Shown here piece after piece: positions 1-64,000 of a stretch of 64,000 nucleotides of DNA (the first letter of the stretch is position 1; each line of letters begins with the position of its first letter). The notes beneath the pieces are model-generated. The model saw nothing but the letters and a program-made list of their open reading frames with translations, had not been told where the DNA came from and searched no databases. This stretch comes from Pseudomonadota bacterium (lineage in GTDB: Bacteria; Pseudomonadota; Alphaproteobacteria; Sphingomonadales; Sphingomonadaceae), in assembly GCA_040388515.1 (NCBI GenBank), contig JAZKBQ010000004.1:182382-246381 (forward strand). Reading direction: 5' to 3'. Made by a program: the position numbers and the translations under genes.

Positions 1-825
1 GCGCTGCTCGCCGAGCTTCTCGATGCCGAGTTCGACCACGTCTCCGGCCTTGAGGTACCAGGGCTCCGGCTTTTGGCCGAGGCCGACTCCCGGGGGAGTG
101 CCCGTGGTGATCACGTCACCAGGCAGCAGCTTCATGAACTGCGAGCAATAGGCGACGATCTGCGCAACGGTGAAGATCATCGTCTTGCTGCTGCCATTCT
201 GCATCTTCCTGCCATTGACCGACAGCCACATGCCCAGGTTCTGCGGGTCGCCGACCTCATCGGAAGTGACCATCCACGGGCCGATCGGGCCGAACGTCGG
301 AAACCCCTTGCCCTTGTCCCAGGTCAGGCCGCGCTCGGTCTGCCAGTGGCGTTCGGACACGTCGTTGATGACGCAGTAACCGGCGACATGGTCGAGCGCA
401 TCTGCCTCCGTGACGTAGTTTGCTTCGGTGCCGATCACGACGCCAAGTTCGACTTCCCAATCGGTTTTCTTCGAATCCCGGGGGATAGTGACCGGGTCGT
501 TCGGACCCTGGATACAGCTGATCCATTTCTGGAAGACGACGGGTTCCTCGGGCACCGGCAGGTTCGATTCCGCCGCATGGTCGGCAAAGTTGGTGCCGAT
601 GGCGATGAACTGGCGAGTGCCGCCTACGCACGCACCATAGCGCACGCCGTCTTCGACCAAAGGCAGCGAGGCGGGGTCGATCCCCGCGAGCTTAGCCAGG
701 CTGGGCTTGGACAGCGCATCGGGACCGATATCGCTGATATGGGCCGACAGGTCACGGATACGGCCGTCGACGTCGATCACGCCGGGCTTTTCGGCGCCGG
801 GGGCGCCATAGCGGCAGAGCTTCAT
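1..825 (-). CDS. FAH-family hydrolase, C-terminus cut by window edge; candidate L-2,4-diketo-3-deoxyrhamnonate hydrolase (LRA6-type)
   Basis: Not in the ORF track because it is open at the window edge. My minus-strand translation from ATG 825-823 (GAGGAA at 831-836) reads MKLCRYGAPGAEKPGVIDVDGRIRDL...GTNFADHAAE...ELGVVIG...GYCVINDVSERHWQ...GFPTFGPIGPW...PGDVITTGTPPGVG. This is a fumarylacetoacetate-hydrolase fold signature. The 73..1020 + ORF is its antisense shadow. Confidence 0.8.
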   Translation of the reverse strand, partial: MKLCRYGAPGAEKPGVIDVDGRIRDLSAHISDIGPDALSKPSLAKLAGIDPASLPLVEDGVRYGACVGGTRQFIAIGTNFADHAAESNLPVPEEPVVFQKWISCIQGPNDPVTIPRDSKKTDWEVELGVVIGTEANYVTEADALDHVAGYCVINDVSERHWQTERGLTWDKGKGFPTFGPIGPWMVTSDEVGDPQNLGMWLSVNGRKMQNGSSKTMIFTVAQIVAYCSQFMKLLPGDVITTGTPPGVGLGQKPEPWYLKAGDVVELGIEKLGEQR

Positions 826-834
826 TGGAATTCC

Positions 835-2022
835 TCAGTTCGGGTAGGGACGATGGAGAGCGATGTCGCGGTTCAATTCGACACCGAAACCGGGCTTGTC
901 GAGTTCGCTCGCGCGGATTTTGCCGTTTACTGGCACCGGTTCGCCCAGCAGCTGGGGCGCGAACATCGGCACCACTTCGGTCGGTCCCGGATGCATCATC
1001 AGGAACTCGGCGAATGGTGAGTTGTGGCGCGTTATGACGAAGTGATAGCTGTAAACCGACGATCCGTGCGGGACCATCATCACACCCTTACTGTCGGCGT
1101 AACTGGCGATCTTAAGAAGCTCGGTCACGCCGCCGCACCAGCCCACGTCGGGCTGGATGATGTCACAGCATTCCATGTCCATCAGCATGCGGAAACCCCA
1201 GCGGGTCGCCTCATGCTCGCCGGTCGTGACCAGCAATCCTTTGGGCGCGTTCTTCTTGAGCTGGGCATAGCCCCAGTAATCGTCGGGGCTGAGCGCTTCC
1301 TCGATCCATTTTAGACCGCACTCGTCCCACGCTCTGTGCGCAAGACGCGTCGCATAATCTATGTCGAGGCTCATCCAGCAGTCGAGCATCAGCCAGAAAT
1401 CGTCGCCGCAGCGGCTGCGCATCTCGGCAAGGTCGGCGATGTTCTTGTGCAACCCTTCGATCCCCTCGGCGGGGCCGTGATGGAGCGGCAGCTTGCCGCC
1501 GATAAAGCCCAGTTCCTTGGCAATGTCGGGACGTGCGCCGGTCGCGTAGAACTGCAGTTCCTCGCGCACCGCGCCGCCGAGCATGTGATAGACCGGCTCA
1601 TCGCGCAGCTTGCCGAGCAAGTCCCAGATAGCGAGATCGACGCCAGAGATGGCATTCACCACCAACCCCTTGCGGCCGTAATATTGGGTGGAGAAATACA
1701 TCTGATCCCAGATCAGCTCGTACTCGGCCGGGCTGCGGCCGATCAGGAACCGGCTGAGGTGTTTTTCGACGATGAAGGCCGCCGGCTCACCACCGGTCGT
1801 GACCGCAAAACCGATCGTGCCGTCATCGGCTTCGAGTTCGACGACCAGTGTGCCGAGCACATTGATGCCGAAGCTCTGCCGCGACTGGCGATAGTCCGGA
1901 TAGCGGGCCATCGGCGTCGAGATGTGATCGTCGATCCAGTGCCCGTCGCCCTGGTCGTGATAGTCCGCACCGCCGCCGCGGACGGTGAACGCGCGGACAT
2001 GCTTGATCTTTGGCAGACTCAC
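835..2022 (-). CDS. rhmD: L-rhamnonate dehydratase (enolase superfamily, LRA3-type)
   Basis: ORF 835..2271 trimmed to GTG at 2022 ([18 protein letters not shown]) with GAGGAG upstream. Mandelate racemase/muconate-lactonizing family sequence with rhamnonate-dehydratase-like N-terminus and [11 protein letters not shown] region. Confidence 0.85.
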
Positions 2023-2032
2023 CCGAAACTCC

Positions 2033-3442
2033 TCATTGAACCCGAGATCCGCGCGCCGCGCGCTCCGCATCGTCGAGCACCAGCACCCAGTCATTGCCGG
2101 GGGCGGTGTCGCCCGGCGGATCGAAGCGACGCGTCCCGCTGTTGGCGAAACGCCCAGCATCAGTCGTTTTGCCGTCGCGTGGCGAATACCAACTTGCCCG
2201 GAGCTGCTTTCCGGCGATCTTGCCGAGCCGCATCGTAAAAGGAGCGCCGGTGTAGCTATAAGCAAAGGCATAAGCCTTGCCGCGACTGGCCATCACGCGG
2301 TCGTAACGGGTGCCGTTATCGACGATCAGGTCCTGGTCCGGCACTCGCTCCAGCATCGGGCGCGCTTCGATCAGCGAACGGACATAGTGCATCTGGTCGG
2401 CGCCGGGAGCGCGCGGCGCCTGCATCGCATCCGGCCATGGTATGTCAGCTTCGAAATTCCGGGTGTCGGCCCCCGGCAGGAAAAACTGCATGATGCTGTT
2501 TTCGCCATAGGTATGGCCGAACGCTCCGGCCATCACGGCCCACCAGGCGTAACGTCGGGCATCGGCTGCTAGCCAGCGCGGTTGCGGAGCCTTTTCATGC
2601 AAGCCGTGCGGGATGTTCTCGTACGACGGTTCCCCGTCGATCGTCGGCTTGGCCGGCAGGCGCACCCAATCCTCAGCGATGTAGCGCCAGTTGTCCTCGC
2701 CTTTCGCGTTCAGTCCTTCCTGGGCGTAGGATCGATGCCCCGACTGAAACATGTTGAAGTCGAGCCATTTCGCGTCGTGCCATTGCCAGGATGAATCGGT
2801 GCGGCCGATGGGATGAAACGTCATCATCTGTCTGGGTGCGATACCCTTGATGGTGGTTCCGAGCGCGTCCCATACGGCGGTGTTGGCTTCCGAGCGTGTG
2901 TCGCCGCCGTTGAGCCAGATGATATTCGGCCGCTTTCCGTAACGCTCCGCGATGAAACGGCCATAGGTCGGCGCGTTCTCGGTGGTCAGCACCTTGTTCA
3001 TCGCGATGTCGCCCCAGGCGGGCACGAGCGCGAGATACATCCCGAGTTGCTCCGCACGCGACGCAACCCAATCGAGGTGATCCCAAAAATCATATTCGCC
3101 AGGCTTGGCTGGGTCGCTGCCGGGGGTCGTGCGTGGCCGTGCCGGGTCGCCGTCGACGAGCGCAGGGCCGGTAGCGGGGCTCGTCATCTTGGGCGTGTGC
3201 AGCACCATCACCTGGATGACGTTGAAACCCTGGCGTTTACGCGTCTGAAGATAAGTCTCGGTCTGATCGCGATCGACCCGGCTCAGCAACAGCCAGGCGG
3301 TATCGCCCAACCAGAAAAACGGCTTGCCGCCGGCGAGCAGGTAATGGCCGTTGGGAGCGACAGTGAGCTCAGGAGTCTGCGTTGATGCGGGCGTCGCCGC
3401 CGCTGCCGCGAGTGCGGTCAGCAGGATCGAGCCGGCTTTCAT
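2033..3442 (-). CDS. Secreted glycoside hydrolase, DUF4038/apiosidase-like (GH140-type) with C-terminal collagen-binding-like domain
   Basis: ORF 2033..3487 trimmed to [16 protein letters not shown] signal peptide (ATG 3442, AAGGAAGG upstream). [14 protein letters not shown]...GFNVIQV motif is typical of the DUF4038 apiosidase-like domain. Confidence 0.65.
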
Positions 3443-3524
3443 CCTCAGACGTCCTTCCTTTGAATTCGCGGACGTTTCTGCGTCCACGTTGTGGTCGCTT
3501 CATTGTATAATAGTATTAATTAAG

Positions 3525-4835
3525 TCAAATGTGGTTGTTCGCAAACCAGCTCGCCAGCTGTGGCGGAACAGGACCGCCCGTTGCCCAGTCGAGCAGTTCG
3601 ACCGTATGGACCACCGGCACGCCGATGCGCGGTCCGATCTGCATCGCACAACCGATATTGCCGGTAGCGATCACATCGGCATCAAGTTGCGCGAGATTGG
3701 CTGCCTTCCGGTCGCCGAGCTGCCCGGCGATCTCAGGCTGGAGGATGTTATAGGTTCCCGCCGATCCGCAGCATAAGTGCGCCTCTATCGGAGTCCGCAC
3801 GGCATATCCGGCCCCAGCCAGCAGGCGCTTGGGCGCATCAGTTACTTTTTGACCGTGCTGCAGCGAACACGCGGAATGGTATGCCACGGTAAGGCCACGC
3901 CCGTCACCCGAGGGCAAATCGGCTTCGGCCAGAAACTCGCTGATGTCTTGTGCCAATGCGGAGACACGGGCCGCCTGATCGGCATAGGCCTCGTCATCGC
4001 GCAGCATGAAGCCATAATCCTTGATGGTCGTGCCACACCCCGAGGTCGTGACGATGATGGCCGTGAGCCCGCCTGTCTCGATCTCTCGGGTCCAGGCATC
4101 GACATTGCGACGCGCCGCCGCACGACCTTCATCCTCGCGGCCCATGTGATGGACGAGTGAGCCGCAACAGCCTTCGCCATTCGCAAAGACAACGTCGTAG
4201 CCGGAGCGATTGAGCAGGCGCACTGTTGCGGCCTGGAACTCGGGCCGCAACACGGGTTCGGCGCAGCCCCGAAGCAATGCGACACGACCCTTGGCGCCGG
4301 CCACAGACGACGACCGCTGGTTGGCACGCTTGGGCAGGCTGCGCGGAGCCAGCGCCAGCATCGCTGCGAGAGGCTTCAACATGGCGGCCCGAGCGAAAAG
4401 GGGGGCAACCGGCCGCGTCAGCTTGGCCGCGGTCAGTGCGAGCCGGAATCGGCCCGGATAGGGCAGCACCCAGGCCAGTATGCTGCGCAACAAACGCTCG
4501 TGCCACGGCCGGTCGTAATGGTCGTGGATGTAAGCGCGGGCGTGGTCGACCAGGTGCATGTAGTTCACGCCGGAGGGGCACGTCGTCATACACGACAGGC
4601 ATGACAGGCAGCGATCCACATGTTTCACGACCTCGGCGCTCGGCTTCCGGTCGTTCTCCAGCATGTCCTTGATCAGGTAGATCCGGCCGCGCGGGCTATC
4701 GAGCTCGTCGCCCAGCAGCACGTAGGTAGGGCAGGTCGCCGTGCAGAAACCGCAGTGCACGCACTTGCGGATAACGCCTTCGGACGAGGCCATGGCCGGA
4801 TCGGCAAGTTGAGCGGGCGAGAATTGCGTCTGCAT
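3525..4835 (-). CDS. glcF: Glycolate oxidase iron-sulfur subunit
   Basis: Two 4Fe-4S cysteine clusters (CVHCGFCTATCP, CLSCLSCMTTCP) and CCG repeats. Start overlaps the glcE stop. Confidence 0.85.
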   Translation of the reverse strand: MQTQFSPAQLADPAMASSEGVIRKCVHCGFCTATCPTYVLLGDELDSPRGRIYLIKDMLENDRKPSAEVVKHVDRCLSCLSCMTTCPSGVNYMHLVDHARAYIHDHYDRPWHERLLRSILAWVLPYPGRFRLALTAAKLTRPVAPLFARAAMLKPLAAMLALAPRSLPKRANQRSSSVAGAKGRVALLRGCAEPVLRPEFQAATVRLLNRSGYDVVFANGEGCCGSLVHHMGREDEGRAAARRNVDAWTREIETGGLTAIIVTTSGCGTTIKDYGFMLRDDEAYADQAARVSALAQDISEFLAEADLPSGDGRGLTVAYHSACSLQHGQKVTDAPKRLLAGAGYAVRTPIEAHLCCGSAGTYNILQPEIAGQLGDRKAANLAQLDADVIATGNIGCAMQIGPRIGVPVVHTVELLDWATGGPVPPQLASWFANNHI

Positions 4836-5950
4836 TAGCTGAACCGTCCCGTCTCGAATACTCTGGCCGGGTCGAATGCGCGGCGCACGCTTTCTTCAAG
4901 GGCTGCCACCTGCTTCAGCTGGGGGTGAAGTGCCGATACTGCAGCGCGTGTTGCGGCGTCGGCCCGGATCAGGGTGGCGTGACCGCCCGCCACTTCGGCT
5001 GCGCGGCGGATCACCTGCGGATCGGCATTGCTCGCAAGCCACACCAGGCCCCCGGCCCAGTCGAATTGCCATTTTGCATCGGGAACGGTCTCGACGAACG
5101 CCGACGCTTTTCCTGGGGAAATAATCGCCCGCCATAGCGGCACGTCGGCAGGCAATGTCGACGCATGACGTGCCGCGTCCCACAATTGGTCACCGCCGGG
5201 ATAGTGCGAAAGGCCGTCGATCAATCCGGCAAGACGTTTCGCGCGTGCTTCGATCGAATGTGAAAAGCCGTCGAGCCTGAGCGCAGTGACGGCCCCACCA
5301 TCCCACGACGGTAAATGTGCAGCGGCGGAAACCTCGGCCGCCGATCCGAGCGCCGTCGCCATTGCCGCTACAGCAGCGGCGGGCGAAAGACCTCGCACCA
5401 CCCATGTCTCCTGTTCCCGCGGTGCTGGCAGGACCTTGAGTGTCAACTCTGTCAACGCAACGATCCGGCCCCAGCTGCCGGTGACCAGCTTAGACAGGTC
5501 GTAACCCGTGACGTTTTTGACCACCTTGGCGCCGGCGACGAAGCGTTCGCCGCGTCCCGATACCGCGGTGAATCCCAGCAGGTGATCGCGCGCTCCGCCG
5601 CGGCTCAGTCGAGCCGGTCCCGCAATACCGGCCGCAATGATACCGCCGATGGTCGCCTGGCCCGGCTCGCCACCAAGAATGGCGGCGTGATCGAAGGGAT
5701 CGAATGCGAGCATCTGGCCTTCGCTCGCGACCAGCGCCTGCACTTCCGCAAGCGGCGTTCCGGCGCCGACCGTCAGCACCAGTTCCGGGGGATCATAATC
5801 GATGACCCTCGCAAAACCGCGCATGTCGACGACAGTCGCATTGGGTGTAGGCGCGCCGATCGCGTCCTTGCTCCCGCCGCCGCGCAGGCGAACGGGGCCG
5901 CCACGCATGACGATGTCGCACAATTCCTCGATGGTTCCCGGACGCAGCAT
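4835..5950 (-). CDS. glcE: Glycolate oxidase FAD-binding subunit
   Basis: FAD-binding PCMH-type N-terminus. Sits between glcD and glcF with overlapping start and stop codons. Confidence 0.8.
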   Translation of the reverse strand: MLRPGTIEELCDIVMRGGPVRLRGGGSKDAIGAPTPNATVVDMRGFARVIDYDPPELVLTVGAGTPLAEVQALVASEGQMLAFDPFDHAAILGGEPGQATIGGIIAAGIAGPARLSRGGARDHLLGFTAVSGRGERFVAGAKVVKNVTGYDLSKLVTGSWGRIVALTELTLKVLPAPREQETWVVRGLSPAAAVAAMATALGSAAEVSAAAHLPSWDGGAVTALRLDGFSHSIEARAKRLAGLIDGLSHYPGGDQLWDAARHASTLPADVPLWRAIISPGKASAFVETVPDAKWQFDWAGGLVWLASNADPQVIRRAAEVAGGHATLIRADAATRAAVSALHPQLKQVAALEESVRRAFDPARVFETGRFS

Positions 5951-7443
5951 CAGAAGCGCGGAAGCTCGGGGAAGGGCAGTTGCCCGTTATGCACATGCAT
6001 CCGGCCGAGTTCGGCGCAGCGGTGCAGTTCGGGAAACATCTTGCCGGGGTTGAGTAGAAGTTCGGGATCGAAAGCGCATTTGACTCGCTGTTGATGCGCG
6101 AGATCCACGGGCGAAAACATGATCGGCATCAGGTCGCGTTTCTCAACGCCGACGCCGTGTTCGCCCGTCAGGACACCGCCGACCTCGACACACAGCCGCA
6201 AGATATCGGCACCGAACGCTTCGGCCCTGTCGAGTTGCCCCGGCTGGTTCGCATCATACAGGATCAGTGGATGAAGATTGCCGTCGCCTGCGTGGAAGAC
6301 GTTGATCACGCCAAGGCCATGCTGTTCGGACAGGACGCGCATGCGTGCCAGCACGTCGGGCAGTCGGCGACGCGGAATGGTGCCGTCCATGCAGAGATAG
6401 TCCGGCGCGAGCCGGCCGGCAGCAGGGAAGGCGGCCTTGCGTCCCGCCCAGAATGCCGCGCGTTCCGCATCGTCGATGGAACTGCGCACCGAAACCGCAC
6501 CATTGGTCCGCGCGATGCCCTCTACCTCGCCGAGCAGATGATCGCATTCGGCAGCCGGTCCATCCAGTTCGACGATCAGCAATGCCTCGACGTCGAGTGG
6601 ATAGCCGACCTGTACGAAGGCTTCCGCCGCATGAACCGCGGGTTTGTCCATCATCTCCATACCCGCTGGAATGATCCCGGCGGCAATGACGTCCGCCACG
6701 CATTTGCCTGCACCTTCGACAGTGGAAAAACCGATGAGCAGAGCGCGCGCAGTCTCGGGGCGCGGGAGGATGCGCACCGTTACTTCCGTTACCACCCCAA
6801 GCAGCCCTTCCGAGCCGACGATCAGTCCCAGGAGATCGAGTCCTTGCGGTTCCATGCCGCGCCCGCCGAAGCGCAACACCTCGCCCTCGATGGTCACGAA
6901 TTCGACGCCGAGGACGTTGTTCGTTGTCAGGCCGTATTTCAGGCAGTGCACGCCGCCCGAATTCTCGGCAACGTTGCCGCCGATCGTGCATGCGATCTGG
7001 CTGGACGGGTCGGGAGCGTAATAGAAACCGGCGTCTTCGACTGCGCGCGTGATCGCGAGGTTGGTGACGCCGGGCTGCACCACGGCAACCCGGTCGGCAT
7101 AGTCGATGTCGAGGATGCGGTTGAACCGCGCCATGCCCAGCAATACGCCGTCGGCAAGCGGTAATGCCCCGCCCGACAGCGACGTGCCCGCGCCGCGTGG
7201 TACGACCTTCACGCGATTGGCATGGCACCAGCGCAGCACTGCCGAAACCTGTTCGACCGTTTGTGGCAGCACGACAACCATCGGCGGCTGGCGATAAGCG
7301 GTCAGCGCGTCGGATTCATAAGGACGCAGTGCATCGATATCGTCGATCACGCCTTCGCCTGCCACGATCGCGCGCATTGCGGCAACGATCTCGCTGCGTC
7401 GTGCGAGCACGCCGGCATCCGGTTCGGGCATGCAGAGCGACAT
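5950..7443 (-). CDS. glcD: Glycolate oxidase subunit GlcD (FAD-linked oxidase)
   Basis: 497-aa FAD-linked oxidase (VVPRGAGTSLSGGALP, GTITGEHGVG-type C-terminus). First gene of the glcDEF order. Confidence 0.85.
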   Translation of the reverse strand: MSLCMPEPDAGVLARRSEIVAAMRAIVAGEGVIDDIDALRPYESDALTAYRQPPMVVVLPQTVEQVSAVLRWCHANRVKVVPRGAGTSLSGGALPLADGVLLGMARFNRILDIDYADRVAVVQPGVTNLAITRAVEDAGFYYAPDPSSQIACTIGGNVAENSGGVHCLKYGLTTNNVLGVEFVTIEGEVLRFGGRGMEPQGLDLLGLIVGSEGLLGVVTEVTVRILPRPETARALLIGFSTVEGAGKCVADVIAAGIIPAGMEMMDKPAVHAAEAFVQVGYPLDVEALLIVELDGPAAECDHLLGEVEGIARTNGAVSVRSSIDDAERAAFWAGRKAAFPAAGRLAPDYLCMDGTIPRRRLPDVLARMRVLSEQHGLGVINVFHAGDGNLHPLILYDANQPGQLDRAEAFGADILRLCVEVGGVLTGEHGVGVEKRDLMPIMFSPVDLAHQQRVKCAFDPELLLNPGKMFPELHRCAELGRMHVHNGQLPFPELPRF

Positions 7444-8207
7444 TACTGCAGGTTCACGAACATTCCGCCGTCGACCAGCAATGCCGCGCCGGTCACATAG
7501 GCCGCCATGTCGGAAGCCAGGAAAACGATTGGGCCAGCAAGGTCTTCCGGCATGCCGAGCCGCCCCAGCGGCGTACGCTCTTCCATGTATCTGCGCTTTT
7601 CGACATCGGCGAGATCGTCCTTGTTGATCTCTGTCAGGATCGTGCCGGGAAGGACCGAGTTGCAGCGGATGCCATGCTTCCCGAGTGCGATTGCCGCTGA
7701 CTGCATCAGCGAATGCACGCCGGCCTTGGTCGGGGTGTAGTGGGTCTGGAATTCACCGCCGACGAGCGCCGAGATCGACGATACTGCGACGATCGCGCCG
7801 CCGTCGCCTTGCTTGACCATCTGGTTCGCCGCTGCCTGCACCATGTAATAGGCACCGTGAAGATTGACGCGAAACGTGCGGTCGACTGTTTCGACGGGCA
7901 TGTCGAGGAAAGCGTGGAACGGGCAGATGCCTGCGTTCGATACCATCACATCGACGCGGCCGAACGTATCTACGGCCTTGGTAACGAAATCGGTGGCAGT
8001 TTCGGGCAGGGCGACATCGCCTTTAACGGCAAGGCCCTTCTGGCCCAGCGCTTCGATTTCCGCGACGCAGGAGTGCGCCTTGTCGTCGCTCGACGCGTAG
8101 TTGATCGCGACGTTCGCGCCGTGCTGCGCGGCACCGATCGCGGCGGCGCGGCCGATGCCGGTAGAGCCGCCGGTCACCAGAACGGTTTTGCCTTCGAGAA
8201 GCTTCAT
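7443..8207 (-). CDS. Short-chain dehydrogenase/reductase; candidate L-rhamnose 1-dehydrogenase or 2-keto-3-deoxy-L-rhamnonate 4-dehydrogenase
   Basis: ORF trimmed to [23 protein letters not shown] (ATG 8207, ATGA overlap with the lldD stop). Has the TGxxxGxG Rossmann motif and YxxxK (YTPTK). Confidence 0.8.
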
Positions 8208-9343
8208 TGAACAGTCTCCGCGAGGATCGAGCGGTCGATCGCCGCGATCCGGTTCACCCCGGTCAGCGTCATCGCGACCGTCATTTCCTTGGCGATCAGG
8301 TCGAGCAGCGTGTTGACGCCAGCCTCGCCCTGCGCTGCCAGTGCATAGACCCAAGCACGTCCGAGCAGCACGCCTTTCGCACCGAGTGCAAGCATGCGAA
8401 CGACATCGAGCCCGTTGCGGATGCCCCCGTCCGCGAGCACGGTAAGCTTGTCACCCACCGCATCGGCAATGGCGGGCAGGGCGCGTGCGCTCGACAGCAC
8501 GCCGTCGAGTTGGCGACCGCCGTGGTTGGACACGACGATACCATTGGCGCCAATTGCTGCAGCTTCGCGCGCATCTTCGGGATCGAGGATACCCTTGATG
8601 ATCAACGGCCCGTCCCACGCCTGCCGGATCCAGTCGAGATCCTTCCACTGGATCGACGGATCGAAGTTGGCGCCCAGCCAGCCCATATAGTCGTTCAACC
8701 CGCTGTTGCTGCCGAGCACCGGCTTCAGGTTGCCGAGCGTATGAGGGCGTCCGCGCAGTCCCACGTCCCAGGCCCAATGCGGTTTCCCCATTGCTTGCAA
8801 CACGCGGCGCACAGGGGCGTTCGGTCCTGACATGCCTGAATGGGCATCGCGATAGCGCGCTCCGGGTACCGGCATATCGACGGTAAATACCATTGCTTCG
8901 GCACCCGCGGCCTTGGCCGTGGCGATCAGGTCTTTCATGAATCCGCGGTCGCGGATCACGTAGAGCTGGAACCAGAATGGGTCGGCCGCTTTCGCGACAT
9001 CTTCGATCGGACATATCGAGACGGTCGACAGGCAAAGCGGTATGCCGCTACGCCGCGCAGCGCGTGCGGCCTGCAACTCGCCGCGGCGCGCATACATTCC
9101 GCTGATTCCCACCGGTCCCAACGCCACCGGCAGGGAAACTTCCCGCCCGAACAGCGTGGTCTTGAGGTCGATCGACGCCACATCTTTCAGCACGCGCTGC
9201 CTGAGCGCGACGCCGGAAAGATCGCTCACATTTCTGCGGAGGGTTTGCTCGGCATAGGCTCCACCATCAGCATAGTCGAAAAGGAAGCGCGGCAGACGAC
9301 GCCGCGCAGCTTCCCGGAAATCGGCTGCGGATGAAATAATCAT
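8204..9343 (-). CDS. lldD: FMN-dependent L-lactate dehydrogenase
   Basis: 379 aa. N-terminus [32 protein letters not shown] and [10 protein letters not shown] motif of alpha-hydroxy-acid oxidases. Confidence 0.85.
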
Positions 9344-9387
9344 ACTTTTCCTTAGGGCCGATACAGCGCCCAGTCATCACCCGATTT

Positions 9388-10368
9388 TCAGTATGATGTG
9401 AACAATGCCTGCCGCGCGAGGTTGAGCGCGGTAACGGCGTCCTGTGCGTCCTGCGCCTTTTGCATCGCCTCGAAATCGAGCTTGTCGAGCGCACGCTCGA
9501 CCGCCTTGAGGAAGCCGATCGCGGAGTTCGCTGCCGCCACCGAATCCTCACGGAAGGGGAACTGGTCGAGCTGCCACACGCCTTCCCATTTGTTCTTCTT
9601 GAGCGTGTAGAAGAATTCGAACAGTTCGATCGGGTGGACCGATCCGGCGATAAGATCGTCGTCCCAGCTACGCAGATTGTCGTTCACGTCCATGCCGAAC
9701 AGTCGGCCGTGATCGATCGCAAGCTGCGCCGCGTCGGCAGGACTTTCGCCGCCATAGAGCGAGTGCCCGAAATCGAGCAGGATGCCGACGTTGGGCAGGC
9801 CCATTTTTTCGATACCGAGCAATGTCCGGGCGACACTGTCATAGCTCATGTGCACGCGCGGCTCGCGCGGCTTGTATTCGATCACGAATTTCAGGTCGGG
9901 GTTCTGGCCGGCAAGTTCGCCGATCCCCTCGACACTCATCTGCCACAGCTTCTTGTGGTCGACCTGGAATGGATAGTCCCATCCGTCCTGGCCCGGCCAC
10001 AGCTTCACGTAATCCGCGCCGAAACGGCGGACGACATTCGCAGCATCGTTGCACATCTCATTGGCGAGCTTGCGCACGCCCGGGTCCGGGTTGGTGAACG
10101 CGCCCTTGGCGAACTGGCGCGTGTAGATTTCGGGCGTGATGCCGATCACCGACAGGTTGTTGCGCTTGAGCGCTTGCTCGACGGTATCGAGCGACAGGCT
10201 GGTGTCGGCGAAGGGATAATTGATGTCGACGACCGACAGGTCGTCGACCTGCCCTGCAAGATCGATCATGTCGACCAGTGTGCGTGGCGGACCGTATCCA
10301 TCGGTCGCGTAACGATCGACATAGGTCGCGAAATGCCAGATGCCGGCGCCATAACGCTGTTTGCTCAT
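9388..10368 (-). CDS. Xylose-isomerase-like TIM-barrel sugar isomerase/epimerase (candidate D-apiose isomerase)
   Basis: ORF trimmed to [13 protein letters not shown] (ATG 10368, GAAGAGGA upstream). AP-endonuclease-2/xylose-isomerase-like barrel sequence. Context is a split transketolase plus a kinase. Confidence 0.6.
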
Positions 10369-10396
10369 CGTTGAATCCTCTTCCAGATTTTTGCCG

Positions 10397-11275
10397 TTAG
10401 GCGATGATGACCTCGACGCCCGCGCTCTCGATGATCGCGCGGTCGGCATCGCGGATTCCCTCGTCGGTGATCAGGATGTGGATCAGGTCCAGGCCGCCCA
10501 GCGACGAGAACGACCGCACACCGATCTTGCTCGAATCCGCGACCAGTATGACCTGCTCGGCAGCTCCGATCATCGCGCGCTTCACTGCGATGTCGGAAAG
10601 CGCTGGATAGGTCAGGCCCGCATCCGGATCGATCGCGGCGGTCGCCAAGAACAGTTTCTGCACGAACAGGCCGCCGAAATAGTCCGCCGAACGCTCCCCG
10701 CTCAGCGAAAGCGTCGGCGCCTTGAAATGGCCGCCGCTCATATGGACGTCGAACCCCGGTTCGGCGCCCAGCATCAGCGCGATGTTGAGCGCATTGGTGA
10801 TCACCGTCATGTCACGATGACCCAAAATATTGGCCGCCACTTCAGTCGTGGTGGAGCCGGAATCGAGGATGATGGTCTCGCCATCGCCGATCATCGCGGC
10901 TGCCCTGCGGCCGATCTTGCGCTTCGCATCCATGTTGTCGAGATGGTGAAGTGCCATCGCGCGCACCTGCTGGCGTACGGATTTCAGATAGGCACCGCCG
11001 TGTTCACGGACGATGTGTCCGTCGGATTCGAGCTTTTCCAGATCCTGGCGCACGGTAACTTCCGAAACCGAAAAAGCCTGGGCGAGGTCGCGCACACGGG
11101 CGCTTCCTTCTTCCCTGAGCCATTCGAGGATTTTGTTGCGCCGGGCTTCGCCGAGTTCGCGGGTACGGGAAGCCGGTGTTTTCGGGCGGGGCGGGGTGGG
11201 GCTGGCGGGCGGCATCGGAGGACTATCCGTGCGGACACGCGCATATAGCAAGTCCGGACCGGTGACTTTTGCCAT
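10397..11275 (-). CDS. DeoR-family transcriptional regulator
   Basis: wHTH ([39 protein letters not shown]) plus DeoR C-terminal sugar-phosphate sensor domain. Start is uncertain (11275 preferred because GGGAG lies upstream; 11305 and 11215 are possible). Confidence 0.8.
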
Positions 11276-11451
11276 CGCTGCTCCCAAAGGCCCGCCGCCT
11301 CGCATGGTTGCGGTGCCGGGCGGGCTTGTATCGTCGATCTTCGGTTTCTGTCAATTTTGCTTTCAAAGCTTTAGAAACGAAAAAAATCGAAAGTAAAATT
11401 GTTGCGCTTGTTTGCGGCATGGTTTATCTAATGTGTCAGGAGAGGGCATAA

Positions 11452-12330
11452 ATGGACAATCTGAAACGGCGTCCGTCGGGCGGCGATGCATATGTAAATC
11501 CGCTGGAATCGCGCGTTTTGCATGTGCGGGAACGCGCCAACTGGATGCGCCGCCGACTCCTGAAAATGATCGTCGATGCGGGTCAGGGCCACCCCGGGGG
11601 CGATCTTTCGGCTACCGATATCCTTTCTGCTCTCTATTTCGATATTCTGCGAATTGACAGTTCCTCCCCTGCCGCTCCGGACCGCGACCGTTTCGTGATG
11701 TCCAAAGGGCATTGTACCGGCGCGCTTTATTCGGCGCTGGCCGGAGCGGGTTTTTTTCCGGAGGCGGAGCTCGAAACCTATCTCAAGCCCGAGTCGCGGC
11801 TCAACGGCCATCCGAACCGGATGTATCTGCCGGGCGTCGAAACCAACACAGGGCCGCTTGGGCATGGCCTGCCCGTGGCCGTCGGAATCGCCATTGCTGG
11901 GCAGATCGACAAGGCGGACTATCGCGTCTTCGCCCTGACCGGCGATGGCGAGTTGCAGGAAGGCAGCATGTGGGAAGCCGCTATGCTTGCCGGTCATCGC
12001 GGACTCGGAAACCTCACCGTGATCGTCGATCGCAACCGATTGCAACAGGGCGCGGGAACCGAGGACACCAATTCGCTCGAGCCGCTTGCTGACAAGTGGC
12101 GCGCGTTCGGTTGGGATGTGGTCGGGGTTTCCGGGCATGACCATCGTGCCTTGCTAGAAACCTTCGACGCTGCCGCCGAACCTCGCGACCGTCCACGCTG
12201 CATCATTGCCGATACCATCAAGGGTAAAGGCGTGAGCTTCATGGAAAATCAGGCGGGATGGCATCATGGCGTCCCCAATCCCGAGCAATTCGCGCAGGCG
12301 CTCTCGGAACTCGATGCGGAGATGAAATAG
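11452..12330 (+). CDS. Transketolase, N-terminal (TPP-binding) subunit
   Basis: 292 aa, GHPGGDLSATDIL and GDGELQEG TPP motifs. GGAGAGGG RBS. Confidence 0.85.
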   Translation: MDNLKRRPSGGDAYVNPLESRVLHVRERANWMRRRLLKMIVDAGQGHPGGDLSATDILSALYFDILRIDSSSPAAPDRDRFVMSKGHCTGALYSALAGAGFFPEAELETYLKPESRLNGHPNRMYLPGVETNTGPLGHGLPVAVGIAIAGQIDKADYRVFALTGDGELQEGSMWEAAMLAGHRGLGNLTVIVDRNRLQQGAGTEDTNSLEPLADKWRAFGWDVVGVSGHDHRALLETFDAAAEPRDRPRCIIADTIKGKGVSFMENQAGWHHGVPNPEQFAQALSELDAEMK

Positions 12331-13292
12331 TGGCCGCCGCAACCATCCCTGCCGAGGGCATGTTCGATTGCCGCGACGCCTATGTCGCCGCTGTCGAGGC
12401 GCTCGCCGCGAACGACGGCCGTATCGTCGCCGTGGTGAACGATTCCGTCGGCTCGTCGAAGCTCGGCAAGTTCCGTGACCGTTTTCCCGAGCGCCTGGTC
12501 AATGTCGGTATTGCCGAACAGAATATGGTCGGTGTCGGTGCGGGCCTGGCCAACGGCGGTAAAATTCCTTTCGTCAGCGGCGCCGGATGTTTTCTGACCG
12601 CGCGGGCGATGGAGCAGATCAAGGTCGATTGCGCCTATAGCCAGGCCAATGTGAAGCTTTGCGGCATTTCGAGCGGCGTCGCCTACGGCGAACTGGGCGC
12701 GACGCACCACAGCATCGAAGACATCGCTTGGCTGCGTGCGATCGACAAGCTGACCGTGATCGTCCCGTCCGACCCGTGGGAGACGACCGAAGCGATCAAG
12801 GCTGCGGCCGCTCACGACGGGCCGGTCTACATCCGCATCAGCCGTATGCCGGTCCCGGCAATCGAACGAAAAGAGCAGACGTTCTCGATCGGGAAGGCCG
12901 AAACACTGCGCGATGGCAACGACGTCGCAATTATCGCGAACGGAACCCTGGTCCATCGCGCGATTGCTGCTGCGGACGCACTCAAGGCGGAGGGGATTTC
13001 TGCAAAGGTCATCAACATGGCGACAGTCTCGCCGGTGGATGAAGCTGCAATCGCTGCAGCGGCAGCGACAGGCGTGATCGTGACCGCCGAAGAGGGGCTC
13101 GCGAAGGGCGGCCTTGGTGGTGCCGTCGCCGAATTTTGTGCGCAGCATGCGCCCGTTCGCATGCGGATGATCGGCTTTCCCGGCTTCCTGCCGACCGGTT
13201 CGGCGAAATGGCTGATGGAGCATTTCGGTCTGACGGCCGATGGCATTGCAACCGCCGCGCGTGAGCTGCTCGGCAAGGATGCGACCGCATGA
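12330..13292 (+). CDS. Transketolase, C-terminal (pyrimidine-binding) subunit
   Basis: ORF 12258..13292 trimmed to GTG 12330, which overlaps the upstream TAG by 1 nt. IAEQNMVGVGAGLA motif. Confidence 0.85.
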   Translation: MAAATIPAEGMFDCRDAYVAAVEALAANDGRIVAVVNDSVGSSKLGKFRDRFPERLVNVGIAEQNMVGVGAGLANGGKIPFVSGAGCFLTARAMEQIKVDCAYSQANVKLCGISSGVAYGELGATHHSIEDIAWLRAIDKLTVIVPSDPWETTEAIKAAAAHDGPVYIRISRMPVPAIERKEQTFSIGKAETLRDGNDVAIIANGTLVHRAIAAADALKAEGISAKVINMATVSPVDEAAIAAAAATGVIVTAEEGLAKGGLGGAVAEFCAQHAPVRMRMIGFPGFLPTGSAKWLMEHFGLTADGIATAARELLGKDATA

Positions 13293-14770
13293 CGGACCAG
13301 GTCATCCTCGCGATCGATCAGGGGACGACCAATACCAAGGCCCTGCTCGTGCGGGACGACGGCACGGTCGTACTCTCGCGGTCGCGCGCCATGCGCGTCG
13401 ATTATCCGCGACCCGGCTGGGCCGAGCAGTCGGCATCGGACATATGGGAAGCCGTTGCAGGCCTGATTGCCGAACTCGAGGCTGCGGCGCCCCGGACTCA
13501 GGTCCGGGCTCTCGCCATCGCAAACCAACGTGAAACGGTCGTCCTTTGGGATGCGAAAACCGGCAAGCCGCTCGGCCCTGCAGTCATCTGGCAATGCCAG
13601 CGCTCGGCCGATCGCTGTGCGGCATTGCGGGAAGCGGGGCATGAGGCGGAGGTCATCGAGCGTTGCGGGCTGGGGCTCGATCCCCTGTTTCCAGCGGCCA
13701 AGATCGCATGGCTGCTCGACTCCGTCCCCGATGGCCGTGACCGCGCCGGGCGCGGCGAATTACGGTGCGGCACCATCGACAGCTGGCTGCTCTGGAACCT
13801 GACAGGTGGTGCGGTTCACGCGACGGATCACGGCAATGCTTCGCGCACGCAACTGTTCAACCTATCGACGCTCGACTGGGATCCCGAACTGGCTCGCCTG
13901 TTCGACGTGCCGCTTTCGCTCCTTCCTAACATCAAAAGCTCGGACAGCTGTTTCGGTACGGTCGCGTCGGGACTGACTGCACTGCCCGAAGGGACGCCGA
14001 TCCATGCGATGCTCGGCGACAGCCATGCGGCGCTGTTCGCGCACGGCATTTCGGCGCCGGGCAGGGTCAAGGCGACGATCGGCACAGGCAGTTCGTTGAT
14101 GGCTGCGACGGAAGAGCGTGTCCGGTCTTCGCATGGCTTGTCGAGCACTATCGCCTGGAGCCGCAGCGGTCGCGCGCAACATGCGCTAGAAGGCAATATT
14201 TCCGTGTCGGGGCATGCTGCAGCATTCGCCATCGCGCTGCTCGGCCTGTCGGATGAAGCGGCGCTGAGCGAGCTGGCCGCAAGCGTTTCAGATGCCGGTG
14301 GCGTGGTCTTCGTGCCTGCTCTGGGGGGACTTGGCGCCCCGCACTGGTGCGTCGAGGCGCGTGGCACGATTTCGGGTATGTCGCTCTCGACCAAGCCGGC
14401 CCACGTCGCGCGTGCGGCCCTGGAAGCGATCGCGCTCCAGATCGGCGATGTTCTTGCCGCACTCGAAGCGGATCTGGGTACGGCGCTTGCCGAATTGTCG
14501 GTGGATGGCGGCGCCGCCCGAAACGATTTCCTGATGCAGTTGCTGGCGGATTTGAGCGATCACCCGATCGTACGTCCCGTCATTGCCGAAGCCAGCGCCC
14601 TTGGTGCGGCCCGCATGGCGCTTGCCGCACTCGGAATTGCTGATTGGCGCGCGACATCCGCGGAATCGCAACGGTTTACGCCGGCGCTGCCGGCCGATCG
14701 CAGGGAAGAAATCGTGCAGCGGTGGCGCGCCGCGGTTCGCAACGCGGTGCGCGCTGCAAAGGAGACGTGA
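13289..14770 (+). CDS. FGGY-family carbohydrate kinase (candidate ketose/apulose kinase)
   Basis: 493 aa. LAIDQGTTNTKALL N-terminal ATPase motif. ATGA overlap with the transketolase subunit. Confidence 0.8.
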   Translation: MTDQVILAIDQGTTNTKALLVRDDGTVVLSRSRAMRVDYPRPGWAEQSASDIWEAVAGLIAELEAAAPRTQVRALAIANQRETVVLWDAKTGKPLGPAVIWQCQRSADRCAALREAGHEAEVIERCGLGLDPLFPAAKIAWLLDSVPDGRDRAGRGELRCGTIDSWLLWNLTGGAVHATDHGNASRTQLFNLSTLDWDPELARLFDVPLSLLPNIKSSDSCFGTVASGLTALPEGTPIHAMLGDSHAALFAHGISAPGRVKATIGTGSSLMAATEERVRSSHGLSSTIAWSRSGRAQHALEGNISVSGHAAAFAIALLGLSDEAALSELAASVSDAGGVVFVPALGGLGAPHWCVEARGTISGMSLSTKPAHVARAALEAIALQIGDVLAALEADLGTALAELSVDGGAARNDFLMQLLADLSDHPIVRPVIAEASALGAARMALAALGIADWRATSAESQRFTPALPADRREEIVQRWRAAVRNAVRAAKET

Positions 14771-14833
14771 GGACCGGAACTTCGACCGGGGAGCGTGGGT
14801 GAAAGTTCAGAATACAAACGAGGGAGAGGGAAA

Positions 14834-17800
14834 ATGATTTTCGATCAAATACAACGCCGCAGGGTGCGGAAGATTTCGCAGGGACTGCTTCTCGCGAGCG
14901 CCAGTCTGACGACGCTGGTCGCAGCACCTGCATTTGCGCAAACGAAACCTGCAGACGACACCTCCGCAGCTGCGGACATCGTCGTCACGGGCAGCCGCAT
15001 CAAGAGCCTGACGCTGACGTCGCCGTCGCCGCTTCAGGCTGTGACGTCCGAGAGCATCGAGAACGCCGGTGCGACGAACGTTCAGCAAGTGCTTGCGCAG
15101 ATCCCGGCAGTGGGCGTGCCGAGCCAGACGCGCGTCGGCAACGCCGGTGACACCAATCCGGGCTTGTCCACGGTCAACTTACGCAACTTGGGCACCGACC
15201 GCACCCTGGTGCTGATCGATGGCCGTCGTACCGTCGCCGGCATTCCCGGCACGGCCCAGGTGGACCTTTCGATGATCCCGGCATCGTTCGTCGAACGCGT
15301 CGACGTGCTGACGGGCGGCGCTTCCGCCGTCTATGGCTCGGACGCCATCGCCGGTGTCGTGAACTTCATTTACAAGAAGAATTTCCAGGGCTTCCAGGGG
15401 AATATCCAGGGCGGCGAATCGGAACTCGGCGACGACCAGCGCTGGTCGATCAACGGAACGTTCGGGCAGAACTTTGCCGACGATCGTGGCAACGTGATGG
15501 TTTACGCGGGATACAATCACGAAGGGAATGTTCCCAACTACAAGCGTGAGCGTACCGCGAGCGGCTACAGCAGCCTCGGAAACCTGCTGCGTGTCGGCGG
15601 CAACAGCGATGCCAACCTGACGGCAGCGCAAAACCTGTTCAACCGCTACTATTCGCCATCGAATGTCGGTTCGGGCGGTACGTTCAACTTCGGCGGCGTG
15701 GGCAGCCGGCTTATCCTGCCGGACGGGTCGCTGGACGTATTCCCGTCTTTGACGGCGGCGAACATCACCGATGCGGCGACCTTGGCCAAGGTCGCCAAAT
15801 ACGGGTATAATGCCGCCGCGGTCGGCCAGCAGGCATCGCCTTCGGACCAGTTCACGGTCGCCACGCGCATCAATTTCGATGTGACAGAAAACCTGAACCT
15901 GTTCGCTGAATCGACATACTCGAACTACCGCACTGTCGGTAAGCGCGAAGCGTCGCCGATGCGTACGGACAGTGCGCTGGGTGCGTTCACGGGAAGCAAC
16001 GGCTTCTTCCCGATCCAGTTCCAGGTGGTGAACCCCAACAACCCGGCGGATGTGCGGATCCTCAACAACCCGCTCGTCCCGACGGCGGTATTCAACGCTG
16101 CGGACAACCGCTTCGCCAACGACACATTCGCGTCGAAGGACATCAGCTTCCTGATCCGGACGACCGGCTTTGGTGACGGCACGCGCAGCACACCGACCGA
16201 GCGCGACAATTTCCGCGTTGCGGCCGGTGGTACCTACAAGCTGGGAGGCGACTGGTCGGCCGACTTCTATTATCAGTATGGCTTCACCAAGCAGCGCCAG
16301 GGGATGACGGGTCTTGCTGATCTCAACCGCCTCGTTCAGGCGGTGCAGGTCATTCCCGACGTGTTCGATTACAACCGGAACGGCAACACGACCGAGGCGA
16401 TCTGCGTCGATGCGACCGCACGTTCGCAGGGCTGCGTACCGATCAACATCTATGGCCTGAATGCGGACGGTTCGAGCAAGATCTCGAAGGAAGCAGCAGC
16501 TTACCTGATGACCGATCTGAGCCGTTATTCGAAGCAGGTCATGCAGACAGCGTCGGTGAACGTCGGCGGGCCGATCTTCAACCTTCCGGCCGGCCCCGTT
16601 CAGATTTCGGTCGGTGCGGAATGGCGTGAGGAAGACAGCAACGAGGATTTCGATCCGCTGACCAACACCGCGCGAAACGGTTATGTCCAGTTGCTCGACA
16701 CCTTCGGCAGCTTCAATGTGAAGGAAGCATATGGCGAAGTCGTGGTGCCGCTCATCCACAACACGCCTCTCATCCACAACCTGACATTGCGTGGTGCCGC
16801 TCGCCTGTCGGATTATTCGACCGTCGGCAGCTTCTGGGCCTGGAACGTCGGTGGAGAATGGTCACCGGTCGAGGACATCCGCTTCCGCGCTGTCTATGCC
16901 CATGCGGTGCGCGCACCGAATATCGGTGAACTCTATGCAGCCGCCGCTGCCGGTATCATCACCATCACCGATCCCTGTCAGGGCGTAACCCTGGCGGCGA
17001 CGAGTGCGACGGCCGTGAACTGCCGAAAAGATCCGGGCATCCTTGCAAACATTGCCGCCAACGGCTCGGTGGTGCTCACGTCGTCGGATACTGCGGGCGT
17101 CGGCAGCATCACGGCGGCCAATCCGAACATCAAGCAAGAGACCGGCAAGACGCTGACGTTGGGAGCGGTGATCAATCCGCGCTCGATCAATGCGCTTCGC
17201 GACTTCACATTCTCGGTGGACTATTTCGACATCGAGCTCGAAGGCGCGATTAACCGTCTGGCCGCGGCGACAGTGCTGAACAAATGCTATGTCAGCGGAC
17301 TGTCCGATTTCTGCCAGTTCGTGACCCGGCGTCAGTCACCATCGGGCGCGTTCAGCGTCGGTTCGGTCGAACAGGTCGTTCGCGGCCTCGTCAACAGCGG
17401 CGGTTCGTTCACCCGCGGTCTTGACTTCACGATCAACTATTCGCCGCGGTTGTTTGGTGGACAAGCCAACTTCCACGCCAGTTGGACGCACCTGCTCAAG
17501 CAGGGAATCGTTCCGCTGACCGGCGATGCCTATGACAACCAGATGGGCGAAATCGGCACGCCGCAGGACTCGGCCACCGCCCAGATCAGCTGGGACAACG
17601 ACACTTTCGGGTTCACCCTGAACACGCAATATGTCGGGCAGCAGGAGTTCGATTACGAAAATTACCAGGTGAACTTCCGCCTTGCCGACGGCTCGCTGCC
17701 CGACCGCAAGTATTTCACCATCGGATCGAAAATCTACAACGACCTGCAGGTCCGCTACAAAGGCATCCAGAACATCGAGCTCTATGCCGGCGTGAACAAC

Positions 17801-17914
17801 CTGTTCGACGTCCAGCAGCCGCCACTGTGGGCCGGAACGCCCAACGGCAGCCCGAACTCGATCTGGGATATCATCGGCCGCCGCTACTACGCCGGTGCTC
17901 GTGTGAAGTTCTAA
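14834..17914 (+). CDS. TonB-dependent outer-membrane receptor
   Basis: ORF trimmed to MIFDQIQRR (GGGAGAGGG RBS). Signal peptide ends AFAQ, followed by plug motif DIVVTGSRIK and a C-terminal RYYAGARVKF beta-barrel terminus. Confidence 0.9.
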   Translation: MIFDQIQRRRVRKISQGLLLASASLTTLVAAPAFAQTKPADDTSAAADIVVTGSRIKSLTLTSPSPLQAVTSESIENAGATNVQQVLAQIPAVGVPSQTRVGNAGDTNPGLSTVNLRNLGTDRTLVLIDGRRTVAGIPGTAQVDLSMIPASFVERVDVLTGGASAVYGSDAIAGVVNFIYKKNFQGFQGNIQGGESELGDDQRWSINGTFGQNFADDRGNVMVYAGYNHEGNVPNYKRERTASGYSSLGNLLRVGGNSDANLTAAQNLFNRYYSPSNVGSGGTFNFGGVGSRLILPDGSLDVFPSLTAANITDAATLAKVAKYGYNAAAVGQQASPSDQFTVATRINFDVTENLNLFAESTYSNYRTVGKREASPMRTDSALGAFTGSNGFFPIQFQVVNPNNPADVRILNNPLVPTAVFNAADNRFANDTFASKDISFLIRTTGFGDGTRSTPTERDNFRVAAGGTYKLGGDWSADFYYQYGFTKQRQGMTGLADLNRLVQAVQVIPDVFDYNRNGNTTEAICVDATARSQGCVPINIYGLNADGSSKISKEAAAYLMTDLSRYSKQVMQTASVNVGGPIFNLPAGPVQISVGAEWREEDSNEDFDPLTNTARNGYVQLLDTFGSFNVKEAYGEVVVPLIHNTPLIHNLTLRGAARLSDYSTVGSFWAWNVGGEWSPVEDIRFRAVYAHAVRAPNIGELYAAAAAGIITITDPCQGVTLAATSATAVNCRKDPGILANIAANGSVVLTSSDTAGVGSITAANPNIKQETGKTLTLGAVINPRSINALRDFTFSVDYFDIELEGAINRLAAATVLNKCYVSGLSDFCQFVTRRQSPSGAFSVGSVEQVVRGLVNSGGSFTRGLDFTINYSPRLFGGQANFHASWTHLLKQGIVPLTGDAYDNQMGEIGTPQDSATAQISWDNDTFGFTLNTQYVGQQEFDYENYQVNFRLADGSLPDRKYFTIGSKIYNDLQVRYKGIQNIELYAGVNNLFDVQQPPLWAGTPNGSPNSIWDIIGRRYYAGARVKF

Positions 17915-17941
17915 GACACCTTACGAAGTTACCTCCAGACT

Positions 17942-17973
17942 GGGGCGGCGCGGTGCGCCGCCCCTATTTTTTT
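17942..17973 (+). terminator. Rho-independent terminator after the TonB-dependent receptor gene
   Basis: GGGGCGGCGC-ggt-GCGCCGCCCC perfect 10-bp stem followed by TATTTTTTT. Confidence 0.85.
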
Positions 17974-18126
17974 GTCCGGTGCGTATTGCTGGGCAGAGGA
18001 ATGCAGAAGACGAACGGCAAGCCTGAGATGTGTCGTTGGCCAAGCTGTCGATCGGTAGCCAAGAGGTTGGGGAGCTTGCGCGAACGCAAACGCAGAACGT
18101 CGATGCTGTGCGGGACAAATGACGAC

Positions 18127-18164
18127 GCAGGCCGATCTTCGCGCTGCGGCAAAGATCGGCCTGC
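18127..18164 (-). terminator. Stem-loop downstream of the MFS transporter gene (candidate terminator)
   Basis: 13-bp perfect stem GCAGGCCGATCTT / AAGATCGGCCTGC with a 12-nt loop. Only a weak U-tract follows on the minus strand. Confidence 0.5.
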
Positions 18165-18205
18165 GTATGCTGGGCTGTACTACCAGTCCGGCAGTACCAA
18201 CCCTT

Positions 18206-19474
18206 TCAGCTTTCGAACTTGGCTTCGAGTTCTTCTAAGGAACGGCCCTCGTTCCGAGGCGCGCCGATAAAGCCGATCAATCCGCTGACCACCAGGAAGC
18301 CCGTCAGGATCCACGCCAGCGTCGTAAAGCCCGTCGCCGTAAGCGCGGGTACGAAAAAGCTGAACACGCCCAACGAGACGCGGACAACCGCGAACATCAG
18401 GCCTTGCGCCGTCGAGCGCAGCAGCGTCGGGAACATCTCGGCCGACCAGAGTTGGAAAAAGCTCTGTGCGCCGAAGCCGCCGCCGACCGACATCAGGAAG
18501 ACGTGCAGGATGGCGAGCGGCAGGGTCAGCGGGAAGAGCGCCAGCAGCGACATCCCGATCACTTGGATAACCGCAGAGATCAGGAAAAGCAGGCGCTGGT
18601 TCACCCGATCGGAAAACCGCATGAAGATGAAGAAGATCGAACCCATGCCAAGGATGAAGCTGAGGGTCTGCACCATCACGGCCATGAACTGGCTCTGATT
18701 GCCGACGGTACGCAGGATGTAGGGGAAGAAAAATCCGTTGGTGCCCGCCCACAGGTTCCAGACGCCGTACATGCCGATCAGGAAGGCCATCGACTGGATG
18801 TGCCGCCATGTGAACAGGTCGGAGAGTTTTGCGCGTTGCTGACTGGCCGCAGGCTGGGTCTGCGCATCCAGCCAGCGCTGCGATTCATGCATTCGCGAGC
18901 GCAGGAACGTCAGACCGATCGCGAGGATCGCAAGGTGCGCGAACACGATCCGCGCGCCCAAGAGGCCGAGAGGTGAAAGCACGAGGAACATCAGCAAGAC
19001 GACGACCGGCCCCAGGTACCATAGCACCTGTGCGACGCCGCTGTGCTTGCCGCGTGCGCCGTCGGGCGCCTGTTCGGCGATCAGCGACCAGGATGCCGGA
19101 ATATCTGCGCCGACCGCCAGTCCGACGAGGAAGAAGCCGACCACGACCATCCATGCGTTTAGCGAAAAGACCAGCCACAGCATGCCGAACGCGTAAAACA
19201 GCATGTCGTACTGGTAGATCTTTTTGCGGCCGAACACGTCGCACAGCCGCCCGCCGATCAGCGCGCCGACCCCGGCGGACACCGCATTAGGACCGAAGGC
19301 GGCGAGGATGCCGACAAGGCTGTTGCTGAGCTTATAGGCCTCTACCCACAGCGCGAGCGCAGCGGAGCCGGCAACGATCGATCCTGCATCGATATAGTTG
19401 GCGAGACCGGCAAGAATCGTGTCCCGCCATCCCTCGTTGCCTTCGCTTCGCGTAGCAGCGTTCCCCATCGACAT
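18206..19474 (-). CDS. MFS transporter (sugar-porter-like)
   Basis: 422 aa, multi-TM hydrophobic profile. GRLCDVFGRKK loop 2-3 signature. Confidence 0.85.
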   Translation of the reverse strand: MSMGNAATRSEGNEGWRDTILAGLANYIDAGSIVAGSAALALWVEAYKLSNSLVGILAAFGPNAVSAGVGALIGGRLCDVFGRKKIYQYDMLFYAFGMLWLVFSLNAWMVVVGFFLVGLAVGADIPASWSLIAEQAPDGARGKHSGVAQVLWYLGPVVVLLMFLVLSPLGLLGARIVFAHLAILAIGLTFLRSRMHESQRWLDAQTQPAASQQRAKLSDLFTWRHIQSMAFLIGMYGVWNLWAGTNGFFFPYILRTVGNQSQFMAVMVQTLSFILGMGSIFFIFMRFSDRVNQRLLFLISAVIQVIGMSLLALFPLTLPLAILHVFLMSVGGGFGAQSFFQLWSAEMFPTLLRSTAQGLMFAVVRVSLGVFSFFVPALTATGFTTLAWILTGFLVVSGLIGFIGAPRNEGRSLEELEAKFES

Positions 19475-19611
19475 TCCCTCTCACATAGGCATATGATAAT
19501 ATTATTGAGCAGGTGTAGCAGGCGTCGATTGGTCGGGGCAAGTGCCGACGTCCGGTTACGAACACGCATATGCCAGCACGCAAATAATCTCGCCATTTGA
19601 GGGAGAGTGGC

Positions 19612-21207
19612 ATGCCGATTTCACGACGGACAGTGTTGGCCAATGTCCTTGCGCTCGGCGCGGCAACCGCCGCCGAACCGCTTTCCGCAGCGTCGCGCAA
19701 AGCGACGCGACCAACGCATGTCGAGCGCTGGGGCGTGCATGAAGTCGCACTCGATGGGCCGACGGCGGGCAATCCGTTCATCGACGTCTCGATCGCCGCG
19801 ACTTTCACGAATGCTGCAGGCCGGAAAGTACGTGTCCCGGGATTTTATGATGGCGAGGGCGTCTATCGCATCCGTTTCAGTCCGCCCGATATCGGACAAT
19901 GGCGCTGGACCAGCGAAAGCAATGTCGCCTTGCTGCAGGGGCAGACAGGCAGTTTCGATGTCGTAACGCCCGGGCTAGGTAATCACGGCCCGATACGCGT
20001 GACCAAGGACGGCTATCATTTCGAATATGCCGACGGCGCGCCGTTTCGCCAGATCGGCACGACATGCTATTCTTGGGCATTGCAGTCCGACGCGCGTTGC
20101 GCGGAGACGCTGGCGACGCTGAAGGGCGCGCCGTTTAACAAATTGCGAATGCTGGTTTTTCCGAACGTGGAATCGGTTGCGACCAATCCCTTCCAACGCA
20201 CCGGTGACGGCCCGCGCGAGTGGGATGCGGCACGGTTCGATCCGGCCTATTTTCGCCGGTACGAAGATCGCATCGTCCGGCTGGGCGCGCTCGGCATCGA
20301 GGCGGACGTGATCCTTTTCCATCCCTATGACGAGAAGCGCGGCTATTCGGACATGACGCGCGCCGATGATGAGCGCTACCTGCGCTATGTTACGGCGCGT
20401 TTCGGGGCTTATCGCAATGTCTGGTGGTCGATGGCGAATGAATATGACGCTATCAAAACCAAGGCGATGGACGATTGGGACCATCTGTTTCAGGTCCTGG
20501 TCGGGGCCGATCCGCATGACCGGCTCAGGTCCATCCACCAGATCAACACCTATTACGATCACCGGAAGCCGTGGATCACCCATGCCAGCGTCCAGAACGG
20601 GGTCGCCGTCCTTGATGATGTGCGGGCCCAGCTTCATCGCGCCTTCGCGCTGAAACCGGTCATTTTCGACGAAGTGGTTTACGAGGGGAATTCCACCAAA
20701 CGCTGGGGATCGCTCACGGGCCCGGAAATGGTCGAACGTTTCTGGTTCGGGCTGATCGGCGGTACCTATGTCGGGCATAGCGAGACGTACAATGCGGATC
20801 GCAACGCAGATTATTCCTGGCTGGGGCAGGGTGGCAAGCTCGCCGGTAGCAGTGCCCCTCGTCTCGCGTTCCTGCGCAAGGTCATGGAGGATGGTCCGAC
20901 GCCGGGGATCGAGCCGATCCAGCCTTGGTGGGGATATCACCTCGGCGGCAAGGCCGACGCCTATTATCTACGCTATTTCGGATCAGACACGCCGACCGAA
21001 TGGGAGGTTGCGCTCCCCGGCCGCGGGACAGAAGCGCTGCAAAGCTATCGCGCCGACATCATCGACACCTGGAACATGACGGTCACGCCGGTCGCCGGAA
21101 AATTCACCATGGCGCGTAAGAACGATTATGATGTGCATGACCCGAGCCGCCCAAAGCTGGCGCTACCGGGAAAACCCTGGATCGCCGTCCGCCTCGTACG
21201 CGTCTGA
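19612..21207 (+). CDS. Tat-exported glycoside-hydrolase-like protein (DUF5060 / DUF4038-like / DUF5605 architecture)
   Basis: ORF trimmed to MPISRRTVLANVLALGAATAA (twin-arginine signal, GGGAGAG RBS). N-terminal Ig-like DUF5060-type segment, then a TIM-barrel-like core. Confidence 0.6.
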   Translation: MPISRRTVLANVLALGAATAAEPLSAASRKATRPTHVERWGVHEVALDGPTAGNPFIDVSIAATFTNAAGRKVRVPGFYDGEGVYRIRFSPPDIGQWRWTSESNVALLQGQTGSFDVVTPGLGNHGPIRVTKDGYHFEYADGAPFRQIGTTCYSWALQSDARCAETLATLKGAPFNKLRMLVFPNVESVATNPFQRTGDGPREWDAARFDPAYFRRYEDRIVRLGALGIEADVILFHPYDEKRGYSDMTRADDERYLRYVTARFGAYRNVWWSMANEYDAIKTKAMDDWDHLFQVLVGADPHDRLRSIHQINTYYDHRKPWITHASVQNGVAVLDDVRAQLHRAFALKPVIFDEVVYEGNSTKRWGSLTGPEMVERFWFGLIGGTYVGHSETYNADRNADYSWLGQGGKLAGSSAPRLAFLRKVMEDGPTPGIEPIQPWWGYHLGGKADAYYLRYFGSDTPTEWEVALPGRGTEALQSYRADIIDTWNMTVTPVAGKFTMARKNDYDVHDPSRPKLALPGKPWIAVRLVRV

Positions 21208-21261
21208 AAGTTGGCAAGATTATCCGCACCGGTGTTGGTAAGCAGCGCGTTGTGATGGAAG

Positions 21262-21306
21262 TGGTGCCGGCTAGAGGGATCGAACCCCTGACCCCCTGAT
21301 TACAAA
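21262..21306 (-). other. 3' half of tRNA-Thr(UGU), from anticodon loop to CCA end; att-site remnant, not a functional tRNA
   Basis: The minus strand reads TTTGTAA-TCAGG-GGGTC-AGGGG-TTCGATC-CCTCT-AGCCGGC-A-CCA. That is the anticodon loop, 3' anticodon stem, variable loop, T-arm, 3' acceptor strand and CCA. Upstream sequence (CTAATGC...) cannot pair as anticodon stem, D-arm or 5' acceptor strand. Confidence 0.75.
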
Positions 21307-21398
21307 GCATTAGCCCTCGGCTGGAATCAAGGGCCGTTCCGACATGTTCGCGGTTTGAACGCGGTTGCCTTCACGACTGGGGCAGGGGGCGTGTCGGA

Positions 21399-21878
21399 AT
21401 GCGAAAGGGCGGGGTGCGGGCTTTGACCGCGCTCCTTGCTCTCGGCGTGTGGGTGCCAATCCTCGACGGTGATCCAATTGCCGCGTCGATCTACGACGCG
21501 CATTACGCGAGCGAGCGGAGCCGGGAACGCCGGCGTGAGCGCGGCACGCTGCTGATCATGGGACCGGGGCAGAAGTTACTGCTCGCAACACCGTGCCGCC
21601 GCGCTCTCTTCGCCTGGCGCAAGTTCATTGACGACACCGGGCAACGGGGAGTGAATTGCGCGGTGTTCGCCAACCATGGCGCGGGGCGATCGAGCGACCT
21701 GATCCGCGCAGCTGATGCGATCGCCGACGCTCGTTGGCCCGGCGAGCGCCATTACACCTACGTCCACCCCGCGCGCGTCAGCGCTAACCCGGGTTACTGC
21801 TTCAAGATGGCCGGCTGGCGGTTTCACGGTCGCACGAAGAGCCGCGGGCTTCACATCCTCGAGCGTGCTGCAGCATGA
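21399..21878 (+). CDS. Conserved phage hypothetical protein (possible acetyltransferase-like fold)
   Basis: 159-aa ORF, first gene inside the att boundary. ATGA overlap with the methyltransferase gene. C-terminal NPGYCFKMAGW motif. True start uncertain. Confidence 0.5.
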   Translation: MRKGGVRALTALLALGVWVPILDGDPIAASIYDAHYASERSRERRRERGTLLIMGPGQKLLLATPCRRALFAWRKFIDDTGQRGVNCAVFANHGAGRSSDLIRAADAIADARWPGERHYTYVHPARVSANPGYCFKMAGWRFHGRTKSRGLHILERAAA

Positions 21879-23155
21879 CGGTCACGATCCTCATCGGTGA
21901 CGTTCTGCAGCAACTGCGTCAGATGCCCGACCAGTCGGTCGACTGCGTCGTCACCAGCCCTCCCTACTGGGGGCTGCGGAAATACATCGAGGACGATGCG
22001 CCGGAGAAGAAGTTTGAGATCGGCCTCGAACCGACGCTCGGCGAACACTTGGCCGTCATCGTTGGAGTGTTCCGTGAGGTCCGCCGCGTGCTCAAGGCGC
22101 ACGGGACGGTCTGGCTCAACTACGGCGACTGCTACGCCGCGCAGCCGAACGGAAAGTCAGCTGCTGCGTACAAGGCCGACGGACCTGACGATCGCACCTT
22201 CCGCGATAAGCCTTTCTCGACGGTCGGTCCGATCTACAATCCTGGACATCCGAACCGAGCGAACAGGGTAGGCAATGTCGGAGGCTATTCGAAGAAGGGT
22301 GTCGCGCCATCCAAGGGACGCATCGAGGCGGGCGGATTCCTGAAGCCGAAAGATCTGTGCATGATCCCCAACCGGCTGGCGATCGCGCTCCAGGACGACG
22401 GCTGGTACGTCCGCTCCGAGATCATCTGGCACAAGCCGAACCCGATGCCGGAATCGGTCTATGATCGCCCGACGTCCGCGCACGAGAAGATCTGGCTGCT
22501 CAGCAAAGGCGAGGACTATTTCTACAACCACGGGGCGATCCGCGAGCCGGTAACGGGCGGTACCCATGCCCGTCGGCCGGGACCAAATTCTCGGCAGCAT
22601 GTCGATCGGGTTCCAGCATCTCGCAAGGTGAAGGTACCCGGCGGCTGGGACGTTGAGCCAGGCACGCATGGAAATATCCACAAGCGCGGACGAACATCAG
22701 CGACATACATTGAGCAAAAAGGCAAAACCGTCGAGCCAGGGAAGGGCATCAAGAACAACTCGAGCTTCGATGCGGCGCTCGGCAATCACACCGGCGACAC
22801 TCGCAACGCCCGCAACGTCTGGACTATCGCTCCAAAGGCTTTCCGCGAGGCGCACTTCGCTACGTTCCCGCCCGCCCTGGCTGAGCGGTGCATCAAGGCA
22901 GGCGTGCCGACGTCGGTGTGCGGTTATTGCGGCGCCGTCGAAGGATGCGGCGGCATTTGCCAGACCTTCGATCGCAAGCCCGGCCTGGTGCTTGATCCCT
23001 TCGGCGGCGCTGGCACCGTCGGTCTCGTTGCCGAGAAGCTGGGCCTCGATTCGATCCTGATCGAGCTGAGCCCGGAATATGCCGAGATCGCCCGCCGGCG
23101 GATCTTCGGCGTCGCGGGCAACGACATCACGAAATTCGACGCGGAGGCCGCATGA
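21875..23155 (+). CDS. Orphan DNA methyltransferase (beta-class N4-C/N6-A, SPPY motif)
   Basis: Motif IV VVTSPPYWGL near the N-terminus and motif I VLDPFGGAGTVG near the C-terminus, which is the beta-class order. No adjacent restriction endonuclease. Confidence 0.85.
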   Translation: MTVTILIGDVLQQLRQMPDQSVDCVVTSPPYWGLRKYIEDDAPEKKFEIGLEPTLGEHLAVIVGVFREVRRVLKAHGTVWLNYGDCYAAQPNGKSAAAYKADGPDDRTFRDKPFSTVGPIYNPGHPNRANRVGNVGGYSKKGVAPSKGRIEAGGFLKPKDLCMIPNRLAIALQDDGWYVRSEIIWHKPNPMPESVYDRPTSAHEKIWLLSKGEDYFYNHGAIREPVTGGTHARRPGPNSRQHVDRVPASRKVKVPGGWDVEPGTHGNIHKRGRTSATYIEQKGKTVEPGKGIKNNSSFDAALGNHTGDTRNARNVWTIAPKAFREAHFATFPPALAERCIKAGVPTSVCGYCGAVEGCGGICQTFDRKPGLVLDPFGGAGTVGLVAEKLGLDSILIELSPEYAEIARRRIFGVAGNDITKFDAEAA

Positions 23156-23703
23156 GCACCGAGGATTCGAGGATAATGGAACATTCAGCACTTATCGGCC
23201 TCGAAGCTGGGGTTTCTGACCAGTCGTTCGGGAAAATCGAGCAAGTCCCGTCAGAGCGGAATGGCGAAAGCGGGAAAACCGGAGGCACGTTTTCCGGTCG
23301 GTTGAGGGCTGCGCGAAAAGCATCCGGCCTGACGTTCGGAGGGCTGGCCGAGAAGGCAGGTATCTCGAAGACGCACGTCTGGGAACTGTGCCGCGGCAGG
23401 GTCAACAATCCAACCATTTCGCTCACTGAAAAGCTGGCCGATGCGCTCGACTGTGACGCCGCATGGCTTGCCGGTTGGGGCGAGAACGAAGCCCTAGAGC
23501 GCGCTCTTGATCGCATGGGCTGGCCGGAAATCCATGCCTTCCAGCGTGAACTGGCGCGCGGGCAGGACGTCTACGAGGACGCTGGCGGATACTTCATGCG
23601 GGCGATCAAGGCGTTGTTCGGCCTGCCCGGCAAAGACCCTGTCGTGACGTACCGCGAGGCTGCGCGTGCGATGATTGCTCAAGCTAACGGCGGTGCCGCA
23701 TGA
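23152..23703 (+). CDS. XRE-family HTH protein
   Basis: FSGRLRAARKASGLTFGGLAEKAGISKTHVWELCRGRVNNPTISLTEKLADAL is a Cro/C1-type HTH. ATGA overlaps on both sides. Confidence 0.7.
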   Translation: MSTEDSRIMEHSALIGLEAGVSDQSFGKIEQVPSERNGESGKTGGTFSGRLRAARKASGLTFGGLAEKAGISKTHVWELCRGRVNNPTISLTEKLADALDCDAAWLAGWGENEALERALDRMGWPEIHAFQRELARGQDVYEDAGGYFMRAIKALFGLPGKDPVVTYREAARAMIAQANGGAA

Positions 23704-23751
23704 TCCGCCTCATCCTCTGGCTGTTCGGCAAGCCTCGCCCTGCAAAGCCGC
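23697..23751 (+). repeat. 55-bp direct repeat, copy 1 (spans the start and first 17 codons of the 23700 gene)
   Basis: CGCATGATCCGCCTCATCC[T]CTGGCTGTTCGGCAAGCCTCGCCCTGCAAAGCCGC. Identical to 24475-24529 except for one base (23716). Confidence 0.9.
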
Positions 23752-24206
23752 TGTCCGCAGATGCTTATGTCATCCTGAAGGACGGTTGTTACTACCGGCC
23801 AAACGCAGCCGGTTACACAACCGAACTTGCCAAGGCGGGACGATATACGCTCGCCGAAGCAATCGCGCATTCGCATCCCAACGGCCCTGATGGTCCGCGC
23901 GACGGCATTAGTTATGAGTGGGATACTCGCATCGGTGACGAGCGCGGGGTGAGCGGTACCGGAACTAGCCTGCAGCCCGATTGGAAACGCGATTTCGAGG
24001 CGATGGAGCACCGCGCCCGCGAGTTGTCGAAGGTCATCGTGCAGCACCTTGGCGGCGGGTCAGAATGGTTCTCGCGAGTCGGCGATGAGTTTTACGCAGA
24101 TCCTGAAATCATCCGCGCCGAACTCCAGCGGCGCAAGAGTGACGCTTTCATCACAAAACGCGCGCTGTTCCGCGAGCGCCAAGAGCGCAGGAAGGACAAC
24201 ATATGA
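23700..24206 (+). CDS. Hypothetical phage protein with MIRLILWLFGKPRPAKP leader
   Basis: 168-aa ORF, ATGA-coupled on both sides. Confidence 0.55.
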   Translation: MIRLILWLFGKPRPAKPLSADAYVILKDGCYYRPNAAGYTTELAKAGRYTLAEAIAHSHPNGPDGPRDGISYEWDTRIGDERGVSGTGTSLQPDWKRDFEAMEHRARELSKVIVQHLGGGSEWFSRVGDEFYADPEIIRAELQRRKSDAFITKRALFRERQERRKDNI

Positions 24207-24481
24207 CTGGGCCTATGGGGCCGCGCGACCTCGCGGCGTTGGCAATGCTGATGGGCGGTCCCGGTTTTAGCACACCAATGTCGCGCGAATTCGACCGGCT
24301 CACCGACCGTCTGACCTATCTGCATGACGATGACATGCGCGCGGAGTTGCGTGAGCTGCGCGCGATGCTGGCCAAACGCGAGCCGAAACCCGCCAAGCCG
24401 AAACGCAAAGCCCCAAAGGTCCAGCGTCGTCGTGCTGCGAACAAAGCTGCTGCCAAAGCCAGAAAGAGGAACCGCGCATGA
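24203..24481 (+). CDS. Hypothetical phage protein, very basic C-terminus
   Basis: 92-aa ORF. The KPKRKAPKVQRRRAANKAAAKARKRNRA tail suggests nucleic-acid binding. Confidence 0.5.
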   Translation: MTGPMGPRDLAALAMLMGGPGFSTPMSREFDRLTDRLTYLHDDDMRAELRELRAMLAKREPKPAKPKRKAPKVQRRRAANKAAAKARKRNRA

Positions 24482-24529
24482 TCCGCCTCATCCACTGGCT
24501 GTTCGGCAAGCCTCGCCCTGCAAAGCCGC
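24475..24529 (+). repeat. 55-bp direct repeat, copy 2
   Basis: Matches 23697-23751 with a single mismatch. Confidence 0.9.
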
Positions 24530-24606
24530 ATAGCTCCCGCCTCTGTGACAAGTGCAAAGAATTCGCCCTGCCTGGCAAGACCGTCTGTGCGGAGTGTGGA
24601 GAGTGA
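24478..24606 (+). CDS. 42-aa zinc-ribbon protein sharing the MIRLIHWLFGKPRPAKP leader
   Basis: Below the ORF-track cutoff. My translation is MIRLIHWLFGKPRPAKPHSSRLCDKCKEFALPGKTVCAECGE. ATGA overlap upstream and GTGA overlap with the Dam-like gene downstream. Confidence 0.45.
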   Translation: MIRLIHWLFGKPRPAKPHSSRLCDKCKEFALPGKTVCAECGE

Positions 24607-25121
24607 GCCACTGGGAGCGCTCCGGCCGATCTGATCAGTGGTACACGCCCAAGTACGTGTTCGATGCACTCGGCTGCACGTTCTACATGGACGTTGCCGC
24701 GCCACACTTGATCCCGTCGTACATCGGCGACCTGCTAACTCGGCGCGACGGTCCGCGATGGCTGTGGAAAGACAGCCTCGAGAGCGATTGGTTGGGCTTT
24801 GTCTGGATGAACCCGCCCTACGGCGGCCGCAATTCCCTAACCGCTTGGCTCGATAAGTTCGTCGGCCACGGGAACGGTATCGCACTGGTCCCTGATCGAA
24901 CGTCGGCACCGTGGTTCCGCGCCGCCTTTCCCGCGATGGACGCCGTCATGTTCACGCCCAAGATCCGGTTTCTTCGACCGGATGGCAGCGAGGGTAAGTC
25001 ACCGTCGAACGGGTCCGCTCTGATGGCCATCGGCGAACACGGCGTGGCTGCTCTGCACAACGCCGCCCGCAACGGGCTGGGCATTCTCGCGACCCCGATC
25101 AGCGCCAGGAGGGCACCATGA
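24603..25121 (+). CDS. Phage Dam-type DNA N6-adenine methyltransferase
   Basis: ORF 24552..25121 trimmed to GTG 24603. Contains QWYTPKYVFDALG and VWMNPPYGG (NPPY catalytic motif). Confidence 0.75.
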   Translation: MSHWERSGRSDQWYTPKYVFDALGCTFYMDVAAPHLIPSYIGDLLTRRDGPRWLWKDSLESDWLGFVWMNPPYGGRNSLTAWLDKFVGHGNGIALVPDRTSAPWFRAAFPAMDAVMFTPKIRFLRPDGSEGKSPSNGSALMAIGEHGVAALHNAARNGLGILATPISARRAP

Positions 25122-25357
25122 CCTCAGCAAAACCCGCTCGGGTAAGTGACGAGGGCGCGCAGATCGTGGCCTGGCTGCGGGATGACGCTATCAAACAACG
25201 GAGCGATCTGCGGGGCCTTCACGCACGCAAGATGCTGACCACAGCGCAGACCATCGAATGGGAAGCGCAGATCGAATTGAAGGCGGCGCTCGCGGACGCA
25301 ATCGAACGTGGCGATCACATTCCTTGCCCAGCAAGGTCAGTCGGAGAAATTGCATGA
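25118..25357 (+). CDS. Hypothetical phage protein
   Basis: 79-aa ORF, ATGA overlaps on both sides. Confidence 0.5.
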   Translation: MTSAKPARVSDEGAQIVAWLRDDAIKQRSDLRGLHARKMLTTAQTIEWEAQIELKAALADAIERGDHIPCPARSVGEIA

Positions 25358-25623
25358 CGTGGCAGCCGATCGAGACTGCGCCGAAGGACGGTCGCATACT
25401 GGCATACATGCCCAACCGCATCGATGGCGGCGCGCCTTATATCGCCGTGATCTGGTGGGACGATGAGTTCCGCACGGACGACTGGGACTATGAGCGCGAT
25501 GAACTGACGTACATCGGCGCGTGGTCTGCCGGCCGTGTCGGCTCGTTCAATTACGAAGAATACGCGGAGGAGCATCCTTCCCATTGGATGCCTCTGCCAG
25601 CCGCACCGGAATCCGCATCATGA
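25354..25623 (+). CDS. DUF551-like phage protein
   Basis: Trimmed to MTWQPIETAPKDGRILAY, the characteristic DUF551 opening. ATGA overlaps. Confidence 0.6.
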   Translation: MTWQPIETAPKDGRILAYMPNRIDGGAPYIAVIWWDDEFRTDDWDYERDELTYIGAWSAGRVGSFNYEEYAEEHPSHWMPLPAAPESAS

Positions 25624-25832
25624 CCGCTCGGGTAAGTCCGGAGCCTTCGGGAACGGGGGGTGTGGCGCGCGAACGATTCCCATGGCCTGAAAACTGCGGC
25701 CCGTATTGCCGCGGTTTCGACCTCATCAGCGGCACCTGCTCCCACCATTGGACCGAAGTCGACCAGATCGTCGAGCGGGTGACCAGCGCCTTCAAACGCG
25801 ACGTAGCGGCAATTCTCAGGAGCGACCGATGA
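25620..25832 (+). CDS. Hypothetical phage protein
   Basis: Trimmed to MTARVSPEPS. ATGA overlaps. Confidence 0.45.
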   Translation: MTARVSPEPSGTGGVARERFPWPENCGPYCRGFDLISGTCSHHWTEVDQIVERVTSAFKRDVAAILRSDR

Positions 25833-26080
25833 CATACACCGATCTGATTACCGGCAAGCCGCTTGAACCTTGGGCAGAGCAGGCGATGAACGCAGCATCG
25901 AGCAACCGGCTTCGTGCGCTGGCAAAGGCGCTCGATTGCGATGTTGCTGACGTCGAGGAAGTGCTGGCCGAGATCATTGCCGACAGCATCGATATGGACT
26001 GGAATTCCAGCGTCGGTGCGGCGGCAATCGTCAGCAAAGTTGCCGTTCCCGCTTCTTCCGCCCCCGTCCAGCAAAGATGA
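25829..26080 (+). CDS. Hypothetical phage protein
   Basis: Trimmed to MTYTDLITGKPLEPW. Overlaps the upstream stop. Confidence 0.45.
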   Translation: MTYTDLITGKPLEPWAEQAMNAASSNRLRALAKALDCDVADVEEVLAEIIADSIDMDWNSSVGAAAIVSKVAVPASSAPVQQR

Positions 26081-26123
26081 TTGGAGAGATTGTGTGAGCA
26101 TCCATGAAAAACGAGAGGATACG

Positions 26124-26426
26124 ATGTTCCTCGACGCCACTGGTGAAATGATCAGGCTGGGCGACCTCGTTCGCGCCAAGCTGACGATCAACCAGCACGT
26201 GCACGGCGACTGGGCCGATTATCGCATCCGCAAGGCTCCCGGCGGCTATCTGCTGTCGTACCATCGGTCGGAGAAGGGGCAGGTTTTGCCCGAAGGCTAC
26301 ACCGGCGGCTTCATGGCCGACTGTCTGCCTGACGACGATGAGCGCGATAACAAATCGCTCGTGTTCGCCACTGTGCCGATACCCGTCAGCGGCTGGCTCA
26401 TTGTCGAAGAGTGCGCGCAGTCATGA
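26124..26426 (+). CDS. Hypothetical phage protein
   Basis: Trimmed to MFLDATGEM with GAGAGG upstream. Confidence 0.45.
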   Translation: MFLDATGEMIRLGDLVRAKLTINQHVHGDWADYRIRKAPGGYLLSYHRSEKGQVLPEGYTGGFMADCLPDDDERDNKSLVFATVPIPVSGWLIVEECAQS

Positions 26427-26659
26427 CCCCTCCCCCAAAGCCCCATCCCTCTCGGCTATGCGATAACGGTCGCTCTCCTGAAATCTGCGCTCATTGCAAG
26501 CAGGAAATCCCACCAGTGGGGCAGCGGGCTGGCTTTTGCATCTGCGACGGCGCGTGGGCGGAATGGACGCATTATTGTTTCGGCGACGGAAGTTCTGCCC
26601 GCCTCACCCAACCCTTATCGCCATCGAACATACAGAAGAAGGAGGATGACTGTGGATAA
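26423..26659 (+). CDS. Cys-rich small phage protein
   Basis: MTPPPKPHPSRLCDNG...CAHCKQ...CICDG. ATGA overlap upstream. Confidence 0.45.
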   Translation: MTPPPKPHPSRLCDNGRSPEICAHCKQEIPPVGQRAGFCICDGAWAEWTHYCFGDGSSARLTQPLSPSNIQKKEDDCG

Positions 26660-27158
26660 TGCTTCTGGGCGCGTTCCTTCGGAACCGGGTGCTACTCGCT
26701 TCGCTCCCCGAGCCGGGCAAGCCGTCTCGGCCCATTCGGGTGACGCCCCCTCGCGCAGCTGGATTTGGGATCACGCGCGCTTGATCGGAAAGGCACTTAT
26801 CAACGTGGCACCAGATGATCTTTCAATCGCATTTTCCGGAAGCGCTGCGGCCACGACATCCGAACATTCGCTCGTGGTGACCTGCACGATACACAACCGC
26901 TTCGAAGCCGAAGCCGTGCGCGAGATTATCAATCATCTGAGCCAGCACTGGTTGAGTGCGCACCGTGAGATGGTGCGGGGTGATATTATGCCCGCCGAAC
27001 CCGAGCCGAATTTCAAAGAAGGGTTGGCAGCCATGTTCGGCACCTATTGCGATAGCGACCAAAACCCGAAGGGCGGCAACGAAGTGCCGTCGCGAAGCGA
27101 TGCGGGCGCGGGTCCGTCAGGACATCGCCCAGACCATGTCGAGAAACCCCTATCATGA
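26646..27158 (+). CDS. Hypothetical phage protein
   Basis: 170-aa ORF, GGAGGA RBS, overlaps both neighbours. Confidence 0.5.
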   Translation: MTVDNASGRVPSEPGATRFAPRAGQAVSAHSGDAPSRSWIWDHARLIGKALINVAPDDLSIAFSGSAAATTSEHSLVVTCTIHNRFEAEAVREIINHLSQHWLSAHREMVRGDIMPAEPEPNFKEGLAAMFGTYCDSDQNPKGGNEVPSRSDAGAGPSGHRPDHVEKPLS

Positions 27159-27469
27159 CCCATGATCAATCAGGGAAGCTGACTGACGAGAGAGCGGCGA
27201 TCTGCACCGCTTGCGGACAACCGATGATCGCATCGCCCGTAGCAAAGCTCGACTGGCCAGCGTTCTCACTAGACCTGCGGCTGGCAATGGCGCGCGCGAA
27301 CCTGTCTTTGCGCCAGCTGCAAACGGCAACCGGCGTCGATCAGGCGACCATCCACCGCGTCGCCAAGCACGGGAAGCCGATCGCTGCCGATAGTTACATC
27401 GCGCTTGCAGGCTGGGTTCGCCTCCACCTCCCCACAACCCCAATGGATACGGAGAATAGCAATGGGTGA
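27155..27469 (+). CDS. HTH protein with N-terminal CxxC
   Basis: LRLAMARANLSLRQLQTATGVDQATIHRVAKHGKP is HTH-like. ATGA overlap. Confidence 0.55.
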   Translation: MTHDQSGKLTDERAAICTACGQPMIASPVAKLDWPAFSLDLRLAMARANLSLRQLQTATGVDQATIHRVAKHGKPIAADSYIALAGWVRLHLPTTPMDTENSNG

Positions 27470-27695
27470 AGAGACTTTCACTCTCGAAATCGGAAAGCTG
27501 CACGCGTTCTATACGATCCCGATGTTGCTGACCTGCCCGTCATGTGGCGAGCGACATATCGACGAGCAGGCTTTCGAAAAGGTCGCGCATCACACCCACG
27601 CTTGCCAAGGCTGCGGGCACGTCTGGCGACCAGCCAAGGTCAACACGCACGGCGTCAGGTTCCTGCCCGGTTATAAAAACGAGGTGCCCGCATGA
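27462..27695 (+). CDS. Zinc-ribbon phage protein
   Basis: Trimmed to MGEETFTLEIGK. Cysteine pairs CPSCGERH...CQGCGH. Confidence 0.5.
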   Translation: MGEETFTLEIGKLHAFYTIPMLLTCPSCGERHIDEQAFEKVAHHTHACQGCGHVWRPAKVNTHGVRFLPGYKNEVPA

Positions 27696-28057
27696 CCGTG
27701 GACATAGCAACCCTAAGAGCGGCACACGCTGATCTTCTCCAACTGGAGGATGACGTCCGATACTACTCGGGCGGGGAGACGGCTGGGTATGCCGAAATCG
27801 GGATTCGGTCGCGCAGGATCGTCAACAACCTGATCCCGCTCTGCGATCTCGTGGACGCCCAAGCAGCGCGCGTTGCCGAGCTTGAACAGCAAATGCGCAT
27901 GATCGTCTCGCACGCAACCGGCGGCGCGTGTCAGGACATCACGCTATCGACAAATGACATCAGCGTCGAAATCACCCGGCACGTAAATCGGGTTTGGGAT
28001 GCCGCACAGGAAGCTGCGCGCGCCGCCGCCATCCGAGCGAGCAAGTCAAATGGGTGA
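27692..28057 (+). CDS. Hypothetical phage protein
   Basis: 121-aa ORF, ATGA overlap upstream. Confidence 0.5.
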   Translation: MTVDIATLRAAHADLLQLEDDVRYYSGGETAGYAEIGIRSRRIVNNLIPLCDLVDAQAARVAELEQQMRMIVSHATGGACQDITLSTNDISVEITRHVNRVWDAAQEAARAAAIRASKSNG

Positions 28058-28319
28058 GGTCGAGGGGCGGGAGATGCTGTTCGCGATGCAGCATGGCCCT
28101 TACATACCGTGGAGCCTCGCCGAACTTATCTACGAGGCATATGCGGCGCAGTACGGCACCGATCAATCTTTGGAAAAGCTGCACAATCGCGGCGGTTTCA
28201 GTTGGAGAGAAGTCGAGGTGATATTCTCCGGATTGGCGAAGGATAAGCCGATCAAACTGGATCAACTTCGGCAACGCCATCAGATCCCGTATATTTCACC
28301 CGTCAGAGATCGCCAATGA
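28050..28319 (+). CDS. Hypothetical phage protein
   Basis: Trimmed to MGEVEGREMLFAMQHG. 8-nt overlap with the upstream gene. Confidence 0.45.
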   Translation: MGEVEGREMLFAMQHGPYIPWSLAELIYEAYAAQYGTDQSLEKLHNRGGFSWREVEVIFSGLAKDKPIKLDQLRQRHQIPYISPVRDRQ

Positions 28320-28342
28320 CCTCCCCGCTCACCGTTGCCACG

Positions 28343-28372
28343 GGCAACCTGCAAGGAAAGCTGACAGGTTGC
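28343..28372. terminator. Bidirectional stem-loop between convergent transcription units
   Basis: GGCAACCTG-12 nt-CAGGTTGCC (9-bp perfect stem), preceded by a smaller GTTGCC-acg-GGCAAC hairpin. Lies between the + gene ending at 28319 and the - gene ending at 28407. Confidence 0.55.
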
Positions 28373-28406
28373 CCAGACTTCTTTGCACGATCTGCAAATA
28401 AGTCGA

Positions 28407-28568
28407 TCAGCCCGCCCGCCCCTCCAGCTCCCCAATAACCGCGTCCACCTCCTCACCGCTCCAGTCGAGGTTGGCACGGTTTCGACGCAGCCCTGCGATA
28501 ATCTCTGCAGGCGACTTGCCGGGATATTCGGCGAGGAGGTCGTCTACTTCCTGGGGGAGGTCGTTCAT
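28407..28568 (-). CDS. Small acidic protein, third gene of the SRAP island
   Basis: Trimmed to MNDLPQEVDDLLAEYPGK. ATGA overlap with the SRAP stop. Confidence 0.45.
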   Translation of the reverse strand: MNDLPQEVDDLLAEYPGKSPAEIIAGLRRNRANLDWSGEEVDAVIGELEGRAG

Positions 28569-29170
28569 GCAACCGCCATCAACTGCGACGGAAACGGCGT
28601 TACCAGCGCGCACGCATCATCCCACTCGGCATCGAGCCACCGATCATAATCTGACGGATGCAACACCACTGGCATCGCCTTCGGATGCAGCGGCGCCACA
28701 AGCGGGTTCGGCTCGCAAGTCAGGAACGCGAACACGTCGCCCTCGGTCGATGGTCGCCAGATGCCCGCAAACGCCGCCACAGGCTCGCTGGGGACGCTGA
28801 ACCAGTGTTCGGACCGTCCGCCACCGATCACCGGCTCGGCGAACGTCGAGAACGGCACGAGGCAGCGCTGCATGGGTCGCGCCAGCATCGATCGCCAGAA
28901 CGGGCTGGCGAGGTTGCGGACGTTCGTCACGCGCCTCTGCACAGACGTGCCTGGCCGCTTCCCCGGGATCGTGGTCGGAACGCCCCAGCTCATCACGTCA
29001 GCGATGCGTGAACCAGCCTCGTCGCGCACGATCATCGCGGGATATTTCGGCCAGACGTCGGCCTTCGGCTCAAGTGCATCGGGGCGTCGCGGCAAGTCCC
29101 ACGCGATATACTCCCGCCAGGTCGGCAAGTGCTTCATCGCCTCGGGGTCGTTGCGGTAGTGGTTACACAT
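28565..29170 (-). CDS. SOS-response-associated peptidase (SRAP / YedK-HMCES family, abasic-site DNA-protein crosslinking)
   Basis: Trimmed to MCNHYRNDPE, where Cys2 is the catalytic residue. Also WGVPT..., FAEP and HPKAMPVVL motifs of DUF159/SRAP. Confidence 0.85.
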   Translation of the reverse strand: MCNHYRNDPEAMKHLPTWREYIAWDLPRRPDALEPKADVWPKYPAMIVRDEAGSRIADVMSWGVPTTIPGKRPGTSVQRRVTNVRNLASPFWRSMLARPMQRCLVPFSTFAEPVIGGGRSEHWFSVPSEPVAAFAGIWRPSTEGDVFAFLTCEPNPLVAPLHPKAMPVVLHPSDYDRWLDAEWDDACALVTPFPSQLMAVA

Positions 29171-29513
29171 CGGGGATGCCGAACTCAGCGTCTTGCTCCG
29201 CACGATGCTCGGCGGTCGAGATGGTAGAGCTGTAGCGGTCGAGCGATACCATCGCCCAGTCGAGCGGGCCGTGCATGGTCACTTTGCCGTCGGTGATCGA
29301 TACTGCGTTGCGGCCCTCGCGCTCGACCTCAAACCCGCCAGCCACGAAGCCCGTCAGCAGCGTGCCGTCGCTCAGTCCGACCTGATAGCTGGTGCGCTCG
29401 ATCGCGCTATCCGGCCATTCGATGAAGCCGCTGATTTCGCCACTGATGTGGACCATCGGCTGACCGTCCATCTTGCGGATCGTGGTGACGCCGGGCGGGT
29501 TCGATTCGACCAT
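29163..29513 (-). CDS. Hypothetical protein, first gene of the SRAP island
   Basis: ORF 29163..29549. ATG 29513 preferred, with TTG 29549 as an alternative. Its stop overlaps the SRAP start (ATGTGTAA). Confidence 0.45.
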   Translation of the reverse strand: MVESNPPGVTTIRKMDGQPMVHISGEISGFIEWPDSAIERTSYQVGLSDGTLLTGFVAGGFEVEREGRNAVSITDGKVTMHGPLDWAMVSLDRYSSTISTAEHRAEQDAEFGIPDV

Positions 29514-29542
29514 GGCATTTGCGTACCAGCGTCCAAACCGGC

Positions 29543-29572
29543 TTGCCAATGTTCTTTATCCGTTCGCATAAT
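29543..29572 (+). promoter_or_regulatory. Sigma70-like promoter candidate (TTGCCA-18 nt-CATAAT)
   Basis: TTGCCA at 29543-29548 and CATAAT at 29567-29572 in the divergent gap. The ATGs at 29573 and 29579 would give a leaderless or near-leaderless mRNA. Confidence 0.35.
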
Positions 29573-29578
29573 ATGGGC

Positions 29579-29761
29579 ATGGCGATTCTCGAACGGCCCG
29601 ACTTCTGGACGACGTGGGAACTGGACCCCGACGTGCGAATCGTGCGCGCCGTGTCGGTCAGTGGTGACGTGCGGCTGTTCGATCCGCCGGTCGGCCCTGA
29701 TGATATCCAGCTCGAACACGACAGCGACTTCACAACGGTCGAGATCGAAACGGTCGATTAG
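29579..29761 (+). CDS. Small hypothetical phage protein
   Basis: ORF 29519..29761 trimmed to MAILERPDFW (alternative start 29573). Confidence 0.4.
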   Translation: MAILERPDFWTTWELDPDVRIVRAVSVSGDVRLFDPPVGPDDIQLEHDSDFTTVEIETVD

Positions 29762-29985
29762 TGGCCTCCACAACCCTGGCCGATTACGAGACGAACGGGC
29801 TCAATATCCACCTGACCTGCAGCGGGTGCGGGAAGGTCAGCTACCGGTACACGGCGAAGCTGCGCGAGATATGCCATGCGAAGGGCATCGGTGAAGATGT
29901 CAGCGACCTTGCGACGCGCCTGAAGTGCGACCGTTGCGGAGCGCGCAACCCGTCGATCACCGGCGTTCGATCGATGTCGCCGTAG
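29761..29985 (+). CDS. Zinc-ribbon phage protein
   Basis: GTG start overlaps the upstream TAG. Cysteine pairs CSGCGK...CDRCGA. Confidence 0.5.
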   Translation: MASTTLADYETNGLNIHLTCSGCGKVSYRYTAKLREICHAKGIGEDVSDLATRLKCDRCGARNPSITGVRSMSP

Positions 29986-30017
29986 ACTCTCGCAGCGTCG
30001 CCCGATAGCCTCACACT

Positions 30018-30206
30018 ATGACCGTCACCGAGATCAACCGCCGCGTCGCCGCCCTAATTGCGCTGGATGATCCTGAGGCAGCCGCCGCAGGCGCGGACGA
30101 GCTGAGGGTGGACGTGTTGCGGGCGATCGCCGAGGGTGACGACAACAACGTCGCGCTGGCCAAGGCGGCGCTGCGCACGGTCGACCAGGATGTCGGCGGG
30201 CGTTGA
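30018..30206 (+). CDS. Hypothetical phage protein
   Basis: 62-aa ORF. Confidence 0.4.
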   Translation: MTVTEINRRVAALIALDDPEAAAAGADELRVDVLRAIAEGDDNNVALAKAALRTVDQDVGGR

Positions 30207-30394
30207 ACACGAAAGAGCCGGTGCGCTATCGGTACGTCACGCCAGGCGGGCGCGGCCGGTGGCGAGAAACCTTGAAAGAAGCGCGGGTGGCTGCCGCGAA
30301 GGCCGGGCACGGCTCGATCGACGAGCACAGCGGCACCGTGTTCCTCAACGTGCTGGTCGTGATCGAGGGCAGCGACGGGCGCGTGCTGAAGTGA
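30203..30394 (+). CDS. Hypothetical phage protein
   Basis: 63-aa ORF overlapping the upstream stop. Last gene of the plus-strand operon. Confidence 0.4.
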   Translation: MNTKEPVRYRYVTPGGRGRWRETLKEARVAAAKAGHGSIDEHSGTVFLNVLVVIEGSDGRVLK

Positions 30395-30399
30395 TCATG

Positions 30400-30415
30400 T
30401 TGCCGGCGCCGGCAA
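30400..30415 (+). terminator. 16-bp perfect palindrome after the last early-left gene (weak terminator candidate)
   Basis: TTGCCGGCGCCGGCAA, 6 nt after the stop at 30394. No clear U-tract. Confidence 0.3.
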
Positions 30416-30501
30416 AGTGATCCGTCCCATTTCGTCACACATACAGACTCGACTCTCTGAGCAATTCTTGAAACGCTCCCGTTTTTAACGGGGAAATTAC
30501 C

Positions 30502-31014
30502 ATGCGATTCGCGTTACTTGCAGCAGTGTCAGCGCTTGGGCTGAGCGTACCGGCATTTGCGGCCGTCACAGTCACTATAAATGCAAATGCCTACGGCACC
30601 TTCACGACTTACTGCACGGCCCAGACAACACAGTGCATGTCGCCACTCTTCCAAACCCCCTCAGGCAAATCGCTTTCGTACACGTTCAATGTTGCCTCGG
30701 TGACGGATGGCGGATCGTTTAGCTTCAATGATTTCAATGTCCCTCTGGGGCAAAATCCGGCCACGGTGTCCGGCCAATTCAAGCTTCAACCAGGAGGCGG
30801 CTACTCCGGCGTCAACCTTTCGTACTATCAGGACACCTACCGGTTCGGGGTTTCGCAATACACCGTGACCGATCTTCGCGCTCCTACATTCAGCGTCTCA
30901 TTCGCTGGCAATGTCCCGGAGCCTACGACTTGGGCCATGATGATCGGCGGCTTCGGAGCGATCGGTGCCGCGATGCGCTATCGCCGTCGCAAGGTCGCAG
31001 TCAGCTTCGCTTAG
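30502..31014 (+). CDS. Secreted PEP-CTERM (PEPxxWA variant) sorting-domain protein; prophage moron
   Basis: Signal peptide MRFALLAAVSALGLSVPAFA. C-terminus VPEPTTWAMMIGGFGAIGAAMRYRRRK combines a PEP motif, a TM helix and a basic tail. Visibly lower GC than its neighbours, with its own 107-nt upstream gap. Confidence 0.75.
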   Translation: MRFALLAAVSALGLSVPAFAAVTVTINANAYGTFTTYCTAQTTQCMSPLFQTPSGKSLSYTFNVASVTDGGSFSFNDFNVPLGQNPATVSGQFKLQPGGGYSGVNLSYYQDTYRFGVSQYTVTDLRAPTFSVSFAGNVPEPTTWAMMIGGFGAIGAAMRYRRRKVAVSFA

Positions 31015-33617
31015 GACGCAAGCTTCAGCTTGCACTGCTGCTGATAGCCCTGCGGACCCATAGGGCCGGTTCCACAGAAGAACCGGCCCGCCCGCAGGCG
31101 GCTGCCGACCATCTTGACCGGTCCGCCGGGGAAACCTCCGATGAACTTGCTTATGGCCACTGAGGTCGCGGCTTGCGCGGTCGCTTGGCTGGTCGGGTTG
31201 AAGTCCTCGCATTTGTAGAACCCGGCGTTCTCACAGAAGAAATAGATCGTCGGGAAGGTTTTGCCCGGTGCGGGTTTGCCCAGACAGAACGTCACGGGCT
31301 CGGCCGGCAGGTTCGTCAATGCAAACCATGCCGAGCCTCCGTTTAGCGAGCACAGGAAACGCCGCTCGGCCTCGTCCGCTGCTTCGTTGTCGCCTGGGCC
31401 GGTTACGTAGAGGTGCACGTTCGGAAAGCCGGTCACAACTTCCAGCTGGCAGTTGTAGTAATCGAAGTTGAGACCGTTGGGCGGGGTGAGCAGGTCCGAC
31501 AAGTTGCCCGCGCGCAGTCGGGTCGCGGTTTGAACTCCCGTCGTCATGTTGATTCGGATGCGCCAGTAGCCAGCGATTAGTGAGGCCGACGGGTCCTGCG
31601 CCCACACCTGAATATAGAAATCGCCGGGATTGTTCTTGTCGGCGACCAGGTGCTTCCGGTTGAAGCTGTAGACGTTGTACAGGTGCGCGTTATCGAATTC
31701 CGCGTTGATCGGCGCGCTTCCGAAGTCGACCTTCGCCCACGCTCCGAAATTGAAGCGGAACTGCGGCCGCCAGCTTCCGTCGACCGATTGGCCAGACACA
31801 ACTTCGGTTCCTGCATTGGAGATCGCCAGCACGCCCGCGGTGAAGCCCACGGTCGGTTGAGTGGCCGCGAGACTGTAGGCAACCGTGCGGGCAGACCGCG
31901 ACCAAACCTCACCTCCGGATCGCACGAACGCGGAATACTGCGGGTTGTCGATCGCGAAGTCGGCGTTGTTAGCGTGCGAAAACTGGGTGTCAGGATAGAC
32001 CTGCGTCGGAACGGCAAAGGTGCCGTCGGCAAGCTGCACGAACGACCACAGCGGGCGGTCATGGCACGCGCCGAGCACTTCCAGTTCATCGGGCGACAGC
32101 GCAATGCCAGCGCCGACCATGTTCTTGATCCCCTTGGCGAAGCCATACCACGTCGCCGCGGTCGCATCGGCGGGCGGATTCGTCTGACTGAAATACACGG
32201 ACACGCCATCGGGCAGGCACAGACGATTGTAATAGGGCATCCAAACCAGGCAGCCGTTCGCCATGTACTGGACCGAGGTGTAGCTGTTCGTAACCCAGTC
32301 GGCGTCTTCGATCAGGTTGACCGACTTGCCCCCGCCATAGTCAGCGGAAAGGTCGCTGAAGGTCAGCCCGCCGTCGGCCGAACCGCAGCGACGGCCAGCG
32401 CCATGTGCCGCAAAGACCTTGTTCCCATCGGAGTGGTGGCACGCGATACCAACGAGGCCGCCCGGAGCGGTGGACTTCGTAATGCTGCCAGCTGGCGCGT
32501 AGCGGTGCACCTCTGAAGGCACGGCAGTCGTCGAGAAGCTGGTCATCATCACGACGCCGGTCGCCGCGTGGACGTCAATATTCTGGACGGCAATCGGCGC
32601 GTTGTTTATCACGGTGACCGCGCCGGTGACGTTGTTGACCGAGAACAGCTTTGCGGTGCCTGGAGTGTGCACAAAATAACGGTTCATGCGGCCGGTCGCG
32701 CCATCGACGCCGGACGAGCGATCCCAGCACATGACCTTGGACGTGAAGGAGAAGGCGTTCTCGGTCGTCAGTCCGACGCCAGTCGGGTGCGCGCCGGACG
32801 TTCCGACCGCGTCGAACATCGATGCGAAGGTCGCGTCGGTCAGCAGCAGTGTGACAAGGTCGGAACCGGTGAAAGCGCCAGACGGCGGGGTGACGGTCCA
32901 ATACTTGATATCGGCATTGAAGTCGGTGCGAACCACGCCCGGCGTTCCTGGCGGGCCGACGAAGATTTTGCACGCCCGCTGCGCCGAGTTGGCCGTCTTT
33001 GAGCTGGCGCTGAAGCAGCCCGGCCGGTAGCAAAACGCCCGCGGAGCCGGGATTTCGGCCGCTCCAATCGTCGCCCAGGTTGTGCAACTGTCGTGCGTCA
33101 CGCGGACGCCTGCGGCATTTTCGGGACAGATCGCCAGCGTCGCCTTGCGCTGCGGATCGAAATCCATGCGCGTTGTCGCAACCATCCGGTCGTCGCGGTT
33201 CTTCGGCGTGAACGTCGAAAGATCGAGCCCGTGATTCGTGATCGTGACGAAGTCGGGCAGCTTGTTGAGGAAGCCCGGATAGCTGCTCTCGGTGTATGCG
33301 ACGAAGAGCTTGCCCATGCAGATCTGCGCCAGCGCCTGAACGCCCGACTGGTCGCACGCGGATATATCCCATGCCGCGATGTCATGGGCATTGCAGTCCG
33401 CAGCGACCATGTTGATGCCAGGAAGGCTGATGAGTTCCCAGCGTTCATCGGCGTATGCCATCTTCCGATACATCGGGGTCTGGTCGCTTGAGGTGTAAAG
33501 TTCCGGACGAGCGCGACCGCCTCGAGCGCGGATCATCCAACCGCCTGCCGGGATCTCGGGCCCGCCTGGAATCTGATCGAAGGCGCCTACCAGCGTGCCA
33601 TTGTTGAGCTGGATCAT
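31011..33617 (-). CDS. Large Cys-rich virion-associated protein (candidate tail spike / receptor-binding or depolymerase protein)
   Basis: ORF 31011..33767 trimmed to MIQLNNGTLVG (ATGA overlap with the upstream stop). 868 aa, last gene of the late operon. No confident family assignment by eye. Confidence 0.5.
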   Translation of the reverse strand: MIQLNNGTLVGAFDQIPGGPEIPAGGWMIRARGGRARPELYTSSDQTPMYRKMAYADERWELISLPGINMVAADCNAHDIAAWDISACDQSGVQALAQICMGKLFVAYTESSYPGFLNKLPDFVTITNHGLDLSTFTPKNRDDRMVATTRMDFDPQRKATLAICPENAAGVRVTHDSCTTWATIGAAEIPAPRAFCYRPGCFSASSKTANSAQRACKIFVGPPGTPGVVRTDFNADIKYWTVTPPSGAFTGSDLVTLLLTDATFASMFDAVGTSGAHPTGVGLTTENAFSFTSKVMCWDRSSGVDGATGRMNRYFVHTPGTAKLFSVNNVTGAVTVINNAPIAVQNIDVHAATGVVMMTSFSTTAVPSEVHRYAPAGSITKSTAPGGLVGIACHHSDGNKVFAAHGAGRRCGSADGGLTFSDLSADYGGGKSVNLIEDADWVTNSYTSVQYMANGCLVWMPYYNRLCLPDGVSVYFSQTNPPADATAATWYGFAKGIKNMVGAGIALSPDELEVLGACHDRPLWSFVQLADGTFAVPTQVYPDTQFSHANNADFAIDNPQYSAFVRSGGEVWSRSARTVAYSLAATQPTVGFTAGVLAISNAGTEVVSGQSVDGSWRPQFRFNFGAWAKVDFGSAPINAEFDNAHLYNVYSFNRKHLVADKNNPGDFYIQVWAQDPSASLIAGYWRIRINMTTGVQTATRLRAGNLSDLLTPPNGLNFDYYNCQLEVVTGFPNVHLYVTGPGDNEAADEAERRFLCSLNGGSAWFALTNLPAEPVTFCLGKPAPGKTFPTIYFFCENAGFYKCEDFNPTSQATAQAATSVAISKFIGGFPGGPVKMVGSRLRAGRFFCGTGPMGPQGYQQQCKLKLAS

Positions 33618-35269
33618 ATTCCTTCGTCTCCGTAGAGCGCGCCTGCTGGCTTCGTGAGGGTGCACTCGCCTGCAGTCGTGCGGATGCGAACGGCAGCGTC
33701 CCAGACAAGCGACGCGAAGAGAAAGTGCGACTTCGGCGACGCTGGTGCGGGCCGCCACGCGCCCCAACTTCCGTTTCGCCCGAAGCGGACCTGATGGTTC
33801 GGCTCGTCGTTATCGATTTGCCAAACGTCGCTGTTAGACCATGTGCCGATCGTGATCTCGTTCACACCCGTCGCGGATCCGCCCATCAGGACTGTCTGCG
33901 AATAGTTATTCAGGAACTCGAATCCGACTGCGGCACCCGAAGCTTGTGGCTTGGTCCCGACGGTGCCCCAGTCAGTGTAATCTTCCGACACGATGCCAAA
34001 CATGCTGGCGCCGTCGGGATCGATCACGCTCTTCGTGAACACCAACTCGTAATAGCGCCGCCCAGTCCGGTTCTGATTGACGCGGACGTTGCTGTAGCTG
34101 CCCGACGCGCCTGAATTCGTTCCCAGCTTGTTGCCCGCCGACAGCGCGATGTACGCGCTCTTCCGCGTCGCATCGAGGATGAGTGGGGCGGGTTCGAAAA
34201 GGTCACTGATGTTCCAGGTGAAAGCCTGGCGGAATTTCCGCCCGCTGAAATCGGTAAGGACGAACGTGATGCTGTACGCGGGTAGCGTTTCATAGTCGGG
34301 GCTGGTGACCAGCGTCGCGACCTTCGTCGTTTGATTGATCGAGACCAACCCGCCGTGGGTTCCTTCGGCCGAGAGGATTCCAGCCTTATTCGTGACCAGC
34401 TGGAAGGTTGGATTATCGTTGTTCTGACCAACGATTGTTTCGGGGGACGAGGTGCTGTTCGCCGATGTGATGAGTGGCGCAACCGGGTCATTCCATGCGT
34501 AGGTCGTCGTGTATGCCGAGATACGGACGCCGGCGCGCGCGACATAGAACCTGAAAAACCATGGAGCGCCCGTCGACAGGACTCCATATCCCAGCCCGGA
34601 AAGGGTCTGACCATTGGTGACGTTGCCGGGGATGGTGACGAAGCCGGGCGGCTGCACACCAGTCGCGAACGTGACGTCCTGCGACCACTCGGCATAGATG
34701 CGATCGCCTTCGGCCGCATAGCCCATGCCGGGCGACGGAGGACCGAATGTTGGTTCGAACACCGGAGGATTGGTTGCTGCAGGCGTACTGAGCGCCATCA
34801 GCGGCGCATCGACGAGGAGATTGACTGGCAACGGGAACGTGGGGGTGCCGCCCCCACTAGCTAAAGGGACAACAATCTCCGCTCCCAGGTCGTCGGTGAC
34901 GGCCACAGACCACACGAGCGATCGGTCTGGCTGCTGCGTGCCCACGATGCGGCGAGCCACCGCCGTACGGCCGCCGCTGAGCGCAGCATCACCGATCGCA
35001 AAGGCTGCGCGGCGTGAGATGCCCGTAATCTCGAGGCGCGTGATGCGCGTCTCGCCGTTCGGTGCGCGCTCGTTGACGACGAACGTATTGGAGCCATCGA
35101 AGGGCAGGGCAGGGTGGTCGAGGACGCCATTCAGGACGCCGCCACCCTGCGTGGTGGTGTCCGAACCGAGCGTGACTTCAGAGCCTGCTGTCAGGCCTGC
35201 GATCGCCGCCCGGAACGGGTAGCCCTGCACTCCGGTCGTAACGGCGAGCGTGAGCGCATTCAGGGCCAT
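33614..35269 (-). CDS. Tail-fibre-like protein with C-terminal SPRY/ConA-like lectin domain
   Basis: 551 aa. C-terminal RTGRRYYELVF...MFGIVSEDY...SDVWQIDNDEPNHQVRFGRNGSWGAW resembles SPRY/B30.2. Confidence 0.5.
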   Translation of the reverse strand: MALNALTLAVTTGVQGYPFRAAIAGLTAGSEVTLGSDTTTQGGGVLNGVLDHPALPFDGSNTFVVNERAPNGETRITRLEITGISRRAAFAIGDAALSGGRTAVARRIVGTQQPDRSLVWSVAVTDDLGAEIVVPLASGGGTPTFPLPVNLLVDAPLMALSTPAATNPPVFEPTFGPPSPGMGYAAEGDRIYAEWSQDVTFATGVQPPGFVTIPGNVTNGQTLSGLGYGVLSTGAPWFFRFYVARAGVRISAYTTTYAWNDPVAPLITSANSTSSPETIVGQNNDNPTFQLVTNKAGILSAEGTHGGLVSINQTTKVATLVTSPDYETLPAYSITFVLTDFSGRKFRQAFTWNISDLFEPAPLILDATRKSAYIALSAGNKLGTNSGASGSYSNVRVNQNRTGRRYYELVFTKSVIDPDGASMFGIVSEDYTDWGTVGTKPQASGAAVGFEFLNNYSQTVLMGGSATGVNEITIGTWSNSDVWQIDNDEPNHQVRFGRNGSWGAWRPAPASPKSHFLFASLVWDAAVRIRTTAGECTLTKPAGALYGDEGI

Positions 35270-35283
35270 GTGCGTACTTTCAG

Positions 35284-35712
35284 TTAGGCAGCGTCGCGCT
35301 TGGCCTGGATGGCTTCGACGATCTGGGCGTTGGTCGCGTCGTCGGCGTGTTCAACGCCTTCGTCCTTGGCGATATGGATCAGCTCGGCCTTGTTCTTGCC
35401 GGCGAGCGCGGGGCGATCGTTCGGGTTCGAACCGCCCGCTTTGCCGTTGCCGTCGTGATCGAGCGCTTCGACCTTTGCTTCGAGTTCGGTCACGCGCGCG
35501 GTCAGGCGGGCGTTTTCGGCCTCGAGTTCGGCGATCCACTTTTCAGACGTGCCGTCCGACTTGGCGTCGGCCTCGGTACCCAGATCGGGAACCGCGCCTT
35601 CGATCGTCTTGGGATCGAGATCGACCGACGCACCTGGTTCGATCCAGTGCGTGCCGCCGCCCTTGAGGTTAATGCCGCGCGGACCCGCCTGGTAATTGGT
35701 GAACGTCTTCAT
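35284..35712 (-). CDS. Hypothetical head-module protein with coiled coil and HeH/SAP-like C-terminus
   Basis: 142-aa ORF directly after the capsid gene. Confidence 0.5.
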   Translation of the reverse strand: MKTFTNYQAGPRGINLKGGGTHWIEPGASVDLDPKTIEGAVPDLGTEADAKSDGTSEKWIAELEAENARLTARVTELEAKVEALDHDGNGKAGGSNPNDRPALAGKNKAELIHIAKDEGVEHADDATNAQIVEAIQAKRDAA

Positions 35713-35729
35713 TCTCGTGCCTTTCGCTT

Positions 35730-35758
35730 GGGGCGGCCCGGACAGGCCAAGCCGCCCC
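35730..35758 (-). terminator. GC-rich stem-loop immediately downstream of the major capsid gene (attenuator/terminator candidate)
   Basis: GGGGCGGC-13 nt-GCCGCCCC in the 63-nt gap after the capsid stop. No U-tract. Confidence 0.4.
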
Positions 35759-35775
35759 GCCCCGCGCGAACGCGG

Positions 35776-36705
35776 TCAGATGTTGTCGCGGTAGCTCAGC
35801 GTCTTCGGACGATAGATCTCGAGCTGGCCGACGTTCATGATTCCGTCGACACGCCACGTCATCGACGAGGTCGCGAAGGGCTGCAGGAACTCGAACATGC
35901 CGGGCAGGAAGAACTCCATGTTGTCCGACGACTTCTCGTACGCGATCATGCGGTTCGTGCCCGAGGCACCTGCCGTCGCCAGTTCGCGGCTCGGACGGAT
36001 GTCGAGCGGCTGGCCGGTGATCGCGGTGTAGCTGTTGTTCTCCTTGAGGAACGTCAGCACCGTCTTGTCGGAACCCGAGCTTACCTGCGTGTTGTTCGCG
36101 TCCAAGAACTTCTGGGTCGGCAGCAGCAGGGCGTTGGCCTGTGCGGTTTCGCCCGAGTTGATGAAGACGTCGGTCAGCGCCGCATTCACGTCGGCGAGCT
36201 TCTGCGCCGGCGTCGCCGTGCCCCAGGTGCCCGTCGGCGCGTTCGCGGTCGGCACCGAAGCGTTGTTGATGAGACCGGTGAAGTTCTTGACGGTCGAGCC
36301 GCGAATGACGCGATCGTACACGAACTTCTCGGCGATCATGCGCGCGGCGGATGCTTTCTTGCCGTCGATCGCCACGCCCATCTTCGACGCACGGTTCACT
36401 TCCTGCAGGCTCAGCTCGTAGCCGACACCTGCGAGGTGGAAGCCGGTCGAACCCTGCGAGAGGTTGATCGACGCGTTCGGGATGTCGAAGCCCTTGCCGC
36501 CGATATAGTTGGCGACGCCAGCCAGATCGCCGGAATAGACCAGCGTACCCACATCCCACATGTCGCCATCGACATTGACGGGGACGAGACCGGCATAATC
36601 GAACGAAGGATACTTCGTCTCGAATACCGTGGTGTGAGTCCGATAGAGCGCCGGGATCGCAAAGCCTGCGGCCTGCTGGGCGTCGGTGAAAATCTTGCCG
36701 TTCAT
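35776..36705 (-). CDS. Major capsid protein (DUF2184-type, HK97 fold)
   Basis: 309 aa. Position follows the scaffold and cement genes. Sequence resembles the DUF2184 major capsid family. Confidence 0.75.
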   Translation of the reverse strand: MNGKIFTDAQQAAGFAIPALYRTHTTVFETKYPSFDYAGLVPVNVDGDMWDVGTLVYSGDLAGVANYIGGKGFDIPNASINLSQGSTGFHLAGVGYELSLQEVNRASKMGVAIDGKKASAARMIAEKFVYDRVIRGSTVKNFTGLINNASVPTANAPTGTWGTATPAQKLADVNAALTDVFINSGETAQANALLLPTQKFLDANNTQVSSGSDKTVLTFLKENNSYTAITGQPLDIRPSRELATAGASGTNRMIAYEKSSDNMEFFLPGMFEFLQPFATSSMTWRVDGIMNVGQLEIYRPKTLSYRDNI

Positions 36706-36720
36706 GTGCTTGAGCCCCCG

Positions 36721-37176
36721 TTACTGCTGAACGACGCGGATCTTCACGGGGGCGCCGGAACTGACGGCCTCCATGAACGTCGCAGGAATTGCGGTGTTGC
36801 CGCCCGACACCGAGGTGAAGGCGCCGCCGGAGGTCACGTAGACCGCGGCGTCCTTCACGACGTTCGCGCCAGCCGTGACCCAGATGTCACCCTGATCGAG
36901 CAGCGACACGTTGGCGTACTGCGGATACACGTCGGCCGCGCCGCCGATCGGAGGAACGACGCCGGCGTCGGCGATCGTGATGCCCTTGAACTTGGTGCCA
37001 GGTGTCGCGGTGAAGCCCCGCTCGTTCGTGCCGCTGAATGCAGCCTTGCCGAATGCGATGCCGCCGGCATCTTCGACGGTGCCACTCGGGCGCGACTGCG
37101 TATTGCCGTCGGCAAGCATGCCCGGGAAGCCGCGGGTGTAGTCCGTCGCATAGGTGCTCTGGATCGTGATCGTCAT
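36721..37176 (-). CDS. Capsid cement/decoration protein (DUF2190-like)
   Basis: Trimmed to MTITIQSTYATDY (AAGGGGA RBS). 151 aa, between the scaffold and capsid genes. Confidence 0.55.
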   Translation of the reverse strand: MTITIQSTYATDYTRGFPGMLADGNTQSRPSGTVEDAGGIAFGKAAFSGTNERGFTATPGTKFKGITIADAGVVPPIGGAADVYPQYANVSLLDQGDIWVTAGANVVKDAAVYVTSGGAFTSVSGGNTAIPATFMEAVSSGAPVKIRVVQQ

Positions 37177-37189
37177 GTGCCCGGTCCCC

Positions 37190-38338
37190 TTACTGAGCCG
37201 CGGCGGAAGCGGGCTGCTTCCACGCGGTGGACAATGCTTGCTTGCGAGCGTCGCGCGCCGTCGCGTATTCGGCCTGCGCATCGCCGAGGATCTTCGGCAC
37301 GCCGATGTTGTGAACGGTGTCCGCGTCGTTGACCTTGGCGTCCTTGGTCAGCGTCTCGAATGAGACTGCCACCTGGTCCGCGGTCCAATCCTTGGCGGCA
37401 TCGCCGACCTTCGCATCGACAACGGCCTTCATGATTGCAGGCTCGTCCATGGCGTCCGTGACGGTCACGCCAAGCGCCTTCGCCTTGTCGACAACGACCG
37501 AATATGCCTTCGCAGCATCGCGGAGAGCCTGCGGGGTCAGCTTTGCGTCCTCGACCTGCTTGCCGAGCGTGACGATCTGGGCGTCGAGCGTGGCCTTGTC
37601 GGTCGTGAGGGTCGCAACCTGCGTCTCGAGGCCGGTCACCTTGGCGGTGGCAGCATCGCGGGCGGCGAGGATAGTCTTGATCGTCGCCTCAGCCGTGTCG
37701 GCGTTGGCGATGTCGACGGTCAGCCCGTCAATCAACATTGTCTTCACGGGCTTCTCCTTGGTGAGACTGTCAAAAATGAATGGCGGGGCGGAGTCGCAGA
37801 CGGCGATCGCGCAGGACTCGCCGGCGCGGCCGTTCTGGACGACAGCGACATGGTTGCCCCCGATGATCTTGGACTGCCGAGCCTGGCACACAGTGCCGTC
37901 AGCAGATTTGAAATCGCCGAATTCGAGCGATGCCTCGTATCCGTTTGACAGCTGACGCTTGCCGTCGCCGACCTTGGAAATGGCGGCTTCGTCGGTCAGC
38001 AACAGGTCGAATGCCAGATAATCGCCGTCGCGCATCGCGCCCATGACGACGCCGCGTGCATGGTCGCGCCAATTGGCGGAGGTGACCGGGTCGGCAGGAT
38101 GATCGTCGGTGACCGGCTTCCCGATGAACGATCGCGCTGCGGACGCATCGAACACAGTTGCGTCGTCGCGCAGCACGTTCACGATGGCTGTATCGCGCAG
38201 TCCGTGGGCGTTCTCGGGATCGACCTCGCGACCGGTATATTGATAGACGCCGGTACGTGCCGCCTTGGCGCGCACCGCCAGATATCCGTCCCTTGTACGG
38301 TGTGGCGCGTCGAGCGTGAGACGATCATGCATCAGCAT
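37190..38338 (-). CDS. DUF2213-type prohead protease/scaffolding protein
   Basis: 382 aa. DUF2213-like N-terminal half. Ala/Lys/Asp-rich coiled-coil C-terminal half typical of scaffolds. Confidence 0.65.
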   Translation of the reverse strand: MLMHDRLTLDAPHRTRDGYLAVRAKAARTGVYQYTGREVDPENAHGLRDTAIVNVLRDDATVFDASAARSFIGKPVTDDHPADPVTSANWRDHARGVVMGAMRDGDYLAFDLLLTDEAAISKVGDGKRQLSNGYEASLEFGDFKSADGTVCQARQSKIIGGNHVAVVQNGRAGESCAIAVCDSAPPFIFDSLTKEKPVKTMLIDGLTVDIANADTAEATIKTILAARDAATAKVTGLETQVATLTTDKATLDAQIVTLGKQVEDAKLTPQALRDAAKAYSVVVDKAKALGVTVTDAMDEPAIMKAVVDAKVGDAAKDWTADQVAVSFETLTKDAKVNDADTVHNIGVPKILGDAQAEYATARDARKQALSTAWKQPASAAAQ

Positions 38339-38372
38339 GGGCGCGTTCGATACGGCTGAGCCGCAATCACGC

Positions 38373-38385
38373 TTAGCGCCGTCAG
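38373..38385 (-). promoter_or_regulatory. Late-region 13-nt motif copy 1 (CTGACGGCGCTAA on the coding strand)
   Basis: Exact copy. Starts 2 nt after the upstream TAA and lies 47 nt before the ATG at 38338. Confidence 0.7.
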
Positions 38386-38387
38386 TT

Positions 38388-38573
38388 TTAGGTAGAAGCT
38401 CTCACGATCTGCCGTTCACCGATCTCGGCGATGTCATCCTCGTCATAGTATCCGTCATCGCCGCAAATGATCCAAGTGCCCGCGCTGATTTCGGAGGCAA
38501 GCCACTCGGCCACACGCCAGTCGGAACCGACCTTGCGCCGGATCCAGTAAAACCCCGTTGCTCGCTTCGCCAT
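38388..38573 (-). CDS. Small hypothetical head-module protein
   Basis: Trimmed to MAKRATGFYWIRRK. Confidence 0.45.
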   Translation of the reverse strand: MAKRATGFYWIRRKVGSDWRVAEWLASEISAGTWIICGDDGYYDEDDIAEIGERQIVRAST

Positions 38574-38575
38574 GG

Positions 38576-39376
38576 TCAGTCGAATCGCAGAACGGCCCGT
38601 GATGTGCAACCACAGTACGGCAACTGGCCGGGCAAATCCTCGGGTGCGGTGGCGTCAGTGTAAATCATGCCATTGCGGGCGACATGGTTGGCGCGGGGAT
38701 GCTTCTTCCCCGAGTGCCGCCATTCCCAGCTATCGATGCCAGCCTCGCGGCGGCGTTCCTGATCGAGCGCCGCCGAGATCTTGATCATCTGGTCGCTGGC
38801 GATATTGAGCGCGCGGCGACGGCCCATGTCGACCGATTCCCTGATCTCCTTCGCAACATCCCGCGCCGATCGGCGTTCGGTCAGGCCGCGAAATACGGCG
38901 TCGGAGATCCTGCTACGGATCTGATCGCTCACCGACTTCACCAGCGCGACGTTGCGCTCGATCACGGCGCCCAAGGTTTCGCGGACGTCGCTCGCACCGA
39001 TAATGGTCCGGATGTCGACACCTGTCGCCGACAACACAGCGCCCCGCCATTTGCCGCGGTGCCATAGCTCGGTCAGGATCGCCCAGCGGTTGAGGGCAGG
39101 GCGCAGCGTCAGAAACAGCCGCATGAACTCGCCGTCGGCACCGTCGAGCTCGCGACCAAGGTCTGCCGCCGAATCCGTGACAAGCGCCGAAAGACTCCGC
39201 TCATATTCCGCTATCGCGCGATCAGCGGCGTGCGACCACAGAGTGATCACCGGCGCGTAAGCGGCGTGATACAGCCCCGTCGCCTGCACGCCAGTCGGTT
39301 GGATCGGGCGGAGGGTGATGCGTGACCGCTGCGGATTGCGCTCGCGACGAACGATCTGCGCGAGGTTGAACGACAC
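38576..39376 (-). CDS. Head morphogenesis protein (Mu gpF / SPP1 gp7 family)
   Basis: 266 aa, follows the portal gene. C-terminal WEWRHSGKKHPRANHVARNG...PGQLPYCGC motif of Phage_Mu_F. Confidence 0.8.
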   Translation of the reverse strand: MSFNLAQIVRRERNPQRSRITLRPIQPTGVQATGLYHAAYAPVITLWSHAADRAIAEYERSLSALVTDSAADLGRELDGADGEFMRLFLTLRPALNRWAILTELWHRGKWRGAVLSATGVDIRTIIGASDVRETLGAVIERNVALVKSVSDQIRSRISDAVFRGLTERRSARDVAKEIRESVDMGRRRALNIASDQMIKISAALDQERRREAGIDSWEWRHSGKKHPRANHVARNGMIYTDATAPEDLPGQLPYCGCTSRAVLRFD

Positions 39377-39377
39377 G

Positions 39378-41285
39378 CTACTTCTCGGTCAGGCGGGTCG
39401 CCCAGTCGTCGTCGACTTCTTCGAACATCTCGGGGCCGAAGCGCAGTTCGCCGCGGTATGGCTCAACCTTCGCCAGGTCGACGCCGGCGCCCTTATACGT
39501 GATTGTGACATGCGGCTGATACTCGGGGTAGTCTGAGGTCGCGCCCGCCTCGATCATCGCCTCGCGTCGGTACGCCAGCGCCGAAGAGTTGAACAGGAGC
39601 ACGACCGCGCCCTTATCACCCAGGGGTTCGACGATGCGCGCGCCGCCAGGAACGATGGTCAGGCCGCCCTTGTCATCGCTGTGCCAGTCCTGTCCGACCT
39701 TCATCCAGTCGATCTGGGTGCGTGAGTGGATGATTGTGACGTGCAACTCGTTTGCTGGCGTCGTCGTCTCGAACCCTTGCGACTTCGCCCAGGCGATGAA
39801 GTCCTTCGCGTTCAGCAGATTGCGGCGGACGTACAGCGATCGCGGTGCGGCGTCGGTCGTGCTGACCGGTGCACCCGGCTTACGCGGCGGCTGCGTCGGA
39901 TCCTGTTCGTTGCCGGGCTTCGGTGTGGCCTCGAGGTCGGCTTCATCAGGCTGCAACTCCCCGAAACGCTCATCTTCGGGGATTTCCTCGAGCGCATCTT
40001 CGAGCGCGGGCAGCATGGCCTCGTCGGTCAGCCACGACTGCACGCCCTTCGTCAGCGCGACGTCGGGTACGGTGGCAGTTGCCTGCACCTTGGTTACCGC
40101 GTCCATAAACGTGTTGAAGCGCGTCGCCTTCTCGGCAGGCGTTTCCTGATCGAGCGGCGCGAACTGATACCAGATCGACGGATCCACGCTGCCGAGCGCC
40201 GATCCGAGCAGGTAGGGGTCGATGCGATCGAGGCAGGGCGAGAGGTCGAGCGTCTGCTTTGCGCCGACCATCTTGTTCCAGTCGCGCTGCTGGCTGTTGC
40301 CGCTCGAGTTCATGCCTTCCGGGGCGGTGCCGAACAGGCGCGACTGCGGGATATCGCTGACCGCGCTGGCGAACATGGCGAAGCACATGATGATGTCCTT
40401 CGCGCCGGCGAAATTGTACTGCGCATCGGTGATCTCCTCGCCGATCTGACCATCGCCCTTGTCGTAGACGGTCGCGCTGAAGATGCTCTCGGCCATCTGA
40501 AAGGCGGCCATGCGGCGCTGGAACGACGCTTCGCCGGCGGTGTCGGCCACGGTCGCAAGCAGGTTCGGGATGCCGATGCGCGTGTTGCGCGCCTTCTGGA
40601 TGAGCGCGGCGAACGATTGGCGCGCGGAATCGCAATCCTCGACCGCATCGATGACCTGCGCGACACGGCTCTCCCCCCAGAACGCATTGTCGAGCGTGCT
40701 GAACAGGAGCACGGGCGGAGGATCGCCGCGGAAGGGAATGACGCGGCTGGGGTGGATATCGATCTGGCTGCTCTTGGTCTGGATCTTCCACATGACCGGC
40801 TCGCCGAAGCCCGCCTGGGTGGCATCGTCCTGCAACTCGCTGAACTGCAAGTGCTGGCGGCTGACGACGTTGATGTAGGCGAGCTTGCCCGTGCCCACCT
40901 TCTCCGGGGCAGGCGTGTTCGGCTGGCCGGGCAATCCGAGGATGAGAGCACCGCCACCGCAGCCGCGCATGACCTCGACCTGCCGGATCTTCTGGGGCAA
41001 CTGCAGCCGCTTCTCCTCGGCCTCGATCTTCTCGATCTGAGCGGAGTTCGCTTTCCAAAGCCGCCACTCGCGCACCATGTCCTCGGCGGGGATCTTGATG
41101 ATCTTGCGCATCAGCCCGGACGATGAATAGGCCGCAGCGATCTGCATCGGGTCATACGCCCGCATGGCATAGATGTTCGCCAGCCGCGGATCACGCATCG
41201 TGCCCATGCCGGTGATGGCATTGGTCAGCGAATCCTGGACGAAGCTATCCTTCAGCCGGACATTGGTGAGGCGGCCACCGCTCAC
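39378..41285 (-). CDS. Portal protein (DUF1073-type) fused to a C-terminal 2H-phosphoesterase-like domain
   Basis: 635 aa. The N-terminal ~435 aa are portal-like, followed by an acidic/Pro-rich linker. The C-terminal ~145 aa carry two HVTI tetrapeptides 77 residues apart. Confidence 0.75.
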   Translation of the reverse strand: MSGGRLTNVRLKDSFVQDSLTNAITGMGTMRDPRLANIYAMRAYDPMQIAAAYSSSGLMRKIIKIPAEDMVREWRLWKANSAQIEKIEAEEKRLQLPQKIRQVEVMRGCGGGALILGLPGQPNTPAPEKVGTGKLAYINVVSRQHLQFSELQDDATQAGFGEPVMWKIQTKSSQIDIHPSRVIPFRGDPPPVLLFSTLDNAFWGESRVAQVIDAVEDCDSARQSFAALIQKARNTRIGIPNLLATVADTAGEASFQRRMAAFQMAESIFSATVYDKGDGQIGEEITDAQYNFAGAKDIIMCFAMFASAVSDIPQSRLFGTAPEGMNSSGNSQQRDWNKMVGAKQTLDLSPCLDRIDPYLLGSALGSVDPSIWYQFAPLDQETPAEKATRFNTFMDAVTKVQATATVPDVALTKGVQSWLTDEAMLPALEDALEEIPEDERFGELQPDEADLEATPKPGNEQDPTQPPRKPGAPVSTTDAAPRSLYVRRNLLNAKDFIAWAKSQGFETTTPANELHVTIIHSRTQIDWMKVGQDWHSDDKGGLTIVPGGARIVEPLGDKGAVVLLFNSSALAYRREAMIEAGATSDYPEYQPHVTITYKGAGVDLAKVEPYRGELRFGPEMFEEVDDDWATRLTEK

Positions 41286-41287
41286 AG

Positions 41288-41512
41288 TCAGCGCTTCTCC
41301 GCCGCTGCCAGCTTTGCATCCAGCTCAGCGTTTGCGGCCAGCGCGGCCTCGTGGATCCGGTCGAGTTCGGCGACGTCGGCATCGCTCAGCGTGTGCTTGG
41401 CCTTCGCCGCTGCGTCCTTGATCGTCTGGATGCCGCCGACGATGTCAGCGACGACGCCCGGCAGGTTCAGCCGGGCGGCGATGTCGAGAAGCTTGAGTAC
41501 CTGGTCCATCAC
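41288..41512 (-). CDS. Hypothetical protein
   Basis: 74-aa helical ORF between the lysis cassette and the portal gene. Confidence 0.45.
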   Translation of the reverse strand: MMDQVLKLLDIAARLNLPGVVADIVGGIQTIKDAAAKAKHTLSDADVAELDRIHEAALAANAELDAKLAAAEKR

Positions 41513-41868
41513 TTGGCTCCTGTGATCGCGTTGAGGCTGTCGCTGATGTCGAACAGCCGTGCGGCAGCGCGCGCCTTCTCAGCCGCGTCGCTCGTGGCCT
41601 TCCCGCGGATCAGCAGGTCGCGTGCCTCGGCATTCCAGCCGCGCACTCGCGTCGCCGTGGCACCCGTGATCAATCCGCGGTCGGCCGCGACGCCGGAGAG
41701 TTTGGCGGCGGCGGTGTAAACGACTTCAGCAGCGCCGAATGCCCGCTGGCCGCTCAACACGACGTGATCGGCGGTGGCCACCACGCTGCCGGCCGACAGG
41801 GGCGCAAGCGATGCGCCGCAGCCCGACAGGGCAAGGGCGGCAGCGACCATAAATCCAAGACACTTCAT
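41509..41868 (-). CDS. Lipoprotein (o-spanin candidate)
   Basis: Trimmed to MKCLGFMVAAALALSGC (lipobox LSGC). ATGA overlap with the upstream TM protein gene. Confidence 0.55.
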   Translation of the reverse strand: MKCLGFMVAAALALSGCGASLAPLSAGSVVATADHVVLSGQRAFGAAEVVYTAAAKLSGVAADRGLITGATATRVRGWNAEARDLLIRGKATSDAAEKARAAARLFDISDSLNAITGAK

Positions 41869-42185
41869 GACTTTGCCTCCACAGGTTTGCCGCCGACCTC
41901 GGCCAGATTGACGTCGGAAGTTCCGTCCTTGCCGCCTGGCGGGGTCGCATTGATCGCGGTCGAGATCGCGTCCAACGCGGCGCCAGTGTTGTTGGCACGC
42001 TGCTCGTCGACCTTGTCGGTCCGGAACACGCCTTGGACGGCGACCGCGAGGCTCGTGCCGAGCGCGCCGATTCCGCCATCGACGATGCGCTGGGCGGTCT
42101 CGTTGATGTTGGCGAACATCGCGAGGCCCAGCAGCACCATGAAACCGATCGCCAGGACCGACGCGAGGATGATACGGCCGTTCAC
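41865..42185 (-). CDS. N-terminally anchored membrane protein (i-spanin candidate)
   Basis: 106 aa with a single N-terminal TM helix (IILASVLAIGFMVLLGLAMF). Follows the endolysin gene. Confidence 0.5.
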   Translation of the reverse strand: MNGRIILASVLAIGFMVLLGLAMFANINETAQRIVDGGIGALGTSLAVAVQGVFRTDKVDEQRANNTGAALDAISTAINATPPGGKDGTSDVNLAEVGGKPVEAKS

Positions 42186-42727
42186 AGCGACACCCGATTG
42201 CGCAGCCAGCCGAACACGAAGTCCTCATTGGCGACGCGGCCTCGCGCCAGCTGCTTGTAGCGGGCGCCCTGGTCGGCGTTCAGCCCCAGCAGCATCACGC
42301 GATCGGCTTCGGCTGCGCCACGCTTCGCACGCAGGGCGCGGAAGGCGTTCAGTGTTCCGAGCCCGATATCGCCGTCTTCCTTGATGTCGGCATAGTCGCG
42401 GCCCTGCTGGTTGAGGGCGTTCAGCCACTCCTGAAACCAGCGCGCCGGAACGTCGGGGCCCATGTTCACGCCCGTGTCGAACAACTCCTCGCCGACCGCG
42501 GGGCTGATCGCGGCCACAGCAGCAAAGCCGGGCTTGATGGCGAACTCCTGCCGATAGATCGCGACAGCCTTTTCGCGAGGCAGCTCGCGCATATCGCCCG
42601 CGTAACCGTTGCGTCGCGCGACCGCCTGCGTGACGCCCCAACGCGTCGGACCGCCGCGATCCGAAGGATGGTCGGAATAGCCGCCCTCCTTGCCGATTGT
42701 TGCCTCGATCATGCTGTCGATGCTCAT
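42182..42727 (-). CDS. Endolysin, glycoside hydrolase family 108 with PG_binding_3 domain
   Basis: Trimmed to MSIDSMIEATIGKEGGYSDHPSDRGGPTRWGVT, the GH108 signature. ATGA overlap with the upstream gene. Confidence 0.85.
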   Translation of the reverse strand: MSIDSMIEATIGKEGGYSDHPSDRGGPTRWGVTQAVARRNGYAGDMRELPREKAVAIYRQEFAIKPGFAAVAAISPAVGEELFDTGVNMGPDVPARWFQEWLNALNQQGRDYADIKEDGDIGLGTLNAFRALRAKRGAAEADRVMLLGLNADQGARYKQLARGRVANEDFVFGWLRNRVSL

Positions 42728-42999
42728 AGCTTGTCCCTCAGCCGCTCGATCTGATGCGCGACCTCGCTCAGGGCGCCTGTATTGGCGCGCAGGTCCTCGC
42801 TGTTCGTGCGCAGCCGTTCGGACAGCGTCGTCATGGATACGTTTTCCATCAGCACGCCCCCGACAAATGCCGTTGGTTCGACGGGCTTTTCTTTCCGCAG
42901 CGTCTTGATGCCTTGCCATACGCCAGCGACCGCAAGGCCGATGGTGGTGAGGACAATTCCGATCCCGGTGGCGATCGATTGAACATCAGCCGACCCCAC
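42724..42999 (-). CDS. Single-TM protein with C-terminal coiled coil (holin/antiholin candidate)
   Basis: GTG 42999. TM helix IATGIGIVLTTIGLAVAGVW. Immediately upstream of the endolysin gene. Confidence 0.45.
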   Translation of the reverse strand: MGSADVQSIATGIGIVLTTIGLAVAGVWQGIKTLRKEKPVEPTAFVGGVLMENVSMTTLSERLRTNSEDLRANTGALSEVAHQIERLRDKL

Positions 43000-43477
43000 G
43001 ACCGGCACCGTACACGTTGGCCAAAAGCTGCCGGCGGCTACGCTCGGCAAACGTAATATCCATCCCCGCTCGGTAAGCCGACGCCAGGTCGGCGATGACC
43101 AGCCAGCCGTAAACTGCGAGCCCAGTGTTGGGGATGCCCACACGCAAAAGGCCGAGTGTGATTTCGGCAAAGAGGAAAGCGCTCGCGACGCTGCAAGCAG
43201 CGCGGATGACGGGCGTGCGCGTGTAGGCGCCGTTCACGAACAGGGCGAAGGCGCGAACCATGCCGCAGACGAGCGCACCGCCACCCCAAATCGCGGCAGG
43301 CGGGTAGCCGGTTTTATCGCTGAGGCTTGTTAAGCCGGCCAGGACTGTCGCTGTTGCTGCCTGCGTGAACACTTCGGGATGCAACAGGATGTAGCCGCCC
43401 CACGTCACCGCGACTGCCGACATGTACCACTCAGGGAAACGTGCCGGAAAATGCTTCTTGAGGGATTGAATGAGCAT
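42986..43477 (-). CDS. Polytopic membrane protein (about 4 TM; holin-like)
   Basis: 163-aa hydrophobic ORF in the lysis cassette. Confidence 0.5.
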   Translation of the reverse strand: MLIQSLKKHFPARFPEWYMSAVAVTWGGYILLHPEVFTQAATATVLAGLTSLSDKTGYPPAAIWGGGALVCGMVRAFALFVNGAYTRTPVIRAACSVASAFLFAEITLGLLRVGIPNTGLAVYGWLVIADLASAYRAGMDITFAERSRRQLLANVYGAGRGVG

Positions 43478-43489
43478 CAGCCCTGCCGG

Positions 43490-43642
43490 TTATTTGCAGG
43501 GCTGACCATCTCGGCGCGGGCACTCATCGTCCGCGTTCGGATGGTTCGCGGCGTTGTCGGGCACGGTGTTTGACCATGAAGCCGGTGGCTTCTGACCACA
43601 TGCGGTCAATGCGAGCAGCGCGACCAGGATCAATGGCTTCAT
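43490..43642 (-). CDS. 50-aa lipoprotein
   Basis: Below the track cutoff. My translation is MKPLILVALLALTACGQKPPASWSNTVPDNAANHPNADDECPRRDGQPCK (lipobox LTAC, GGAGAC RBS). Confidence 0.5.
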   Translation of the reverse strand: MKPLILVALLALTACGQKPPASWSNTVPDNAANHPNADDECPRRDGQPCK

Positions 43643-43705
43643 GGTGATGTCTCCGCAGTCGGCCGAAAGAATGGCGAGCGGAATGGCAGCGGGGCAGGGG
43701 CGCCG

Positions 43706-43718
43706 TTAGCGCCGTCAG
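43706..43718 (-). promoter_or_regulatory. Late-region 13-nt motif copy 2
   Basis: Exact CTGACGGCGCTAA, 4 nt after the TGA of the 43723 gene and 76 nt before the ATG at 43642. Confidence 0.7.
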
Positions 43719-43722
43719 AAAA

Positions 43723-44790
43723 TCAGTTCTGCTTCACGATGTAGATATCGGAGCCTTCGCGCAGGATCGTGCCCTGCGCGTTCGTCGCATTCTGCCCCCA
43801 TTCGAGCGTCAGGAAGCCCGGTACTGCACCCATCTTGAGCGTGCCGTCGAGGTTCGTGCGGAACTTGCCGACGGCCAGTGTCAGCACCTGGATAGAGGCT
43901 AGGCCGAAGATCGCGACGGTCGGTGCCGAACTGAGGGGACCGACCTCGAGCTCGGGCAATCCGGACACCGTGGCGAGCGCGGCGCCCTGTGCGTCCAGCA
44001 CGCGCAGCTGGTACCGGAAACCGGCCAACGCATTCTGGCTCTGGTACCGCAGATACATCGCGATGTGATATATCCCGCCAGCCTCGACAGGCACGACGAG
44101 GTCGGGATCCGCAACGAGCGCGTTTGAAACGCGGGTCGTGTCGGCCAGCTTGGGAATGCGGCGCTGACGCTTGAGCGGGATCGTCGGAGCGCTGCCGACG
44201 CCCGGCCATCCCGTGGAAGGATCGACAGCCTGAACACCGGCGGAATTGATCGCGGCATCGATGGCGGCCAACTTGGTGTTCGCGTTCGCCTTGCAGGCTT
44301 CGATGAAGGCGACGACCGTCTTCTGCGTCACAGCGACTTCGTCGGCGGTGTGCGCCGCGTATGATCCGGCCTGCATCATCACGTTGTATGCGGCCGGCGC
44401 GGCGACGGTGTTGACGGCGTTGATCATGTTCGTCGCCTGGCCGTCGAGCTGGTTCCGGTTGAACTCGTCGGTCGCGACCACACCCTTCGAACCCATGACG
44501 CCCGCAGCCATGGCGGTAGCGAGTGCCGAGTTCACCAGCGCCTTCCGCGCGGCCTTCTCATCGGCAAGGCTCGTCGCGGTGACGTAGCTCGATCCGTTCC
44601 AGCTGTGGGATGCGAGATAGGCGGCGGTGTAATACTTGAAGCCGCGCGTTGACGCATCCCAATAGGCGAGCGTCGGATATCCGAGCACAGCGGTAATTGC
44701 GGTCCGACCAGCCACCTCGGCGGGTTTTTCAGCAACGGGGGTCGGTGAGACGAGCGCGCCAGTCGCATTGATGTACGTAAGCCAGCCCAT
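43723..44790 (-). CDS. Tail-associated protein (fibre/accessory), function unknown
   Basis: 355 aa, directly after the host-specificity gene. Confidence 0.5.
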   Translation of the reverse strand: MGWLTYINATGALVSPTPVAEKPAEVAGRTAITAVLGYPTLAYWDASTRGFKYYTAAYLASHSWNGSSYVTATSLADEKAARKALVNSALATAMAAGVMGSKGVVATDEFNRNQLDGQATNMINAVNTVAAPAAYNVMMQAGSYAAHTADEVAVTQKTVVAFIEACKANANTKLAAIDAAINSAGVQAVDPSTGWPGVGSAPTIPLKRQRRIPKLADTTRVSNALVADPDLVVPVEAGGIYHIAMYLRYQSQNALAGFRYQLRVLDAQGAALATVSGLPELEVGPLSSAPTVAIFGLASIQVLTLAVGKFRTNLDGTLKMGAVPGFLTLEWGQNATNAQGTILREGSDIYIVKQN

Positions 44791-47198
44791 CAGCTGAGCC
44801 TGACGAAATAGGACTTGTCGGGCTTGAACGTGCCCGATCCGCCGACCTCTGCGACCTGCACGTCGTACGTCTGGGTGACGCCCGACGAGTTCGTGAAGCT
44901 GCCGGTCACGGTCTGCTGCGTCGGATCGGGCGGGCTGTAGCCATCGCCAAGCGAGGTGCCGCCGGTCATAGCCGACCAGGAGCCCGACATCGCTAGGCCG
45001 AACTGCAGTTCGATCTGGAAGGTCAGGCCGGGGGTAGCCGTTGGATCATAGCGGCCGCGCGCAGTGAAACTCGCGGTCTGACCCGCAGCCAGCGTGACCT
45101 GTCCAACGACACCATAGGTATACGTCCCCAGCGAAGCACCGTCGGCGCCGTCCTTGGTCTTTCCGACGCTCTTCATGCCGACGATCCCGTCGCCGGTTGC
45201 GATCGCGACGACGCCGGTCGCACCTGCGTTCACGGCGATCGCCGCAATGAAGTTTGCGGTCGACATCGTGACGCTCGAGCCAGTGGTCGCTGAGAGATAG
45301 GTGGCGGGCGTCAGCGTGTTCCCGAGGTTGTCCTTGAGGGTCCAGGCAATCGCCCCGCTGATGTTTTGTGCGTTGGCCGTGAACACGATGTCCTGCGATG
45401 CCGGCGCGGCCGCGTTAGCACCGTTGAAGGTTACCTGCTCGCGGTTCGCGTTGACCACGATCGTCTTCGCATCATCGCCGCTATCGCCTACCTTCGCGCG
45501 AAGTTGCCAGTTGGTGTTGGAGGTGGTCGGCAGGGCTGGCGGGCCATTCAGGCCGTTCGATAGATGGTTCGTGCGCGATCCCCAAGTTGAGCCATCCTTC
45601 TGCACCTCATCGCCGATGACGTAGTTCACGGCGCTCGCCCAATCGCCGCGGTCGACGTTGCGGGTCTTGTCGTCGATCGAGACGATGATCGGATTGAGGC
45701 CCTGGTCGTATGTCGTCGGCGCCGCCGCTACCACAGCAGGGCTTTCCTCGGCATCCCACAGATAGATATCTGAGTGTTCGACGCGCAGGAGCAGCGGTAC
45801 GCGGCCATCGGTCCCGTTGTCGGCCTCGATAACGCGGAAGAGCTTGTTGACCCAACCAAGCGGCGGGAAGGTGAACGTGATCACGTCGTTCTTCTGCACA
45901 CGCCAGCCGGTGATCTGGAACGTGACGGGGATCGTGCCACCGTATTGCTGGCGCTGTAGCCGCGTCTTTGCGAGGCGCTGACACTGCGAAGGGCTTTCGA
46001 CAAACGGAAGCGGGAACGTGTCGGCGCGTTCGATGCCGTCGATCGAAGCCAACTCGACCTGCGGATAGTCAGGCTGCTGATAGAGGCTGTTTGCGCTTGC
46101 GTCGGTGTACGTGCCGCGCACGACATTGAACCGTTGATCGAGGTCGACAGTCGGGTTGAACTCTCCGATCTCAAGGACGTCGTCGGCGGTGAAGGCGGCC
46201 ACCGGCGTCGCAAGGTCATTGTGGATGACCGTGGGGCCTAGGCCGCCGCCGAAGTCGTCGAACTCGGCGTTCATGCACTTCTTGATCTCGTCGATCACCG
46301 TGCGGCGCGCGATGCCTTCGGACCAGATGCCGTCGCAGCGATACCGTGGCTCGGTACCGCCAACGGCCTTCGTCACCGGCTCGTCGCACATGTTGGCAGC
46401 CGTGATGAACTTCGAGAGCAGCAGCCGACTGAGGGGGATGCCGCAGCCGACCGCCAGGATGCCGTTGATCCGCCAGCCGATGCAATAATTCAGGAGCGCG
46501 AGCGCGGGATTGCGGCAGGCGTCATCGCTCCATTCCCACGTAGTCTGGTCGTTGATGCGCTGCGGTCCGGACCCGCCGGCAACGGTGCTGTCGCGACGCG
46601 GGTCGTAGAAATAGGCGCCGTCTCCGATAATCGTCACGCGCGTCGGAATCGATTGCGCGAACGGGCTATCAGTGTTGCTGCTGTTCCCCGTCAGCTTGTA
46701 TTTGAAGTGGACGTAAGCGCAGCCGGTGAACCGCCGTGAAGCACCGAGACGTGGACTGATATTGATCGCGTTGCCGGCGCTGCCCTCGAGGATCGGCGTC
46801 ACGTCGAGGTATCCGACGTATTTGCCCTGTACCCCGCCCGCGAGCGTCCATGCCTGCACGTCGTCGAACCAAATCTCGCGGATGGCGTGCACCTTGTGCG
46901 AGGCGGCGACAATGAAGCGGTGGAAATACGCCTGGTCGGCCGAATATTCCTGATCGCGAATGTCGGTGGCCATCGCCGTCGTACCGACCACCGTCTTTCG
47001 CGGCGTTCGCGGGTCGATGCTGGCATTCAGTCGCTCGATCGTCTCGAGATTGATCTTGGTTTGGGTAGCCGGCGCACTCTTTGCGGATAGCAGCGACGCG
47101 CCAACGCTGGCCGCCGCCACAGCGATCGTGGACACGAGCACGCTCGCGCCGAGAACCTTGGCGCCCACGGCTACGACGAGAGGGATCACCTGAGGCAT
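44790..47198 (-). CDS. Host-specificity / central tail fibre protein (lambda J, GTA g15-like)
   Basis: 802 aa, follows the NlpC/P60 gene. Size and position match J-like proteins. Confidence 0.7.
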   Translation of the reverse strand: MPQVIPLVVAVGAKVLGASVLVSTIAVAAASVGASLLSAKSAPATQTKINLETIERLNASIDPRTPRKTVVGTTAMATDIRDQEYSADQAYFHRFIVAASHKVHAIREIWFDDVQAWTLAGGVQGKYVGYLDVTPILEGSAGNAINISPRLGASRRFTGCAYVHFKYKLTGNSSNTDSPFAQSIPTRVTIIGDGAYFYDPRRDSTVAGGSGPQRINDQTTWEWSDDACRNPALALLNYCIGWRINGILAVGCGIPLSRLLLSKFITAANMCDEPVTKAVGGTEPRYRCDGIWSEGIARRTVIDEIKKCMNAEFDDFGGGLGPTVIHNDLATPVAAFTADDVLEIGEFNPTVDLDQRFNVVRGTYTDASANSLYQQPDYPQVELASIDGIERADTFPLPFVESPSQCQRLAKTRLQRQQYGGTIPVTFQITGWRVQKNDVITFTFPPLGWVNKLFRVIEADNGTDGRVPLLLRVEHSDIYLWDAEESPAVVAAAPTTYDQGLNPIIVSIDDKTRNVDRGDWASAVNYVIGDEVQKDGSTWGSRTNHLSNGLNGPPALPTTSNTNWQLRAKVGDSGDDAKTIVVNANREQVTFNGANAAAPASQDIVFTANAQNISGAIAWTLKDNLGNTLTPATYLSATTGSSVTMSTANFIAAIAVNAGATGVVAIATGDGIVGMKSVGKTKDGADGASLGTYTYGVVGQVTLAAGQTASFTARGRYDPTATPGLTFQIELQFGLAMSGSWSAMTGGTSLGDGYSPPDPTQQTVTGSFTNSSGVTQTYDVQVAEVGGSGTFKPDKSYFVRLS

Positions 47199-47199
47199 G

Positions 47200-47616
47200 T
47201 CAGCCGACTCCCCAGCCGCGTTCCCACATGGCCATAGGTCGACGCACGAGGCCCGCCTCGCCGATCAGCAGCGCGTCAGCGCCAACGACGACACCGACAG
47301 CGCCGTCACGGTCTTTACCGACCATCACGAGATCGCCGCGTCGCAAGTTGCCGATCGGGCGGCGCGGCAGGAACATGTCGAACGTGCGCGTGATCGTGCC
47401 GCCGCCGAAATCGCGCAGCGCTTTCGCGGCTCCCGCTGCATCGCTGTACTTGCCTCGAAACTTCGTGCCGTGGTCGACGCCGGTCTCGGCCGCTACGACG
47501 TCCGCACCCCAGAGCGCGCAGTCGTGCACGCCCCAGTCGAGCGGCGTCGTCCAACGCGCGGCGATGAGCGCGTTGAGCGGCGTTTCCCAGTCGGAAAGGC
47601 GGACAAGCGGCTGCAT
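47200..47616 (-). CDS. Tail-associated NlpC/P60-type cell-wall peptidase (lambda K / GTA g14 position)
   Basis: 138 aa. WGVHDCALWGADVV contains the catalytic-Cys context. Confidence 0.65.
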   Translation of the reverse strand: MQPLVRLSDWETPLNALIAARWTTPLDWGVHDCALWGADVVAAETGVDHGTKFRGKYSDAAGAAKALRDFGGGTITRTFDMFLPRRPIGNLRRGDLVMVGKDRDGAVGVVVGADALLIGEAGLVRRPMAMWERGWGVG

Positions 47617-48266
47617 CAGTTGAACCGCACGTCCTGGTTGTAGACGCCTCCACCGCCATAACCGCCGGGCGTCGGCGTATTATTCGTCAGTGGGTTGCCC
47701 GAGGTGCCATTAGCGATCGCGATCGCAACCGTCGCGCTCAGATCATCCGGATCGAAACGCGTCTGGTCGAGGTAGCTGGCGTTCGACGCCTGCGAAAACG
47801 CGGAAAGGTAATGCTCGATCTTCACACTTATCGTCGAGGAATCGGGCGCCGGCTTGATTGGCATCGCCGTCATGTAGCCGGTGTACCAAGGGTCGAACGC
47901 GCCCTGCTGGACGTTCGCCGAGTTCCGCACGATGCGCCATAGCCGCCCGACGCGGCCCTGCCAGTTCGCAGGGTCTCCGATTAGCGCGAGGAGGTCGGCG
48001 TCAAGCGTGGGCAGCCCCGATAGCCTGACGGTCACGGTTTCGCTGCCGCCCTTCGCCTGTTTGACGCGTCCAACATCCACAAACTGGGCGGAGATGCCGC
48101 TGAACAGGTGGTCGTCGAGATCAGGGTCGCCAGTGCCGGTCGGGGTCCGGTCGGCGCCGGACGTGTTCACGCGCAGCGCACCACCGGCGATGTCGAGGAA
48201 TCCGAACCAGACCGGCTTAATGACTGTTTGCGAAAGCTGGGCCGATGCCGTTGCGTCGAGGGTCAT
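47616..48266 (-). CDS. Minor tail protein (lambda L / GTA g13 position)
   Basis: 216-aa ORF with overlapping start and stop codons in the tail-tip block. Confidence 0.55.
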   Translation of the reverse strand: MTLDATASAQLSQTVIKPVWFGFLDIAGGALRVNTSGADRTPTGTGDPDLDDHLFSGISAQFVDVGRVKQAKGGSETVTVRLSGLPTLDADLLALIGDPANWQGRVGRLWRIVRNSANVQQGAFDPWYTGYMTAMPIKPAPDSSTISVKIEHYLSAFSQASNASYLDQTRFDPDDLSATVAIAIANGTSGNPLTNNTPTPGGYGGGGVYNQDVRFN

Positions 48267-49327
48267 AGCGCTTCCTCGAAGTCCAACACGATCGAGGTCA
48301 CCCCTCCCGACGTTCGCCAGCCTTGACGACGATCGACGAAATTCATGCGGCTGAATGGCCTGACGAGTTCGACCGTACTCGCCGTTATGGGCACCTCTCC
48401 CAGTGCCGGCTCGACACTGAAATTGCAGAGCCCGCCGCTGCCAGGGAAGTTGTCAGCGGAAAGCGTTACCAATCGGCGATGGCCTGACGGGAGCAGGAAA
48501 GTCGCGAATTGACCTTCATGCATGAATGGCATTGCTAGCGGGGGCGTGTTCTCGACGAGTGCCGCATAGCTATTACTCGAGCCGGTTGCGACCTGTGGCA
48601 ACTGAGCGAACGCGACCTTGGCGACCTGCGCTCCCACCGAAAAAATGTTAGCAACTCCATAAAGCGCTTCGTTCGGAGCATCGACAGGATGGCTGTAAAT
48701 TTCGAGGCCGTTGCGCAGATAGTAGACAATGCCTGCACTGCGGCGAACAGCCAGGCGATCGCCCAGCTTCCACCGGCCAAACCTGCCCACGAGAACGCCG
48801 TTCCGGTAAATTTGGATGGTCTGGATATTGTCCTGAAATATCCAGTACGAGACTACCGCAAAATCACTCGATGCCGTCGGATTGGTGTCCAGCCCGACGC
48901 CCACAGACGTGTTTGCCGTGACTTCGTATGAAACTTCGACGCTGTCCGAATACGCGGCTGTCGATCGGGCGCTGGCATTCCATGCCGCGCCCCCGCCCGA
49001 CTTAGTCACCGTCGATCCCGAAACCGCCGTGTTATTGACGTTCAGCATCAGCGAATAAGGCGTCGTATCGATCTGGAACTGCATGACAGGCACGTCGCAC
49101 ACGTTCTCGACGCCGCGCATTTTCATCATGAACGCCCGCCATTCGCGTTCGTCGAGTTCGGTCGCGAGACTTTCGACCGTCGCCTTGGCGGTCCATATCT
49201 CTGCCCCAGGCAGGCCAACGACCTTCCTCCGCGAAGTGAACGCGCTGCGGTTGACCTGCGCGGGCACGTCGAGCGCCCACTCCACATCGATAAACTCGAA
49301 ACCTGCGGGGAGGGGAATGACAGCCAT
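48263..49327 (-). CDS. Distal tail protein with inserted SPRY/lectin-like domain
   Basis: 354 aa, immediately after the tape measure gene. Central segment ...IQIYRNGVLVGRFGRWKLGDRLAVRRSAGIVYYLRNG resembles SPRY. Confidence 0.55.
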   Translation of the reverse strand: MAVIPLPAGFEFIDVEWALDVPAQVNRSAFTSRRKVVGLPGAEIWTAKATVESLATELDEREWRAFMMKMRGVENVCDVPVMQFQIDTTPYSLMLNVNNTAVSGSTVTKSGGGAAWNASARSTAAYSDSVEVSYEVTANTSVGVGLDTNPTASSDFAVVSYWIFQDNIQTIQIYRNGVLVGRFGRWKLGDRLAVRRSAGIVYYLRNGLEIYSHPVDAPNEALYGVANIFSVGAQVAKVAFAQLPQVATGSSNSYAALVENTPPLAMPFMHEGQFATFLLPSGHRRLVTLSADNFPGSGGLCNFSVEPALGEVPITASTVELVRPFSRMNFVDRRQGWRTSGGVTSIVLDFEEAL

Positions 49328-51708
49328 CAGATGGTGAACCGGTTTGCGTTGATGAGCGTCTGCTGTTCGGCAGCGTCAATGATGCTGGGAGCACCGGCGC
49401 GGAGCACCTCGACAGCCACCGGCCCCGACGTGCGCACGATGCGGGCATCGATGTCGTCGGACAGCATCAGGCTGACAGTAACGGCGCCCTGCGCAGCGGC
49501 GGCGGGCTGGGCGGCTGCTGCGTTGACCTGGCCGAGCGGGATGACCTGCCCCCCCTGTGATCCCATGCGGAGAAGTTCGACACCGGCACCTCGATGTTCG
49601 TTGACGCGGACTGTCTGCCCTGGGCCAACGTATCCGCCGGAAGCGCGACCGAAGATGCCGCCTCCGATATTGTTGATCACGCGACCGATGCTGCCGAAGA
49701 TGTCGCCGCCGCCGCCGCTGTCCCCTCCGCCGAGTAAGGTTGCGAGCGGCTTGATGATGGTCTGCTGGATCGCGATGCGAAGCAGATCGGCAACGATCTG
49801 ATTTGCCACATTCTTGAAGACGTCGCCGAGATCCTTGCTGTTCGCGATCGCGTCGGCGAGACCGTCGTTCAGAGAGCGGAGGCCGTCGACTGCGACATTC
49901 TGCAAAGCCTCATTGATCTCCTCGGCCGTGCGGGGGATGTCGTCGATGAACTTGCCCAACGGACCTTGGTTGCGCTTCTCCGCTGCGCGCTGTTGTGCAT
50001 TGCCCTGGGCGCCCAGCGCGTCGATCTGGTCCTGAATGGCCTTCTTGCGCTGCAGGTCCTTTTCGTCGGCGAGCTGCAACTGCAGAGCGATCTTTTTCCG
50101 CTCGATGGCGATCGCGATGAGGGACGTCTCGATATCCAGCCGCTCCTTAGCGGTGCGCGCGAAGTCCAGCTGGCTGCGCAAGTGCTCCTCGTCGATGTCG
50201 AGAGCCACATTAGCGATGTCGGCGACGCGCTTGCGCTGCTCGCTTTCGAGGCGCTGCTGCACGACCGCAGCCCGCGCCGCCGCCACCTTGTCGTTCTCGG
50301 CGATCAGCTGCGCCTTGCGTGCCGAGTCCAGCCCCTTGAAGTGTTGCGCATCGTTGTTCGCCGCCTGGCGCTCGACCTCGATCGCTGCCAATTCGGCCTT
50401 GGCTCGGTCATCAATAGTGCCCGACAGATCGGCCATCGAACGCAGGATCTCGATCTGAGCGCGTGCCATCTCGTCGTTGAAGTGCCGCGTGATCTGCTCG
50501 AGGTCCGGGCCTTTGGGGCCCTTGGGTCCTGCAACCGGCGTGATCCCGCTGCTATCACGCGGTGCGGCTGTGTCGGATGGCCTCGACAGGGCAGCGGCGC
50601 CCTGCAGCATCTCGCGGCCGGTGCGCAGCTTTGCTGTGGCTTCGTTCAGGCGCTTTGTCAGGAACTGGGGAACAGCGCTCTGGCCGGTCGGATCGATGCG
50701 AAGGGCGGCCTGCAGACTGGCACGCAGCTTCTCGACGCGGGGCCGCTGCTGCTTGATGAGGTCGGCACCGAGTTGAGCCTGACCGGCAGGCGTCGCCGCC
50801 TTGATCAGATCATTGCCGTCGAACGTGCCGAGCGCGGAGATGAACCCCTTCGAGCGCGCGATGTTGGCGAACCCGAGGAATTGCTGACCGGCTTTGATGG
50901 CATATTCGGCGACCTTGGCGAGCGCTTCCGCCAACTGTCCGATCGCCTGCGCATTACTGGACACGACGTCTGCCAGCCGCGCCTCAAGTGCCTTGTTCAA
51001 ACGCTCGATCTTGTTCGCCACCTGGTCGGCGTTGTTGATCTTGCCATCGGACAGGATGAGGCCGAACGCCGCCGCTTCCTGCGCCTGTTTCCGATATGCT
51101 TCTGCACCTGCGATGAGCGTAGGCAGGATGGCCGTCGCCGAACCTTTGAACAGATCCGTCGCGCGCGAGGCCTGCTGCGCCGGATCCTTGATTGCGGCGA
51201 TCGCGTCGGCGACCTTCAGGAAACGATCGGTCTCGCTCGACCGCTTCAGATCCTCGAGGCTGAGCTTCAGGTTCGTGACCGCCGCAACGGCGCTCTTGCT
51301 CTTGCCGTTGAACGCATCGCCCAACGACTTCGAGAATGCCGCAAGCGCCCCATCGGCTTCCTTGACGGTCGCTCCGTTTGAGGTTGCGGCGTAGCGAAAC
51401 TCCTGCAGGAACTTCGTCGTGACGCCGAGGCTCTTGGCAACGTTTCCGAGCGAAGCAGCATAATCGAGACCCGCCTTGGTCGACGCGACCAGGCTGGCGA
51501 CGACGGCACCGATGCCGGCCACGGCGAGCGCGGAAGCGGCCACGGTAACGGTGCGCAGTGCCGTCCCGATGTTCTTGGCCATCCGGTCGGCGGAATCACT
51601 CATGCGCCGGAAACCGGCGTCGCTTTTGTTCACCGAATCGGCAATGCGCCGGTTGTATTCGACGTTCTCCGCGATCAGCTGCAGGATGACGGGATCGATC
51701 TGGCCCAT
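49327..51708 (-). CDS. Tail tape measure protein
   Basis: 793 aa, Ala/Gln-rich helical protein with a C-terminal Gly-rich segment. Follows the chaperone frameshift pair. Confidence 0.85.
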   Translation of the reverse strand: MGQIDPVILQLIAENVEYNRRIADSVNKSDAGFRRMSDSADRMAKNIGTALRTVTVAASALAVAGIGAVVASLVASTKAGLDYAASLGNVAKSLGVTTKFLQEFRYAATSNGATVKEADGALAAFSKSLGDAFNGKSKSAVAAVTNLKLSLEDLKRSSETDRFLKVADAIAAIKDPAQQASRATDLFKGSATAILPTLIAGAEAYRKQAQEAAAFGLILSDGKINNADQVANKIERLNKALEARLADVVSSNAQAIGQLAEALAKVAEYAIKAGQQFLGFANIARSKGFISALGTFDGNDLIKAATPAGQAQLGADLIKQQRPRVEKLRASLQAALRIDPTGQSAVPQFLTKRLNEATAKLRTGREMLQGAAALSRPSDTAAPRDSSGITPVAGPKGPKGPDLEQITRHFNDEMARAQIEILRSMADLSGTIDDRAKAELAAIEVERQAANNDAQHFKGLDSARKAQLIAENDKVAAARAAVVQQRLESEQRKRVADIANVALDIDEEHLRSQLDFARTAKERLDIETSLIAIAIERKKIALQLQLADEKDLQRKKAIQDQIDALGAQGNAQQRAAEKRNQGPLGKFIDDIPRTAEEINEALQNVAVDGLRSLNDGLADAIANSKDLGDVFKNVANQIVADLLRIAIQQTIIKPLATLLGGGDSGGGGDIFGSIGRVINNIGGGIFGRASGGYVGPGQTVRVNEHRGAGVELLRMGSQGGQVIPLGQVNAAAAQPAAAAQGAVTVSLMLSDDIDARIVRTSGPVAVEVLRAGAPSIIDAAEQQTLINANRFTI

Positions 51709-52315
51709 TAGCTACGCGCCGCCATGAACCGTCGAAGCTCATCAGAGACCTCGACCTTGCGCTTGCCTTCGCCGTCCGGCTTCGGCTGTGCATCGTTATG
51801 TGCGATCAGGGCCTCGACATAATCGCTGAGCGATGCCGACCGCCAGTCGAGACCCAGCACGCCGCAGTTCGCGATCACTTGGCCTTTGCGGAAGGGCTCG
51901 ACCTTCGCCGGCCTGTCATCACTTTTTTTTTAGGATCTACACGCACGCCCATCACGGCGGCGTCGAGAATTGCCCAGGCAACCGGCAGGATCTCGGCAAT
52001 CGGTCGGCCGTGAACGTAGGTCTCGACGATGCGGGTCGCATCTAGCGGCGACACGGTGACCTTCACCTTGTCGACCATGCCTTCACCACCGCCGATCAGA
52101 CCGTGCCGGATGACGGACGCGATGTCCTTCATTCGCGCTTCGCCGCCACCCATGAAGATCGGATCGCCATCGGCGACAATGCCGAGCGATGCCCCGAACT
52201 CATGATGCATCTTGAGGATCGAGCGATCGTTGCCCTCGATCGACAGGATTTGCGGCATATTCAGGTGAAAGCGGTACTTACCGTCGCCGAAAAGCCGTTC
52301 GATCGCGGTATCCAC
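51708..52315 (-). CDS. Tail assembly chaperone, -1 frameshift (GT-like) product
   Basis: A -1 slip on the A9 run continues SDDRPAKVEPFRKGQVIANCGVLGLDWRSASLSDYVEALIAHND...FMAARS. It stops at a TAA overlapping the tape-measure ATG (TAATG). Confidence 0.65.
51875..52315 (-). CDS. Tail assembly chaperone (G-like, GTA g10-like)
   Basis: 146 aa, between the major tail and tape measure genes. Confidence 0.7.
   Translation of the reverse strand: MDTAIERLFGDGKYRFHLNMPQILSIEGNDRSILKMHHEFGASLGIVADGDPIFMGGGEARMKDIASVIRHGLIGGGEGMVDKVKVTVSPLDATRIVETYVHGRPIAEILPVAWAILDAAVMGVRVDPKKKVMTGRRRSSPSAKAK
51923..51931 (-). other. Programmed -1 ribosomal frameshift slippery run (A9 on the coding strand)
   Basis: CCT AAA AAA AAA GTG near the 3' end of the chaperone ORF. 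The -1 frame stays open to the tape-measure start. Confidence 0.65.
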
Positions 52316-52327
52316 GACGAGGCTCCT

Positions 52328-52774
52328 TTACGGGTTTGGCGTCCAAGTCGGAAAGTTCTCGCCGTCCATCGTGATCTCGCCAGTGCCTTCGCTTTGCGAG
52401 AACGACATGTTGTTGGTCGTGAGAACAAGCGGGCCCGAATACGTGCCGAGCAGCAGGCCGGCGTCGGTACCGTCACGTTTGCAGCAGATGATCTTGTAAT
52501 TCTTTGAAATGCCCAGTGCCGCGTCGAGCGTGGGGACCATGGCAGCGTTGAATACGCCGTTCGCGGTCACGCCCCACGTCTTGCCCGTGACCTTGACCTT
52601 ACCCGTCGGAACCTGACCGGGCTTGGCGCAGTCGCGGCGAAACTGCTTCGTCGACTCGACCCCTTTGTTCACTTGGCCGTTTTCAAATCCGCAGAGAACG
52701 GTGAACACCTCAGTCGGCGTGGCGCCATCCCCGATGAGGATTTGACCGAAGTCGATTTCTGTCGGGTAGCTCAT
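52328..52774 (-). CDS. Major tail (tube) protein, TP901-1/GTA-like
   Basis: 148 aa, upstream of the chaperone pair. Confidence 0.7.
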   Translation of the reverse strand: MSYPTEIDFGQILIGDGATPTEVFTVLCGFENGQVNKGVESTKQFRRDCAKPGQVPTGKVKVTGKTWGVTANGVFNAAMVPTLDAALGISKNYKIICCKRDGTDAGLLLGTYSGPLVLTTNNMSFSQSEGTGEITMDGENFPTWTPNP

Positions 52775-52831
52775 GCCGGTCTCCGCGAAGCAATTTCGCG
52801 GTCGGCAGGTACCGGTTGCGTTTTCTTATTC

Positions 52832-52844
52832 TTAGCGCCGTCAG
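52832..52844 (-). promoter_or_regulatory. Late-region 13-nt motif copy 3
   Basis: Exact CTGACGGCGCTAA. Its TGA is the stop codon of the 52841 gene. It lies 70 nt before the ATG at 52774. Confidence 0.7.
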
Positions 52845-53146
52845 AATGAACCGCTCGACAGCGCAGCGTCATCGGCGGTGCGCCGCGCCTCGGCCAGGGC
52901 GTTCTCGCGTTCGAAGAGACGGTGGAATGCGCTCGCCAAAAAGTGGAACGGCAGGATTGCACCGATGCTCGCACCCCCACTTGCGATTAGGCCAACGAGT
53001 AGCCCCATGCCGTCCGGCCCGGTTGCATATTCGGCAGTGATCATGACGTTGCGCACCATGCTCACGAGGACATAGGCGGAAATGCAGCTGGCGATGATGG
53101 TGCAGATGTCGGCCAGCGTTGCCAGCACCAGAAACACGTTCCTCAT
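52841..53146 (-). CDS. Small integral membrane protein (moron in the tail operon)
   Basis: Trimmed to MRNVFLVLATLADICTIIASCISAYVLV (AGGGGG RBS). 2-3 TM helices. Confidence 0.55.
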   Translation of the reverse strand: MRNVFLVLATLADICTIIASCISAYVLVSMVRNVMITAEYATGPDGMGLLVGLIASGGASIGAILPFHFLASAFHRLFERENALAEARRTADDAALSSGSF

Positions 53147-53159
53147 CGAGCCCCCTGAA

Positions 53160-53483
53160 TTACTGCGATGCGCAGATGCCAGTAAAATCCCCGTGCGCAC
53201 CGGTGATCGTCAAGCGATTACTTCTTCGGTCGAACAGCAGGTTGGCGTTCGCCATCAGGTTGGCCGGGATTTTGCCGGTGATAGCGTCGGGTGTCGCCTT
53301 TGCCTTGCGCAACTGAAACCATCCATCTTTGCCGCCATGGACCGTCGGCAGGACGTGCCGCGGCGGCTTCACCTCAACGCCGACCTCTGACATGCGCAAC
53401 TGCGCAGGATCGGGCCGTCGCGCGTCGTCGCTCGGGCAAGTCAGCAGCGTTGAAGCTGCGGCCATCAGAATCGCAGTGGTCAT
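53160..53483 (-). CDS. Lipoprotein (moron in the tail operon)
   Basis: Trimmed to MTTAILMAAASTLLTC (lipobox LLTC). ATGA overlap with the upstream gene. Confidence 0.55.
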   Translation of the reverse strand: MTTAILMAAASTLLTCPSDDARRPDPAQLRMSEVGVEVKPPRHVLPTVHGGKDGWFQLRKAKATPDAITGKIPANLMANANLLFDRRSNRLTITGAHGDFTGICASQ

Positions 53484-53710
53484 CGATGTGGGTCTGGCAC
53501 GATCGCGAGATGCGGTCGAGGGGCGGGCTTCTGCGGCAGGTCTTCGGCGTCGACCTCGATCAGGCACGCACCGACGAAACCAGCGGCTTCTAGCTCGCCA
53601 TCGGCCATCAGTGATTCGTGCATTGCCTTCGCATCGATCGCGCCTTGGCGGATCAACTCCTTGATCAGGGCATGCAGGGTGGCGTCGAGCATCGGTGCCC
53701 GACGTAACAC
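53480..53710 (-). CDS. Small hypothetical protein
   Basis: 76-aa ORF (alternative start at M7). Confidence 0.45.
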   Translation of the reverse strand: MLRRAPMLDATLHALIKELIRQGAIDAKAMHESLMADGELEAAGFVGACLIEVDAEDLPQKPAPRPHLAIVPDPHR

Positions 53711-53717
53711 GGAGCGA

Positions 53718-54155
53718 TCAGGCCGTCACCTTCGCGCGCACGGTGCAGAAATAATGGAACGCGTCAGGCTCACCGGCATCGGTCATCAACGTCATGTCGG
53801 TGAGCATGTATGAGATCTGCGCGCCGGTTATCGTGTCGCCCTTGGCGTCGAGGGCGGTCTCGATTGCTTCGCCGATCCGGCCGGCATGATCTTCGGCGGT
53901 TTCGACCTCGGCCTGGTTGCCGTCGAATCGCGATCGCGCGAACGCGTGAACCGGCATTGTCACGATGGCGCCGTCGAGGCAGGCGGCGCGGCGCGGGATC
54001 GTCGTCGGCTGGCCGGTCTTGATGAACGGCCAGGTCGGTTTGACGGGAGGTGACTGCCCGTGAATGTTGTTCGCATTCACGAGCGCCGTCACCCCCGCGG
54101 CGCCTTTAAGCCTTGTCAGCAGCGCCCGCCGAACCTGCCTTTGCAGCCCCTTCAC
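53718..54155 (-). CDS. Tail completion/terminator-like protein (DUF3168-like)
   Basis: 145 aa, GTG start. Position follows the gp10-like adaptor. Confidence 0.55.
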   Translation of the reverse strand: MKGLQRQVRRALLTRLKGAAGVTALVNANNIHGQSPPVKPTWPFIKTGQPTTIPRRAACLDGAIVTMPVHAFARSRFDGNQAEVETAEDHAGRIGEAIETALDAKGDTITGAQISYMLTDMTLMTDAGEPDAFHYFCTVRAKVTA

Positions 54156-54285
54156 GCGATTCGCCCTTCACGACGCCGGCCGCCTTCGCGTCCTCCAATC
54201 GCTCGGGCGGAATCTCGGTCCCGGCCTTGAACGCCGTGATCTTCTCGCCGCTGCGATAGTCCCAATCCTTTGAAAACACCGACAT
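54106..54285 (-). CDS. Possible 59-aa ORF
   Basis: My translation is MSVFSKDWDYRSGEKITAFKAGTEIPPERLEDAKAAGVVKGESREGAAKAGSAGAADKA. It fills the gap after the gp10-like gene but overlaps the next gene by 50 nt. Confidence 0.3.
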   Translation of the reverse strand: MSVFSKDWDYRSGEKITAFKAGTEIPPERLEDAKAAGVVKGESREGAAKAGSAGAADKA

Positions 54286-54288
54286 GCT

Positions 54289-54714
54289 TCATCCTTTCAC
54301 CACATGGTTCACTGCTTGGGTAACGAGTTCCTGAACGGCCGCGCGCTCGGCGTCGCGCGCTGGAACCATATACGGGCGAGCCGCCATCTTCGACGATCCG
54401 AACTCAAGCGGCGCAGCATACGGCGCGTTGCTCGATATCTCGGCGACGAGCGGCTCTTTCAGCACGGCCTCGATGTTGTTCTTCAGCACGCCGGTGTCGT
54501 TGTTCGGTGGCTCGCCGGGATTGGATGGCACGTGGTTCTTGCCGCTGACCGATCCCTCAGTGATCAGGTACTGCGCTTTCGCCTTGATGCGATCGGCACC
54601 GGCGTACAGCGCTGCACCGATCTGGCGCGTCGCCTCCGGCGACGTCAGCCGCTTGAGCCGCGCGATATGTTCAGCTGCGCCACGCATCGCCATCAGACCT
54701 TCCGCCCGCGACAT
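54289..54714 (-). CDS. HK97 gp10-family head-tail adaptor
   Basis: 141 aa. NAPYAAPLEFGSSKMAARPYMVPA matches the gp10 family motif. Confidence 0.7.
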   Translation of the reverse strand: MSRAEGLMAMRGAAEHIARLKRLTSPEATRQIGAALYAGADRIKAKAQYLITEGSVSGKNHVPSNPGEPPNNDTGVLKNNIEAVLKEPLVAEISSNAPYAAPLEFGSSKMAARPYMVPARDAERAAVQELVTQAVNHVVKG

Positions 54715-55058
54715 TCAAACCCGATGCCCGCGGGATCCTGATCGACGCTACGGATCGACCAGGTGCCGGCGTGCGGGCCGGACGCGACGATGATTCGCGC
54801 CTGCTGGTCGATGGGGCGGGTGAGACCGTCAGCCAGTACGATGATCCGCACGTCGGTGTCGACGAAGTCATCACTCGAGCGCATGGCATCGGTCACGCGG
54901 TCGAACTGGACCCGGCACGCCACGTTCTGCGCCACGCCCGGCGCGGTGATCGAGCCACCTGCGTCCCTCGTGGCGGTACCGGGCCAAGTCGCGACCGCGG
55001 GGCCGTACAGGCCGGGCACAAGGCTCGCAGCGCCGGCGAACATGGCCGCGAAATTCAT
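54693..55058 (-). CDS. Head-tail joining protein
   Basis: 121-aa ORF between the DUF4054-like and gp10-like genes. Confidence 0.5.
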   Translation of the reverse strand: MNFAAMFAGAASLVPGLYGPAVATWPGTATRDAGGSITAPGVAQNVACRVQFDRVTDAMRSSDDFVDTDVRIIVLADGLTRPIDQQARIIVASGPHAGTWSIRSVDQDPAGIGFECRGRKV

Positions 55059-55411
55059 CAGTACACCCGTGGGCCGCTGAACGCCTGTGCGCGCAGCGCG
55101 GCGAACTCACGGCCATAGCTGGTCGCCTGCAGGCCAGTGCGCGATGCAGCGGCGTCGGACAGGGTGGCCGAGAACGCGCCCGAGCGGAAACTCGACACAC
55201 CCTCGGCGACGGTCTCACCCGCCGCGCCGCTCGCGGTGATCATGTGGGCGGCATAGGTCAGCTGGGCGCGCTGGCGGATGTTGTCCGGCCAGTTATCGCC
55301 CGCGACCGTCATCGCCTCGTCTAGCCAATAGTTCACCGTGTCGTCGGACACCGTCGCCATCGCCGGATAGCGGAGGCGGAACGCTGCCAGCAGTTCAGGG
55401 GGGACGGCCAT
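55058..55411 (-). CDS. DUF4054-like head-tail connector protein
   Basis: Trimmed to MAVPPELLAAFRLRYPAMATVSDDTVNYWL. Confidence 0.55.
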   Translation of the reverse strand: MAVPPELLAAFRLRYPAMATVSDDTVNYWLDEAMTVAGDNWPDNIRQRAQLTYAAHMITASGAAGETVAEGVSSFRSGAFSATLSDAAASRTGLQATSYGREFAALRAQAFSGPRVY

Positions 55412-55446
55412 GGGGCAGGACGGATATGCGCGCAGGGGATGCGCGG

Positions 55447-55459
55447 TTAGCGCCGTCAG
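55447..55459 (-). promoter_or_regulatory. Late-region 13-nt motif copy 4
   Basis: Exact CTGACGGCGCTAA. Its TGA is the terL stop codon. It lies 48 nt before the ATG at 55411. Confidence 0.7.
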
Positions 55460-56889
55460 GCGTTGCTGAGGTCGTACGAGACCTTCGGTGCCCACATCGC
55501 CATGATGAATGCGTCCGCAAGGTTTGGTGAAGGCTGAGGCCCGCCGGGGCGGTTCTTCTTCGCCAGATCCTTCTTGCTCTCGACCTTCACCTTGCCGGCG
55601 TTGTCGTAGTCTCGCTTCGGCGTACAAAGCTCGTCGATGAGGCGGGGTAGATTGTCGAGCTCAGACGAGATGAAGATCATATCGGCCTGGTCGAATGTCG
55701 CGCCCCGTTTCACCGCGTTGAATGTATTGCGGAACCGATCGGCGACGTTCCACCACGCCTGCGCTTTCACGTTCGAGAACATCTCCTTGTTCGTCTTCGG
55801 AGGATGCGCACGGGTGTAGGCCGCGTCAGGACTGGCCACGGCACCGCCGGCATTGAAACCGGTGTGTCGTACGGTATCGCCGGGCGTATTCAGTTCGTTG
55901 ACCTTGGCGCCGACACCAGCGCCCACGCCGATGCTGTCGTACGTCAGCTGCGCATCGCGCTCCGCGGCGGCCGCACGAGCACGCGTCGCGGATTTGAGCA
56001 GCTCGTCTTCGCCGCCTTTCCACATGTCCGACCAGGTCGCGAGCGGACCGAGCGCATGAATGAGTGCGTTCTTGTCGGCACCGCTGTCGGCAACGTCAAA
56101 GCCGATCCGGCTTGCACCGCTGGGAGTGATGCCCAGCTTCTCGTGCGCGTCGATCGCCGCCATGACCCACGATCGCTTGATGACCGCGCCCGCATCATCG
56201 TCCTTGGGGATGCCCAGGTAGACGTGCTGGAATTCGTCCTCGTCCTCGTCCTTGGCCGCGTCGATCACACGCAGCATGGTCTCGGAGAGGAAAGGGTTTT
56301 CGGTGTAGTTGATAACCCGGGCGATGGTGCCAGGCGGCGGGTTGAGCACGAAGCGACGCCAGGCAAAGTCGGTCGACAAGATCGGATTGAACACAATCCA
56401 GAACTGCGAGCCCGCCTTGCGGATCGTCGGTTCGAGGATCTTCCACTGCTCCTGCGTCAGCGCATGCGCTTCCTCGAGCCAGCAAATGTCGATCCCTTCG
56501 AGGGATTTGATCTCGGAGATGTGGCGCCAGAGCCCGTAGAAAATGAACTCGGAACCGGTCCGCTTGTGGATGATCTTGTTGTCGAGAATGCGGAATTGCC
56601 GCTGCAGTCCGAACCGCTCGATTTGCAGCACGAGCAGCGAATAGACCGATTCCTCGATCTTGTTCTGAAACTGGCGAGCGCACAGGACTTTGATCTTGAG
56701 GTTGCACGCTAGGTAGATCGCGAAGCCCGCCGCATCCCATGACTTCGACGAGGCTCGACCGCCATACAGGACGCGATTGCGGATCGGCTCCTGCCGCTCG
56801 TTGACCCGAGCCAGCCAGAAATCCTGCAGCGTGGGATTGAGCGTCGGTCCGCCGTTGTGGCCGATACCCGCGATGGGTTCAGCCAGCAT
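55456..56889 (-). CDS. Terminase large subunit (PBSX/Terminase_3-like)
   Basis: Trimmed to MLAEPIAG. Walker A-like YGGRASSKSWD and a C-terminal nuclease half. Confidence 0.85.
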   Translation of the reverse strand: MLAEPIAGIGHNGGPTLNPTLQDFWLARVNERQEPIRNRVLYGGRASSKSWDAAGFAIYLACNLKIKVLCARQFQNKIEESVYSLLVLQIERFGLQRQFRILDNKIIHKRTGSEFIFYGLWRHISEIKSLEGIDICWLEEAHALTQEQWKILEPTIRKAGSQFWIVFNPILSTDFAWRRFVLNPPPGTIARVINYTENPFLSETMLRVIDAAKDEDEDEFQHVYLGIPKDDDAGAVIKRSWVMAAIDAHEKLGITPSGASRIGFDVADSGADKNALIHALGPLATWSDMWKGGEDELLKSATRARAAAAERDAQLTYDSIGVGAGVGAKVNELNTPGDTVRHTGFNAGGAVASPDAAYTRAHPPKTNKEMFSNVKAQAWWNVADRFRNTFNAVKRGATFDQADMIFISSELDNLPRLIDELCTPKRDYDNAGKVKVESKKDLAKKNRPGGPQPSPNLADAFIMAMWAPKVSYDLSNA

Positions 56890-57403
56890 CGGCCTTTGCC
56901 TCGCCGGCGCCATAGAAATCGGCAAGGCTTGGCGGGCTCATGCTGCCATCGGAGCTGGTGTGATCGATCTGCTCGCGGAATGCGCTGACGAACACGTGCT
57001 TGCCGAGCATCTCAAGGCGACGTCCACGATCGGCGAGCTTGATCTTGTGGACCGTCTCGCCATCACCGTCGACGATGGTTTCGATGCCCGCGACAAGCCC
57101 TTTACGCCAGATGCTCGGCCAGTCCTTTACCGGCTTGAGCTTGCCCGCATCGTCGTAAAGATCGGACAGATCGGCATCAACCTCCTCGCCGAGCCGGCGC
57201 AGGACCCAGTCGGCGTCGATTTTGGTCCGTTCCGATCGGCTCAGCTGCCCCGCGGTGATTGCGGCCTGCACCTTAACATTTCTGCACAGCCGCGCGGCCT
57301 GCTGCTCGGCTGTTTTAGCGCTGTACCCGGCGCGAATGGCCGCCTGCGTCCCGTTGAGGTCGAGCAGGTACTCATCAACAAATCGCTGTTGCTTGGGGGT
57401 CAT
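56879..57403 (-). CDS. Terminase small subunit (Terminase_2-like)
   Basis: MTPKQQRFVDEYLLDLNGTQAAIRAGYSAKTAEQQAARL is the canonical opening (alternative start TTG 57412). Confidence 0.85.
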   Translation of the reverse strand: MTPKQQRFVDEYLLDLNGTQAAIRAGYSAKTAEQQAARLCRNVKVQAAITAGQLSRSERTKIDADWVLRRLGEEVDADLSDLYDDAGKLKPVKDWPSIWRKGLVAGIETIVDGDGETVHKIKLADRGRRLEMLGKHVFVSAFREQIDHTSSDGSMSPPSLADFYGAGEAKADAG

Positions 57404-57412
57404 GTCGCCCAA

Positions 57413-57730
57413 CTATCCCTTCTTTTTTCCGCCGCTTAGAGCCGTCAGCGTCCGGCCCAACACATACCGCGACGCCCGGTTCTTCGACCGCAGGGCAGGG
57501 CGTGCGGTGGCGCCAGTAACTGCTCGACGTTCGGCCCGAAGCTCTTCACCCCCGGCCTCGTCGATCCACCGCCTGATGACCCGCCAGTTCGTCCGGTAAT
57601 GATCCCTGATCTCGATCGAGTTCCCGAGGCGCAGGAACACCTCGCGGAAATCGGCGGGGAGGGGACGGTACGGTCGGATATCGCCCTGATCCCAGCGGCG
57701 TTGCCGACGCGGAGGATCGGCGGCGGTCAC
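57413..57730 (-). CDS. Hypothetical protein upstream of terS (possible late regulator/DNA-binding protein)
   Basis: 105-aa basic ORF. Its 3' end carries motif copy 5. Confidence 0.45.
   Translation of the reverse strand: MTAADPPRRQRRWDQGDIRPYRPLPADFREVFLRLGNSIEIRDHYRTNWRVIRRWIDEAGGEELRAERRAVTGATARPALRSKNRASRYVLGRTLTALSGGKKKG
57436..57448 (-). promoter_or_regulatory. Late-region 13-nt motif copy 5 (one mismatch)
   Basis: CTGACGGCTCTAA inside the last codons of the 57413 gene, 45 nt before the terS ATG at 57403. Confidence 0.6.
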
Positions 57731-58812
57731 TGCAGCGTCGCCCCTTCCTGGGGTGGGCCGCTGGCCTCACGGGCAGCGATCGCGGCAACGACGGCGGGTC
57801 GCTCCTCGCGCTGCCATCGTTCCTCCTCGGCTTCCTCTTCCTCGCGGAGCTTTCGGGCCTGCTCCTCGCGCCACTGGCTCTCGCGCAGTGCCGCCTTGCC
57901 CCGTTCGACCTCCGCCTCGTCCTCGGCGACCTTGTCGCGGATCGCCTGGTCGAATGCCTTGAACCGGAACGGGCCTCGACCTCGGGTCCGCATCTCGTCG
58001 GAGACGCGGCGGATCGTGGGCAGCACGTCGCGGTCGAAGTCGATACCGGGGATCTTGGCCCATGCGTCGAAATGCGCCCGCCAGTCATCCGGAGCCCGAG
58101 CCATCCCGGCGGCTTCGAGGGCGCGGCGCAGGGCATCGCCGGGACCGCCGTCGGTCGGCAGCTGGGCGCGGTCGTATCGCTCGGATTTCTCTTTCGCCGG
58201 TTTCGGTGGATCGTCGGATTGCTCGCCGCCGCCATCGTCGCGTTCGGCTTCGCGCGCGGTTTCAGGAGAGATGCTGTTATTATTATTATCTCCTTCCCTC
58301 CTCTCCATCTGCGAATTATTTTCCATTTTTCGGGGAATTAAATTCCCATCACCGGAATTAATTTCTCCTTTTTGAGGAATTGATTTGTCCGAAGTGTCTG
58401 TTTTTTCAGCGTCGGGTGTTTTGCGCGGTCGGCCCGGGCCACGTTTCGGCAAAGCCTCCTCGGTCGCATTAATTCCAACATATTTTTCGACTTCGGGCGT
58501 GATCGGGTACTGCGCGGTCGGCGATTTCGGGCGCTGGTAAACACGGAAATTGCGGATCGCGCCGAAGCTCCGGCCGTCCACTTCGAACCGCATGATCTGG
58601 TTTGTGCCGCGCAACTCCTCGAGCAGTTCGGACACGTCGAACGCATCTGCCGGGAACAGGCGCATCTTGAGGCCGACCGGCTTCCATTCGAAGACGCCGT
58701 TGTCGTCGGCCTCGTTGCGGATCCCGATGGCGAGCAGGCGGCCAGCCAGCGAAAGCTCCACGAATTCCTCGTCGGTCCACTGACCAGGATGGATGGATCT
58801 GATGCGGCTCAC
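57727..58812 (-). CDS. Replication-initiator-like protein carrying an internal AT-rich iteron island
   Basis: 361 aa, immediately downstream of dnaB. Two conserved-looking domains are separated by a low-complexity linker encoded by the AT-rich segment. Confidence 0.5.
   Translation of the reverse strand: MSRIRSIHPGQWTDEEFVELSLAGRLLAIGIRNEADDNGVFEWKPVGLKMRLFPADAFDVSELLEELRGTNQIMRFEVDGRSFGAIRNFRVYQRPKSPTAQYPITPEVEKYVGINATEEALPKRGPGRPRKTPDAEKTDTSDKSIPQKGEINSGDGNLIPRKMENNSQMERREGDNNNNSISPETAREAERDDGGGEQSDDPPKPAKEKSERYDRAQLPTDGGPGDALRRALEAAGMARAPDDWRAHFDAWAKIPGIDFDRDVLPTIRRVSDEMRTRGRGPFRFKAFDQAIRDKVAEDEAEVERGKAALRESQWREEQARKLREEEEAEEERWQREERPAVVAAIAAREASGPPQEGATLQ
58311..58390. repeat. Four phased iteron-like repeats GGAATTRATTT(N)CC in an AT-rich island (ori candidate)
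   Basis: GAATT cores begin at 58313, 58335, 58355 and 58377, a spacing of 22, 20 and 22 nt. One copy forms the palindrome GGGAATT-A-AATTCCC. The flanking stretch 58277-58400 is strikingly AT-rich in a GC-rich genome. Confidence 0.6.
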
Positions 58813-60269
58813 CGGTAGCCCCCCTCATATTTGCTGCCGCGGATCGCCTGATGGGCCATCCAGTATCGGCACTGCCGCGTTGACGTTTTCGCGTGCCGGA
58901 CCTTGCGGAAGATAAGTTCGACCTTGTCGCGGGACAGCTGGTAGCGATGCTCCCAGTCCTCGCGCTTCTTGTCGCCGGCGGGCGGTTCGGCGGCCTCGAG
59001 GTAATATTCCTCGCGATAAACGAACACGACCACATCGGCGTCCTGCTCGATCGACCCGCTGTCGCGGAGATCGCTGAGTTGCGGGCGCTTGTCCTCGCGC
59101 TGTTCGACCGCGCGGCTCAGCTGCGAAAGCAGCACCAGCGCGATCCCCAACTCCTTCGCGGCCAGCTTCAGGTCGCGCGTCATCTCGGTGATCTCCTGCA
59201 CCTTGTTGCCGCGATCGCGATCGGGTTTCAGGAGCTGCAGATAGTCGACCACCACGACGTCGAGCGTCTTGCCCTTGGCGGCCAGGATGCGCTTGCGCCG
59301 CCGCATGTCCATGATCAACTGGCCGACCGTCATGGCGCCGCGTTCGTGGATGTGGAGCGGCATATCGTCGAGATGCGCACGCGCCTGGTTGATGCGTTCG
59401 CGCTCATAGTTGTTGAGGCGGCCCGCCATCAGCTGCTTGAACGTGAACCCGGCGCCGTCGTCGTAGCAGTGGTCGCTGATGATGCGCGGCAACATCTGCG
59501 CCACGCTCATCTCGAGCTCGTACACATCCGTGTTGAGCCCGGCGAGTGCGGCGCAGCGGGAGACCGAACACGCCAGCGCAGTCTTGCCCATCGCAGGGCG
59601 CCCGGCGAGCACGATGAGGTCGCCGCGGTGCATCGCGCCCAGTCCGTCGTTCCAGTCCTGCAACTGCCCATCGATCTTGAGGCCGGGGTCAGCACGACCA
59701 GCCGCGACATCGTCGAGATGGCCCATCGTCTGATCCCAGGCACGGGCGACGCCGACCGACTTCTTGTTCTCGACCTCGTCACGGCCGAGCGCTTCGCTGA
59801 GCGCGCCGTCGATCGAGGCGACGATAGTGTCGAGATCCTCATAGCCGTCCAGCATGTCGCCCGCGGCCTGCATCCCAGCCTGCATGGCCAGCATGAAACG
59901 CCGACGCTTGGCGAGCGACGAGACCTGCTGGGCGAATTCCTTGACGCCGAGCAATGCCGCGCCGTTCGATGTCAGCTTGGCCAGATAGCCGGGGCCACCC
60001 AAGTCCTTCGCCCATGGGAACTGCTCCATCGCGGGCCGCAGGGTCACCGGACTGGCGAGGCGACCGCCTTCGATCTCGCGTTTGATCAAGCGATAGATCT
60101 CGCCGTGGCAGCCTTCGAAGAAGTCCTCAGGCTTCACGCACGCGGCCGCGGTGCCGAACAGGGCGTTGTCGATCATGATCGCGCCGAGCAGCGCGGCCTC
60201 GGCCTCGACGTTGCTCGGGAGGGTGACGGTCGTATCGGTGGACGAGATCAAGCGCAGGGGTTCCGTCAT
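58809..60269 (-). CDS. dnaB: Replicative DNA helicase
   Basis: 486 aa. N-terminal LPSNVEAEAALLGAIM, Walker A GRPAMGKTA and RecA-like C-terminal domain. Confidence 0.9.
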   Translation of the reverse strand: MTEPLRLISSTDTTVTLPSNVEAEAALLGAIMIDNALFGTAAACVKPEDFFEGCHGEIYRLIKREIEGGRLASPVTLRPAMEQFPWAKDLGGPGYLAKLTSNGAALLGVKEFAQQVSSLAKRRRFMLAMQAGMQAAGDMLDGYEDLDTIVASIDGALSEALGRDEVENKKSVGVARAWDQTMGHLDDVAAGRADPGLKIDGQLQDWNDGLGAMHRGDLIVLAGRPAMGKTALACSVSRCAALAGLNTDVYELEMSVAQMLPRIISDHCYDDGAGFTFKQLMAGRLNNYERERINQARAHLDDMPLHIHERGAMTVGQLIMDMRRRKRILAAKGKTLDVVVVDYLQLLKPDRDRGNKVQEITEMTRDLKLAAKELGIALVLLSQLSRAVEQREDKRPQLSDLRDSGSIEQDADVVVFVYREEYYLEAAEPPAGDKKREDWEHRYQLSRDKVELIFRKVRHAKTSTRQCRYWMAHQAIRGSKYEGGYR

Positions 60270-60460
60270 CGTCCGTTCCAGCGTTCGTAGGCTTTGACAT
60301 AGGCACGCTCGGCTTCGGCCGCGGCGGCGGCGAAATCGGGGTCATCCTTGAGCCGCGGGTTGGCGGCCAGGCGCGCGCAGAAGTCGCAGTGACGTGACCA
60401 CGCGGCGTCCACGACCGCGCGGGTCGGGAGGACGAGCACCTCGGCGAGGGGGCTGCTCAT
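60266..60460 (-). CDS. Small hypothetical protein
   Basis: Trimmed to MSSPLAEVLVLPTRAV. ATGA overlaps. Confidence 0.4.
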   Translation of the reverse strand: MSSPLAEVLVLPTRAVVDAAWSRHCDFCARLAANPRLKDDPDFAAAAAEAERAYVKAYERWNGR

Positions 60461-60606
60461 GCTCGCTTCGCCCGAATTGTTCGCACGATCGATTCGACCG
60501 CGGCGCGCTCCCGCTGATGCAGGCGCAGGTGCGTCATGATGTCGCTCACCGATGTGGTGGTGCTGGTCGCGATGCTCTCGACCTTCCGGCGCTCGGAATC
60601 GGTCAT
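60457..60606 (-). CDS. 49-aa ORF (possible ribbon-helix-helix-like protein)
   Basis: My translation is MTDSERRKVESIATSTTTSVSDIMTHLRLHQRERAAVESIVRTIRAKRA. ATGA overlaps at both ends bridge the two flanking genes. Confidence 0.4.
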   Translation of the reverse strand: MTDSERRKVESIATSTTTSVSDIMTHLRLHQRERAAVESIVRTIRAKRA

Positions 60607-61676
60607 GCCGCCCTCTGGAATGTGGTGCGGGCCTCAAGCCCCAGGTCGAGCAGATCCGTTAGAAACGCATTCAGCGGCGGTCGGCCCTCGGCCTCCCACT
60701 GGCGCAGCACAGCTGTTCGAACGTGCGGCCGGCCGATCAGCGGGATCTCGGCAGCGGCGACCTTGGCACGCTTCCAATCCCGCTTCGTGATCCGGCTGCA
60801 TTCCTTGCAACGTTTGTAGCCGTGCCCGTTCTCATGCGAGTTTTCGGGTGTGCGGGCATGTCCGCACTTGAACGTCGCGCGAGCCGCTGGCGGCGTATAT
60901 TCGGCCATGTACCGGCGCACCCGGTCGACCGTCTTGCCCTGAGGCTGCAACCCGCCGCGCAGCTTGGCCACGAACATCGACTGGTCCATCACCTTCTTGC
61001 TGAAGGTGGACGGTGCAATCCCGTGCTTCGCTAGGAACGCCTCGACCTCAAGCAGCAAATCGCGTTGCCGGGCTTCCACCGGCTGCGGAGACGCTTGTTC
61101 CTCTGGCGCCGGAAGAGCGGCTGCAACCGGTTCCGGCTCCTCGGCTCGCGAGACGTCACGCTCGATCGCAGTTGCAGCCGCGGTCGAGGCGGAGGTCGAT
61201 TCCTCCGCGTTGGGGGCCTTGCGGGCCGTACCAAGCGCCTCTGTGGCATCGATATTTACGCGTTTGATCGGTGTGCGGGGCGTGACCCGTTCTTCGACTG
61301 CGCTGACCAGTTCGTCGATCTCATCATCGGCCGTGCGAGCGGCGCTCGGGATCGACTTCGGATCCGGCGCAGCCTTGATGATCAGCGGCGCCGGCTCGGG
61401 CTTCTGATCGAAGCGCTCAGGATCGAGCATCATTCCGGCGACAAGCCGTCCACCGTAGGACAGCCGCGACAGTTCGACCCACGGGTACGGGCCCTTACCA
61501 AGGATCGTCAGCACGTTGTCGCGCTGCATATCCAGCAGGAGCGATTCCGCCTCGCCGTCATCCCCGAGCTTGGCAAACTTTGCGATCCACGCCAGCGACG
61601 GGCAGCGATTGCCCTTCTGCCGACGGTCGAGCAGCTCGTCGAACAGCTTCATTTTCGTCAGGCGGGAGAACGTCAC
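60603..61676 (-). CDS. Hypothetical early protein with C-terminal Cys/His cluster (DNA-binding or helicase-loader candidate)
   Basis: 357 aa. Contains FKCGHARTPENSHENGHGYKRCKECS. Confidence 0.45.
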   Translation of the reverse strand: MTFSRLTKMKLFDELLDRRQKGNRCPSLAWIAKFAKLGDDGEAESLLLDMQRDNVLTILGKGPYPWVELSRLSYGGRLVAGMMLDPERFDQKPEPAPLIIKAAPDPKSIPSAARTADDEIDELVSAVEERVTPRTPIKRVNIDATEALGTARKAPNAEESTSASTAAATAIERDVSRAEEPEPVAAALPAPEEQASPQPVEARQRDLLLEVEAFLAKHGIAPSTFSKKVMDQSMFVAKLRGGLQPQGKTVDRVRRYMAEYTPPAARATFKCGHARTPENSHENGHGYKRCKECSRITKRDWKRAKVAAAEIPLIGRPHVRTAVLRQWEAEGRPPLNAFLTDLLDLGLEARTTFQRAA

Positions 61677-62266
61677 AGCCCCAACCCTCCGACCGCTTGC
61701 TCGATATCGTCGCCGGTCAGCGCGCGACCGCGGCGCTTCACGCCGTAGGCTTGCGGCATCAGCATGTGCTCGGACCGCCAGGGCGGTGTCTCGCGCCCGT
61801 ATTGCGTGATCAGGTGATCGAGCAGGCCAGCGGCCTCGGCGGCGTTATGGTCGACCGCATCCCAGCCGATCGTGCGGCAGCGATGCGACGCCATCAATTT
61901 CCAGTCGTTGCCCTGTGGCAGCGCGGCGGACCCGTACCAGGTCTTTCGCCATTGGCCGGCGGTGACAAGGTGGAACGGGATCTTCGCGGCCTTGCACGCC
62001 CACTGCGTAAAGCCGGACAGCATGATCTGCTTGCCGATGGTTTTCCCATCGAGATGCGGCGCGATGTACCAGCTCTCTAGCGCGATGCGCTGTGGGCGGT
62101 GCAGCCGCAGGAATTCGCCAAGCCACTGACGGTAGAGCTCGAGCATCGTGCCGGCGTCGTAATCCCAGCCGACGATCTGCTTCGTGCCCAGGATCGGCTT
62201 CTCGCGAGCGCCATCCCAGACGCCCCAGCCAGTCTTTGAAGAGAGGTCGAAGGCCGCGTACCGCAT
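61673..62266 (-). CDS. RuvC-like Holliday junction resolvase
   Basis: MRYAAFDLSSKTGWGVWDG opening with the catalytic Asp. C-terminal DHNAAEAAGL motif. Confidence 0.65.
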   Translation of the reverse strand: MRYAAFDLSSKTGWGVWDGAREKPILGTKQIVGWDYDAGTMLELYRQWLGEFLRLHRPQRIALESWYIAPHLDGKTIGKQIMLSGFTQWACKAAKIPFHLVTAGQWRKTWYGSAALPQGNDWKLMASHRCRTIGWDAVDHNAAEAAGLLDHLITQYGRETPPWRSEHMLMPQAYGVKRRGRALTGDDIEQAVGGLGL

Positions 62267-62354
62267 CAGCGCCGCGCCTCCGACATGACGATCCGGTCAC
62301 CCACGCTAGCGCTATGGGCGTTGAAACGAGCGGCGACCGGATCGACAGGCTTGG

Positions 62355-63032
62355 TCATGCGGCGTCGGGGATCGGGTTTTCGTCGTCGTTCTCGCCGAAC
62401 AAGTCGGCCTGAACGGGAATGCCGAGCGCGGCATTGACGACGGTGATCGACCGGTCGAACTCGGAGCGGACGTCCTTGTCCATCGCGTAGCGGCGCTTGC
62501 CGGCTTTCCACGCGTCCATGTCGATATTCAGCGCTTTGATCTCGGACCGCTTTTCGCTGATCTTGTCGTTGATGTTCTTGCGTTGCTTCTCGAGCGCGAC
62601 GATCGCGTCCGTGTTGTCGCGAATGATCTCGCGCAGTTCCGCCTCGTTGTGGTCGCTCGGCGGCGACGCGCTCTTTTTCGGGCCTCGGGCCATGTCAGTT
62701 CCTTTCGATTGCGGGGTGGGCGCGACGGAGCCTGATTGACGGCCACGGGGTGCAAGCAAGCTCGCGTGCCTAGGAGGGGCTCCCGTCGCTCGGCCGCAAC
62801 CCGGGTGTTTCGCGTTCCCGATCAGGCCTGTTTCGGAGCCGTCGCGCTCCGGAGCATTACATTCCGCGGGAAGCTCATAGGCCTCAGGCGGGGGTGGATT
62901 TTTGAGATCGTCGACTTCGATCAGTCGCGCCTCCGCCATACCGATGCCGGAAACACAGCAGGCGGTTGCGACGGTTTTTCCTTCGCGGCGTGCGATGCGA
63001 TAACGACGCAGGTTAATCGAACCCGCGGTCAT
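62355..63032 (-). CDS. GapR/DUF2312-like DNA-binding protein, possibly with an in-frame N-terminal HTH extension
   Basis: The C-terminal 112 aa (internal ATG 62693 with AAGGAA RBS) resemble GapR: ELREIIRDNTDAIVALEKQRKNINDKISEKRSEIKALNIDMDAWK. The upstream in-frame 113 codons begin at an ATGA overlap with the preceding gene. Confidence 0.5.
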   Translation of the reverse strand: MTAGSINLRRYRIARREGKTVATACCVSGIGMAEARLIEVDDLKNPPPPEAYELPAECNAPERDGSETGLIGNAKHPGCGRATGAPPRHASLLAPRGRQSGSVAPTPQSKGTDMARGPKKSASPPSDHNEAELREIIRDNTDAIVALEKQRKNINDKISEKRSEIKALNIDMDAWKAGKRRYAMDKDVRSEFDRSITVVNAALGIPVQADLFGENDDENPIPDAA

Positions 63033-63487
63033 CCGGCGTTCGCCAAGCTCGACAGCGGCATCACGGCCGCGATCACCTGGTCAGCCGCCGTGCGGCAGTC
63101 GGGCGCCTCGAGGTGATTGATGTGGTTATCGACCGCCGCAGTCGCGATGCGGGACAGTCCCGACATCGCCTTGGCCACAATTTCGCTGGGCGAAACCTTT
63201 TCGGGCTCGTCCATCGGATGGGCGCCGGTGTAGCCGATCAGCGAGAGCACGACATTGACCGCAGGCGCGCCGAGCGCGCAGGCGATCGACAGTGCCGCCG
63301 AGATCGACGGCTCCTTGCCTTCGACGCGATAGGATTTGATCGCACGGGCAGGCACACCGCTCGCGGCTTCAAGCGCGGGGTCGGTCCACCCGTTGCGCTG
63401 CGCGGCGTTCAACAAGCCCTGCATTACCAGGCGGACCTGATCGGGGCTGACAATGGGCGCATTGGCCGCTGACGGCGCTGCGCTCAT
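63029..63487 (-). CDS. HTH regulatory protein (cII-position)
   Basis: 152 aa. WTDPALEAASGVPARAIKSYRVEGKEPSISAALSIACALG is HTH-like. Confidence 0.5.
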   Translation of the reverse strand: MSAAPSAANAPIVSPDQVRLVMQGLLNAAQRNGWTDPALEAASGVPARAIKSYRVEGKEPSISAALSIACALGAPAVNVVLSLIGYTGAHPMDEPEKVSPSEIVAKAMSGLSRIATAAVDNHINHLEAPDCRTAADQVIAAVMPLSSLANAG

Positions 63488-63672
63488 CGTGCATCACCGT
63501 CGGCATGACGCGGATCATAAACCTTGCGCCATGTGTCGCACGTGACCGGCTTGACCGGGGCAGGGCGGACGATCGTACGTGCATGGCCAAAGCGCGAGCG
63601 GGTCTCGACAACGGGTTGCGCGGTCAGGTCGCGGTTTCGCTCGGCGGTTTCGTAATCGGTGGGGGCGGGCAT
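63484..63672 (-). CDS. Small hypothetical early protein
   Basis: Trimmed to MPAPTDYETAERN. Its start shares one base with the cro-like stop (TGATG). Confidence 0.4.
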   Translation of the reverse strand: MPAPTDYETAERNRDLTAQPVVETRSRFGHARTIVRPAPVKPVTCDTWRKVYDPRHADGDAR

Positions 63673-63878
63673 CAGGCCGGCGCCTGCTCGCGCACCCACG
63701 CCTGCATCGGAACCTCGCCCTTTGTCACGCGCTCAATGCGACCTGCGACTTCGAGTGTGGGCAAAAGCTTGCCGCGCCTGAGCTTGCTGACCATCGTTCG
63801 GTCACGTTCAATCAAGGCGCCGAAATCATCGTCGGTGATTTTGGCGCGTTCAAGATAGGTATCGAGGGGCGTGCTCAT
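63672..63878 (-). CDS. Cro-like (YdaS/Cro-type HTH) early repressor
   Basis: 68 aa, first gene of the minus-strand early operon. It abuts the operator region. Confidence 0.6.
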   Translation of the reverse strand: MSTPLDTYLERAKITDDDFGALIERDRTMVSKLRRGKLLPTLEVAGRIERVTKGEVPMQAWVREQAPA

Positions 63879-63885
63879 GTCGCAT

Positions 63886-63908
63886 GAATGTGCATCAAGT
63901 GCACATTC
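63886..63908. promoter_or_regulatory. Palindromic operator (9-bp arms, 5-bp spacer)
   Basis: GAATGTGCA-TCAAG-TGCACATTC, a perfect inverted repeat 8 nt upstream of the cro-like ATG. Confidence 0.7.
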
Positions 63909-63918
63909 GTCAAGCCCT

Positions 63919-63975
63919 AAGTGTGCACCCTATGCGCAAGACTTGCATTTCTCGTCTGTGCAACATGCGCACATG
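63919..63975. promoter_or_regulatory. Additional operator half-sites (ATGYGCA / GTGCAC / TGCGCA) in the switch region
   Basis: AAGTGTGCAC, TATGCGCAAG, CTGTGCAAC and CATGCGCACATG. The last overlaps the candidate cI-like ATG. Confidence 0.45.
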
Positions 63976-64000
63976 GATGTTGAATGGTTCAAAGCGCGAA
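63973..64000 (+). CDS. Start of a divergent gene (cI-like repressor candidate), truncated by the window edge
   Basis: ATG GAT GTT GAA TGG TTC AAA GCG CGA (MDVEWFKAR) divergent from the cro-like gene. Only 9 codons are visible. Confidence 0.3.

Follow-up and report, generated by a model that had tools for sequence, protein, structure and literature searches.

Five copies of a short asymmetric motif in the late region of a sphingomonad prophage are probably the upstream halves of its late promoters, which would be activated by a 105-aa protein encoded directly upstream of terS. The computed basis for this proposal consists of motif statistics, a bipartite geometry, synteny, co-occurrence and co-variation with a protein family, and the lack of an SD at the associated start codons; from these we infer the initiation of transcription, its exact start sites, direct binding by the protein and activation. 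The comparative evidence favours what the original prediction had listed as one alternative, namely a late-activator or phage-sigma promoter core.

The repeated motif and its bipartite structure

The window (the whole stretch of 64,000 nucleotides analysed here) contains four exact copies of CTGACGGCGCTAA and a fifth copy with one mismatch, as originally counted, and all five lie on the minus strand, the strand of late transcription, which confirms the single orientation claimed for them (Table 1). The recurrence was also rightly judged to be beyond chance: seven matches with at most two mismatches are present in the window, against a mean of 2.09 in 100 dinucleotide shuffles of it, none of which reached seven. 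A PWM built solely on the sites of other phages recovers precisely the five window sites, and none besides, on both strands.

The gene context is likewise as first described. The TGA of the motif serves as the stop codon of terL at one copy and of a 119-aa gene at another, two further copies (38373 and 43706) begin 2–4 nt past a stop codon, and the variant copy falls within the 3'-terminal part of the 105-aa gene that precedes terS. The genes that follow the copies are terS, the head-tail adaptor, the major tail protein, the lysis cassette and the protease/scaffold, and the distances to the next ATG fit those reported earlier. The motif seems to coincide with stop codons only incidentally, in that the upstream genes would run up to a promoter containing in-frame TGA and TAA.

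Table 1. Predicted late-promoter elements and the candidate activator gene in the window. ATG positions are counted from the T of TGACGG.
Feature	Coordinates	Strand	Remarks
Late-promoter upstream element, variant CTGACGGCTCTAA	57436..57448	-	3' end of regulator gene, encodes L-T-A-L; predicted promoter of terS-terL
-10-like element GATAGT	57412..57417	-	positions 31-36 from the motif's T; terS ATG 57403 = position 45
Late-promoter upstream element, exact	55447..55459	-	TGA = terL stop; PWM score 26.7; predicted promoter of head-tail connector module
-10-like element CATATC	55423..55428	-	adaptor ATG 55411 = position 48; no SD, duplex dG +0.7
Late-promoter upstream element, exact	52832..52844	-	TGA = stop of 119-aa gene; predicted promoter of tail module
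-10-like element GGTACC	52808..52813	-	predicted leader ~25 nt; GGAGA SD; major-tail-protein ATG 52774 = position 70
Late-promoter upstream element, exact	43706..43718	-	ahead of lysis cassette; predicted promoter of lysis cassette, portal and MuF genes
-10-like element GCCATT	43682..43687	-	A at position 34; predicted leader ~30 nt; GGAGA SD; lysis-cassette ATG 43642 = position 76
Late-promoter upstream element, exact	38373..38385	-	ahead of protease/scaffold; predicted promoter of protease/scaffold and major-capsid module
-10-like element CGTATC	38349..38354	-	protease/scaffold ATG 38338 = position 47; no SD, duplex dG +0.1
105-aa candidate late activator gene	57413..57730	-	HTH-like; last of early/replication operon; directly upstream of terS

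The motif itself stands, but the 13-nt size given for the conserved unit does not, as the conserved element is larger and bipartite, with a second part at positions 31–36. Among 14 aligned sites from four phages, motif positions 1–12 are invariant, A34 is found in 14 of 14 and T33 in 12 of 14. This conserved A, mostly within a TA and 20 nt downstream of the motif, makes up the second half of the element. It was replicated in an independent sample of IMG/VR sites chosen without regard to TA, where A34 is present at 53 of 63 ORF-linked sites versus 7 of 32 control sites (Fisher p=4e-9). The -10-like part is nonetheless very weak: TA alone is conserved, and in the diverged motif class described below (L1 class) it is replaced by CA. 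The GCTAA embedded in the motif, earlier likened to a -10, was probably misassigned; the separate TA 20 nt downstream would be the -10-like element, and the motif would cover the -35 region.

An ATG stands at position 45–48 in 23 sites from 11 loci, and SD pairing at these starts is much weaker than in a set of 115 other genes from the same phages (median -3.5 versus -6.6 kcal/mol; Mann–Whitney p=1e-7). Sites with a longer spacing between motif and ATG do have an SD; within the window, the three sites at 45–48 are without one and the two at 70–76 carry GGAGA.

In the promoters we propose, (c)TGACGGCG(C/G)TAA would lie at about -44 to -33, followed by a non-conserved spacer of 20 nt and a minimal -10-like element of consensus C/G-R-T-A, with its A at about -11/-12. 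Transcription of terS, the adaptor and the protease/scaffold would then start at the A of the ATG or at most ~3 nt from it, yielding leaderless or near-leaderless mRNAs, while the major tail gene and the lysis cassette, each with a normal SD, would be transcribed from ~25–30 nt upstream of the ATG. With just a weak -10 and no sigma70-type -35 hexamer, such promoters would be silent alone. Activation would come from the 105-aa helix-turn-helix protein, binding the asymmetric element in one orientation beside RNA polymerase and acting like a class-II-type activator or in place of sigma region 4. The activator gene would itself carry the first of the promoters, at its 3' end.

The 105-aa protein family and the motif in other phages

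Near-identical TGACGGCGGTAA occurs at syntenic sites in phages with unrelated backbones (in the gene before terS, at the terL–portal and MuF–protease junctions, and before the adaptor), and the phages that carry it all encode a homologue of the window's 105-aa protein directly upstream of terS. L034–L036 and L039 have the element at the 3' end of the regulator gene, in the terL–portal gap, in the MuF–protease gap and ahead of the adaptor. A copy lies inside the homologous regulator gene of L034 (10269) and L035 (10260), and in L034, L035, L036 and L039 the homologous protease gene is preceded by a syntenic copy. Each phage has four to five dispersed elements.

The loci that encode the family (204 kb) contain 18 exact copies, 18 of 18 co-oriented, versus none in 24 terL-related loci without the family (559 kb). 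For the reverse test, IMG/VR loci were taken that have a portal-linked site and 2.9 kb or more of sequence upstream; eight of nine encode the family upstream on the same strand. Counting against the association, the canonical motif occurs in one IMG/VR locus, L056, whose terminase gene is preceded only by a doubtful diverged homologue (hhalign E=8e-4, 25 columns).

Protein and motif also vary together. A diverged subfamily with a changed helix 3, encoded by four phages (L001 and L040–L042), is accompanied by TGGCGTCCGTAG at the same sites and with the same 45–46 nt spacing, and exact window-type copies are absent from these four loci. The window's terL is 79–82% identical to the terLs of this L1 class and unrelated to those of the other phages in the window's own motif class (W class), so that the pairing of protein and motif is separable from phage lineage. 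For L037 and L038, the regulator and the motif are the sole features in common with the window, and no terS was detected near their element; elsewhere, terS families differ under one motif, the window and L035 having Terminase_2 and L034 and L036 the Sf6 type. Across the two motif classes on which this co-variation is based, the switch in specificity follows the 105-aa protein and not the host, and motif class appears to track this protein rather than terL, terS or the immunity repressor. The product of the 57413 gene had been named as a candidate binder, and co-occurrence and co-variation with the motif argue for it in that role.

The family comprises 585 clusters at 50% identity, all presently annotated as 'hypothetical protein', and its C-terminus, GRTLTAV/L, is encoded by the putative promoter element itself. 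The AF2 model of the 105-aa protein has a helical, HTH-like core (pLDDT 86–88), and distant multi-repeat members match Pfam HTH_28/HTH_23/HTH_17 over helix2-turn-helix3. Natural proteins with 3–6 tandem domains exist within the family. The 105-aa protein has no match in Pfam, NCBIfam, PHROGs or PDB sequences, and because it has no significant similarity to known regulators in either sequence or fold, we can only infer DNA binding. A site of 12–13 bp without symmetry is long for one small HTH, which counts against the activator reading. Both the family and its element appear to be undescribed.

Alternative readings of the element

ECF promoters have the architecture AAC-N16/17-CGT, which is resembled by the G(G/C)TAAC-N17-CGTA of the W-class alignment, and an alternative ECF-like sigma of host or phage might read the element with the 105-aa protein as its co-factor or as a sigma-region-4-like subunit. 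The best Foldseek matches of the protein, the tetra-helical HTHs of GerE/LuxR/RcsB/DosR, are related to sigma region 4, but they are not significant (E>2). We consider an ECF-like sigma unlikely: no sigma region 2 gene is found among these phages in the gene tables or with Pfam, a full sigma would need more than 105 aa, neither AAC nor CGT is present in the L1-class element (TGGCGTCCGTAG ... CA), and it is the small protein, not the host, with which specificity switches.

Every copy lies on the transcribed strand at a gene junction, and temperate phages commonly make one long late transcript; the element could accordingly be a processing site in such a transcript, or a site for an RNA-binding antiterminator or translation factor. 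This role at the RNA level seems distinctly improbable. No structure common to the 22 sites compared emerged from RNAalifold (energy 0.0), with single-sequence z-scores mostly between -2 and +1, the conserved A some 11–12 nt before the SD-less ATGs resembles the -10 of a leaderless gene, and the associated protein resembles an HTH that binds DNA. A processing site would also leave the translation of SD-less genes 45 nt downstream unexplained, unless cleavage itself makes a leaderless 5' end, as it might.

The original prediction had likened the motif to the stoperators of mycobacteriophage L5 (Cluster A), at which an immunity repressor or another lysogeny protein, bound here to the 13-mers, would block elongating RNA polymerase and silence the late modules. 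There is a superficial likeness, in the asymmetric site of ~13 bp, its strict orientation with transcription and its placement in short intergenic spaces and at stop codons, and the L5 repressor binds its asymmetric 13-bp site as a monomer (PMC9283540). However, L5-type sites number more than 20 across the genome and also act as operators in promoter regions (PMC9283540), whereas the window has five, in the late region only. No copy with at most one mismatch was found in the early region of the window or in L033, which takes in cI, cro and the early-left operon and supplies the cI–cro intergenic DNA beyond the window's edge, and this speaks against operator use at early lytic promoters. L040 and L042 share one motif but have unrelated repressors, and the repressor candidate of L035 is different again. 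A roadblock, moreover, needs neither the fixed 20-nt link to TA nor a fixed distance to SD-less starts, a geometry that is promoter-like. Since the motif class follows the 105-aa protein, with no copy at cI/cro and no conserved RNA structure, the stoperator analogy is unsupported, and we regard it as very improbable.

We give next to no credence to the repeats being packaging (pac/terS) sites or recombination 'linkers' that mark module boundaries with no role in expression: synteny between the window and L001, its closest relative by terL, does break at the element, and module order varies among the phages carrying it, but terS families vary among phages with the same motif, and strict orientation, the 20-nt TA link and a fixed start-codon distance are unnecessary for recombination or packaging. 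Shared promoters could plausibly lead to module exchange as a side effect.

Known late-gene systems and wider significance

The proposed late promoters are like other activator-dependent ones (Mu C, P2 Ogr, P1 Lpa) in that a motif stands at a fixed distance from a -10-like element ahead of several late modules, the transcription start being predicted in our case. As in Mu, where Plys, PI, PP and Pmom depend on the activator C (related to Mor/Pm), dispersed promoters would head lysis, head and tail sub-modules, lack a good -35 and be served by a small phage HTH activator (here a candidate) at a site overlapping the -35 region. The sites of Mu C and Mor are dyad-symmetric and bound by dimers, whereas the element here is asymmetric. 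Mu C binds from -30 to -55 (PMC3152322); the 105-aa protein, however, has no sequence or Pfam relationship to it. Unlike in Mu, transcripts are predicted to be leaderless at three of the five promoters, and one promoter would fall within the coding sequence of the activator. A short conserved motif at several operon starts and one phage-encoded factor (again a candidate here) also recall P2 Ogr, P1 Lpa and T4 gp55. Ogr sites lie at -55 and the Lpa site at -22, and gp55 has an 8-bp -10 motif (PMC3152322), whereas the motif here would lie at -44 to -33; neither a zinc-finger protein nor a sigma-like gp55 goes with it, and there is no inverted repeat.

The position of the 105-aa gene is also that of the late-activator genes of Gram-positive phages (PMC3753634), and it holds in the window, L034–L036, L039, L040 and L042. 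Each Ltr protein is specific for its own cognate control region; the proteins bind a region of DNA repeats ahead of terS, with a single promoter driving the whole late cluster, and the LtrA family resembles sigma region 4 (PMC3753634). Unlike the Ltr-type systems (RinA, ArpU, LtrA/B/C), four to five dispersed promoters with one asymmetric 12–13 bp site each are predicted here, the hosts are sphingomonads and other Alphaproteobacteria rather than Gram-positive bacteria, and searches of Pfam, NCBIfam, PHROGs and PDB sequences gave no match of the 105-aa protein to RinA, ArpU, Sigma70_r4, DUF1492 or LtrC. The gene transfer agents with GafY/GafZ and GafA are likewise alphaproteobacterial, phage-derived structural clusters with a degenerate -35 and a dedicated activator (in our case a candidate). 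Their sigma70 promoters require the activator, with GafY binding far upstream in dependence on IHF and GafZ acting as an antiterminator (PMC11150451); the site described here instead abuts the -35 position, and each module would have its own promoter. The system most likely adds another case to a strategy well known from phages and is not a new kind of system.

A broader reading, which we put forward tentatively and as possible rather than probable, is that the 105-aa protein is a minimal, monomeric '-35 reader' belonging to a portable and re-programmable protein/site pair. Such a reader would replace sigma region 4 at promoters without a -35 hexamer, so that host RNA polymerase would start exactly at the late-gene AUG. 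The pair would consist of a ~70-aa domain and a 12-bp asymmetric site, with at least two specificities, and would be common to alphaproteobacterial phages and other integrative elements, so that those with the same site could be cross-activated by a co-resident phage.

If the late-promoter proposal is true, the late-gene switch missing so far from phages of sphingomonads and related Alphaproteobacteria would consist of a defined promoter element and a candidate activator family, and late operon starts, as well as the start codons truly used by leaderless genes, could be annotated by a simple rule. With its two matched protein/site classes, the family lends itself naturally to swaps of specificity, and short orthogonal activator/promoter pairs could serve as expression parts in high-GC Alphaproteobacteria. 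A shared late-promoter element, if confirmed, would also explain why identical short sequences recur at the module boundaries of mosaic phages.

Motif copies and their setting in the window

All five copies of the 13-nt motif lie on the minus strand, at the sites and in the single orientation described in the original prediction, and none of 100 dinucleotide shuffles of the window matched the observed count at up to two mismatches. The described relation to stop codons also held: the TGA of the motif is the stop of the upstream gene at 55447 and 52832, and the copies at 38373 and 43706 begin 2–4 nt past a stop codon. At 57436 the motif falls within the 3' end of the gene for the 105-aa protein, the candidate late activator. 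A GC3-guided gene call combined with Pfam and PHROGs gave a minus-strand order of replication genes (including DnaB), the 105-aa gene, terS, terL, head-tail connectors, major tail protein, tape measure and distal tail genes, lysis cassette, portal, MuF, protease/scaffold and major capsid protein. Counting from the T of the motif's TGACGG, as for all element positions here, the ATG lies at position 45 for terS, 48 for the adaptor (a re-called gene), 47 for the protease, 70 for the major tail protein and 76 for the lysis gene.

A C-terminal Acb1 anti-CBASS (2H phosphodiesterase) domain is fused to the portal protein (PF06381, E=7e-93; PF23474, E=1e-38). Through this fusion, which the comparison loci L034, L036 and L039–L042 share, the virion would carry an anti-defence enzyme on one of its proteins. 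In its left part the prophage encodes two DNA methyltransferases, an XRE-type HTH protein and an SRAP peptidase; the host boundary appears to lie near 21.3 kb, beside a glycoside hydrolase gene, and a search for tRNA genes that might mark an att site found none in the window.

Coordinates of the motif copies and of other features in the window and comparison loci
Locus	Feature	Position	Strand
Window	Motif, exact, CTGACGGCGCTAA	38373	minus
Window	Motif, exact, CTGACGGCGCTAA	43706	minus
Window	Motif, exact, CTGACGGCGCTAA	52832	minus
Window	Motif, exact, CTGACGGCGCTAA	55447	minus
Window	Motif variant, CTGACGGCTCTAA	57436	minus
Window	105-aa protein gene	57413-57730	minus
Window	Dual use: predicted terS promoter element in regulator coding sequence, encoding LTAL/LTAV	57413-57448	
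Window	DnaB	58809-60269	minus
Window	Adaptor gene, re-called	55058-55411	
Window	Portal protein with Acb1 domain	39378-41285	minus
Window	Modules terL, connectors-tail, lysis-portal-MuF, protease-capsid	38373-55459	
Window	Left prophage part	21399-30328	
Window	N6_N4_Mtase	21875-23155	
Window	XRE-type HTH protein	23152-23703	
Window	Dam-like methyltransferase	24552-25121	
Window	SRAP peptidase	28565-29203	
Window	Glycoside hydrolase	19597-21207	
L037	Elements	9955, 12060	
L038	Elements	5440, 9956, 12440	
L040	Terminator-like GC hairpin and T-run	~19540-19583	
L042	Terminator-like GC hairpin and T-run	~19770-19813	

A conserved element and its association with the 105-aa family

In GenBank phages, megablast found nothing matching the 23-kb late region. 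The exact window motif was also absent from 32 terL-related genome loci, so locus-specific variants were sought. L001 (Sphingomonas sp. Root720), whose terL is the nearest relative at 82% identity, is without the window motif; instead a 12-mer of its own, TGGCGTCCGTAG, occurs three times on the strand of terL, directly behind terL, directly ahead of protease/scaffold and following a third stop codon. Genomic context was also retrieved for six homologs of the 105-aa protein (L034–L039). The regulator gene is directly upstream of terS in four of these (L034, L035, L036 and L039), adjoining quite different replication modules, while L037 and L038 are integrase/primase elements. All six carry TGACGGCGGTAA, one base from the window motif and always on the gene strand, at syntenic places: the regulator 3' end, between terL and portal, between MuF and protease, and before the adaptor. 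Across 14 aligned sites the 12-mer is invariant and a second conserved element follows 20 nt on, at positions 31–34 (C/G, G/A, T in 12 of 14, A in 14 of 14), with the next ATG at position 45–47 in most. On this alignment the conserved element is bipartite. Scanned over the window, a PWM trained solely on non-window sites returned all five copies and no other hit.

Motif and protein family travel together. Family-encoding loci (204 kb) contain 18 exact copies, each of them co-oriented; the 24 terL-related loci that do not encode the family (559 kb) contain none. A prediction test of the pairing used the L001 protein, whose predicted helix 3 is different (EFGLHWQTERRC versus HYRTNWRVIRRW) and whose 20 homologs make up a subfamily. 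It examined three independent phages with this subfamily (L040–L042). All three have TGGCGTCCGTAG between terL and portal and before the protease gene, with the ATG at position 45–46, and a search of them for exact window-type copies found none. The pairing also cuts across other relationships. The window terL is 79–82% identical to those of the L001-type phages, whereas similarity to the other terL proteins of the window-type class is undetectable; L037 and L038 have only regulator and motif in common with the window phage; and the regulators of L040 and L042 are 94% identical and their motif is the same, yet their immunity repressors are unrelated. This apparent co-variation of protein and motif rests on two classes.

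For the reverse test the DNA pattern was the starting point, sought in IMG/VR, where a 14-base search is noisy (hundreds of chance hits expected) and raw co-occurrence with the family was only 10 of 120 loci. It became informative only once it was anchored on portal-linked sites that had sufficient DNA upstream: with at least 2.9 kb upstream, the family was encoded upstream on the same strand in eight of nine loci, and with less than 2 kb in none of five. The lone exception, L056, has a 68-aa ORF at the same position whose similarity to the family is doubtful. Loci lacking the ATG geometry behaved like chance matches (family in 1 of 77). Position 9 is C in all five window copies (…GCTAA or …TCTAA) and G in the form widespread elsewhere (…GGTAA), which gave a matched-composition control: multi-copy loci, geometry-positive sites and family hits numbered 1, 5 and 0 with the C9 pattern, against 27, 40 and 10 with G9. 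The C9 hits in IMG/VR were chance-level matches, none related to the window phage. The G9-to-C difference would then be a concerted, phage-private single-base change fixed across all five predicted window promoters; no residue change in the regulator could be tied to it.

About 100 homologs of the 105-aa protein are all annotated hypothetical, none with a Pfam domain, and profile searches with the protein against Pfam, PHROGs, NCBIfam and PDB sequences returned nothing. AF2 models a helical core with confidence (pLDDT 86–88; helices 28–35, 39–45, 49–58 and 62–72), for which Foldseek against PDB and BFVD found no significant match (best E-values 0.2–3, weak ones to HTH regulators). Among 1.84 billion representative proteins, a profile search recovered 585 clusters, small proteins nearly throughout. 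A few members (P0124, P0176, P0200 and P0215) contain 3–6 tandem copies of the ~60–70 aa regulator domain per polypeptide, P0124 having five repeats of P-x-DFR...RW(I/V)EECGG(D/E)ELR. Some tandem-copy members match Pfam HTH_28, HTH_23 and HTH_17 over the segment aligning to helix 2-turn-helix 3, which makes a putative HTH DNA-binding domain likely for the family. The predicted terS promoter element (CTG ACG GCG GTA A) encodes the family's C-terminal GRTLTAV/L, so the same DNA would be both coding sequence and predicted promoter element.

L037 and L038 carry integrase, AlpA-like and primase genes besides the regulator and canonical elements; besides these, a PycTM (Pycsar-effector-like) protein is encoded in L038 and a HigBA pair in L037. 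In both, degenerate copies with correct TA and ATG spacing lie 46–47 nt before the regulator's own start codon, which hints at autoregulation.

Proposed promoter geometry and competing readings

If the conserved TA is taken as −12/−11, the motif would span about −44 to −33 and transcription would start on or beside the A of the ATG, predicting leaderless transcripts. Median anti-SD pairing is −3.5 kcal/mol for 23 start codons at positions 45–48 (11 loci) versus −6.6 for 115 further genes from these phages, with dG ≤ −5 in 26% versus 77% (Mann-Whitney p=1e-7). The window adaptor and protease genes are without an SD (+0.7 and +0.1), the two long-spacing window genes carry GGAGA (−6.6 each), and at long-leader sites the conserved A keeps its distance to the motif, not to the ATG; these three results fit the promoter reading. 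The −10-like element was replicated on independent data by an IMG/VR scan that required the 12-mer and an ATG at position 46, left TA unconstrained and excluded loci already retrieved by the TA-constrained scan: A34 was present at 53 of 63 ORF-linked sites and, among non-ORF controls, at 7 of 32 (Fisher p=4e-9), and T33 at 38 of 63 and 8 of 32, respectively. We infer start sites, regulator binding and activation from these patterns.

A minority alternative is an ECF-like promoter, GGTAAC-N17-CGTA, which would fit the window-type class but not the L001-type class, and no sigma gene turned up among the phage genes. The earlier suggestion that the motif's GCTAA is itself a −10 is less likely, as neither the conserved TA at +20 nor the SD-less ATGs would then be explained. 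The earlier analogy to stoperators, whose defining properties are summarised elsewhere (PMC9283540), is argued against by three points together: the immunity region beyond the window edge, seen in L033 (identical to the window over a 4.9-kb overlap), has no motif copy, and the repressor control and the promoter geometry point the same way. Packaging (pac) sites are disfavoured because phages with the same motif differ in terS family. Two further ideas were rejected: pairing the motif's CTGACG as a sigma70 −35 with the downstream TA, which would require a 26-nt spacer, and a role through RNA structure, since RNAalifold found no structure common to the sites (energy 0.0).

Module junctions and known late-promoter systems

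Module order in the window (Table) differs from that of L001 and L034–L036, which run terL, portal-MuF, protease-capsid and, further on, connectors. The synteny breakpoint between window and L001 (terL 82% identical) falls at a promoter element, suggesting that shared promoters may act as recombination junctions. In L040 and L042 a terminator-like hairpin directly precedes the head-tail adaptor gene and lies downstream of capsid-region genes; there is no promoter element at that place, whereas the L034 adaptor gene has one.

A text search of the searchable literature for the motif sequences returned one unrelated paper. Scattered late promoters that share a conserved motif and depend on a small activator of their own are well established, with Mu C at −30 to −55, P2 Ogr at −55 and P1 Lpa at −22, and T4 gp55 also listed (PMC3152322); GafY and GafZ of gene transfer agents work in a different mode (PMC11150451). 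The window case shares the logic of the Mu, P2, P1 and T4 systems but differs in its unrelated protein family, its single asymmetric 12–13 bp site abutting the −35 position, its predicted leaderless transcripts and one predicted promoter inside the activator's own gene, and would thus represent a variant of a familiar late-promoter strategy.

Follow-up and report, generated by a model that had tools for sequence, protein, structure and literature searches.

Acb1 cleaves cyclic nucleotides in a metal-independent manner via a 2',3'-cyclic phosphate intermediate, and its catalytic tetrad consists of H44, T46, H113 and T115 (Hobbs et al. 2022, PMC9117128). In the Acb1 of Erwinia phage FBB1 the residues Y12, W74, F107 and W147 are the base-stacking aromatics, the last of them located in a C-terminal lid (PMC9117128). 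This enzyme (7T26/7T27) and the product of T4 gene 57B are free proteins of ~150 aa, and the text describing them contains neither 'portal' nor 'fused' (PMC9117128). Fusions of 2H phosphoesterases to portal and MuF domains were described by Iyer et al. (2017, PMC5512222; 2022, PMC9503650), who hypothesised that the 2H domains enter the host by injection after head packaging and there oppose signalling based on nucleotides; an RNase role was also weighed in 2017 (PMC5512222). Their statements come from comparative genomics, made before or without an Acb1 family assignment, and the arrangement they describe is exactly that of the window analysed here (the whole stretch of 64,000 nucleotides).

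The closest system with a structure is the gp3 portal of Pam3 (8HDS), which is dodecameric in the virion (Yang et al. 2023, PMC9942802). With 621 aa and an Acb1-like domain at aa 472-617, this portal is built from the same two domains as the protein studied here. More broadly, T4 Alt, T4 IPI*, P1 DarA/DarB and the MuF-toxin fusions share with it the concept of an anti-host enzyme that a head-assembly protein or a targeting sequence brings into the capsid, so that it is at hand when infection starts. Among these, T4 Alt is the classic example of an enzyme packaged in the head and injected, and for Alt and IPI* it is established that they are packaged, processed by proteolysis and injected (PMC5512222), whereas a portal-tethered Acb1 is predicted cargo whose portal carrier is not itself ejected. 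We consider that the protein encoded in the window may be such a packaged anti-CBASS enzyme, with injection as the most speculative step, and give this explanation as a whole a probability of about 0.6.

A portal gene with a C-terminal extension in a prophage head cluster

The gene is complete, lies on the reverse strand at 39378..41285, and encodes 635 aa from a GTG start to a stop codon at 39378-39380, as determined from the ORF list and translation; M1 is near-invariant among 60 aligned full-length homologues. It belongs to a prophage and encodes a portal protein. Pfam matches and the structural model divide the product into three parts, a DUF1073/Phage_portal_3 portal, a disordered linker and a C-terminal Acb1 domain. 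The portal domain (aa 48-399; 40089..41144, reverse strand) is matched by PF06381 with 311.6 bits and an E-value of 7.1e-93 (gathering cut-off 33.8 bits), and PHROG 146, annotated 'portal protein', matches at E 5e-111. In the NCBIfam search the portal part had only a sub-threshold match to TIGR01555 and the C-terminal domain had none. When the full-length AF2 model was compared with known structures using Foldseek, the Pam3 portal 8HDS was the best match (E 1.8e-22, target-normalised TM 0.70), followed by the portals of E217, T1, FCWL1 and Pa193, in keeping with a portal fold of clip, stem, wing and crown.

The portal gene sits in a head-morphogenesis cluster. The start codon of a gene for a MuF-like minor head protein (38576..39376, reverse strand; PF04233 Phage_Mu_F, E 5e-12; PHROG 324 'head morphogenesis') is one base beyond the portal stop codon, and on the same strand there follow a DUF2213 protein (37190..38338; PF09979, E 9e-51), a capsid cement protein of the E217 gp24/Pam3 gp6 type (36721..37281; PF22758, E 3.5e-27) and the major capsid protein (35776..36705; PF09950, E 1.2e-76). 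The DUF2213 protein may act in head maturation as a protease, or else as a scaffold; the protease role is kept as a candidate because PHROG 530 names it 'head maturation protease' (E 9e-68) and the record of its Pam3 homologue says 'head scaffold protein'. The large terminase subunit (55456-56925) is encoded in the same prophage but is not adjacent to the portal gene. Pam3 has the same module order, of portal (gp3), MuF-like minor capsid protein (gp4), DUF2213, cement and PF09950 capsid protein, although it is a lytic cyanophage, the sequence here is from a prophage in a probable sphingomonad, and overall portal identity is 31%. An exact-sequence search for the portal in public assemblies gave no match, and a contig scan with the full protein, whose patterns were too specific, gave no relative confirmed by tblastn. 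The host is taken to be probably a sphingomonad because the homologues' organisms are Novosphingobium, Blastomonas, Sphingorhabdus and Allopontixanthobacter. PADLOC, applied to 10 ORFs of the window including the portal gene, matched no cyclic-nucleotide defence system.

An acidic, proline-rich and probably flexible linker occupies aa ~435-482 (39840..39983, reverse strand), as judged from its composition, with 14 D/E and 10 P per 54 residues, and from the full-length AF2 model, in which pLDDT is below 50 across aa 450-478. Linkers of 60 homologues are 30-89 aa long (median about 54) with 23% D/E and 12% P, and are poorly conserved save at both ends. The motif DAxP(R/K)xLYV at the linker/domain boundary was considered as a site for a maturation protease and rejected, as it also starts the standalone homologues P0070 and P0007. 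Since standalone proteins such as P0070 begin with it, this motif looks like a part of the domain fold rather than a processing site.

An earlier note on this DNA, made from the letters alone, had described a 635-aa DUF1073-type portal with an extra C-terminal domain behind an acidic, proline-rich linker at aa ~436-482. The PF06381 and PF23474 matches and the residue counts bear out this description, and the fusion partner is a genuine portal, of a kind that is dodecameric in the homologous Pam3 virion (PMC9942802).

The C-terminal domain belongs to the Acb1 family

The C-terminal domain extends over aa 483-635 (39381..39839, reverse strand) and was assigned to the Acb1 family of 2H phosphoesterases using PF23474, phmmer, AF2, Foldseek and tblastn. 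PF23474 (Acb1; gathering cut-off 27 bits) covers aa 483-630 and profile positions 2-143 of 144, with 132.8-136.4 bits and E-values of 7.5e-40 to 9.7e-39, so that the sequence match is far beyond chance. Phmmer matched the domain to the FBB1 Acb1 chain 7T26 (E 9.7e-11), with both catalytic histidines and the lid tryptophan aligned, and to the C-terminus (aa 472-617) of the Pam3 portal (E 7e-31), and T4-type gene 57B homologues were reached directly from the domain sequence by tblastn. The AF2 model of the domain (pLDDT 93.2, pTM 0.86) has 7T26/7T27 as its top Foldseek matches (E 1.4e-9, TM 0.73-0.80), followed by the phosphodiesterase of phage BCSR5 and only later by LigT, and its BFVD matches carry the name Acb1.

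The first catalytic HxT is H515-V516-T517 (39735..39743, reverse strand), found in the context NELHVTIIHSR and aligned with the first catalytic histidine of FBB1 Acb1. The second is H592-V593-T594 (39504..39512, reverse strand), which is found in YQPHVTITYKG and aligns with the 'YRPHITLSY' motif of that enzyme. The only further HxT/S of the protein is an HPS at aa 178, within the portal domain. W628 (39402..39404, reverse strand) aligns with the C-terminal tryptophan of FBB1 Acb1 and is the candidate lid tryptophan. The domain shares with the T4 and FBB1 enzymes the 2H fold, the HxT/HxT tetrad and PF23474, and probably the C-terminal lid, whose candidate tryptophan is conserved; it differs from FBB1 Acb1 in a 7-residue insertion between two central strands. 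The catalytic histidines are 70 residues apart in the FBB1 PDB chain versus 69 as published, which leaves the offset ambiguous for mapping Y12 and W74.

Conservation was assessed in 144 related representatives of 50%-identity clusters. H515 was kept in 144/144, T517 in 142/144, H592 in 143/144 and T594 (as T or S) in 143/144, and R550 and R573 were kept in all 144; the catalytic residues and both arginines are also invariant in 60 full-length fusions. The position of W628 is W in 97 of the 115 representatives ungapped there, and is near-invariant in fused homologues. The Y-P-x-Y-x-P-H aromatic motif (Y586, Y589) is conserved, as are W499 and W527. These alignments indicate that the tetrad and the aromatics are under strong purifying selection. 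The domain is therefore hard to picture as an exapted, inactive fold which organises or retains DNA above the portal crown in the manner of a barrel or plug, as 144 diverged representatives, which include unrelated fusion partners, keep the tetrad almost perfectly. Some portals do bear DNA-contacting barrel extensions at this location, and the domain is missing from the Pam3 map, but an acidic linker is unfavourable to DNA binding, and most DUF1073 portals do without the domain (35/932 phage records have it); we regard a purely structural role as very improbable.

A role in RNA-end healing is suggested by membership of the 2H superfamily, in which a LigT-like 2',3'-cyclic phosphodiesterase/2'-5' ligase would repair or process RNAs cut by anticodon nucleases of the host or by toxin RNases, and would leave signalling nucleotides alone. 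Like the domain, E. coli LigT and its relatives (5LDM, 4QAK) have a 2H fold with two HxT/S motifs, LigT is a significant structural neighbour, an RNase role was among those considered by Iyer et al. 2017 (PMC5512222), and homologues are called 'RNA ligase' in PHROG 755 and in many GenBank records. These labels, however, are older than the discovery of Acb1. LigT is also a much weaker match to the domain (TM ~0.55-0.62, 12% identity), and LigT-type enzymes, which process cellular RNA, are larger and do not have the Acb1 lid. The LigT-type Pfam models stay below their gathering cut-offs, PF13563 2_5_RNA_ligase2 with 15.4-19.8 bits (E 8e-4; cut-off 27) and PF02834 LigT_PEase with 13.6 bits (E 0.08; cut-off 23.3), so that the Acb1 model leads them by ~115 bits, just as Acb1 structures outrank LigT, and the candidate lid tryptophan, a feature specific to Acb1, is conserved along with the aromatics. 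No RNA ligase or KptA partner was found among ~30 ORFs of the window scanned with Pfam, and according to Iyer et al. RNA ligases never associate with this 2H clade (PMC5512222). RNA-end healing is thus an improbable function, and on sequence and predicted structure the domain is very probably an active Acb1-family phosphodiesterase.

These results agree with the earlier proposal of a 2H phosphoesterase-like domain and narrow it to the Acb1 family, as indicated by the sequence, the predicted fold and the conserved HxT/HxT tetrad; the Foldseek comparison of an AlphaFold model, which had been suggested as a check, recovered a 2H fold with Acb1 structures ranking first. Re-translation reproduced the codons given for His515 (39741-39743) and His592 (39510-39512) and their distance of 77 residues. 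It also placed aa 483 at 39837-39839 and aa 635 at 39381-39383, so of the interval 39405-39839 the domain start at 39839 stands, but the end at 39405 (aa 627) is too short, as the domain includes W628 and reaches the stop codon.

Distribution, fusion partners and annotation

The earlier note had held that this was not a standard described arrangement, and that view is not sustained. PF06381 and PF23474 occur together in 120/120 of the closest full-length relatives, the fusion is found in about 35 cultured phage records and in the databases, and it was published in 2017 and 2022. The fusion itself is already known, and this locus is a diverged further instance and not a new principle, with the nearest relatives among the matches listed ≤58% identical to it. 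Cultured phages with the fusion include Pam3, the phiPSA1 group and RHEph04-06. A survey of DUF1073 portals, also proposed beforehand, found the Acb1 extension in only 35 of 932 phage records with such a portal. The portal-Acb1 fusion is ancient and widespread.

The same records bear on whether adjacent portal and standalone Acb1 genes could have been joined by a sequencing or assembly error. Split versions do exist in public data, namely in Synechococcus phage Yong-M3-232 and as fragmented ORFs on a JGI contig, but these are explained by a 127-bp duplication and by an indel-rich assembly, respectively. The architecture is continuous in all 120 closest relatives, which come from independent genomes and metagenomes, as well as in the ~35 cultured phage records and the deposited Pam3 portal sequence, and the fusion is almost certainly not an artefact. 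The subfamily does have genuinely free members, such as P0070 (150 aa, 32 contigs). P0001, P0002 and P0007 were considered as close free homologues; P0002 was rejected, as its contig appears to be rich in indels and the portal gene before it is split there into small ORFs.

Fusion partners were counted in the best 150 of 1,974 cluster representatives. The DUF1073 portal is the partner in ~97 of these 150 (94 detected by phmmer with the N-terminal domain of the portal studied here and 3 more by Pfam). Among the same best 150 of 1,974, other portals were Portal_Mu (6), HK97-type Phage_portal (4) and lambda-type portal (2), and the remaining partners included the prohead proteases S78_2 (6), S78 (1) and DUF2213 (2), and MuF (3); the families listed for this set include none that serve as tail, terminase or lysis proteins. 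The partners of the Acb1 subfamily thus comprise four families of portals, three of prohead proteases, and MuF, and each is a prohead-interior protein. Furthermore, in 28 portals of the best 150 of 1,974 the chain continues past the Acb1 domain, with Alt-like ADP-ribosyltransferases (10 + 6), a PBECR3 RNase or a Zeta toxin; in relatives of this portal an Alt-like ART can thus follow Acb1.

Names in the databases vary. The fusion is already part of PHROG 146, and NCBI and UniProt name portal-Acb1 proteins 'anti-CBASS protein Acb1'. Such inconsistent labels ('portal protein', 'DUF1073', 'RNA ligase', 'anti-CBASS protein Acb1 family protein') can distort counts of both Acb1 and portals in surveys. 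In the literature that could be searched, no experimental study of a portal-fused Acb1 was found.

Packaging and delivery

In a portal protein the C-terminus (crown/barrel) points into the capsid, and the ring is stable and remains with the capsid. In the proposed mechanism, the C-terminus on the interior face of the ring would lead through a disordered acidic linker of ~48 residues into the Acb1 domain, and this tether would load up to 12 copies as capsid-internal cargo, a step suggested by the fusion partners. As these partners are all prohead-interior proteins, they support capsid packaging, and it is rather likely that the domain is physically packaged in the head. Twelve copies per virion would be a small enzyme dose, and this was counted against the proposal. 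By analogy with the Acb1 mechanism, the domain would cleave 3'-5'-linked cyclic di- and trinucleotide alarm signals such as 3'3'-cGAMP, cA3 and similar molecules. Immune cyclic oligonucleotides are its probable substrates; the substrate range is not readable from the sequence, identity to the characterised Acb1 enzymes being only 26-30%. Host defences of the CBASS type, and possibly others that depend on cyclic oligonucleotides, would be disarmed by such cleavage.

The most speculative step is the release of the domain, for example by cleavage of the linker at head maturation, and its exit with the DNA, which would place the enzyme in the next host ahead of any phage gene expression. Because the portal does not leave the capsid, the tethered domain would have to be cut off and ejected to reach the next host. 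The Pam3 portal model (8HDS) holds 442 of 621 residues, without the Acb1 domain, and the domain model does not match it; the missing density fits flexibility, cleavage or loss equally well. We know of no cleavage site in portal-Acb1 proteins and of no ejection mechanism for portal C-terminal domains. Delivery into the next cell is accordingly a tentative proposal, somewhat against the odds, and it is rather unlikely, if conceivable, that the portal C-terminus serves as a general dock for injected counter-defence enzymes, from which Acb1 would be clipped, then kept above the crown until it left the particle together with the DNA or before it.

The want of a known cleavage or ejection mechanism speaks for a different timing, in which a catalytic amount of Acb1 is made alongside the head proteins and, on free portal subunits or assembling proheads, degrades CBASS signals in the producing cell, the encapsidated copies being a dead end. 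CBASS activation has been linked to late virion assembly, and the genes in which escape mutations lie encode the prohead protease, the capsid and tail fibres (bioRxiv 10.1101/2023.05.21.541620); an enzyme co-translated with head proteins would therefore be correctly timed. T4 Acb1 works as a soluble protein in the cytoplasm (PMC9117128), and in Yong-M3-232 the domain has been uncoupled from the portal by the 127-bp duplication with the phage apparently not lost. Co-expression alone, however, predicts that any late protein could be a partner, whereas the partner families listed among the best 150 of 1,974 representatives all sit inside the prohead, and the same scaffold bears cargo of a typically injected sort, namely Alt-like ADP-ribosyltransferases and RNases of the toxin type (PMC5512222). 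We therefore consider action confined to the producing cell unlikely, though it deserves attention, and prefer the reading of a portal-tethered Acb1 that is packaged and perhaps injected.

If the tethered enzyme does travel into the host with the genome, phages would pre-empt cyclic-nucleotide immunity (CBASS, and possibly type III CRISPR that uses cA3) without gene expression, and the timing of cyclic-nucleotide defences would need a new interpretation. If demonstrated, it would be the first virion-delivered anti-CBASS enzyme, an idea already predicted by Iyer et al. (2017, 2022), and portals would, besides MuF and internal proteins, serve as cargo carriers.

An Acb1-type domain at the C-terminus of the portal protein

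The portal gene (39378-41285, minus strand; 635 codons in the ORF list) encodes a portal part at aa 48-399 (Pfam PF06381, Phage_portal_3, formerly DUF1073; E 7e-93), an acidic, proline-rich linker of ~48 residues that is predicted to be disordered (pLDDT <50 across aa 450-478 of the full-length model), and an enzyme domain placed by profile at aa 483-630 (PF23474, Anti-CBASS protein Acb1). The PF23474 match covered nearly the whole profile and scored 133 bits (threshold 27); Pfam's generic models for LigT and 2'-5' RNA ligase fell below their own thresholds. Re-translation places the His515 codon at 39741-39743 within NELHVTIIH and the His592 codon at 39510-39512 within QPHVTITY, 77 residues apart, exactly as the earlier note gave them. 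The interval it assigned to the domain ended eight residues short: W628 belongs to the domain, which reaches the stop codon. Modelled at full length (pLDDT 86), the protein matched portal structures in Foldseek, the best being that of cyanophage Pam3 (8HDS; E 2e-22), followed by E217, T1, FCWL1 and Pa193.

Sequence, predicted structure and selection independently identify the C-terminal domain as an Acb1-family 2H phosphodiesterase. A phmmer search of PDB sequences found chain 7T26 of the FBB1 Acb1 crystal structure (E 1e-10), in an alignment that pairs both catalytic histidines and the C-terminal tryptophan. A tblastn search with the domain alone extended to hundreds of T-even-like phages, where it matched homologues of T4-type gene 57B. 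The structure search proposed with the original 2H assignment supports it: the AlphaFold2 model of the domain (50 homologues as input; pLDDT 93, pTM 0.86) was closest by Foldseek to the two Acb1 crystal structures (TM 0.73-0.80), then to a phage BCSR5 phosphodiesterase and then to E. coli LigT, and the best named matches in a viral predicted-structure library were 'Anti-CBASS protein Acb1'. Of 144 representatives of 50%-identity clusters, all 144 retain H515, R550 and R573, 143 retain H592, 143 have T or S at T594 and 142 retain T517; the aromatic positions are likewise kept. The same catalytic, arginine and aromatic residues are invariant across 60 full-length fusions. Such near-perfect conservation of catalytic residues disfavours a purely structural role.

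Hobbs et al. (PMC9117128) define Acb1 by four features. As far as can be checked in silico, the domain has the 2H fold and the HxT/HxT tetrad, and it carries candidate counterparts of the other two: conserved aromatic positions for the base-stacking residues and the aligned tryptophan W628 for the C-terminal lid. By analogy with Acb1 it would cleave 3'-5'-linked cyclic di- and trinucleotides independently of metal, via a 2',3'-cyclic phosphate intermediate (PMC9117128). Healing of RNA ends by a LigT-like enzyme is disfavoured on three grounds: the gap between the Acb1 and LigT model scores, the ranking of Acb1 structures ahead of LigT, and the finding that none of the scanned ORFs of the window encodes an RNA ligase.

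Distribution and annotation of the fusion

The portal-Acb1 fusion is common. PF06381 and PF23474 occur together in all 120 of the best full-length homologues (50-58% identity; independent genomes and metagenomes). An assembly artefact is excluded, since genomes, phages and metagenomes independent of one another share the architecture. In the survey of portal extensions suggested earlier, 932 GenBank phage records had a related portal, and in 35 of them the match extends over 80% or more of the query and hence includes the domain. This set comprises Synechococcus phages, the Pseudomonas syringae phiPSA1 group, Rhizobium phages RHEph04-06 and relatives, a Sinorhizobium phage, Pam3 and Aminobacter phage Erebus. 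PHROG 146 ('portal protein') likewise has the Acb1 domain built into its profile, which aligns to aa 14-629. An exhaustive search with the domain over 1.84 billion cluster representatives gave 1,974 matches at E <= 1e-3.

The earlier note did not regard this as a standard described arrangement, which is contradicted by this prevalence, by existing annotation (NCBI and UniProt name the architecture 'anti-CBASS protein Acb1 (family protein)') and by Iyer et al. (PMC5512222; PMC9503650), who described 2H-phosphoesterase fusions to portal or MuF domains and predicted that the enzymes travel inside the head, are injected and act against nucleotide-based signalling of the host. The words 'portal' and 'fused' are absent from the Acb1 discovery paper (PMC9117128), and targeted literature searches found no experimental study of a portal-Acb1 fusion. 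Public names for the one architecture also include 'portal protein', 'putative head protein', 'DUF1073 domain-containing protein', 'phage-related protein (TIGR01555 family)' and 'hypothetical protein', and standalone homologues are often labelled 'RNA ligase'. Such inconsistent naming can mask either function, portal or Acb1.

Synechococcus phage Yong-M3-232 (OM868076.1, 158-2144) encodes the portal and the Acb1 domain in two CDSs that overlap, and the nearly identical phage Ssp-JY40 (PP438430.1, 489-2348) has one fused CDS of 619 aa. The two sequences differ by a single indel, a 127-bp tandem duplication over the linker and first domain strand, which shifts the frame and leaves a 183-aa linker-plus-Acb1 ORF in Yong-M3-232. 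This split is either a genuine uncoupled variant or an assembly artefact.

Prophage context

The element carrying the gene is a prophage. Host-type genes (TonB-dependent receptor, sugar kinase, MFS transporter, glycosidase) extend up to ~21 kb of the window, and the right side holds terminase, DnaB, tape-measure, tail-fibre and GH108 endolysin genes; the nearest portal relatives are from Sphingomonadales. Downstream of the portal on the minus strand lie a MuF-like minor head protein (38576-39376), one base from the portal gene, a DUF2213 protein labelled head maturation protease by PHROGs (37190-38338), an E217/Pam3-type cement protein (36721-37281) and the major capsid protein (35776-36705; PF09950). 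Together with the portal these four head genes match the Pam3 head module gene for gene.

Across 35776-56925 (minus strand) the modules stand in an unusual order. It runs from the large terminase (55456-56925) through small ORFs, the tape-measure gene (49327-51708) and the genes for distal tail and tail fibre (43723-49327) to the GH108 endolysin (42182-42919). The head module comes after the lysis genes, which leaves ~14 kb between terminase and portal. Directly downstream of the capsid gene are two long minus-strand ORFs of 918 aa (31011-33767) and 551 aa (33614-35269), which overlap by ~150 nt, making their exact starts uncertain. Neither had a Pfam, PHROG or PADLOC match; both are candidates for uncharacterised proteins of the virion or of accessory function. 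The region 21399-29203 looks like the accessory end of the prophage, with an N6/N4 DNA methylase (21875-23155), an HTH regulator (23152-23703) and a SRAP/SOS-response-associated peptidase (28565-29203); it adjoins the host MFS transporter (18206-19474) and glycosidase (19597-21207) genes. No tRNA genes were found in the whole 64-kb window, and none of the ORFs scanned was recognised as an integrase.

Fusion partners and location of the enzyme

On mechanism, the fusion partners provide the most informative new evidence. Within the best 150 of the 1,974 domain matches, every carrier found is a prohead-interior protein, drawn from four portal families, three families of maturation protease, and MuF. 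A search with the N-terminal domain of the query portal placed a DUF1073 portal in 94, to which Pfam adds 3; the other portals are Mu (6), HK97-type (4) and lambda-type (2), and the proteases S78_2 (6), S78 (1) and DUF2213 (2). No tail, terminase or lysis partner was present among the families identified in these 150. The main rival explanation is that the enzyme acts late, in the virion-producing cell, and virion assembly reportedly triggers CBASS (bioRxiv 10.1101/2023.05.21.541620). If late co-expression were all that was needed, this partner bias would not be expected, so the selected property is most simply to be inside the capsid.

Twenty-eight of the 150 are DUF1073 portal-Acb1 proteins of 700-1469 aa that extend into a third module (for example, relatives P0100, P0107, P0124 and P0160). 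The modules include ADPrib_exo_Tox (10), ART (6), PBECR3 nuclease/RNase (2), Zeta toxin (1) and an FAD/pyridine-nucleotide oxidoreductase (1). It seems that the portal C-terminus serves generally to carry effector domains. The co-fused Alt-like ADP-ribosyltransferases likewise indicate placement in the capsid interior.

We put the probability that the domain is packaged in the head at roughly 65%; its delivery into the next cell is less likely than not. Portal topology rules against the earlier suggestion of a domain at the DNA 'exit', poised to act on the host, because the C-terminus of the portal points into the capsid and the portal remains there. To enter the host, the domain would need to be clipped from the portal and then ejected. 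The deposited Pam3 portal sequence (8HDS chain A, 621 aa) has an Acb1-like domain at aa 472-617. The structure paper does not mention it (PMC9942802), and a solved virion structure thus holds an unnoticed anti-defence enzyme domain. The Pam3 portal model comprises 442 of the 621 residues and was not matched by our domain model in Foldseek, and the unmodelled domain fits flexibility, cleavage or loss equally well.

A motif, D-A-x-P-(R/K)-x-L-Y-V, lies directly before or at the start of the Acb1 domain (39840-39860, aa 476-482) here and in homologues, outside the Pfam profile match. In portal fusions D478 is invariant and A479, P481 and R482 are kept at 90% or more. It was considered as a processing site and is not evidence of one, because standalone homologues (e.g. 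P0070 and P0007) also open with the motif, in the shorter form A-x-P-(K/R)-T-L-Y-V, which has no leading Asp.

The protein is a new and fairly diverged addition (at most 58% identity to any relative found) to a known, annotated class, with a predicted mode of action. It is of moderate interest, chiefly because cultured relatives allow packaging and injection to be tested directly.
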